Shown here: one piece after another, positions 1 through 31,307 of the stretch
Layout: each line of letters starts with the position of its first letter
How positions within the stretch are numbered: position 1 is the stretch's first letter
Source of the DNA: a virus
Taxonomy: Duplodnaviria; Caudoviricetes
DNA length: 31,307 nucleotides
IMG/VR virus record: IMGVR_UViG_3300032332_001006
Span: 1-31,307 of that record
Strand: one strand, 5' to 3'
Made by a program: the position numbers and the translations under genes
Notes under the pieces: generated by a model
What the model saw: the letters and a program-made list of their open reading frames with translations, nothing else
What the model was told of the DNA's origin: nothing
Database searches by the model: none

Positions 1-106
1 AAGGCACTGCGCTGTACTGGTTGATGTTGAATCCAGCCACGTTGCCGATCCCAGCCGTGCGAACGAGGTCGCCAGTGATCTGAGGATTGGCCACCACGGT
101 GCTGTC
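1..106. repeat. Terminal direct repeat, copy 1 (circular overlap)
   Basis: Identical to 31202-31307 except A83 vs G31284. Confidence 0.97.
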
Positions 107-637
107 GTTTAAGAGTGCGCCGTAGAAGCTGGGGTTAAGAACAGCGTACCGGCCGTTGACCGGGGCGTTGTTGTTGTTAAGGGTGATTCCGGCCGACACT
201 ACCGAGCGGTAGGAGAAGGCGCTGGAAGCAACCGTCAATGCGCTGGTGAAGGTGGAGGAAGTCACAAGAGCGAGCAAATCCCCAACCATTTGTAACCCGA
301 GGGCGTGCGCGGCTGCGCCGGCGAAACGCTCGATTAGATTGATGTTGGAGCTGGTGCGCTCTTGATCGTCCACAGCGTAGGAAACGTGCTTGAACTTGTT
401 GAGAGTGATCTGCACATCCGTCTGGGTTGCCGCAGTCGCTACGTAACCGTTAGCCTGAGAATAATCCTGGGCGGTCGTCGCAGAAATGCGGTGTGTGTAG
501 ATTGAGGCGTTGTATTTAGCGGCTTCGCTGCTGAAATCCGTGACGGAGTTTCTGAGGAAGCTGTAATCCGCCACGAGGATCTCAAGAGCCCTCTGAGCGA
601 TTACATTGGCATTCGTTGTTCCGATTGTGTTGGCCAT
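1..637 (-). CDS. Major capsid protein, N-terminal part (continues across the circular join into 31201..30948; 296 aa total)
   Basis: ATG at 637 after an AGGAGA Shine-Dalgarno. Reads MANTIGTTNANVIAQRALEILVAD...DVQITLNKFKHVSYAVDDQE, stays in frame with the 30948 ORF (637+254=891 nt), lies right after the scaffold gene and is followed by a terminator hairpin. Confidence 0.88.
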   Translation of the reverse strand, partial: MANTIGTTNANVIAQRALEILVADYSFLRNSVTDFSSEAAKYNASIYTHRISATTAQDYSQANGYVATAATQTDVQITLNKFKHVSYAVDDQERTSSNINLIERFAGAAAHALGLQMVGDLLALVTSSTFTSALTVASSAFSYRSVVSAGITLNNNNAPVNGRYAVLNPSFYGALLNDSTVVANPQITGDLVRTAGIGNVAGFNINQYSAVP

Positions 638-662
638 TGTAGTGTTCTCCTAGTGGACTGGA

Positions 663-1169
663 TTACAGTCCGAGTTTACGGAGCAGTTCCGACCGACGAG
701 CCGGATTCTTTTCCGCGTTGAATTGATTGAGGATTTCTGCCCGGCCGAGCGGTTGGCTCGATTCAGCGGGAACCGCCACTGCACCAGCAGCGTCGGCCTT
801 GGCTTTTTCCAAAGTAGTAGAAGTTTGTTCGTCAGACTTGGCGCTCATTCCGTAAGGTTTGGCCATATCTTCGGCGGGAACTGCAGGAGCTTCGCCCGCT
901 TCTTCGCTCTGTTCACCAGCAATGTCTGCTTTTTGAAGGGCGATCATAGAGTCCATTTTTTCAGAAAGAGCGGTCAACATTCCGACAACGTCCACGAGAG
1001 TAGGTTCTGCCATTTTTTCCACAGGCTTATCGGCAGGCAATTCAGCCAGTTCGGCTTTCGGTGCCTCGACAACTGCGGGAGTTGCAACGGCAGGAGCTTC
1101 GGGTGCGGGAGTTGCCACAACGGCAGGCTCGCTCAGCTCTTTTTTTACTTCGACAGGTGCTTCGTTCAT
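663..1169 (-). CDS. Putative nested in-frame scaffold protein (168 aa, MNEAPVEVKK...)
   Basis: In-frame ATG at 1169, at the protease/low-complexity boundary, with TTGACA (1184-1189) 14 nt upstream, the spacing seen at other late starts. Confidence 0.55.
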   Translation of the reverse strand: MNEAPVEVKKELSEPAVVATPAPEAPAVATPAVVEAPKAELAELPADKPVEKMAEPTLVDVVGMLTALSEKMDSMIALQKADIAGEQSEEAGEAPAVPAEDMAKPYGMSAKSDEQTSTTLEKAKADAAGAVAVPAESSQPLGRAEILNQFNAEKNPARRSELLRKLGL

Positions 1170-1610
1170 TTGAAGTTTTTTCATGTCAACTGCTGTGAAT
1201 GCAGAAAACATGCCTGCGGGATTGGCGGCCGGAGTGCTCACTACGCTGATGTCATAGATTTCGGTTACCCTGGCAAAACGATCGCCCGCTATTTGTTCGG
1301 GTACTCCGCTAAAGGTAAGAGAAAGGCCAAATCCTTCTGGCAATACGTTGGCTAGGTGCTGAACAAATTGCGCTTCGTTGGTGTTAAACAATGTTAAATC
1401 ACCCATGAGGCGATCGCCTTCGATCTTAAAGCCGTCGATATATCCGAGGATGCCAGAGACTTCTGCGCCGTGGCCCATAGTCACTTTGATGCGCTTCATG
1501 GTAAGCGCCACTGCCAGAGCTTGTTCTAGTGAAGTTTGATCAATCAGCAGGTTGTGCCCCTTGGCCTCGCCTACTGTTAAAATTGATACGTTAGAAAGTT
1601 TGTTGGCCAT
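663..1610 (-). CDS. Prohead protease (HK97/S78-like) fused to a C-terminal scaffold domain
   Basis: N-terminal motifs MGH, GLSLTF and DISVVSTPAANP; Ala/Pro/Glu-rich C-terminal half; between portal and capsid. ATG 1610 preferred as start. Confidence 0.78.
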   Translation of the reverse strand: MANKLSNVSILTVGEAKGHNLLIDQTSLEQALAVALTMKRIKVTMGHGAEVSGILGYIDGFKIEGDRLMGDLTLFNTNEAQFVQHLANVLPEGFGLSLTFSGVPEQIAGDRFARVTEIYDISVVSTPAANPAGMFSAFTAVDMKKLQMNEAPVEVKKELSEPAVVATPAPEAPAVATPAVVEAPKAELAELPADKPVEKMAEPTLVDVVGMLTALSEKMDSMIALQKADIAGEQSEEAGEAPAVPAEDMAKPYGMSAKSDEQTSTTLEKAKADAAGAVAVPAESSQPLGRAEILNQFNAEKNPARRSELLRKLGL

Positions 1611-1622
1611 GCTGGCCAACGG

Positions 1623-1629
1623 GTGTCAA
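1623..1629 (-). promoter_or_regulatory. TTGACAC late-gene start motif (protease)
   Basis: 12 nt between motif and ATG 1610; recurs before other late genes. Confidence 0.65.
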
Positions 1630-1630
1630 A

Positions 1631-2140
1631 TCAGTTTCGGCTGAAGATAGGATTGCGTGAAACGGGGTCTGCGGGATCTGGAAAGATTGGGTTGTAGACG
1701 GCTTGCCCAGGTTCGGGTGGGGTGTTCAAATCGTGCATCGCCATCTTTATGGCTACGGCTAGGGCTTCAGCCTCATCCATTTTTTTCATGTACAGCATTT
1801 GATTGTTTAAGCCGCCAAACTTTAGCTCAACAAAAGGGCGTGATGACCCACGTATGGCAAGCCAGCAAATGCCAATAGAGCCTAGAAATATAGTAGAGCC
1901 TGTAAGAATCCAATCTTGTGAAAATAAAATGCCACCCATTAATAAGCCAAAGACCCCAAGCAAAAACCACATTAACCTAACAATCATTCCGCTGTTATCC
2001 CGGCCGTGGCTAACCCCGTGAATTGTTGCTAAGTTATAGGCTTGGTTATATGGATTACCCAAAGTAACCATGTTTTTAGTCACAATAATTTTGTCGTCGT
2101 AATAGTAAATCGTGCCTGTATCTGGTGAATTACCGCTCAC
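1631..2140 (-). CDS. Membrane moron protein, DUF6232-like
   Basis: YYYDDKIIVT...YNLATIHGV N-terminus followed by two TM helices; visibly AT-richer than its neighbours; inserted between portal and protease. Confidence 0.65.
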   Translation of the reverse strand: MSGNSPDTGTIYYYDDKIIVTKNMVTLGNPYNQAYNLATIHGVSHGRDNSGMIVRLMWFLLGVFGLLMGGILFSQDWILTGSTIFLGSIGICWLAIRGSSRPFVELKFGGLNNQMLYMKKMDEAEALAVAIKMAMHDLNTPPEPGQAVYNPIFPDPADPVSRNPIFSRN

Positions 2141-2146
2141 GCCCTA

Positions 2147-2174
2147 ATCGTATGGGCGGATGGTGTGCATACAA
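2147..2174 (-). promoter_or_regulatory. Sigma70-like promoter for the moron (leaderless)
   Basis: TTGTAT-16 nt-TACGAT-6 nt-GTG(2140). Confidence 0.55.
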
Positions 2175-3812
2175 CTACTTTTTGCGGGTAGTTCTTGATT
2201 TCTTGTCTTTTAACCCGACGGCCTTGGCAACCATATCCAGCTCTTTAGAAGAGAGGTTAAAGTCTGGATCGTCTTTCATTGTAAAGGATTCGGATAATAC
2301 TTCCTTAACGCTTTCTTGTGCTTTAGCCACCAGCTCCGCGTCCGGCCCAGCGTTCGGATCTTTTTCTGGATTAATTGGCGTGGGTTCGCCGATTGCGGGT
2401 GCTTCTTTGACTGCTTCAACCGGGGCCGCCACGTCGGTCTGCGGGGTTACGGTTCCGATTGATGCGATGAATTCCCGTTCCTTTGCGATCTGCCTAACCT
2501 GCTCTTCCCAGTCCTGTCCTAACTCCCCAAAGTACCCCTGAAGCGAGGATAAGCCCGCTTTATAGTCCTCTCGTGCCTGCTGTGCCTCTCTACCTGCGTC
2601 CACGGTCAGCGACTTCGGAGTCTGCCACGTTACCTTTGCGTAATCCTCGACGGCCGGTAGATTACCGTTGGCGATTGCTCCGCCAATGAAGTAGCGCCAT
2701 GCACGATTGCAAAATCTGTCGATCAGTAGGCGTTGCCGTTGTTCAAATCTGCGCTGGGCTTTCGCTACAATAAACCGCATCCCTGCCCCGCCGACGCTGG
2801 CTGGGTCGTAGACAAACTCAACGGGCAACCCGAGGCCCATGGCCACGTCACGAATTAGGAACTTGGCGAAAGGTTCAAAGCCAGCGTGGGGCCGATTAGG
2901 CCCAATCATCTCAATCTTTTCCCCAGGTGAAAGGCGTGGGATGGTCGCAGACGATGTGATCTCCTCGCGGGCGATGGTGCTTTCACCGCTGTCCTGCGCC
3001 TGCACGGTTCCAAAGAATCCGCCCTGCCCAGCCAGCTCGTCGCCTTGGTCGGTGGTAATCACTGCCGCAATCGATCCCTGCAATTTCAAAGCGTCCTTTT
3101 CAAACTCGCCTAGCATCTTTAAATCGCGGACGTGGTTTAGTGCGCGAGCGAGTGAAGAGCCGCCACGAATCTGATCGGGCCGTTCCAGCTCCATTAAATG
3201 AATGACGGTATCTGCACCAAGCTTTCGGTACAGCTCGCCCGTCTGAACTAAGTATCCAGTAGGCTCGCCGAGCTTGCCGAGGAACACGCCATCCGATGTT
3301 CCGTAATCATCGCCTTCGCAAACGCGGTGGCCTTCGACAATTTGTAGCTTTGCCTTTTCCGTCATAATGACAAATACGTCGCCGTCCACGTCGATCGATC
3401 GCGATAGTGCCAGCAGCATGTCTGTCCAGGTCATGCGCCCCGTAACTTCGGGCGACGGTACTACCACGTCGCGCCAGTATTCCTCGCACATTCTGCCAAA
3501 GTCCTGATCTACTCCGCGATACTGCGGCCGGAGTCCTGGCCCGATTGAATATGTGGCGATCGAATCCACCGCGCCTTTAATCAGTCCCACGTTGCGGTAC
3601 ATGTGCCGTGCGAGCTTGAGCAACTCAACCCGTGTCGCTTCGTTTAGGTCTAGCCGTGAATCGCGGGCATGGGCGCCGTAAATGACGGGGCGCTTACGGG
3701 AAAAGCCTGCGCCCTCGTAGGGTTGAAACGTGCTGATGCCTGCGCCAAATCCAGCGCCAAACGCTTTAATGCCTGCGCCCATCCGAGCCACGAGTGAAAG
3801 TTTCTGTGCCAT
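2175..3812 (-). CDS. Portal protein, lambda family
   Basis: ARHMYRNVGLIKGAV, DGDVFV, RPDQIRG and RDVAMGLGLPVE motifs; follows terminase and head-tail gene. Confidence 0.9.
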   Translation of the reverse strand: MAQKLSLVARMGAGIKAFGAGFGAGISTFQPYEGAGFSRKRPVIYGAHARDSRLDLNEATRVELLKLARHMYRNVGLIKGAVDSIATYSIGPGLRPQYRGVDQDFGRMCEEYWRDVVVPSPEVTGRMTWTDMLLALSRSIDVDGDVFVIMTEKAKLQIVEGHRVCEGDDYGTSDGVFLGKLGEPTGYLVQTGELYRKLGADTVIHLMELERPDQIRGGSSLARALNHVRDLKMLGEFEKDALKLQGSIAAVITTDQGDELAGQGGFFGTVQAQDSGESTIAREEITSSATIPRLSPGEKIEMIGPNRPHAGFEPFAKFLIRDVAMGLGLPVEFVYDPASVGGAGMRFIVAKAQRRFEQRQRLLIDRFCNRAWRYFIGGAIANGNLPAVEDYAKVTWQTPKSLTVDAGREAQQAREDYKAGLSSLQGYFGELGQDWEEQVRQIAKEREFIASIGTVTPQTDVAAPVEAVKEAPAIGEPTPINPEKDPNAGPDAELVAKAQESVKEVLSESFTMKDDPDFNLSSKELDMVAKAVGLKDKKSRTTRKK

Positions 3813-3814
3813 AA

Positions 3815-4108
3815 TCAGCTATCCAAAATGTAAGAAAATGATGCGCTGGTGCGTGTGACCTGTACGCCGTTTAAGTAATCGATTGCGGCCTGAAATAATT
3901 CAACCCGTTCGGTCGGTTTAAGATCAATTTGGAAGCTGGCCGACTGCCCACCCGCTGAAGATCCAACCAGAGCACGGCCTGATGCTGCGCCCGTCATTGC
4001 CGCGTTGCGGTCAGTGGCAAGGTTGGTCAGGGCGCTTGCGGTAACCCCAGAGGCTTGTGCCAGGTAGTTCGTCGCAACTGCCCGCGTAAGTCTGCGGGAA
4101 ATAGCCAT
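3815..4108 (-). CDS. Putative head-completion (gpW-position) protein
   Basis: 97-aa ORF between terL and portal, as lambda W. Confidence 0.55.
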   Translation of the reverse strand: MAISRRLTRAVATNYLAQASGVTASALTNLATDRNAAMTGAASGRALVGSSAGGQSASFQIDLKPTERVELFQAAIDYLNGVQVTRTSASFSYILDS

Positions 4109-5856
4109 CACGTCGCCACGGGTGTCAACGATTCCTCATCTAGTGAAGCGGTCGGCCTAATGACTTTTCCGTACACGGCAAAGCCAGCCAGATATGTTTC
4201 GCAATCGTATAAGTGATCCTGCCTGCTTTTGATTCGTATCCATTCGTAGTGATCGCGCCCCGTCTTGCGGTTAATCCGATGCACCTTTTTGTGACTGCTC
4301 ATGTGCTCGCGGTAATCTGGGCTTACGTCGTGTGCAATTTCCCAGCGTGGCCCCTGCCCTCGTCGCAACCACGCCAGCATATCCTGGCAAGCTGGCGAAC
4401 TGAGAAGCAGAAGCATGCAGCCCGCGTCTGTGGGTTGTTCGGCTGAGTGTACTGACTTCATCCGCCCGCGTGGCGTTTCGATCCAGTAGGCTGGGCGTTC
4501 TTCGCCCTTCAATGCTTTCCACTTGTAGCGGGCACAGCATCTATATGAATCCTGCGTCTCATAACCTGAATCTAAAATTGTGTGCTGCGGTTGCACTCCC
4601 AACTCATGCAAGTGTTGCGCCACGTCCTCAATCGTTCGTGCCCGGCCTTCGTCAATCAGCCTACTCGTTCCATCCCTAGCGAATGCTCTTACTACAAACC
4701 AATACTCGTCGATTTGTCTGTCTATGGCCGCAAGTTTGATATGTTCCGTTTCCCAATTCTGCTTTTTGGCAAATGCACCCGCTGGAATGTCGACTGTTTT
4801 ATCATCATCAAACTGATCTTCCCATGGCATCGCGCTCCATCCGTTCACGAATCCTTGCAAGCCGTGTAGGTAATGCTTTTGAGTTAGGAACTGTTTGGCG
4901 CAGTCGGCAAAGGTGACGGTCGGCGAGTACCAGCTAGGCAGTCGCATGCTTCGCCTGCCGCGTTCTGCGTTTGGATTTGCTGTCACCCACTTGCCCTGCT
5001 CTACGGCCGATCGCCTGTGGCCCTCAGTCCACGGCTCGTTGCACTTTGTGCAATGGTAGGCGGCCGTCTCGCCGACTTTCTGTAAATCCCATTTGCCGTC
5101 AGGATTGCGTGCGCTATCCGCCCACCGCACTTGCCCGAACTCCATCGCCTGCATTTCACCGCAAGCATGGCAAGGCACGTGGAAAGTTTCCTGCGTTCCT
5201 GCTTGATAGTTTTGCCAAATGTCGCCAGTCGAAAGCGTGGGCGTGCTAGTCAGCACGTGCTTGCGGTTGGGGAAAGCCTTTGTCCGTTCCAGCGCCAGAT
5301 TGTAAGCGGCCGCCTCGCGTTCGGTCGGTGGCGCAAACTTGTCCAGCTCGTCCAGCACTGCAATGCAGATCGGTCGCGAGCTAATGTTGGCCGGGCTATT
5401 CGATCCGACCAGGCTCAGAGTCATGCTGGTAAACTGCATCTCTAGGATTTTAAAATCGTCGCTATCGAATGGAAACAGTGCCCGCACCGGCTTGCACTTC
5501 TCAAAGATCGGAGTAAGTCGCGTTTCGCTGTAGCTCCTAGCCAGATCGGCGTTAGGCATTACGAGCAGTGCTGGCGCTGGATCGTTTGCGATTCTGTACG
5601 CCAGCCAGATCGCAAGAGTCAACGTTTTGCCTGTCTGCGATCCCCAGCAAAGGCTGACGGTATGGACGCCCGGATCGGCCAGTGCTTCCAGTACGCCCGC
5701 CACGTAAGGCGTATACTTGGTTGAGTAAAGACCTGGTCGAGCGGTGATCCTGCTATCTAGCTGGATGTTCTTTTCTGCCCACTCGATGACGGACGGCGGT
5801 GGTTCAAAGTTCCAGCGGTCGCGTTCGCGTTTGAGTAGCTGTTCGGCCGCCTTCAC
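4108..5856 (-). CDS. terL: Terminase large subunit, lambda GpA family
   Basis: Walker A GSQTGKT, Walker B VLDELD, STPT, CxxC pairs, and nuclease motifs IDRQ, LDSG and DHLYDCETY. Confidence 0.95.
   Translation of the reverse strand: MKAAEQLLKRERDRWNFEPPPSVIEWAEKNIQLDSRITARPGLYSTKYTPYVAGVLEALADPGVHTVSLCWGSQTGKTLTLAIWLAYRIANDPAPALLVMPNADLARSYSETRLTPIFEKCKPVRALFPFDSDDFKILEMQFTSMTLSLVGSNSPANISSRPICIAVLDELDKFAPPTEREAAAYNLALERTKAFPNRKHVLTSTPTLSTGDIWQNYQAGTQETFHVPCHACGEMQAMEFGQVRWADSARNPDGKWDLQKVGETAAYHCTKCNEPWTEGHRRSAVEQGKWVTANPNAERGRRSMRLPSWYSPTVTFADCAKQFLTQKHYLHGLQGFVNGWSAMPWEDQFDDDKTVDIPAGAFAKKQNWETEHIKLAAIDRQIDEYWFVVRAFARDGTSRLIDEGRARTIEDVAQHLHELGVQPQHTILDSGYETQDSYRCCARYKWKALKGEERPAYWIETPRGRMKSVHSAEQPTDAGCMLLLLSSPACQDMLAWLRRGQGPRWEIAHDVSPDYREHMSSHKKVHRINRKTGRDHYEWIRIKSRQDHLYDCETYLAGFAVYGKVIRPTASLDEESLTPVAT
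4122..4128 (-). promoter_or_regulatory. TTGACAC late-gene start motif (gpW-position gene, upstream of portal)
   Basis: 13 nt upstream of ATG 4108, inside the 3' end of terL. Confidence 0.6.
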
Positions 5857-6344
5857 AGCGCGGCCTGCACTTGTCGCATTACTTGCCCCACCTCGTTCTC
5901 GACCTCTTTCTGGATCTCGGCGGCTGGCCTATGGGCGCAAATAGGTGCTAGGCGCTTAGGCATGCCAAGTAGTAGCGGGATTAGTGCGTTAGTCCTGCGT
6001 GCCAGTATCTTGTCTGCCTCGTCGATCGGCACCATTTTGCCCTCCGCCTCGTTAATGTCTGGCCGATCGCCCTTCATTTTTCGCAGTGCCTCAACGACGC
6101 GAGTGTAATCGCCTATCAGTGACGAACGCTCCGGCCCGCTTGCCTCCTTGGCTGCCTCGCCCAAAGTGGCGGCCAACGATTCCAGCCGATCGATCTCACC
6201 GTCCAATCCTATCCCGGCGATCGGCTTCATCGGCTTTGCAGTCGCAACCGCCTGCCCCTTCTCAAGCTGGCGACGGGCCTGCCGCAAACCGACGCCGGTA
6301 GCGGCGGCTTGAGCGAGGATTGCGGTGTTTGGTCGGCGTCCCAT
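5853..6344 (-). CDS. terS: Terminase small subunit (putative)
   Basis: N-terminal HTH-like segment and C-terminal LLGMPKRLAP typical of Nu1-like proteins; GTGA-coupled to terL. Confidence 0.7.
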   Translation of the reverse strand: MGRRPNTAILAQAAATGVGLRQARRQLEKGQAVATAKPMKPIAGIGLDGEIDRLESLAATLGEAAKEASGPERSSLIGDYTRVVEALRKMKGDRPDINEAEGKMVPIDEADKILARRTNALIPLLLGMPKRLAPICAHRPAAEIQKEVENEVGQVMRQVQAAL

Positions 6345-6457
6345 AACGTCATTCAATGTTTTTGCGTAAAACTCAAGAAATTACCGAATGTCTATGCCAT
6401 CGCGACAGGTTGCAAAAATTTAAAAGATTCCTTAGGCACTTACGCAAGCTGGCCTAC

Positions 6458-6922
6458 CTAGGCCGCCCCCCGCAGGTCGTTGTACGCCTTCACGATCGGC
6501 TCGGCCTCCGCTAGGAATTGCTCCTTCAGCGCCTTATCCTGGGCAATAAATTTTGCGCCTCTCGACGCAAGCCACTGCCTTGCTTTCATAATAGGAAACA
6601 GGAAGTGCTTGGGTTCGCTTGGCTCGCTCATCGTGATGGGGTCGGGCAAAATGCCGATGCGTAGGTAAGTCTGACGCATAAGGCTTGGATCTGCATCGCC
6701 ACTGCTCAGTCGCTTCTGAGTAGCTGCGACTTTCTCATATCGTTTGCCAACCTCCTCAGTAATCCCTGCCTCCTCACATATCGCCTGCACGTCTTTGCCT
6801 TCAGTTCGTGCTACTGCAATGATCTCGCCAGCGTCAGATGCCAGTGAGATCGTCCTGCCTACCAACTCAATCGCCTTGTCTCTCGTTTCGTTTAGTTTGT
6901 TTATTACGGATAGTAATTTCAT
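6458..6922 (-). CDS. Hypothetical protein (weak DUF3102-like resemblance)
   Basis: 154-aa ORF overlapping the upstream gene; AGEII...GKRYEKVA pattern. Confidence 0.6.
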   Translation of the reverse strand: MKLLSVINKLNETRDKAIELVGRTISLASDAGEIIAVARTEGKDVQAICEEAGITEEVGKRYEKVAATQKRLSSGDADPSLMRQTYLRIGILPDPITMSEPSEPKHFLFPIMKARQWLASRGAKFIAQDKALKEQFLAEAEPIVKAYNDLRGAA

Positions 6923-7392
6923 TTCTTAATGCCTTTCTTTAGTGCGGCCATATTAAATTTAGGCGCTTCACGCCGCCGCTTGGCGTGGACGCGGTATGCC
7001 CGTTTACGGTAGGACTCGCGGGCCTTCTCGCTTTTCTGCGATCGTGCTCGAATACCTAGCCGGTCATAGACTTCTGTGACTTTCTTGCTGATCGCCTGCT
7101 TAGTGATGCCGTAACGCTTGGCCACGGCCGTCATTGATTCAGGCGAACGGTTAAGAGATATGTTTAAAACCGCATGGCCCAGCGTGTCCGTTCGGTTGGC
7201 CATAGCCGGGTGATCGGCAGACTTATCCATTAGGTGCTCTATCACTTTTGTGATAATCGCAACCGTTGAGGTGGTGACCGTAATCTTTAGGTCATCGCAT
7301 GACTCAAAGACCAAGTCTTGCAAGCTATCGATCATGGTAGCGGGATGCGGAATGACCGCTGGTATTCGTTCGATTGCTTCCTGATCTATCAT
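6919..7392 (-). CDS. HTH DNA-binding protein (sigma region-4-like), candidate late regulator
   Basis: SMTAVAKRYGITKQAISKKVTEVYDRLG helix-turn-helix and basic C-terminus; lies between ori and packaging genes. Confidence 0.65.
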   Translation of the reverse strand: MIDQEAIERIPAVIPHPATMIDSLQDLVFESCDDLKITVTTSTVAIITKVIEHLMDKSADHPAMANRTDTLGHAVLNISLNRSPESMTAVAKRYGITKQAISKKVTEVYDRLGIRARSQKSEKARESYRKRAYRVHAKRRREAPKFNMAALKKGIKK

Positions 7393-7406
7393 ATTAAATT
7401 AAACTC

Positions 7407-7540
7407 GTTAGTGCAGTCGTTAGTGCAGTAATGGAAATGGTGTAATGCATTAGTGCAATAATAGGCCCTAAAGGGCCTTTATTACTGCACCTACATGCTC
7501 CGCAATACTGCACTAGTGCAATAAGGGTTACTGCACTAAC
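7407..7540. repeat. Putative replication origin with direct and inverted GTGCA(G/A)T repeats
   Basis: Seven copies in a non-coding gap directly downstream of the primase-helicase, with a central AGGCCCT/AGGGCCT hairpin. Confidence 0.75.
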
Positions 7541-7541
7541 G

Positions 7542-9497
7542 TTAAAAGGGCTCATTTGTCACCTTTTTGCTGAATAAACCAGCCTCAGTTTCTTCGATCA
7601 AACCGTCCTCTTTTGCCTGCTTCACACGGGCCTTCGCTTGCCGTTCCTGCAACCCGGTGGCTTGTTGTACAAATGCGACCACTTGGCTGTATTTAGCCCT
7701 TTCGGGTAACTTGCCCCAATCGATCGACATGGCCTTTCGGCCTACCGACTTTTCAGGCGCTCCCACTTCAATCCATGCCATTCCCCGGTCGGCATGCTTT
7801 AGGTGTACTAACGGTTGCGTCTTACTGGCAATCAAATCGCTCGCAGTAACGCTAGGACGCAAGCCAGACCGCTTTCCGCGCTTGGTTACCTCAAGCTTAT
7901 ATGTGTACGTTCCTTGCTCATCCTGACCGCAAGGAGACAGCATTAAAACGGCTCTTGCCCAATTCGTAAGCTCACTCGATCCAAACCCGCTGTAAGCCTT
8001 GTCGTGCCCCTGATAGCCACTGCCATCCCGTGTTGGCTTTGGCGTATGGTGCATCAACATCCACGCCCATCCTCCTGATAACGCAAGCGGGTTAAGCAAA
8101 TTACGCAAAAAGCCACCTGCCGTCTCTTGGCTAGATAAGTCGCCACCGATAAACGCAAGCAACGGATCTACCCAGGCTAAATCAGGCTTATGCTTATCAC
8201 CCAGACGACGCATCCTATCGACGAACCGCTCCCCCGTGGACGTACAATCACGCACGATCACAATGTTCTGCTTCACGCGCTCCAACTCCTCTGCGGTCAG
8301 ATCCAGCGCCCTTAAAATGCCCTGCAATGCCTCCGCCACATCACCTTCATCGTTCTCGGCTTGGACGATCAGCGACTTCAACGGCTTACCGTGCGGGCTA
8401 ATGCCAAACAGATCACGCCCGGCCGCCCAAGTGATAGCGGCCTGTAAGCACAGCACGCTTTTCCCAAGCCCGCTACTTCCCACCCACAAAGCGGATCCGC
8501 CACGGCAAATCCACCGCTTGCCGAGCAGTTGCGTTATGTCGGCATCTTCCTTGAAATTTACCAACTGCTCCCAGCTGTACGGCTCAGGAATATCACCGTA
8601 AATTGTACGCTCTTGCCACTCCATGTAAGTCAGCGTTGGTGCGCCACATTCGACTAACTCTTGCTGATTACCTGTGGCCGTCCTCATCGCACCGGGCAAC
8701 CTCGACAGCCTGCCTGCGTCCTTGTTTGCTGGATCGGGTTTGCTGTGTTCTAAATGCTTGTAAATAAAATCTACACGCTCGGCAAACTCCTTGGCATTGG
8801 CTGCCCGAATCTCCACCCACGCATGCAGACTGCGTGCCCCGCTCTTAATGATCGACGACGTAGGCAAACCGCTCCGCTTAATTATCGCCCACTGCTCTTG
8901 CAAAGTGCTTTCATCAAACTCAATCAGGCAATGGCGAAACTTGGTGATTGATTCGGCTTTGCGGTTCTTGCCGTTGTTAGCGTTAATGGAGACGTAGACT
9001 CCCACTGCATCGCCCTGCCATTCCTTCAGGCCATCGCCCTTAAACAGCTCTAGCCATTCCTCTCGGCTTCGAGTCTCGCCTGCACCGTCCGGCCGCTCTC
9101 GGTCGCCGTCTTTAATGGATCTTGTGATATTTATGAAATCGCCCACGTCAAAGCAGGTGGTCAGAAACTTGTCGACCGGCCCACTTTCCACGCTTATCGG
9201 CATAGGCGGCACTGGCAAATCCTCCCTCACGATGGCCCCGTTCTGATAGGCATACTTGGCTTTTGGTTTCCACGGCTCCCTAGCTGGCTTGCTGTAAGCG
9301 GATTTTACAGCTGCCACGCACTCCTTTTGCGTTAGCCCGTTCTTATCACCCCATAATTCAGCCTCACACTCCGCATCGAACTGCGACAAGCCTTGGTCAC
9401 GGAACTGTAACGCCATGCGGAACAGTTGTGTGTTGCGCTCACCTTCAGGCGCTCCGTTGTAGTAAACGGCCTCGGTAGCTGGTGGCAGTACAATCAT
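7542..9497 (-). CDS. Primase-helicase (PriCT-like, RepB-type primase, AAA_25/RepA-like helicase)
   Basis: GERNTQLF helical domain; IEFDE...SGARSLHAW...RLSRLPG primase motifs; GSSGLGKS Walker A, WVDPL, MHHTPK and GSSEL. Confidence 0.88.
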   Translation of the reverse strand: MIVLPPATEAVYYNGAPEGERNTQLFRMALQFRDQGLSQFDAECEAELWGDKNGLTQKECVAAVKSAYSKPAREPWKPKAKYAYQNGAIVREDLPVPPMPISVESGPVDKFLTTCFDVGDFINITRSIKDGDRERPDGAGETRSREEWLELFKGDGLKEWQGDAVGVYVSINANNGKNRKAESITKFRHCLIEFDESTLQEQWAIIKRSGLPTSSIIKSGARSLHAWVEIRAANAKEFAERVDFIYKHLEHSKPDPANKDAGRLSRLPGAMRTATGNQQELVECGAPTLTYMEWQERTIYGDIPEPYSWEQLVNFKEDADITQLLGKRWICRGGSALWVGSSGLGKSVLCLQAAITWAAGRDLFGISPHGKPLKSLIVQAENDEGDVAEALQGILRALDLTAEELERVKQNIVIVRDCTSTGERFVDRMRRLGDKHKPDLAWVDPLLAFIGGDLSSQETAGGFLRNLLNPLALSGGWAWMLMHHTPKPTRDGSGYQGHDKAYSGFGSSELTNWARAVLMLSPCGQDEQGTYTYKLEVTKRGKRSGLRPSVTASDLIASKTQPLVHLKHADRGMAWIEVGAPEKSVGRKAMSIDWGKLPERAKYSQVVAFVQQATGLQERQAKARVKQAKEDGLIEETEAGLFSKKVTNEPF

Positions 9498-9685
9498 TTT
9501 TTAACAAGCCCTTCCAACGCTTTTTTAATCACGTACTCAATCACTGCCTCTTGATCTTTTTTTAGCTGCTTCAGCCCAAATGCGTGCAACGCCTTGGCCG
9601 TCTTGGCATCATAGGTTACGTCGACTAAAACTTGCTTGGGCGCAGGCCGTGCTTTGCCAAAAGTAATTTTGCCTAAATCCTTCAT
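9494..9685 (-). CDS. Hypothetical protein
   Basis: 63 aa, coupled to neighbours by overlapping start/stop codons, GGAGG Shine-Dalgarno. Confidence 0.7.
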   Translation of the reverse strand: MKDLGKITFGKARPAPKQVLVDVTYDAKTAKALHAFGLKQLKKDQEAVIEYVIKKALEGLVKK

Positions 9686-9873
9686 TCGCCCTCCTTCGTT
9701 TTCTTCGCCTCAACGGCTTTCGCCTTAAATCCCTCGGCCTGCTTCAGCATTTCCGTTGCCATAAGAACGGCAAGATCCAGCCTAGTGCGTACTGCGTCGT
9801 ACTGCTTTCTCAGCAAATTCTTTTTCGCACGTTCGAGCACGGCGAGATGCCAGGTTAAACGCTTTACGCTCAC
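9682..9873 (-). CDS. Hypothetical protein
   Basis: GTGA-coupled start at 9873 (MSVKRLTWHL...). Confidence 0.6.
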   Translation of the reverse strand: MSVKRLTWHLAVLERAKKNLLRKQYDAVRTRLDLAVLMATEMLKQAEGFKAKAVEAKKTKEGE

Positions 9874-10022
9874 CACTGCCCCATTCCCCACCTGTGGCGA
9901 TTGGCGCGGGCCTCTCGCACGCATTCGGCGTACTGCTTCGGCGTGTAAGTGCCGATGACGCGGGCGGAGAAAAAGGCAAGAAGCTGCTTAAATGTCACTG
10001 CTTTGTTTTCCGTCGGTATCAT
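9870..10022 (-). CDS. Hypothetical protein
   Basis: MIPTENKAVTF...; stop overlaps the next start. Confidence 0.5.
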   Translation of the reverse strand: MIPTENKAVTFKQLLAFFSARVIGTYTPKQYAECVREARANRHRWGMGQW

Positions 10023-10260
10023 TTTCCTGAGTTTCAGCTTCGGTTTCTTCAGCTGAATCATTGTCCTGCACCTCAGCCTCGATTTCTTCGGCGGCTACCT
10101 CTTGTTCAAATTCTTCCCTGCCGCAATTACATACATCTGACGCGTCGTGAATTACGCAATCTATATGATGATTAGGATAAAGTCGTAGCTTTTCAGATTG
10201 AATAGCAATTTCCGCCAACATGTAGCTCCCGTAATGGGGGTTTAATGGATTTAGATTCAT
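9988..10260 (-). CDS. Small acidic protein with a His/Cys cluster
   Basis: ATGA-coupled start at 10260; HHIDCVIH...CNCG followed by a Glu-rich tail. Confidence 0.6.
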   Translation of the reverse strand: MNLNPLNPHYGSYMLAEIAIQSEKLRLYPNHHIDCVIHDASDVCNCGREEFEQEVAAEEIEAEVQDNDSAEETEAETQENDTDGKQSSDI

Positions 10261-10448
10261 TTTCTTTTTTCCTTTTTTTCTTGTTTGTTTAGATATTTTT
10301 CCCATTCAACTTTTGCGTTTTCGGCCTCTTCATCTGTGGCGAACGGCCCCCAGCCACACTTGGGCCAACCTTCAGACATGTAGAATCGCTCGCCCATTGG
10401 ATAACCTGCATCGGTAAAAAGCCGGCGGCCTATAATCTTTAACTTCAC
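10257..10448 (-). CDS. Hypothetical protein
   Basis: 63 aa, coupled at both ends. Confidence 0.65.
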   Translation of the reverse strand: MKLKIIGRRLFTDAGYPMGERFYMSEGWPKCGWGPFATDEEAENAKVEWEKYLNKQEKKEKRK

Positions 10449-10726
10449 AGCACCGCCTTTGGCAGCGGCCCTGCCAGTTTGTAGTGGTACTTGGTGGCGT
10501 CGTATTCCAGCGGGTAGCCAAAGAAGTCACGCAGCAGATCAATGTCCCGCTGGATGGTCTTGTAGCTACATTCGAGCTTAACGCCCAACCTGGCACAGCT
10601 AGGCAGCGTCAGATCTCGGCGCAACATTCCAGCGATCACACCAAGGCGGCGGAACGTAGGCCGTGTATCGCCAAGGCCAGCAGCGCGATTGCGTTTAGAT
10701 GCAAACGTGGCGGCTTTCGTTCTCAC
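10445..10726 (-). CDS. Stand-alone winged-HTH protein (HTH_11, WYL-regulator type)
   Basis: LGVKLECSYKTIQRDIDLLRDFFGYPLEYD matches the N-terminal wHTH pattern of WYL regulators; no WYL domain follows. Confidence 0.75.
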   Translation of the reverse strand: MRTKAATFASKRNRAAGLGDTRPTFRRLGVIAGMLRRDLTLPSCARLGVKLECSYKTIQRDIDLLRDFFGYPLEYDATKYHYKLAGPLPKAVL

Positions 10727-11151
10727 TTCATCACCTCCACCATCGCTACCTTCGGCAACCGCATCGCGTTAAACTGCTTTTCACTGGCTGCGAATACGTC
10801 CACTACAGGCAACTTGCCACCGCTCGCCTTTTTGCTCTTAACTGCCGTGCCCGTATCCACAGCCACCCACTCCCGCTTCGCGCCCATAACGCGGATCTTT
10901 GACCACAACGGAATGATGTCTGGATCAACGGCGCAGTGACGACCAGCACGCAACCTGGTGCCAGTGCTCGATTGATAGCGGCTGCTCCACTCGTCCTCAC
11001 CCGGCCAGTAGCCAGTGATACGCACTTTAATTTTCTTAACGTCGATCTTTTTTGACTCTGGCCGTAGATCGATCATCACGTTCGATGCCTGCGTCACTGG
11101 GAACCCAAAGAACGCCAGAAACGTAAGCACTACGTTGCAAAGCGCCCTCAT
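10723..11151 (-). CDS. 3D-domain protein with an N-terminal signal or anchor
   Basis: ITGY...AVDPDIIPLWSKI...AVDTGTAVK...VDVF, with the three conserved Asp. Confidence 0.82.
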   Translation of the reverse strand: MRALCNVVLTFLAFFGFPVTQASNVMIDLRPESKKIDVKKIKVRITGYWPGEDEWSSRYQSSTGTRLRAGRHCAVDPDIIPLWSKIRVMGAKREWVAVDTGTAVKSKKASGGKLPVVDVFAASEKQFNAMRLPKVAMVEVMK

Positions 11152-11300
11152 AGCCCCGGCCTCATCCGCTCGATCAGATCGTTCTCGCGTCCTTCAGCAG
11201 CCGCCAGCGCAGCCTTCGCCTCTGCCAGCTCACGGGCCAACGAGCGCACGCGGTTTAACAACTGCTCGTGGGTGGATTGTTCGGGTAGGATCTCGATCAC
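11148..11300 (-). CDS. Small coiled-coil protein (50 aa, not in the ORF track)
   Basis: MIEILPEQSTHEQLLNRVRSLARELAEAK...; GTGA and ATGA coupling at the two ends. Confidence 0.7.
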   Translation of the reverse strand: MIEILPEQSTHEQLLNRVRSLARELAEAKAALAAAEGRENDLIERMRPGL

Positions 11301-12079
11301 AACTTTACCTCACGCGGGTCGTACTTCTTCAACCAGCGCCACACCTTGCAAATGGACGTGAACGCCTCAAACGCCTGGGCAACTTGATCGGCGGTGTAGC
11401 GAATGTCCTGCAACTGGCCGGTGACTGGATCGATCAGAATGTTTCGGCAAGCCATCCCATCGTCGGTAAATGCGTATGCGTAGGCACTCAGCTGCAAAAG
11501 ATCAGTTTCATAGCCCGATGCTTTTGAGACGCCTTTCGCATCCTTCTTAAATTTTCTGGTTTTAAAATCGATAACCTCCATCTCGCCATGGATCTGGGCG
11601 ATCAAATCTACTCGCCCTGCGTACCCTTCGGCCTCATTCACTAGCACGGATTCACTGGCGTGAACTTTAGTCACGCAACACTCACGCCATTCTTTTAGCC
11701 CTGCATAATGCTCCTCGTAGCCTTTGACTAGGTCACCAGGTTCCTGCCTATTGATTATCATTTCAGCCAGGTAATGAATGTGAGTCCCGCGGGCAGCAGC
11801 GGCCTCTACTTCCTTTCTGCTGTCCAATACCACCCGCTTGGCAAAATCGGCCAACGATTCACCATCGTTGCGGGGGAGCGAAAGAGCAGCAGCAATCGCC
11901 TGCTCTTCTTTCCAATTCATTAGCCCCTGTTTACTAGGGCCAGCCGCTCCGAGGATTGTAGTTACCGAGGGAAACGCCCCCACCTTGCGGGCGGATCGCA
12001 GATCACCGTGGCACGACTCACCCGACGCCAGGTAATAGTGCGACGACTCCGTCTTTGCCGTGGCAATAAGCGCAGCCAT
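11297..12079 (-). CDS. PD-(D/E)XK exonuclease (phage recombination type)
   Basis: PSVTTIL, RGTHIH, YAGRVDL, IDFKT and QLSAY motifs; TAATG-coupled start at 12079. Confidence 0.88.
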   Translation of the reverse strand: MAALIATAKTESSHYYLASGESCHGDLRSARKVGAFPSVTTILGAAGPSKQGLMNWKEEQAIAAALSLPRNDGESLADFAKRVVLDSRKEVEAAAARGTHIHYLAEMIINRQEPGDLVKGYEEHYAGLKEWRECCVTKVHASESVLVNEAEGYAGRVDLIAQIHGEMEVIDFKTRKFKKDAKGVSKASGYETDLLQLSAYAYAFTDDGMACRNILIDPVTGQLQDIRYTADQVAQAFEAFTSICKVWRWLKKYDPREVKL

Positions 12080-12174
12080 TACTGCCAGTCCTTCAGCAAG
12101 CGCATGGTCATTAGAGCCAGCACGACTGCTGTGGTTGGGAACACGATTTGAACTATCAAAGTTAGGATTTCCAT
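12079..12174 (-). CDS. 31-aa single-TM peptide
   Basis: MEILTLIVQIVFPTTAVVLALMTMRLLKDWQ, TAATG-coupled to the nuclease. Confidence 0.55.
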   Translation of the reverse strand: MEILTLIVQIVFPTTAVVLALMTMRLLKDWQ

Positions 12175-12188
12175 TTTGGTATTCTTTC

Positions 12189-12219
12189 TGGCCGAGGTGG
12201 GGATTGCCCACCCCGGCCA
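12189..12219 (-). terminator. GC-rich stem-loop after the SSB-like gene
   Basis: TGGCCGGGGTGGG/CCCACCTCGGCCA stem on the minus strand; no U-tract, so it may be an mRNA-stabilising hairpin. Confidence 0.45.
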
Positions 12220-12224
12220 AGTGC

Positions 12225-12707
12225 TCAGAACGGCACGGGTGTACCGTCGGCATCTAACTCGACGACGGCTGGTTTCGGTGCGCCCGGACGATTGCATTTC
12301 CGAACGAAGTCCTTATCGACTTTGATTTTGTTCGCTCCGGCAGGCAGTACCGCCTGCACGTTTGCGTATGTAGAGCCATCACGCTCCGCATGTGTCACGA
12401 GGATCTGGCACGGCTTACCGATAAGCGTTTCCAGATCCAGATTCTGCGGGGGTGCTTTCTTGGCATAAGACTTGAGGTCTTTAAACAGAGCTGCCTTCTC
12501 ATGCAGGCTCAGTCCGTAACGCCGGCCGATGGTGAACGGCCGCCCGTCCTCCATCTTTTCAGCGATCTGCCAGACCAACCTGATCTGGTGCTTCTTTCCA
12601 TATTGCGTCTCCACAACGCCGAGATCCTCAACGTCGCAGAACACTGCGTCGTGATTCCCTTCCGGGGCTGGCGTATATGTGCCCCCTCTTGATGCTACGA
12701 TTGGCAT
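12225..12707 (-). CDS. Single-stranded DNA-binding protein (putative)
   Basis: PAPEGNHDAVFCDVEDLG, LIGKPCQILV and YANV motifs; acidic tail ending DADGTPVPF; adjacent to the exonuclease. Confidence 0.7.
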   Translation of the reverse strand: MPIVASRGGTYTPAPEGNHDAVFCDVEDLGVVETQYGKKHQIRLVWQIAEKMEDGRPFTIGRRYGLSLHEKAALFKDLKSYAKKAPPQNLDLETLIGKPCQILVTHAERDGSTYANVQAVLPAGANKIKVDKDFVRKCNRPGAPKPAVVELDADGTPVPF

Positions 12708-12757
12708 ACTAGGATTTCCTTTCTTGGTTTCTTTGTTTTTGTTTCTTGGATTTGCGA

Positions 12758-12973
12758 CTACTCGTCGTCGCAAAAATCGTTATTCCTGTGCGGTTGGTTA
12801 AGGTCTTGGAACTCGCGGTCGGCCAAGTGCCAAGCGATCTCATGCTTGCGTGCCAAGTCCTTGGCTTGCGCTAGGTCGCCACGATTGACTGCTTTCACAA
12901 CCCGCTCGGCTGAATTGCGACAGGCCATCACTTCAATGTTTTCGATCAGGCGAAATTTGGTCAGGTCGGTCAT
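12758..12973 (-). CDS. Hypothetical protein
   Basis: 71-aa ORF in the operon. Confidence 0.65.
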   Translation of the reverse strand: MTDLTKFRLIENIEVMACRNSAERVVKAVNRGDLAQAKDLARKHEIAWHLADREFQDLNQPHRNNDFCDDE

Positions 12974-12975
12974 AA

Positions 12976-13116
12976 TTAGCCCCGTCGGTTGTTGCCGTAG
13001 TAATCCGCGAAACGCTGTTCCTCATATTCAGAGTCAGCTTCCTCCCGCTCATAGACGTCGTATTCGTAGTCCGGCTTGTCGTTGTTGATAGGTGTCTCGT
13101 TGGTTGGTTCGCTCAT
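12976..13116 (-). CDS. 46-aa acidic Tyr-rich protein (not in the ORF track)
   Basis: AAGGAG Shine-Dalgarno, ATGA coupling; MSEPTNETPINNDKPDYEYDVYEREEADSEYEEQRFADYYGNNRRG. Confidence 0.7.
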   Translation of the reverse strand: MSEPTNETPINNDKPDYEYDVYEREEADSEYEEQRFADYYGNNRRG

Positions 13117-13448
13117 TTTGTTTTCTCCTTCATCGACAAGCGGAATGATTTGGCAGTCATCGCCACTGCCTCAGCCGTCAGGCACTTGGTTGTGAAACGC
13201 CAGATGCGCCAGCCCAGGTCGGCGGCCGCTCGGTATTTTTCGCAATCTTTCACCATCCCCATACCTCGCCCGTGACGGCCGCCAAACGGTAGGAACGCAC
13301 CGCCGTCCAGCTCGATCGCGCAGCGGGCGGATTTGCAGGCAAAGTCGAAACGCCATTTGCGTGTCGGGTGGAACGTGTGCTCAGCCACCAGCTCCGGGCC
13401 ACCAGCCACCTTCCAAAGAACGAGGAACTTGCTGGCCAATGCGCTCAC
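13113..13448 (-). CDS. Vsr/DUF559-like restriction-fold endonuclease
   Basis: EHTFHPTRKWRFDFA...IELDGG...GRH...DCEKY...GWRIWRF. Confidence 0.82.
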   Translation of the reverse strand: MSALASKFLVLWKVAGGPELVAEHTFHPTRKWRFDFACKSARCAIELDGGAFLPFGGRHGRGMGMVKDCEKYRAAADLGWRIWRFTTKCLTAEAVAMTAKSFRLSMKEKTK

Positions 13449-13636
13449 GATTGCACCCCGCTTTTCTTTAAGAGGCTTTCCAGAATCTCCTCTATGCGGT
13501 CTAGGCGATTGCGGAGATCGCGATGCTTGGTCTGAAGATCAATCAGAGCAGTCGTCTGAGAGAGCTGGGCAGATCCGTAGGATTGGGCTGCACTGATGGG
13601 CAATACGCCCTCTTGCTCAAGGTCACTCACGCTCAC
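13445..13636 (-). CDS. Hypothetical coiled-coil protein
   Basis: GTGA-coupled start at 13636 with an AAGGAG Shine-Dalgarno. Confidence 0.6.
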   Translation of the reverse strand: MSVSDLEQEGVLPISAAQSYGSAQLSQTTALIDLQTKHRDLRNRLDRIEEILESLLKKSGVQS

Positions 13637-13785
13637 AGCAACTCCTTGCGGATAAAATCTACGACCCAGAAAAAGATCACCGCGCCAATGGTCAGGCCGG
13701 TGATTCCGCAACCGATCGCCAGTAGCCAACCAAGGATTAAGGCCGATACCTGGGCAAGATCCCGCATGACTTCCCAAGAGATCAT
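13633..13785 (-). CDS. 50-aa membrane protein (not in the ORF track)
   Basis: MISWEVMRDLAQVSALILGWLLAIGCGITGLTIGAVIFFWVVDFIRKELL. Confidence 0.65.
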   Translation of the reverse strand: MISWEVMRDLAQVSALILGWLLAIGCGITGLTIGAVIFFWVVDFIRKELL

Positions 13786-14045
13786 TTGCTGGCCTCATGC
13801 TGGGCGTGCCACATACGGCACACGGCGGGGTTAGGGTGATAAACGAACGCTTCTGACGTTAAATCGTACCCGCCCCGCGAATTTAAATTTAGTTGTTGGT
13901 AGTGAGCCTTTTTAGGCTCAGTTATTACCGCCGTGTTACCGTTTCGGCGTAAGTCGTTATAGTGATAATCATCGGACGGGGTGGGATTTGAACCCACGGT
14001 ACAATTACCTGATTGGATTTGACTGATTATGATTGGCACGTTCAT
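13782..14045 (-). CDS. Possible ORF spanning attP
   Basis: 87 codons; stop is ATGA-coupled to the 13785 gene; reads through the att core. Confidence 0.3.
   Translation of the reverse strand: MNVPIIISQIQSGNCTVGSNPTPSDDYHYNDLRRNGNTAVITEPKKAHYQQLNLNSRGGYDLTSEAFVYHPNPAVCRMWHAQHEASK
13973..14001 (-). mobile_element. attP core: 3' end of a tRNA gene (probably tRNA-Ser)
   Basis: ACCGTGGGTTCAAATCCCACCCCGTCCG is a T-arm plus 3' acceptor strand, ~90 bp upstream of int; TGTTACC repeats flank it at 13935 and 14074. Confidence 0.82.
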
Positions 14046-14089
14046 TGTATATTATTGCGTTAAACTGCCCAAATGTTACCCTTGTAACT

Positions 14090-15190
14090 ATGGCCTATTC
14101 CTACATTAAAAAAGGAAATCCGTGGTTCTATATTCGCTTTAAAGATCCCACGGGCAAGTGGCGCACTAAAAGCACCCGCTACCGAATCGACAATACCCTT
14201 CACCGCGCAAAGGCAACGGCTGAGGCCGCTCGACTTGGGGTTAATGAAAAACGTAAAGACAGCGGCAGCGATTGGGTTGACGATTTGATTGAAAATCACC
14301 CTGTTTCTCCTCTGACAAAAGTGTATTACAGGAATTGCTGGCGTCATCTTGCGCGTTTTATTATCGAAAAGAAAATAACCCTGCAAGCGTTTTCTCCATC
14401 CGATTGTGAAATTTATTTGAAGTGGCGCCAAAGCCTCCCACGCACGTCCGGCGGCAAGGCTGGCAGGAACCAAGCCTGCCAAGATCTGAAGATTCTGAAA
14501 TGGATTCACCGCCAAGGCAGACTGCTGGGCAAGATGGATTCTGTCGCTCTTCTGGATTACAGAATTAAGAGGGGGCCGATCTCCCGCGTTAAACCCATTT
14601 TTTCGGATAATGAAGTTAAAATCACCCGGAAGGCTCTGGCCGTCGACGGTGTGCCCGAATGGATGCGAATCAGCTTTGAGATTGCCCTGGCTACGGGCTG
14701 TCGCCTTCGTGAGACACAGATCCCGCTCGACTGCGTGGATCTGAAAAACCGCATCCTGACTTTCCCCTGCCCCAAGGGCGGAGCTGGCAAATCGTTCAGC
14801 ATTCCCATCCCGGCCGCTATCGAACCCATGCTGGCTAAGATGAATGCGGAGGGGCGAGAGGTCACTTGCATTGTGCCCAGCACGCGAGCCTCGCTTTGCT
14901 GGCGCAGGCTGCTGGATATATGCGGCCTCAAACGTCACTGTTTTCATTCCCTTCGCGTGACTCGTGTGACTCGATTGAGGCTTTCAGGGTGTTCGCAATC
15001 TGTAGCCATGAGACTCGTGAACCATTCTTCGACTCTAGTGCATGAACTTTACCAACGGCACTGTGTAGACGACTTGCGCGATGCTGTGAATTTAGGCCAG
15101 TCGTCTGCATCATCCGCCACCGATCAAAGTCGCTCGGAATTACCTTACCCGCGATCAGCGGGAATCCAGGCAGTGACTGCATTTGCTTAA
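14090..15190 (+). CDS. int: Tyrosine integrase
   Basis: N-terminal arm-binding-like domain and catalytic R(TGCR)-K(PKGG)-HSLR-H(VNH)-Y(ELY); adjacent to attP. Confidence 0.93.
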   Translation: MAYSYIKKGNPWFYIRFKDPTGKWRTKSTRYRIDNTLHRAKATAEAARLGVNEKRKDSGSDWVDDLIENHPVSPLTKVYYRNCWRHLARFIIEKKITLQAFSPSDCEIYLKWRQSLPRTSGGKAGRNQACQDLKILKWIHRQGRLLGKMDSVALLDYRIKRGPISRVKPIFSDNEVKITRKALAVDGVPEWMRISFEIALATGCRLRETQIPLDCVDLKNRILTFPCPKGGAGKSFSIPIPAAIEPMLAKMNAEGREVTCIVPSTRASLCWRRLLDICGLKRHCFHSLRVTRVTRLRLSGCSQSVAMRLVNHSSTLVHELYQRHCVDDLRDAVNLGQSSASSATDQSRSELPYPRSAGIQAVTAFA

Positions 15191-15296
15191 TCCGCACGTA
15201 GCCCAGCCCGTAAGCGGCGCCTAATTGGCGAAGGGAAAGAGCTCGGTTCTCCTGGCGGAGTTTCATTGCACTATCGTTGAGACGCACCGAGCTCAT
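14928..15296 (-). CDS. Excisionase/AlpA-like protein
   Basis: LSLRQLGAAYGLGYVRIKQM...GFPL...SDFDRW pattern; convergent with int and overlapping it. Confidence 0.6.
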   Translation of the reverse strand: MSSVRLNDSAMKLRQENRALSLRQLGAAYGLGYVRIKQMQSLPGFPLIAGKVIPSDFDRWRMMQTTGLNSQHRASRLHSAVGKVHALESKNGSRVSWLQIANTLKASIESHESREGNENSDV

Positions 15297-15303
15297 AGCG
15301 TAT

Positions 15304-15465
15304 CTAGCTTTGCTCTCCCGCCGCTATTGCGAGCAGTTGGGTGATGAGCTGGGAAAGCGAAATACGACGTGCAGCGGCAAGTTTTTGTGATGCTTTTTTT
15401 AACGCAACGGGCAAAACGATATTGGTCTTTTCTGCTTTTAAACCGCTGAGTGGACGACGTGGCAT
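15304..15465 (-). CDS. Ribbon-helix-helix regulator, Cro-position (53 aa, not in the ORF track)
   Basis: MPRRPLSGLKAEKTNIVLPVALKKASQKLAAARRISLSQLITQLLAIAAGEQS. Confidence 0.8.
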   Translation of the reverse strand: MPRRPLSGLKAEKTNIVLPVALKKASQKLAAARRISLSQLITQLLAIAAGEQS

Positions 15466-15571
15466 ACGCCTTGCATACGCACAGACGGCGTATTAGCAAT
15501 ACATTTCTTTTTGAGCATTAACTTTTGAAGTTATACTTGAATGCGTAATAAATGCGTATAGAATCCTCCCA
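15464..15571. promoter_or_regulatory. Divergent promoter/operator region
   Basis: Rightward TTGAAT-16-TAGAAT-7-ATG; leftward TTGCTA-16-TATGCA-6-ATG (weaker); five GCGTA(T/A) boxes, including two pairs repeated at 11 bp. Confidence 0.7.
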
Positions 15572-15715
15572 ATGAAGAAGGCGAAAACGAACCTTACAAT
15601 CGACCCCAAAGTTAAGCGCAACGGTGAGCGTCTTGCCAAAAAAAGCGGATTATCTCTTTCGGCATATATCACCACGCTGCTCGTTAAAGAGCTGGCCAAA
15701 GAAAATAAACGCTAA
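15572..15715 (+). CDS. Ribbon-helix-helix regulator, repressor-position (47 aa, not in the ORF track)
   Basis: MKKAKTNLTIDPKVKRNGERLAKKSGLSLSAYITTLLVKELAKENKR; leaderless; the only credible plus-strand gene besides int. Confidence 0.85.
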   Translation: MKKAKTNLTIDPKVKRNGERLAKKSGLSLSAYITTLLVKELAKENKR

Positions 15716-16008
15716 GATTTGGGCGATTTGCTGGGTGCCAGTTTGTAGAATGGTGCCATGCGAGAGTACGAGCGACGCGGGCCATACTTGTTTTTGTTGG
15801 ACGTATCTACCATAACTGCAAACTTCCGCATTTCAGCTCGGCCATTCCGCACCATGGCATTCAGCATCTTGCTGGCGTGCGACTGTGTGTAGCCCCATAT
15901 TTTTGCAATTTGAGCGGCACTTTTAAAGTCAGGCGGAACAGCCACAGCCCTTCGCTCGACAAACTCCTCAAGGGCGACCGCCCAATCTTTTACAGCGGGT
16001 ACCGCCAT
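15712..16008 (-). CDS. Putative HTH protein
   Basis: SAAQIAKIWGYTQSHASKMLNAMVRNG. Confidence 0.6.
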   Translation of the reverse strand: MAVPAVKDWAVALEEFVERRAVAVPPDFKSAAQIAKIWGYTQSHASKMLNAMVRNGRAEMRKFAVMVDTSNKNKYGPRRSYSRMAPFYKLAPSKSPKS

Positions 16009-16736
16009 ACTCCTCCAACTGGCGACAAGACGTTAACCGTGCACCCCTGCCCGCCTTCTACGTATTCGCCCCAAGCAACTCCGTGCTGCCACCTAGTAAC
16101 GGATCGCATTCTCCTGGCGTAGTGCATGCTCGGAATATCCGCTAGGCAACCGATCGACCAGCCCACGGGTGCGCCGATGCTGCGGCCAGCCGTCCGATCC
16201 ACGCGGTGCAGATGTCCCATGACGACAGGTTTGCGTAGCATTTCAACGTGGTCGCGTACTGCGCTGGACTCTGAATACATAAATCCGTGGCCGAATGCCG
16301 TGCCGCCCAGGTCGTGCCAGCCTGTTTCAATGTCGTAAGGCACATACTTTGCCTTTAGATCCTTGCACATGTTATAGATCTCCGATTTAGCCGACGTGCA
16401 ACAGTGCGCCACGATTGCACTAGGAGAGTATTGTAGAGCCGTTAGGCGGTGTTCATGGTTTCCCTCAAAGATGTAACGTGGAGCAAGTTCTCGAACAAAA
16501 TTAACCCCTGCATCAAAGTCCTCGCGGATAGACGAACTGCGTTCGGGAGAATCTGGATCTTTCCTTGCGCTACCCATCAGCCCGGACAGATCAACAAAAT
16601 CGCCAAGGTGTAGAGTGGTATCTGGATTCCATCGTCGTTTCATTTCTAGAGCAGCCTTGCACGCGGCAGCGTTTGCCAGGTGTCCGTGGCTGCACGATAC
16701 GGCCAGCCAACGTTTCCATTTGCGGATTACTTTCAT
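15990..16736 (-). CDS. Calcineurin-like metallophosphoesterase
   Basis: SCSHG, GDFVD, GNHE, GHG and GHLH motifs. Confidence 0.88.
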   Translation of the reverse strand: MKVIRKWKRWLAVSCSHGHLANAAACKAALEMKRRWNPDTTLHLGDFVDLSGLMGSARKDPDSPERSSSIREDFDAGVNFVRELAPRYIFEGNHEHRLTALQYSPSAIVAHCCTSAKSEIYNMCKDLKAKYVPYDIETGWHDLGGTAFGHGFMYSESSAVRDHVEMLRKPVVMGHLHRVDRTAGRSIGAPVGWSIGCLADIPSMHYARRMRSVTRWQHGVAWGEYVEGGQGCTVNVLSPVGGVWRYPL

Positions 16737-17047
16737 TTCTTATCAGCGGCCGACGGGAATCCTTCGAGCACAGCTAGAATCTGACGGCAACTTTCGCGCG
16801 ATTGTGCTGCCACCACACTCTCGTCGCTCGCCCCGATCAGTGCGATCTCGGCTATGACGGAGAGCTGCATCTTAAGGGTGTGCACGTAGGTACATAGATC
16901 TAGCACTTCCTCCCACGCATCTTTCCACACGGGCCTACGCCAAAGCGCTCCACCGTGTTCCTCTTGTCCCTTGCGATACTTAGCGTCCAGATCCCTGGTT
17001 AAATCGCGTACAATGCCAGCCAGATGCTTCTCGTGTTCTGGCGTCAC
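16733..17047 (-). CDS. MazG-like all-alpha nucleotide pyrophosphohydrolase (putative)
   Basis: KYRKGQEEHG...DAWEEVLDLCTY (EExxD); GTGA-coupled to the endolysin. Confidence 0.55.
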   Translation of the reverse strand: MTPEHEKHLAGIVRDLTRDLDAKYRKGQEEHGGALWRRPVWKDAWEEVLDLCTYVHTLKMQLSVIAEIALIGASDESVVAAQSRESCRQILAVLEGFPSAADKK

Positions 17048-17565
17048 CGCGAACTCCACGGCCTGTTGCTGACTAGGCTTGTGGCTTTGCTCTTTTTGCG
17101 GATGTCCTTGGCCACTACTTGTTCCACACCCTCGCGTGGAATGTCACGCCAGCTCTTGTAGTCGCTGCTTTGCAAGTGACCTGTTTCCCAGCTAACGCCG
17201 ACCAAGCGGAATGTAATTCCCAGGTGCTCGCCAAGGCGGAAAGCGGTTTCGTTGTCCCAATCCGCGATCCATAGATCCGCGTTTTTGCCAGATTGCTTTA
17301 ACGGCACCCAGTCAAACGCCAGCCCATAGTTATGATAACTTTCCCCTGGCTTGGCCTTAGTCACGATTTTGCTGCCGCCGTCCGTTCTTCCTTTCGCATA
17401 AAGGGCGGCCTGCTCCTCCATAGTGCGACGGCCGCAGTAGATCAGCGGCTCGATCCGGCTAGTGACCATCTCATTCACCCATCCCCTAACCTGTTTTTGA
17501 AAGCTGGCGTCTAACGAATCGATCGCCCGCAGGGTGCGGGAGCTAGCTTCTGCGAGGCTGGTCAC
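17044..17565 (-). CDS. Endolysin, peptidase M15 (L-Ala-D-Glu peptidase-like)
   Basis: RTMEEQAALYAKGRT, SYHNYGLAFD and ETGHLQ. Confidence 0.92.
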   Translation of the reverse strand: MTSLAEASSRTLRAIDSLDASFQKQVRGWVNEMVTSRIEPLIYCGRRTMEEQAALYAKGRTDGGSKIVTKAKPGESYHNYGLAFDWVPLKQSGKNADLWIADWDNETAFRLGEHLGITFRLVGVSWETGHLQSSDYKSWRDIPREGVEQVVAKDIRKKSKATSLVSNRPWSSR

Positions 17566-17810
17566 TGCCTCGCTCGCTCTCTTTCAGTTTCTGCCAGGCT
17601 ATCAGAAAGCGCCTTGAGCGATTCCGCAAACAGATCTCGGTAAGCCTGTGGACAGGGTGGATTTGATCGTTCCGCTTTGTCCCAGGCGTAGATGAAATAG
17701 CTGATGCTGTCCGGGCTTGGCGGCGGGCCGTCCTGCGTTTGGGACGTGGTCGCACAGGATGCCAGTGCCAGGCTAAGAATCAGTAGGAGGGCGATGCGTC
17801 CACCACGCAT
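17562..17810 (-). CDS. Lipoprotein, o-spanin candidate
   Basis: Signal peptide with an LASC lipobox and a Pro-rich linker; start lies inside the upstream TM gene. Confidence 0.7.
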   Translation of the reverse strand: MRGGRIALLLILSLALASCATTSQTQDGPPPSPDSISYFIYAWDKAERSNPPCPQAYRDLFAESLKALSDSLAETERERARQ

Positions 17811-17943
17811 TGATGTCTCTCTGTCTTTTGCGGCGTTCTAGTTCGATCGCTTCAAAGTTACGCTGAAGCGGTGATTTGCGTTTTAAAAACCAGAGCACAA
17901 TCCCGATTATCCCTCCCAACGCCGTTAAGATGCCGGCGATCAT
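17773..17943 (-). CDS. i-spanin candidate (56 aa, not in the ORF track)
   Basis: MIAGILTALGGIIGIVLWFLKRKSPLQRNFEAIELERRKRQRDINAWW...: N-terminal TM plus charged helix. Confidence 0.65.
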   Translation of the reverse strand: MIAGILTALGGIIGIVLWFLKRKSPLQRNFEAIELERRKRQRDINAWWTHRPPTDS

Positions 17944-17949
17944 TAACAA

Positions 17950-18114
17950 CTATTTTCGCGAGAAGCGTGAAATCACGTCCACCACAGCTTGCAGGGCTTT
18001 CTCAGGCTGGTCGCCGGGAATAAGAGATGCGACTGCGATGGCGGCGACAAGCACGGCCGACAAGGCGCCAAGATAGGATTGCCAGTTGGTTAGTATATTA
18101 TTGATGATTTCCAT
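17950..18114 (-). CDS. Holin candidate (54 aa, not in the ORF track)
   Basis: MEIINNILTNWQSYLGALSAVLVAAIAVASLIPGDQPEKALQAVVDVISRFSRK. Confidence 0.65.
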   Translation of the reverse strand: MEIINNILTNWQSYLGALSAVLVAAIAVASLIPGDQPEKALQAVVDVISRFSRK

Positions 18115-18126
18115 GCCCCTAGCGGG

Positions 18127-18133
18127 GTGTCAA
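18127..18133 (-). promoter_or_regulatory. TTGACAC late-gene start motif (lysis genes)
   Basis: 12 nt upstream of ATG 18114. Confidence 0.6.
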
Positions 18134-18390
18134 AGGCTGAACCGACGCTTGATCAACTCCCAGACCGTGCTGACTACTGCCCCGGACACTAGAGCTACTA
18201 GCCACAGTTTCGTTTTAATGGTGTGTGCGTCGCGTTCCATGTTAGTCAGGCGGCCGTGGTACTCGCCTAAGCTGGCTTGGGAGCGTTCTAGCATATCCAT
18301 AATAACGCCTTGGCGGGTTTCTATTCTGGCTATGCTCTCACGTACTAAGCTCAACCTCTCTGAAAGTTCAGCTACTTGGTCGGTGCTCAT
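18130..18390 (-). CDS. Coiled-coil protein with a C-terminal TM helix (XhlA-like architecture)
   Basis: Heptad-like N-terminus and LWLVALVSGAVVSTVW TM segment; lysis context. Confidence 0.65.
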   Translation of the reverse strand: MSTDQVAELSERLSLVRESIARIETRQGVIMDMLERSQASLGEYHGRLTNMERDAHTIKTKLWLVALVSGAVVSTVWELIKRRFSL

Positions 18391-18542
18391 AGCGTGGCGT
18401 TTTCAGCTCCATCCGCGATCCGCACCCACTCGTTACCCTGAGCATCAGTCCAGCGAACAATAAATCCCTCTGCCTCTAAAAAGCGCAGGCTGGCAATGAA
18501 CTCACGCCAACCGGGCGTGTTGCAATCGTCGGGCGCAGTCAT
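18387..18542 (-). CDS. Hypothetical protein (51 aa, not in the ORF track)
   Basis: MTAPDDCNTPGWREFIASLRFLEAEGFIVRWTD...; abuts or overlaps both neighbours. Confidence 0.6.
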   Translation of the reverse strand: MTAPDDCNTPGWREFIASLRFLEAEGFIVRWTDAQGNEWVRIADGAENATL

Positions 18543-18662
18543 TCACTTGGCCTTCCCCGCATCTTCGGCTGCGCCCATGTCGCTGTATCGTGGAAGAACG
18601 TTATTTTCCGTGCGCTGTGGAGAGCAGGAGCAGATAAAAAGGGCAATAAAAACAAAAGGCAT
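18543..18662 (-). CDS. Tiny lipoprotein candidate (39 aa)
   Basis: MPFVFIALFICSCSPQRTENNVLPRYSDMGAAEDAGKAK; TAATG-coupled. Confidence 0.55.
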   Translation of the reverse strand: MPFVFIALFICSCSPQRTENNVLPRYSDMGAAEDAGKAK

Positions 18663-19144
18663 TAGGCTATTTTTGTAAACTTTAAATAACATCCAGTAGA
18701 CATGATTGCTGGGTTGCTGGCATCCGTTGCGGATCTTTGGGCAATTTGAAATCCAAATGTTTGTGAACTTGTAAGAATAAGAGTTCCATTACACCATCCG
18801 CTAACTGCTAAAGAAGATGCTCCTCCATCCATATTAATGCTTACCAAGTAAATGGCATTTGAATCTGCCCTTCGCGTTCCACCTTGATCTGTATTAAGAG
18901 AAAAGTATCCGCTGCCACGTTGTGATCTATTCATAAAACAACCAGAACCAGTTAATGAGGATAATTGAAAAGACACTCCACCTGTTGAAGAAGCAGTACT
19001 TCCACCAACCCATCCTTCGTACTGATATGTTCCAGCAGGTAGCGTGATCTGAGTTGCCGATGAAACAAATGATGTCGATGGGGCTTGAGTTAAGGTTGTG
19101 TCGTAAAGCGTGAAGATTTGCGGAGTGGAACGAAAAAGTGCCAT
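18662..19144 (-). CDS. Putative fibre-tip or receptor-binding domain protein
   Basis: Ser/Thr/Gly-rich beta-type sequence (LPAGTY...YLKFTKIA), AT-richer, follows the fibre-like gene. Confidence 0.5.
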   Translation of the reverse strand: MALFRSTPQIFTLYDTTLTQAPSTSFVSSATQITLPAGTYQYEGWVGGSTASSTGGVSFQLSSLTGSGCFMNRSQRGSGYFSLNTDQGGTRRADSNAIYLVSINMDGGASSLAVSGWCNGTLILTSSQTFGFQIAQRSATDASNPAIMSTGCYLKFTKIA

Positions 19145-19154
19145 TGCCTAGTAC

Positions 19155-20432
19155 CTAACTTGTTTGACTTACTCTGGCCGTTCCTGCCGTCGCAAATACT
19201 GCTGTATGGGCCAGTGTAACTTGACCCGCTGGGCATTCCCAATAATCGCCGGCTGATAGACGCACTTGGTAGGCCACGGTTGTGCAGGTAGCACCTGGGG
19301 AGATGTGAAGGTTGCCAGCTCCTTCATTAAAAACTGTTAGGACTTTCCTGCCAGAATCTGCTGAGACAAGAGAAGTAGATGCGGTTGTACTGGTAAAATT
19401 GCTGTTAGCTACAGTTGTGCCTTGCGCCGGTGTGAATGTTACTACTGTATTGGCAATCGTAACGCCATGCGTCACGCAAGAGCCGATGGCCACCGAATTG
19501 CCAATGGTGACTGATGAAATAGAAACTGGCTGAGTTGTTTGCCAAAATGTGCCGCTTACTGGAACTGTTCCGCTAATGCTTGCCGTGACACTCCCGATCT
19601 GTGCTGTGCCAGCAGATAATGCTGGCAACGAGCTGACAGTTACAGTCGTGCTGGTAAGAGTGACTCCGTGAGTTGGAACAGTCGAAAGTGATACAGGCTG
19701 TGTTGTTTGCCAGAATGTTCCGCTGACTGGCTGAGTAGCTTGCCAGAATGTTCCAGATACAGGCACTGTCCCGCTAATAGATGCAGTTACAGAGCCAATG
19801 CGGTTTGTACCCGCAGGAAGAGCAGAGCCGATGGTGACTGTGCCAGAGATGGGGAAAGGTTCGTCTGTGGATACATGCTTAAAAAAATTATTTACGTTAT
19901 CGTTATATCCAATAGCAATAGCACCACCTCCATCATAAGTTCTGGGGCCATTATAATTAGCTGCAAAAAGCTGTACAGAACCATCATCGTTTCTTCCAAA
20001 AACATTCGCAGTCACGGTGCCGCTGATTGGAAAATCTCTTGTTAATCCAAATGTATTCCCATCCCCATCTCTTAATGCCCCAACGACTGAGATGCTCCCG
20101 TCGATAACATTTGCGTCTATCGTTCCAGAGATGACTTGCGTAGCTGGGAAATTGCTAATTGCTACGGCTGTGCTTTGCAACTGATCATCATAATAGATGA
20201 CTAAAGAGGCCGTAGTGGTTAGCCCAGCCGTTGTTGCAACCAAAGTAAGGGCTGTATTTACGCCCGACGTAAAGGCGGAAGCAGTAACCGAGCTATCCGC
20301 AAAGTTATACATGATCCGACCGCGATCGGCGGCGGTTACAAGCAGGAGCTGGTCGCGGTCAATATTTAGCCCGGTGAGCGTTAAGACGTTAGTGGCGGGC
20401 GAGTAGGAATAGTTAGGCCAGATCTGTTTCAT
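19155..20432 (-). CDS. Fibre-like structural protein with internal repeats
   Basis: Thr/Ser/Val-rich; three PVSGTFWQxTQ repeats; AAGGAG Shine-Dalgarno before ATG 20432. Confidence 0.65.
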   Translation of the reverse strand: MKQIWPNYSYSPATNVLTLTGLNIDRDQLLLVTAADRGRIMYNFADSSVTASAFTSGVNTALTLVATTAGLTTTASLVIYYDDQLQSTAVAISNFPATQVISGTIDANVIDGSISVVGALRDGDGNTFGLTRDFPISGTVTANVFGRNDDGSVQLFAANYNGPRTYDGGGAIAIGYNDNVNNFFKHVSTDEPFPISGTVTIGSALPAGTNRIGSVTASISGTVPVSGTFWQATQPVSGTFWQTTQPVSLSTVPTHGVTLTSTTVTVSSLPALSAGTAQIGSVTASISGTVPVSGTFWQTTQPVSISSVTIGNSVAIGSCVTHGVTIANTVVTFTPAQGTTVANSNFTSTTASTSLVSADSGRKVLTVFNEGAGNLHISPGATCTTVAYQVRLSAGDYWECPAGQVTLAHTAVFATAGTARVSQTS

Positions 20433-20448
20433 TTTCTTGTGCTCCTTG

Positions 20449-20583
20449 TCATCCCAAAGCAATCGCCAGGGCAACGGCCGTGCCAGTGGTTACGCCTGCC
20501 GCTCCACCGCCACCCGTCACGATAGGCGTGCCTACGGCAACCGTAATGCTGGCAGGCCCGCAGACTGTGGCGGTGATAGGCAT
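20449..20583 (-). CDS. 44-aa Gly/Ala/Thr-rich protein (not in the ORF track)
   Basis: MPITATVCGPASITVAVGTPIVTGGGGAAGVTTGTAVALAIALG; TAATG-coupled. Confidence 0.55.
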   Translation of the reverse strand: MPITATVCGPASITVAVGTPIVTGGGGAAGVTTGTAVALAIALG

Positions 20584-20918
20584 TATTCGGTGACCTCGCC
20601 TGCAATCGTCACGCTTCCTTGTAAAAGACGGATTTTAGTGGCGGCCGATGTGGTAAGAAGGAGATCCCACTTTCCACCGCTGATAGGCAGGGCGCTGGCT
20701 GTAGCTGCGTTTAACGCCAGCGTAAGGCTACCGGTCGTGCCGGTGGCTGTGACAGCGGCAAATGATGCAAGCAGGTTGCCGTTGTAGGTATCGCGGATCT
20801 GAGCGGCTGCGGTTGCACCAGCCAGCGAATATGTCGCACCTGTGCTGTCTTTTACCGCTACTTCCAAGGCAAGATCCACGCCTTGTTCGATGGTGAGATT
20901 ATAAACGCCAGCGGCCAT
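20583..20918 (-). CDS. Virion adaptor-like beta-sandwich protein
   Basis: YNLTIEQG...AQIR...WDLLL...RLLQGSVTI pattern common near phage fibre genes. Confidence 0.65.
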   Translation of the reverse strand: MAAGVYNLTIEQGVDLALEVAVKDSTGATYSLAGATAAAQIRDTYNGNLLASFAAVTATGTTGSLTLALNAATASALPISGGKWDLLLTTSAATKIRLLQGSVTIAGEVTE

Positions 20919-20933
20919 ACTTCTGGATGGCAA

Positions 20934-20940
20934 GTGTCAA
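20934..20940 (-). promoter_or_regulatory. TTGACAC late-gene start motif
   Basis: 15 nt upstream of ATG 20918. Confidence 0.6.
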
Positions 20941-20943
20941 AGG

Positions 20944-22578
20944 CTAGTAGCCGATGACTGTGACTCGGAAAGTTGCGGCCGACTGCGTTTTGCTTGCGTT
21001 GGTTGCATTAACCGCGTCCACATGCACTTGTCCGGCTGCAACTACGTGGCCAAAAAACGTTAAACCTTCTGAGACCGCTGACGGAATTCCAAGCATAACA
21101 ACATCGTTTACGGCAGCACCACTGATCGAAACTGTAATTGAGCTGGATGAGTTAGCTGTGACAGTGCCAAAATTAAGTGAAGTCGTTGCTGTGAGTGTTT
21201 CAGTCGATTGCGGCAATACGCCGTAAGTAGTTCCATTTGCTATTAGCCCAAGATTTATTAGCCCAGAAACAGCGTTGATATTTGAAGGTTGTGAAGTGAG
21301 TGTAGTATTATAAAAACTCAGAAGCGTGCCTTGAAAACTAGCTCCACCGCCTGACCATGAAAGAATCGGACTATAGCTGGCATCGTAAAGAGTCCTGCTT
21401 CCATAATCTATGGAGTAAGTCGAATCTGCAGATGCTAGTATTCTGCTGCTTGCATCGACATTATTGCTAGAATCCTCAACAAAAAGCTGATTTGCCTCTG
21501 CTTTTGTATAGTAAGAATCTCTAGCACCCGGAACAGTAGAGCCTGCGGTGATTAAATCTTTGCGGATGGTGGCTGTTCCTTGGAAAACTGTCTTAGGAGT
21601 TCCGCTTTGAGTAAGCTCAATTTCCAAAGTAGGCGTGATTGTAGTATCGCTAGTGCTGGCAAACGCATCTTCCACCTCTGCGGTGTTAATGGTAAGCGTG
21701 GTTTGCCGCATTGGAATGAACTGAATCCCGCTTGCGTCTAGGGTGAGCGCGGTCGTGATATTGGTTAGACCAAGGCGGCCGGTAAATCCAATAATATAAC
21801 CGCCTTTTCCGTTCTCTTGTACGCTGATATTTGAAGTAATCGTATTGATGCCAGCGGAGATCGAGGCTTGGACAGATACAGCCGATTGGAAAAGCGGAAT
21901 CGCTGTGGTGGCGTTTGGGCCAAAGACCAATGCAAACGATCCGCCACGAGCCAGAGGCCCGACAGTAAGTTCATAAGTTTCGTTTAGAGTCGATGACCCG
22001 TCCTGCAATTTGGTCAAAGCAAGCTCACCAGCCGTAGGTGTGGCCGTAAATGTATCCGCGTATACGATAGGATTGCGAACAAGCTTAACTACTTGCTGTG
22101 CGGCCACGCTTGTCGCTGGATTGCGACGAGTGCTAATCAGCACCGAACTACTTGGAAATAGCGTAAAAGCGTCTGGGCTAAACGACATCGCCGTATTGGG
22201 CTGGGTGGCTGTGAGCAGATAAGAACCATAAGAACCCTGCCCATATAACGCTACCGTAGAGACATTGTTTGAAATGGCGTTGTAAACTGAAATTGCCGTG
22301 GCGTTATAATCAATCGCAGATGAGGTAATCCCATTAATCGCTAGCTTAAATGAACCGGCTGATGGGACTTCCTCAATATTCCCTATGCCCGCTTTTAAAC
22401 TTGAGCTTCCATAATCAATATCACCTAGCGAACCATTTGCCTTTTTTTCAAGTAACCGCAAGCGGAGTGTATAGGCGTCGTTTCTAGTTAATGTAGGCAA
22501 TGATCCGCCAATTACACTCCCACCGTCGATAAGCTGGCCGGAAGATGTGTCGATGTATAGGTCTAGTGTGGAGGCCAT
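20944..22578 (-). CDS. Tail or baseplate structural protein
   Basis: 544 aa, Ser/Thr-rich, in the tail module. Confidence 0.65.
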   Translation of the reverse strand: MASTLDLYIDTSSGQLIDGGSVIGGSLPTLTRNDAYTLRLRLLEKKANGSLGDIDYGSSSLKAGIGNIEEVPSAGSFKLAINGITSSAIDYNATAISVYNAISNNVSTVALYGQGSYGSYLLTATQPNTAMSFSPDAFTLFPSSSVLISTRRNPATSVAAQQVVKLVRNPIVYADTFTATPTAGELALTKLQDGSSTLNETYELTVGPLARGGSFALVFGPNATTAIPLFQSAVSVQASISAGINTITSNISVQENGKGGYIIGFTGRLGLTNITTALTLDASGIQFIPMRQTTLTINTAEVEDAFASTSDTTITPTLEIELTQSGTPKTVFQGTATIRKDLITAGSTVPGARDSYYTKAEANQLFVEDSSNNVDASSRILASADSTYSIDYGSRTLYDASYSPILSWSGGGASFQGTLLSFYNTTLTSQPSNINAVSGLINLGLIANGTTYGVLPQSTETLTATTSLNFGTVTANSSSSITVSISGAAVNDVVMLGIPSAVSEGLTFFGHVVAAGQVHVDAVNATNASKTQSAATFRVTVIGY

Positions 22579-22592
22579 TTAGGGTAAGGTGA

Positions 22593-22599
22593 GTGTCAA
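22593..22599 (-). promoter_or_regulatory. TTGACAC late-gene start motif
   Basis: 14 nt upstream of ATG 22578, immediately after the previous stop. Confidence 0.65.
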
Positions 22600-23160
22600 T
22601 TATAAGGAATTTGAAAGATCAAGCCTAACAAGTTGCCCGGTGGGGTTTCCGCATCCAGAGTTGGGATTTATGCACCTTCGTGTGTTGCTAATAATTACTG
22701 GGAATGCGGCAACCAATCCGGGTATACTATATACAATTCCTACATTATAGTTAAGACTCATATTTAGACCAGTAACCGCAACACATTTGAAAAAGTTTTC
22801 AGTTTCGGTTGCCACGAATGTTGCAACTCCGTCTGGGGCAGGATTTGGCCCCGATGGACAAGTATCCAAATCGCTAAAAATTACATAGTTAAACTTGTCT
22901 TGGCCAAGAAATCCCGGAAATGGGAATGGAACAGTAATAGAAGAAATCGGCTGTAGTGGGGTAGCCCCAGCCGCAACCGGCTGCAAATAGCTCACCCGCG
23001 TACCATCATAATGCGGCTCGACATACATTTTCGTGCCAGCGATTAGCTTATATTGCCGCAAAAGATCGGCCGCATACTCAGTGCGATTGATAATGCTATT
23101 TACTAGATCGGTAGTAAGCCTTGTGCCGCTGGCCACTTTGGACAAGCGAGGCCGGATCAT
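22600..23160 (-). CDS. Tail-associated hypothetical protein
   Basis: 186 aa; AT-richer, Cys-containing C-terminal half. Confidence 0.65.
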   Translation of the reverse strand: MIRPRLSKVASGTRLTTDLVNSIINRTEYAADLLRQYKLIAGTKMYVEPHYDGTRVSYLQPVAAGATPLQPISSITVPFPFPGFLGQDKFNYVIFSDLDTCPSGPNPAPDGVATFVATETENFFKCVAVTGLNMSLNYNVGIVYSIPGLVAAFPVIISNTRRCINPNSGCGNPTGQLVRLDLSNSL

Positions 23161-23384
23161 TGCGTGACTGCGTTAATGACCGCACCTTGTGACGTAAAAT
23201 TGACGGTAATGTTGTTGCCCGCTACTGGCTTTTGACTTTGTGCGACTAGCACCAAATCCTCAATCCGATCAATAATGCTGTTTATGTAGTCGGATGATAT
23301 GCCAACGCCGCTAGGAGTTGCCCGAATTGTGCGCAATGGCTGGCTTTTCCCTGGCAATTTTGGCGGTGAAGGATTTTCAGCCAT
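23157..23384 (-). CDS. Tail-associated hypothetical protein
   Basis: 75 aa; DYINSIIDRIE resembles DLVNSIINRTE of the next gene. Confidence 0.65.
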   Translation of the reverse strand: MAENPSPPKLPGKSQPLRTIRATPSGVGISSDYINSIIDRIEDLVLVAQSQKPVAGNNITVNFTSQGAVINAVTQ

Positions 23385-23388
23385 AACC

Positions 23389-24216
23389 TTAGAAAGAGTA
23401 GTTTACGTCAGAGAATGAGTTTACCCTATTAAAATTAATTGTGCCGTCCGTCTGATAAAATATATCAGTTGCCTTAAAGTATTCTGTAAATTGTTCTTCA
23501 ATCTGATTAAATAGCCCCCTGCGTTGAAAACTGATTCCGCTTTGTACATATCCAGCATAAATCCATTCATCAGACGGGGCGTAAGTAATAATAGGCGGCT
23601 GTGCTATGCCGCCGATGCCGACTGGATTTGCTTTTAGGTATGACTGAAAAGCAAGCGTGGCTGCGGTCTGTACCTCTGAAACGTTTTTGCTTCTTCGATA
23701 TTCACGACTACGAGGGTTGGGTGGCAAAGCAGTTCCGTTTATGCTCGTTGGCATAAGCCTTTTTGTTGGAAGCGTAAGGCTGGTTCCGCCAAGATTAAGG
23801 GAAATATTCCCGCCTTTAAGGGTATCAAATAGGGAATCTTGCGTGATGTACTTTACAACTATGGCCGCATCTGCCCCAAAGACGCCCACACCCGGCTGGC
23901 CTACCGCTGTGATATATGCAGAAGGCAGGCCAGAAGCATAATCTAGGCCAACATAGGTAACGCTTAGATCAGCCAGATCGCCGTCAACGGGGTTTACGGC
24001 CGTCGTTTCAACCAACATCCTAGTGTACTTTGTCGCAGCCGTGGAAAAGCTACTGTGGGTAGTGCCTGAATCCGGCTCTAATAATCCAATATCAGCAAGG
24101 CGAATGGTATAGTTTTCAACCATCGTGACTAATCCGTCGACAGACGTGGATCTTGTGGTTTTGCGAAGGATCTTTCCTCCCGCATTCAGGGTGGTGCTAA
24201 CTATGCTGACTGCCAT
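23389..24216 (-). CDS. Tail protein (distal-tail position)
   Basis: First gene after the tape measure. Confidence 0.6.
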   Translation of the reverse strand: MAVSIVSTTLNAGGKILRKTTRSTSVDGLVTMVENYTIRLADIGLLEPDSGTTHSSFSTAATKYTRMLVETTAVNPVDGDLADLSVTYVGLDYASGLPSAYITAVGQPGVGVFGADAAIVVKYITQDSLFDTLKGGNISLNLGGTSLTLPTKRLMPTSINGTALPPNPRSREYRRSKNVSEVQTAATLAFQSYLKANPVGIGGIAQPPIITYAPSDEWIYAGYVQSGISFQRRGLFNQIEEQFTEYFKATDIFYQTDGTINFNRVNSFSDVNYSF

Positions 24217-24217
24217 A

Positions 24218-25564
24218 TCAATAAGCCGATTTCAGAATCGGTACTCCTAGCTTGTCGTCGATTTTTGTTAAGATATTTGCAACGATTTTCTGCATATCAT
24301 TAAAACTGTTCAGCAAATCCGTGTTTTGTTGCCTTTGCAAATCGCCTTCAGTTTGAGTCAGTGCATTAATTTTTTCATTGTCTCTAAAGCTACGACGTTC
24401 CCCTGGGGTTGCGCCTATGCCAGAAATTAGGGATATATCGGTCTGCCTTTGTTGCTGTTGTCTTTGAATATCAATCTGCCGAATCAGCCCGCCCATGCCC
24501 ATGCGTTCAGCGGCTGCCCTGACGCGGTCTAGGATAGTGCCAGACGCCTCCATTCCTCGCATGACTAGCTCCCTATTTTTGATGGCAGTTTCCTTTTCAA
24601 GCTGAAGGATTCTGTTTTTTTCGTCTCGTGCAAACTCCGCATCCCTAATCATTCGATCAAAAAGAGTTTTATCCCTGCTTGATTCAAGTCTTGCGGCCTC
24701 TTGAATATCGTAGATTTCCTCGTCGTATAATCTCTTGTCTAACTTCTTCTTTTCTTCAACCACGGACGCCATAGCATCGGTGCTTCCAGCAACATCAACT
24801 ACACTTTTTGCTGGATTGCTTGACGCTGCTTTAGTTTGATCAAAGAATTTAATTAGAGGTCTTATGGCGGCGAACCTGGCATAAGATTCTACCGCGTCCA
24901 TAATGGCTGATGCTGTAACTCCAAACACAAGAGTCACAAGATTTTGAAAAGTTTTCAACGAATCGGACAAAGCTGAAAGGCTGGAGATTTGCTGATCTGA
25001 AAATACACCCATTGCGTCGCCTACATTTTGTATTTCTTCTGGCCCCATTTTAAGAGTTTCTAATAACGCTGTAACGCTTTTGCCAGCTACCGCTTGCGCT
25101 TTTGCAAATGCAACCAGCGGATCATTTGTTGCTTTTATGGATTTGCTTAATGCAAAGAAAATTTCTTGCGGGGACATGCTTTTTAGTTGCTCAACACTTA
25201 AACCTATATCTTCAAAAGCTTTTACAAGTCCAGTGTCTCCACCGATTGCTTTACCAGCATTCACAGAAAGCTTATTCATTGAGCTCGCCACGTCATCAAT
25301 TCCAGAACCTGACAAGCTGGCAGCGTTGCCAATCTGCTGAAGGCTGCTTGCGGCTATGCCAAATTTATTTGCAATATCCTGCAGCTGGTCGCCTTTCTCA
25401 ATTGCGCTAGAAAAGCCTGCGATGATTTTGTCGAATGCAAAGGCGCCAGCTATTAAACCACTCGTAGTTTTGGCAAATCGCATTACTGAGGACTGAGCCG
25501 TGGCTAGGCCACGATCAAAGCCGGATGCGTCTAGTGCGAGTTTGGCTGTGGCAACGGCGTCCAT
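24218..25564 (-). CDS. Tape measure protein (short, 448 aa)
   Basis: LALDASGFDRGL N-terminus, helical Ala/Ser-rich body, LQDIANKFGI...LQQIGNAA. Confidence 0.8.
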   Translation of the reverse strand: MDAVATAKLALDASGFDRGLATAQSSVMRFAKTTSGLIAGAFAFDKIIAGFSSAIEKGDQLQDIANKFGIAASSLQQIGNAASLSGSGIDDVASSMNKLSVNAGKAIGGDTGLVKAFEDIGLSVEQLKSMSPQEIFFALSKSIKATNDPLVAFAKAQAVAGKSVTALLETLKMGPEEIQNVGDAMGVFSDQQISSLSALSDSLKTFQNLVTLVFGVTASAIMDAVESYARFAAIRPLIKFFDQTKAASSNPAKSVVDVAGSTDAMASVVEEKKKLDKRLYDEEIYDIQEAARLESSRDKTLFDRMIRDAEFARDEKNRILQLEKETAIKNRELVMRGMEASGTILDRVRAAAERMGMGGLIRQIDIQRQQQQRQTDISLISGIGATPGERRSFRDNEKINALTQTEGDLQRQQNTDLLNSFNDMQKIVANILTKIDDKLGVPILKSAY

Positions 25565-26418
25565 TATAGACCCGCCTTTTTGCGCTCATAATTAGCGATG
25601 ATGGACAGCCTCTTGATCATTTTTATCACCTGTATGTCAATGGACTTCTGGACTGTAGATTTGCTGATTACGTTAGCTATCCATGGGATTGTATTTGTCA
25701 TTGAGATATAGGGCTTCGAGAAAGCGCCTATTACTGCTTTTGAATTATCTACAACACGGCCGCCGCCTGTGTGTCTATATACCCACTTTGGGATACCCCT
25801 GAATCCTCCGAGAATGCCAGCACAGACGGCCCAGCCAGATTTTGCGATACCTACGTTTCCACGTTTTTGTTTGAAGTATCTAGCCAGCTCGGTTTCCTTT
25901 GTTACTACCTGGCGTACAAATTGATTTTTAGGCACTCGCTTATTCTTCCCATATCTTGCGTTATCGTGCGCACTTCCGCGATCAAACTCTCCAATCCTCG
26001 TATATACGTAAGGTTTGTAATTAAGCCTATCAATTAAAGCCTGCGCTGCAGTCTGCGCTCCGATTCCTTTTTTGCCCTTACCGAATGATTTGCCCAGGAC
26101 AAGAGCGGCCAAAGCTGCAGCCGCTTGTTTTGCGTTTTGCGTTTTTGTTTTTCCTATTGGAATTGGAAGTAATCCAATTTCACGTACAGCCGTGGAGCCA
26201 GTTTTATAAACGCGATCAATATCTCTAGTGACGGCCTTCTCACCTATTGCCTTTGCCTTTGCATTCAATCCAAAAGGCTGGGTTGAATTAGCCAAGCTAA
26301 CGCAAAGGGAACGAGCCTGAATCCGCATCTCTTTGGCGGCCTCAAGTTTTGTATTCCCTACAAAAGCCTTTAGAGCTTGTTGCAGTTTGATTGGATTGAT
26401 CGTAAGGCTGGCGCTCAT
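25564..26418 (-). CDS. Basic neck or tail-completion-like protein
   Basis: Lys/Arg-rich, VGIAKSGW motif, in the tail module. Confidence 0.55.
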   Translation of the reverse strand: MSASLTINPIKLQQALKAFVGNTKLEAAKEMRIQARSLCVSLANSTQPFGLNAKAKAIGEKAVTRDIDRVYKTGSTAVREIGLLPIPIGKTKTQNAKQAAAALAALVLGKSFGKGKKGIGAQTAAQALIDRLNYKPYVYTRIGEFDRGSAHDNARYGKNKRVPKNQFVRQVVTKETELARYFKQKRGNVGIAKSGWAVCAGILGGFRGIPKWVYRHTGGGRVVDNSKAVIGAFSKPYISMTNTIPWIANVISKSTVQKSIDIQVIKMIKRLSIIANYERKKAGL

Positions 26419-26630
26419 AGTCCTAACGCTTTCTCCATGTCACGGAGATCCGTGCCAACTACTGCGTAAGGCCGGCGCAACTTGGCCCCGTTCATATACA
26501 TGAAAACGTGCTCGGCCTGATGGACTAAATGCAGCGGTATATCCCATAAAATTGTTTCCATTGACCAGCCCGTCTCTTTTGCCAGGACGAACACGCACGA
26601 GGCGGTGCCGCCTGGCGTCACCCGTTTCCC
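26415..26630 (-). CDS. Tail assembly chaperone, -1 frameshift extension (GT-like)
   Basis: -1 frame downstream of GGGAAAC: LAKETGWSMETILWDIPL. Confidence 0.75.
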   Translation of the reverse strand, partial: GKRVTPGGTASCVFVLAKETGWSMETILWDIPLHLVHQAEHVFMYMNGAKLRRPYAVVGTDLRDMEKALGL

Positions 26631-27001
26631 GGCGGCTGTGGCACGCCAGACGGAATCACATTAACCTTAGGCTTGTTGGATTCGTTTAGAATGCTTGCGA
26701 CTAGAAGGCTGGCCGTATCCCGATCCTGCTCGCTCATTGTCTCAGACCATTCCATTACCTTATCTCGGAATCCTTCCTTATCCCACGCCAGCTTTAGAGC
26801 CGACTTACGATTTTTGGCCAGAAGAATGTGGATATATACAAATGCATATACAAAGAAAATAGGACTATCGGCTTCGTCGCGTACTTGAATCATCAGCAGG
26901 CGACTGCCCTCTGTATATGGTGCCAGTTTTTGATCCTTGAAATATCGATCTGGCGATATGAACGCCTGATCTAATTCTTGTTGTAGGTTTTCTTCGCTCA
27001 T
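26618..27001 (-). CDS. Tail assembly chaperone (G-like)
   Basis: Ends CCG GGA AAC GGG TGA, a slippery site. Confidence 0.75.
   Translation of the reverse strand: MSEENLQQELDQAFISPDRYFKDQKLAPYTEGSRLLMIQVRDEADSPIFFVYAFVYIHILLAKNRKSALKLAWDKEGFRDKVMEWSETMSEQDRDTASLLVASILNESNKPKVNVIPSGVPQPPGNG
26624..26630 (-). other. Programmed -1 ribosomal frameshift heptamer GGGAAAC
   Basis: X XXY YYZ in the correct phase, just before the stop. Confidence 0.85.
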
Positions 27002-27375
27002 AGTTTTTTCAGCATTGCCCGTTTCAACTCTGGGCTGGCTCGCTGACTGACGAGTAAGGTTTGCCCGCCGCGTTGAATGGAAATAATAGGCTCTGCGGAT
27101 CGCATTAAACCGAGGAGAGTTTCCCTATTTTCCAGCGCTGCCCTGACATATCGGATTGGAGATTCTTCGTCTGACTTCATGTTCGCCCAGGTACGTTCCA
27201 TTTCAGCCTTTGCTTCTTCTCCGCCAGATATTGCGAACCAAAACGTAAACTGCTTTTGACCTGTATCCTCTTTAATAATGCAAGTAACAGGATCCATCGG
27301 ACGCAATTTTGCGCCAAAAGCCGAGGCGGCCGCGGCCACCTTTATATTTGTCGTACCCCAAAAGCTATCAACCAT
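26998..27375 (-). CDS. Hypothetical tail-module protein
   Basis: 125 aa, ATGA-coupled to the chaperone. Confidence 0.7.
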   Translation of the reverse strand: MVDSFWGTTNIKVAAAASAFGAKLRPMDPVTCIIKEDTGQKQFTFWFAISGGEEAKAEMERTWANMKSDEESPIRYVRAALENRETLLGLMRSAEPIISIQRGGQTLLVSQRASPELKRAMLKKL

Positions 27376-27388
27376 TTTAGGATCTCAT

Positions 27389-27406
27389 AAAACCCGCCGG
27401 GGCGGG
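27389..27406 (-). terminator. Intrinsic terminator after the major tail gene
   Basis: CCCGCCCCGGCGGG hairpin followed by TTTT on the minus strand. Confidence 0.6.
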
Positions 27407-27754
27407 CTAGCTCATGTTAGGGAATCGAGTCGCCGACACGTCCACGGTTACAAACCCATCCGATGCCTTATTTACCGTGACGCTGTCCACGATGATCTTG
27501 CCGCCAGTGCTGGCTGCGTTGGCCAATGTGCTCAATACTGCTCCGGCCGTGGTGGCATAGGTGCCTGTGATTGTGGTGGAAAAGGCAAAAGTATCAGTAG
27601 CGTTATAGATAGAAACTCCGACCACTTCTCCGCTTGCGTTGCGAACTTCTGCACGTTCGGCATTGCGGGTTTCCGTAAAAGATTGCACAAGGCCACCAGA
27701 TTCCGCAGAGATGCCGAATTGTAGGCCAGAAGTTCCGATTGTTGTGGCTGCCAT
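27407..27754 (-). CDS. Major tail (tube) protein, putative
   Basis: 115 aa, Thr/Ser/Gly-rich, between the terminator-position gene and the chaperones; has its own start motif and terminator. Confidence 0.65.
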   Translation of the reverse strand: MAATTIGTSGLQFGISAESGGLVQSFTETRNAERAEVRNASGEVVGVSIYNATDTFAFSTTITGTYATTAGAVLSTLANAASTGGKIIVDSVTVNKASDGFVTVDVSATRFPNMS

Positions 27755-27769
27755 ATTGCCTTAAATTTT

Positions 27770-27776
27770 GTGTCAA
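27770..27776 (-). promoter_or_regulatory. TTGACAC late-gene start motif
   Basis: 15 nt upstream of ATG 27754. Confidence 0.65.
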
Positions 27777-28219
27777 CTCGCGATGGAATTGGGATATGCG
27801 ATGACTGCGAGCCTGTAGGTGCGACGCATTGTACGCTCTTCGTCGTCGGCCTCTGGTTCAACTGATTCTACCTTGGCATTAAAACAACGGGCAGATCCAA
27901 TGGCCGTAGTTGCGTTTAATCGTGTAGCCAGCGGGCTGGAATTATAAAACACTTGTAATATCTTGGAACATTTTTGAGTGTGTGCGTCCACGGTTGTGTC
28001 GTCATATCTATCATTAACAACAATTTCAACTGGCACGCTAAACACGCCAGATCCTTGCACTGGCTCCTCTGTCCCTAGCGTCGCCTTTATAACAATAGAT
28101 GGTGGCACATTCTCCGTTTTATCGTGCGACAAGTGATACGTCGGCCCGGTAACGGTGGCGGATAGAAGCTCTTGAAAAGCAGCTTCTATCAAACGATCCA
28201 GCATGGTGACGGCGGCCAT
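27773..28219 (-). CDS. Tail terminator-like protein
   Basis: 148 aa, PPSIVI motif, directly upstream of the tube gene; TTGACGT variant 12 nt upstream. Confidence 0.55.
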   Translation of the reverse strand: MAAVTMLDRLIEAAFQELLSATVTGPTYHLSHDKTENVPPSIVIKATLGTEEPVQGSGVFSVPVEIVVNDRYDDTTVDAHTQKCSKILQVFYNSSPLATRLNATTAIGSARCFNAKVESVEPEADDEERTMRRTYRLAVIAYPNSIAS

Positions 28220-28229
28220 AGTTACTAAC

Positions 28230-28895
28230 TCACGTCAACGCGACCAAATTAATTGCTGAAGCACGCCTATAGACAGCTTGTAGTAACGCTTCCTTATTTT
28301 CTGCGCCAATTGTCCAGTTGGCATGATGCAGAGCCATATTAATCGGCGGCAACACGTCAAAGCCAGGTTCCCAAGGGATTCCGTGTTGTAGTCCAAACGT
28401 CCAGAATCTTTCAGGCAACAGTGTGGCGACAATTCCAAGATGCTGAATTCCTGCGTTTAGAGTCCATTGCTCATTGGGGAAATTATGATCATGTAAACCT
28501 ATCCAATCAAAAAGTGATGCAATTTTTTCCGATGCAGTAAAAGCAAGAAAATCCCCGCAAACCGGGCCATGTATATCGTTAATTCCAACGATTTCGTGCC
28601 CAACCAGAGCACGCTCAATCTCGGGCATAAAAGGCGAATAAAAACGAAAATCACAACCACTGCTAACCATGCGACGACCAATGTTTTTCCGAACCTCGTT
28701 GGCCAATACTCGCACTCCTTTTCGCCCCATCTCATTAAAAGATTCTTCGCCAAAGTTACCGCAGTGATAATCTAATTTTCTAATGTTCAGTTCGCAATCT
28801 GCCTCAAGATATTTTGCAAAGCTTGGGAGAAAATGATTATCCATCATGCCTTGATGGCTGGGACTGCACGCGGTCAGCCAAAGCCAAGGTTTCAT
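28230..28895 (-). CDS. Nucleotide-diphospho-sugar transferase-like protein
   Basis: K...SGCDFRFY, NEQWTLN and HHANWTIG...K motifs of GT-A nucleotide-sugar transferases. Confidence 0.7.
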   Translation of the reverse strand: MKPWLWLTACSPSHQGMMDNHFLPSFAKYLEADCELNIRKLDYHCGNFGEESFNEMGRKGVRVLANEVRKNIGRRMVSSGCDFRFYSPFMPEIERALVGHEIVGINDIHGPVCGDFLAFTASEKIASLFDWIGLHDHNFPNEQWTLNAGIQHLGIVATLLPERFWTFGLQHGIPWEPGFDVLPPINMALHHANWTIGAENKEALLQAVYRRASAINLVALT

Positions 28896-30583
28896 AGCGT
28901 GGGGTTGCGCTCCTTAAATATTTTTTCGCCCAGCTCATAGTTTTCCTTGGCGTTATGGCGCAAAAATTCTGCGTCCTGAGTCCCGCCAGTAAAAAGAGGA
29001 TTATTGTGAGTAAAGACGACGTCCTTGGCAGGGATAATCACGCCATCAAAGCCAGCTCTTTTAGAGAATTCGCTGTCCGAAAATATGCCTGAGCATGCGT
29101 CATATTCAGATGCAAACATTGCGCCCTGGTCTTTCAGTCGTGCTTTAGTGAGGATTGCCATGCACAACAGATCGTCTTTGCGATGACCGTCGGAAATTGC
29201 CAGTACCTTGGGCTTGCTGGTATCTCCAATCCTATCGCTGATTATCTTGTCCCAATGCAGCGGAGGATCCCAATCGTCAGAGCCTTGAATAATAATATCA
29301 CCGCGGGCCGCCTGGGCTGCCCTGTTCCAAGCAGCAACGCATCCGCCCTTACCTTTTACGATTCCCCAATTTTTTAGCATGTCGGCTTTAGGATCGTCGT
29401 CGTCGACTGAATAGATCCACTCGACTGATGCTGGATCGGCCGCCTTTTTCATCCACAAGATGCGGGCGTTAATCGCTTCCTGTGGACGGCCTCGCGTTGC
29501 GTGACATACGCTAATCTTCACGGGCTTTTGTGCCCGCCACATCTTCTCGATTTTTTCTGCTTCCGCGGTATCTCCGACGGCTTTGCAGGCCGCTAGGTAC
29601 AGATCAATGCACTCAAAGTCATACACAGTGCGTTGAGCGTTCCAGATCTTTACGCCAGGATCGGGCTGAACCATGGCTGATTTTAGCAAGTGGTAAGCCT
29701 GCAACCACGCACCCACGCTGGCCTCTTCCCTGGCTAAAAAGTAAATCGCTTCCCTTCGCCCAGGGTTCATCTGATGAGCCTTTTGGTACAGGCCGATCCT
29801 GACCGTGCGATCTTGCGTAGCCGTGGCCTGATTGCAGGCGGCCTCGTAAGCCAGCGTTGCTTCCTGCCCTGGCCAGACGGCGGCAACGTGTGACCACGGC
29901 TCTGATTCAACCCGCCTATTCCCTAAGAATAGTTCCTGCTGATAGTAGTACGCATACTTGCCTGCCTCGCTTAACTGCCCTTGAAGGATGCGGAGATTCC
30001 GATCGGCACTGTTTGGCTTATATCCGCCGGGGTGATGCTCCACCCAGACCGCCTGCTCGCCCACAGATTCCAGCCCAGCATTAGGCAACAGCGCCTCGTG
30101 AACGGCATAATGCCACCTTCCAGACCATGCGCCGTCTATACGCCGCACCATCCTTTCTCTTACTGGGGTCAATTTGGCGTTTAAAACGTTATAAACGCCC
30201 GCGTAGATGCCAAGCTTGGGATTTTGCTCAAACGCTTCCACGCCCCTTTTAATTGCGTTTTTGAAGTTTTTATGCGGTAAGTCATCGCAATCCACCCATA
30301 CCGCGTAGTCGCCAGTGCAGGCATCCAGCGCGGTGTTGCGGGCGGCGGCAAAGTTATCGACGTGGGGCCAGCTCGCCCCTGCTGGTGCGTTTTTATATTC
30401 GACTATCTTGGCCCCTGCCTTTTCAGCGATCTCCCGCGTCCCATCGTCATGGCGGCCGCCTTGGGCAATGCACACGACCAGCTCGTCGCAGTATGGCTTG
30501 AAGGCGGTAAGGCAGCGGTCAATAAATTGAGCCTCGTGCCCGGCGATTGCGTAGATGGAGATTTTAGGATTTCGAGTTGCCAT
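28892..30583 (-). CDS. Two-domain glycosyltransferase (GT2, TPR-like helices, GT2)
   Basis: DDGT, NFAAARN, WVDCDD and VHE motifs; helical middle; C-terminal SVDDDD, AAWN and QGSDDW. Confidence 0.9.
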   Translation of the reverse strand: MATRNPKISIYAIAGHEAQFIDRCLTAFKPYCDELVVCIAQGGRHDDGTREIAEKAGAKIVEYKNAPAGASWPHVDNFAAARNTALDACTGDYAVWVDCDDLPHKNFKNAIKRGVEAFEQNPKLGIYAGVYNVLNAKLTPVRERMVRRIDGAWSGRWHYAVHEALLPNAGLESVGEQAVWVEHHPGGYKPNSADRNLRILQGQLSEAGKYAYYYQQELFLGNRRVESEPWSHVAAVWPGQEATLAYEAACNQATATQDRTVRIGLYQKAHQMNPGRREAIYFLAREEASVGAWLQAYHLLKSAMVQPDPGVKIWNAQRTVYDFECIDLYLAACKAVGDTAEAEKIEKMWRAQKPVKISVCHATRGRPQEAINARILWMKKAADPASVEWIYSVDDDDPKADMLKNWGIVKGKGGCVAAWNRAAQAARGDIIIQGSDDWDPPLHWDKIISDRIGDTSKPKVLAISDGHRKDDLLCMAILTKARLKDQGAMFASEYDACSGIFSDSEFSKRAGFDGVIIPAKDVVFTHNNPLFTGGTQDAEFLRHNAKENYELGEKIFKERNPTL

Positions 30584-30584
30584 T

Positions 30585-30884
30585 TTAAACCTCTCGCAAC
30601 CCGAGCACGTAACTACCGATAGAAGTATCAATCGACGCCACGCGATAGCTGACTGAGTTAGCCAGCAGAATAGATCCGATGGTTGGCGCCGATGAGATGA
30701 CGCTCACGTCGATGGTAAAGGTAGAGTTTAGATCCAGATCAAACCCGCCGAGATCCACGTTCTCTTTGCGGGTAACAGTAGAGAGGATGCCAGTGACTGA
30801 AGTGGAGCCGATTGTGGCTGCAGTGCCAGTTTGAGTATAAAGAGCGGCCAGACTTTCTTTAAGCGCTTCTGTAAATTCAGACAT
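30585..30884 (-). CDS. Head-tail joining protein (gpFII-like position)
   Basis: 99-aa beta-type ORF right after the capsid gene. Confidence 0.6.
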   Translation of the reverse strand: MSEFTEALKESLAALYTQTGTAATIGSTSVTGILSTVTRKENVDLGGFDLDLNSTFTIDVSVISSAPTIGSILLANSVSYRVASIDTSIGSYVLGLREV

Positions 30885-30902
30885 GTAAGGATTTCTTAAA
30901 GT

Positions 30903-30936
30903 GGAAAGGGCGGTGAGCCTTTCAGCCCACCGCCCT
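30903..30936 (-). terminator. Stem-loop terminator after the capsid gene
   Basis: AGGGCGGTGGGC-TGAAAG-GCTCACCGCCCT followed by TTCCACTTT. Confidence 0.7.
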
Positions 30937-30947
30937 CCCCGAGTGAA

Positions 30948-31307
30948 TTAGCTACCGTTGATGCGCACGAGGCTGTTCGGCTCTCCGGCTTTCACGCCGT
31001 AGATCAGAGCGTAGGTGCGTTGCAGCAAGCCCTTTACCACGTCGTAGTTCTCACGAACTTGGACGGATAGGCCAGTGCGGGGTTCGGTCACAACCGAGAT
31101 GTATCCAGGAATGGGGACTCCCGTTGGTACTTCAGGAACGCGAGCCGCGATCAACAAGGCTTCCTGCTGGGCGAAGAATCCGCCGAGCGTGATGCTGTTG
31201 GAAGGCACTGCGCTGTACTGGTTGATGTTGAATCCAGCCACGTTGCCGATCCCAGCCGTGCGAACGAGGTCGCCAGTGATCTGGGGATTGGCCACCACGG
31301 TGCTGTC
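30948..31307 (-). CDS. Major capsid protein, C-terminal part
   Basis: IGNVAGFNINQYS...YALIYGVK...LVRINGS; continuous with 1..637 through the terminal repeat. Confidence 0.88.
   Translation of the reverse strand, partial: DSTVVANPQITGDLVRTAGIGNVAGFNINQYSAVPSNSITLGGFFAQQEALLIAARVPEVPTGVPIPGYISVVTEPRTGLSVQVRENYDVVKGLLQRTYALIYGVKAGEPNSLVRINGS
31202..31307. repeat. Terminal direct repeat, copy 2
   Basis: Matches 1-106 with one mismatch. Confidence 0.97.

Follow-up and report, generated by a model that had tools for sequence, protein, structure and literature searches.

The late region of a lake phage and its TTGACA boxes

The window, that is, the whole 31,307-nt stretch analysed here, is the genome of a lambda-like uncultured lake phage in which one hexamer recurs on the minus strand ahead of start codons, and in which a gene for a helix-turn-helix (HTH) protein and its coupled neighbour lie close to the terminase genes (Table 1). 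Among cultured phages the best terminase identity was 31%, and neither the HTH protein nor the protease found a match.

Table 1. TTGACA boxes and candidate regulatory genes of the window, with the fraction of matched copies in relatives that carry exact TTGACA.
Feature	Coordinates	Strand	Placement	Gene or product	Exact TTGACA in matched copies
TTGACA box	1184..1189	-	14 nt before in-frame internal ATG 1169	nested 168-aa ORF; likely scaffold (label from position)	73/76
TTGACA box	1624..1629	-	13 nt before ATG 1610	315-aa gene; likely prohead protease/scaffold (protease label from position)	58/73
TTGACA box	4123..4128	-	within last terminase codons, 14 nt before ATG 4108	97-aa gene preceding portal; likely head-tail joining	95/111
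TTGACA box	18128..18133	-	13 nt before ATG 18114	54-aa hydrophobic ORF upstream of endolysin; putatively holin-like	3/3
TTGACA box	20935..20940	-	16 nt before ATG 20918	LtfC-like tail protein (PF23926, E 1e-6)	
TTGACA box	22594..22599	-	15 nt before ATG 22578	544-aa tail-region protein, no family match	
TTGACA box	25635..25640	-	14 nt before internal ATG 25620	18-codon mini-ORF	
TTGACA box	27771..27776	-	16 nt before ATG 27754	115-aa gene; likely tail tube (inferred label)	17/17
Variant box TTGACG	28233..28238	-	13 nt before ATG 28219	148-aa tail-region gene	0/25
HTH protein	6919..7392	-	two genes before terminase small subunit	157 aa, all-helical; candidate box-reading activator	
154-aa protein	6458..6922	-	coupled directly behind HTH gene	possible second component of the box system	

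An exhaustive count found TTGACA eight times on the minus (coding) strand and not once on the plus strand, each box being an exact -35 hexamer. All eight are followed by an ATG, at 13, 13, 14, 14, 14, 15, 16 and 16 nt, which is in frame with a late gene or late-region ORF in every case, whereas an ATG at such a distance is expected at 5.7% of positions. When each of the 2,493 hexamers with at least six copies was allowed its own best 4-nt window, TTGACA ranked first, and 2,300 order-2 Markov simulations gave a mean of 0.39 such sites and a maximum of three. The nine sites of the original prediction were all present as given, and the enrichment over simulated sequence that it expected was found; its rule of TTGACA followed by ATG stood for the eight exact words, the ninth site being a TTGACG variant. 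On the coding strand, one of six copies of TTGACG has an ATG at box distance. No box precedes the terminase, portal and capsid starts in the window, so that other signals or read-through must exist.

The nested 168-aa ORF is contained in the likely protease ORF and precedes the major capsid gene, and its start is present in distant groups too. At 1624..1629 some of the other copies have TTGACG at 16, and the ATG at 1610 is covered by a perfect 8-bp stem. The start at 4108 is already coupled by overlap, and its box is present nonetheless. The stop of the mini-ORF overlaps the tape-measure ATG (TAATG at 25564), an arrangement shared by one relative (L080). The box at 20935..20940 was spanned by none of the relatives, and the loci fetched held no true orthologous copy of 22594..22599. 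At the variant box, TTGACG or GTGACA is the commonest word in the orthologues.

Most box starts lack a Shine-Dalgarno sequence, and no -10 box follows the hexamer, as had been proposed. Against a 9-nt anti-Shine-Dalgarno sequence, none of the nine box starts in the window reached -4 kcal/mol, whereas 14 of the 33 non-box starts reached -5 or beyond, 3 of these 33 positions being misplaced, off a start codon; in the non-redundant sets, 18/155 box starts and 225/843 other starts reached -5. TAnnnT was found 16-18 nt downstream of none of 155 non-redundant boxes, and no conserved hexamer lies between TTGACA and ATG, such as a -10 box of the TANNNT type placed 6 nt upstream of the start. The sole window site with a 4/6 match to a -10 box (AATCAT, inside the ORF) is that at 18133. 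The box flanks are almost free, with only a slight preference for G at -1 and for C at +1. A reading as an extended -10 element, with the TG of ATG as TGn, was ruled out, as it lacks a -10 downstream and does not fit spacers of 15-19. Occlusion of the start codons by hairpins in read-through RNA was also rejected as a general explanation, the box starts being not more paired than others (mean unpaired 0.49 versus 0.46 and 0.54).

Geometry and strand avoidance across phage groups

In relatives, the word and its distance are kept while the spacer sequence drifts. A two-box scan gave 118 loci, many of which resembled chance matches or canonical promoters; the discovery set consists of 24 loci hand-picked from 35 inspected, the remainder having been dropped, and is therefore not unbiased. 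In four non-redundant phage sets, an ATG follows coding-strand TTGACA at 13-17 nt in 33/46, 76/91, 48/133 and 76/108 cases, against a background of 7-8%. On the antisense strand of the same sets the word is avoided, with 1, 10, 25 and 8 copies seen versus 31.9, 50.4, 104.0 and 56.7 expected (44 versus 243 in total), whereas six non-overlapping control hexamers stood at 0.45-1.25 of expectation and the cultured Verrucomicrobia phage P8625 had 6 antisense copies versus 7.9 expected. With the boxes masked, TTGACA was the most avoided non-palindromic hexamer of all 4,096 (19 versus 211), and TTGACC, TTGATA and TTGCCA showed no avoidance. This antisense avoidance favours a signal that acts at the level of DNA.

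Across 116 redundant loci, the 627 kb that precede the HTH gene contain 4 copies of TTGACA, and the 704 kb that follow it contain 204. The proposal that the boxes are confined to late genes applies to the phage's own group; it does not extend to temperate-type relatives, in which boxes also precede some genes that look by sequence like replication or DNA-metabolism genes.

The letters around the start codons are suggestive of transcription starts. A pyrimidine stands at -1 in 83/100 boxes with a spacer of 13-14, versus 388/843 rough non-box starts. In addition, a start-site-like pyrimidine-purine step lies 13-15 nt after TTGACA, which replicated only weakly in held-out sets. In the discovery set, 26 of 32 long-spacer sites have the step at +13/14 or +14/15 (null 15.9, p 6e-4) in a test that was devised post hoc, is partly confounded with the purine at -3 of the ATG and draws on orthologues that are not independent; sites with a spacer of 15 showed no excess (5/12 versus 5.4). 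The first held-out set gave 16/21 versus 12.6 (p 0.09), with 7/11 at spacers of at least 16 (p 0.28), and the pooled held-out sets gave 22-23 of 30-32 (null 16-17.7, p 0.012-0.03), with p 0.09-0.19 for pooled spacers of at least 16. In one gene, the ATG has shifted from 15-16 nt to 22 nt (L503) and 31 nt (L514) while the box has not moved.

The HTH protein, its neighbour and the host

The protein encoded at 6919-7392 belongs to a family of 426 clusters (E<=0.001) with the motif GxSMTxIAxxxGVTRAAxSK..LGLxxSRxMKSxxARxxYR. Its structure model (pLDDT 83.7) supersedes an earlier model built on 17 rows (pLDDT 67), and a fold search gave no match at E<=0.001. Its HTH, sigma and stoperator-repressor matches are weak; those to regions 3.2-4 of RpoD, SigA and RpoS have E 0.02-0.7 (hhalign probability 22, p 1e-3). 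PF04545 matched 5/104 family members, and sigma region 1.2/2, of which region 2 binds core polymerase and melts the -10, matched 1/104, which is not the window's 157-aa protein. None of the Pfam or PHROG families of late activators (RinA/ArpU, Lpa, Mu C, gp55/gp33, Q/AlpA) matched it.

Boxes and HTH family occur together. Loci fetched solely through homology to this factor have boxes in 65/80 and 47/51 cases, and of 16 distant loci that extend 4.2 kb or more upstream of the portal gene, 15 have a syntenic homologue; two box-bearing partial contigs (L248 and L249) gave no factor match. P8625 has no factor homologue, and its TTGACA lies 30 nt before four annotated starts. The guess in the original prediction that this protein acts on the boxes gains support from this link, which consists of co-occurrence among related phages and the one negative control, P8625. 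TTGACA also lies within the factor gene in 63/73 and 15/15 copies of two groups, in differing codon contexts, whereas the factor gene of the window itself lacks one (0/99 close copies). Of 84 distinct ORFs tested downstream of the HTH gene, 24, spread over the groups, are homologues of the neighbouring 6458-6922; the equivalent in L147 has a weak DUF3102 match (E 0.002). An Atlas search returned viral clusters only.

The host is quite probably a member of the Verrucomicrobia, and one factor homologue is filed under Chthoniobacter flavus (L445). Genome contigs were set aside as a guide to the host, as the only match, L081, lies in a mixed bin (G001) whose four polymerase-beta matches include a virus-like one. 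The G001 pattern matches (121 versus 39 for controls) were uninformative on the host, and a factor search in 131 genomes of the phylum of G001 gave three matches, the best in G001 itself. The Caulobacteraceae and Gammaproteobacteria MAG source names on relatives were judged to be binning noise. Two RNA runs contain 5% of words, both as assembled contigs. Those of run X1 lie on the capsid, scaffold, single-strand-binding-like, holin-like and tail genes of relatives; one terminates at 1147, 22 nt past the scaffold start, and another continues for 77 unlike letters past 1145. Because assembled contigs cannot show starts, these ends were not used as evidence.

A probable compact late promoter and competing explanations

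Given the observed word, distance, strand, conservation, avoidance and co-occurrence with the HTH family, the TTGACA box probably functions as a promoter. The original prediction had offered two interpretations, a lone -35 hexamer at about -20 that yields leaderless mRNAs or a translation element. The former is indirectly supported by the antisense avoidance, the pyrimidine at -1, the weak pyrimidine-purine step at a fixed distance and the boxes kept in copies whose ATG has shifted to 22 or 31 nt, whereas the avoidance disfavours the latter. We therefore lean towards a compact late promoter, activated by the HTH protein, with the hexamer at about -20 to -15 and the transcription start on the start codon or at most about 3 bases before it; for the dependence of the box on the HTH protein taken by itself, we consider the balance to be even. 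Host RNA polymerase would first make early RNA, with the HTH protein among the products; this protein, possibly together with 6458-6922, would then bind the hexamer and recruit polymerase, which would open the duplex about 14 bases past the hexamer with no -10 box. Messages made in this way would have no leader or almost none, which would explain the missing Shine-Dalgarno sequences. Internal boxes may boost single modules, namely scaffold and capsid, the gene after terminase, tail tube and lysis, and the tape measure may be boosted through its coupled mini-ORF. Many box-ATG spacers are G+C-rich and would be hard to melt without a -10 box, which counts against such a promoter.

The boxes could instead be operators or roadblocks similar to the stoperators of mycobacteriophages, at which the HTH protein would silence or time late genes without initiation. 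The immunity repressor HTH of TipsytheTRex is the second-best PDB sequence match of the family profile (E 0.021, 20 positions), with a similar recognition helix in this weak match (TRQAVS versus TRAAVS), and the avoidance on both strands is likewise compatible with a site at which a protein binds DNA. The boxes, which keep a single orientation at gene junctions, resemble the asymmetric, mostly intergenic, single-orientation stoperators of L5 and TipsytheTRex, which contain TGTCAA/TTGACA; TGTCAAG in stoperators is the reverse complement of CTTGACA (PMC5712189, PMC9283540, in the accessible text). However, according to the same portions of these papers, stoperators have a 13-bp consensus, are read by two DNA-binding domains and serve to repress elongation, with no fixed distance to start codons given there, and the TipsytheTRex repressor needs more than 13 bp of its own (PMC9283540), whereas the consensus here is 6 bp and lacks the 13-bp asymmetric pattern. 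The available text on TipsytheTRex is silent on which half-site the HTH reads (PMC9283540). A roadblock requires neither a distance of 13-17 nt nor a pyrimidine at -1 nor an internal ATG in frame, and leaves the translation of genes without a Shine-Dalgarno sequence unexplained; we consider this explanation unlikely. Similarly improbable is a promoter type of the host lineage, read by unmodified host sigma, with the HTH protein incidental. The word is the exact -35 consensus of primary sigma, the recognition helix of the factor (TRAAVSK/TKQAISK) differs from that of sigma (TRERIRQ) and the layout is common to several phage groups; the 30-nt distance in P8625, six factor genes with TTGACA 29 nt ahead of their own ATG, the near absence of boxes from early regions and the standard promoters of Akkermansia (PMC4782308, as far as its available text goes) argue against it.

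An RNA-level signal is less probable still. UUGACA, read by the ribosome or a phage RNA-binding protein, could direct initiation without a Shine-Dalgarno sequence, and the loose distance (13-19, as for a ribosome-binding site), the replacement of the Shine-Dalgarno sequence and the strand specificity agree with this; yet an RNA signal needs no antisense purge, and boxes are retained with the ATG at 22-31 nt and before the overlap-coupled start at 4108. We regard it as very improbable that the boxes are loading or pause sites for a Q- or AlpA-like antiterminator encoded by 6919-7392. This gene, which immediately precedes the late operon, occupies the position of Q in lambda, with replication genes on one side and terminase genes on the other, and one of the weak fold matches is to a chain of an AlpA-loaded complex (TM 0.29, the highest query-normalised value shown). 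That match is not significant (E 0.78), terminator-like sites are no commoner than in shuffles, and antiterminators are known to load once per operon, whereas the boxes stand at individual start codons.

The proposed compact late promoter differs from the systems with which we compared it. To our knowledge, all sigma-70-type promoters have TTGACA about 30 bases before the start and require a -10 box for melting. Canonical sigma-70/sigma-A promoters share the exact hexamer; here the ATG is at about 14 instead of 29-30 nt, and a transcription start some 30 nt after the hexamer would lie within the ORF. In P8625 (NC_029047), the 30-nt layout heads genes in similar positions, such as that preceding portal. 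Small factors, often encoded beside terminase, turn host polymerase to late genes in other phages (RinA/ArpU, P1 Lpa with its -22 element, Mu C, T4 gp55/gp33 and lambda Q/AlpA), and their promoters keep a -10-type element; the protein at 6919-7392 is alike in size class and terminase neighbourhood, and the boxes described here have no such element. The phylum of the likely host has known cases of leaderless translation, and Akkermansia has about 10% leaderless starts beside its standard -35/-10 promoters (PMC4782308, available text). A search of the literature, which covered few subscription journals, found nothing that combined TTGACA, leaderless transcripts and Verrucomicrobia, no paper on a conserved TTGACA motif upstream of start codons in Verrucomicrobia phages and none on late promoters of Verrucomicrobia prophages; on TTGACA or leaderless late promoters of bacteriophages, the preprint on Thermus phage Lalka27a alone matched. 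In its accessible part, this phage likewise has many gene-by-gene late promoters with one conserved hexamer, used by host RNA polymerase with no phage sigma or RNA polymerase recognised, whereas its hexamer (TAGGGT) is a -10 box of the TANNNT type that lies 6 nt upstream of the start site, and ours are -35 hexamers 13-17 nt before the start codon (bioRxiv 10.64898/2026.04.20.719267).

More broadly, and tentatively, phage proteins of about 160 aa with a sigma-4-like HTH, across the 426 clusters, might replace or reposition host sigma, and a single TTGACA at -20 to -15 would then form a complete promoter with no -10 box, a minimal mode of initiation 1.5 helical turns shorter than any sigma-70 promoter, in Verrucomicrobia phages and integrated elements. 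The question is directly testable, as locus L445 has both a factor homologue and a box, with the factor protein under a cultured strain of Chthoniobacter flavus. A six-base promoter at half the usual distance would show that bacterial RNA polymerase can have its DNA positioned and opened in a way not seen before. Its box would serve as a rule, based on sequence, by which true starts and nested genes could be called in freshwater phages, which are abundant, and one 6-mer with one 157-aa protein would provide a very small orthogonal expression switch.

Placement of TTGACA before start codons

The TTGACA-to-start-codon layout is real. The window carries eight copies of this hexamer (the box) on its coding strand, every one with an ATG 13–16 nt downstream, as in the original prediction, and none on the other strand. 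The background for an ATG at this distance is 5.7%, TTGACA ranks top among 2,493 hexamers, and simulated genomes (2,300 runs) averaged 0.39 box-like sites and never had more than 3. Six of the eight ATGs are late-gene starts; another lies in frame inside a likely protease ORF, where a nested scaffold-like protein starts, and the last begins a mini-ORF of 18 codons, the stop of which shares bases with the tape-measure ATG. A single TTGACG site is a tolerated variant. The predicted lack of accompanying signals was also borne out: Shine-Dalgarno sequences are weaker at box starts (0/9 compared with 14/33 others in the window; pooled, 18/155 versus 225/843), and TAnnnT follows none of 155 boxes.

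The layout is conserved. In 80 close loci, TTGACA occurs 216 times on the coding strand versus 12 on the opposite one, and spacer length stays mostly at 13–17 nt while its letters change freely; GTG may stand for ATG. In 74 distant loci, whose portal is ~38% identical to that of the window's group, the counts are 321 versus 65, most of the 65 coming from one conserved antisense site, and ATG distances peak at 14 (138), 15 (62), 16 (35) and 17 nt (29). Per covered window site, matched copies keep the hexamer in 73/76, 58/73, 95/111, 17/17 and 3/3 cases, and in one orthologous gene the box is unmoved while the ATG has shifted to 22 and 31 nt. Upstream of the gene for a 157-aa helix-turn-helix (HTH) protein, two genes before the terminase small subunit, TTGACA is nearly missing (4 in 627 kb versus 204 in 704 kb downstream, counted in redundant loci).

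A probable signal in DNA

Once the boxes are masked, no other non-palindromic hexamer among 4,096 is avoided as strongly as TTGACA/TGTCAA (19 versus 211), but masking boosts coding-strand avoidance artificially and unmasked antisense counts weigh more. In four non-redundant sets (15/150, 17/74, 39/80 and 18/51 loci retained; still related, so that P values are overstated), antisense TTGACA was observed 1, 10, 25 and 8 times versus 31.9, 50.4, 104.0 and 56.7 expected. Six non-overlapping control words reached 0.45–1.25 of expectation in the same sets, and a seventh, TGACAT, which overlaps the box, was low in three. Because the hexamer is purged from a strand that never is mRNA, it most likely works by itself and at the DNA level. 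A translation signal, which the original prediction had also offered and which would suit the weak Shine-Dalgarno sequences, is thus improbable, and that the box loads an antiterminator is very improbable.

A pyrimidine stands just before the start codon at 83/100 boxes with spacers of 13–14 nt versus 388/843 roughly called non-box starts; according to PMC4782308, start sites carry a Y(-1)R(+1) motif in each of the four species studied there. At longer spacers in the discovery set, a Y-to-R step lies 13/14 or 14/15 nt past the hexamer in 26/32 sites (null 15.9, P = 6e-4), with only 5/12 at spacer 15. The first held-out set gave 16/21 versus 12.6 (P = 0.09; spacers of at least 16, 7/11, P = 0.28), the fourth group 9–10 of 12–14 (P = 0.02–0.06), and the pooled held-out sites P = 0.012–0.03 (spacers of at least 16, P = 0.09–0.19). 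Such a step at a fixed distance from the box is suggestive only as a start-site mark.

Genome, relatives and host

The window spans the entire record. Its two ends overlap within the major capsid gene, so that the genome is apparently complete, circularly permuted and ~31.2 kb long. The minus strand carries every called gene, including a gpA-type terminase, lambda-type portal, capsid, tape measure, endolysin and primase-helicase; a scan of 48 ORFs recognised no integrase, RNA polymerase or sigma factor. Terminase relatives are encoded on 186 viral stretches, of which 80 were kept (identity 78–99%); the closest cultured-phage terminase is 31% identical. One species representative labelled 'bacterial' (G001; loci L092, L247-L249) groups several phage contigs with a virus-like RNA polymerase gene and is a mixed bin.

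One homologue of the HTH protein is assigned to Chthoniobacter flavus, the only direct pointer to Verrucomicrobia, which we infer to be the host. In the pooled loci L001-L243, the palindromes TTCGAA, CAATTG, CATATG and GGTACC and GGWCC/GGNCC words are strongly avoided; these are probably host restriction sites and usable for host prediction.

Features in the window and in related loci
Feature	Position	Observation
Hairpin	1602-1620, minus strand	Perfect, 8 bp, over ATG 1610 of a read-through transcript; a leaderless RNA would lack it; not general among boxes
Putative cos-type end	near 6400	Fixed end suggested by contigs of many close relatives, which start ~545 nt before the terminase gene
HTH protein gene	6919-7392	Candidate factor
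Repeat array	7405-7550	Lies between the HTH and primase-helicase genes; direct as well as inverted repeats of TGCACTAA/TTAGTGCA type, with perfect arms of 14 nt separated by 96 nt; probably an origin of replication or a group of operators
TTGACG	28233-28238	Variant box
Gene adjoining the glycosyltransferase	28230-28895	With it, between capsid and tail genes
Glycosyltransferase	28892-30631	Large, two-domain; the window's copy without box, orthologues in relatives with boxes at 15–19 nt
Truncated HTH-family copy	L006:5577-5984; L052:5561-5818	Second copy of C-terminal half, early region of some close relatives
Conserved antisense TTGACA	L109:9812 and most of L102-L168	In small gene after terminase, directed back at terminase gene; possible antisense promoter or codon constraint
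P8625 30-nt spacers	L475:5412-5447, 10736-10771, 15558-15593	GTATC...GGATAC/GAATAC near-palindrome, ~16 bp; no clear TAnnnT

A candidate factor and a probable compact promoter

The HTH protein is one of a family that comprises 426 clusters and shares a conserved HTH followed by a basic helix, and its structure model is all-helical (pLDDT 83.7). Sequence profile and structure comparisons gave no significant match; the weak ones were to sigma regions 3.2-4 (E 0.02-0.7; hhalign probability 22), a stoperator repressor HTH (E 0.021) and, structurally, KorA, LysR, sigma-4 and AlpA (E 0.28 or worse). A syntenic homologue is present in 15/16 distant loci reaching far enough. In two sets of loci retrieved solely through homology with remote members of the family, boxes precede ORFs of at least 45 aa in 65/80 and 47/51 loci; in two partial contigs with boxes, no factor is seen. 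The first of these sets is a temperate-type group with boxes also before some replication-like genes, so that the originally proposed confinement to the late region describes the window's phage group but not this one. TTGACA lies inside the factor gene in 63/73 and 15/15 copies of two groups, in differing codon contexts, versus 0/99 close copies. Six loci of the fourth group have TTGACA at an ordinary 29 nt before the factor gene itself.

Verrucomicrobia phage P8625, the single control for a factor-less comparison, resembles the window in size and gene order and has no factor homologue (best E 0.026). Four of its annotated starts have TTGACA 30 nt upstream; a further copy has ATGs at 13 and 29 nt, neither of them an annotated start, and the genome shows no antisense avoidance. 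Its layout may be related or ancestral to the 14-nt one, because deleting the ~16-bp near-palindrome would leave the latter. That the box is a promoter type of the host lineage is unlikely. Stoperator-like operators, towards which one weak HTH match points, are also unlikely; the boxes fall outside the definition of 13-bp stoperators (PMC5712189, PMC9283540).

On the most likely reading, the hexamer, lying at about -20 to -15, would constitute a compact late promoter, with transcription beginning on the start codon or just before. We consider such a promoter probable and its dependence on the HTH protein evenly balanced; the combined statement, in which that protein would read the box or reposition host sigma, is somewhat favoured. 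The boxes likewise fall outside the definitions of canonical sigma-70 promoters and of Lalka-type -10 promoters (bioRxiv 10.64898/2026.04.20.719267). No published description of the layout was found in the literature searched. The system would work like activator-dependent phage late promoters. The antisense avoidance of TTGACA and the candidate factor are the new contribution of this analysis.
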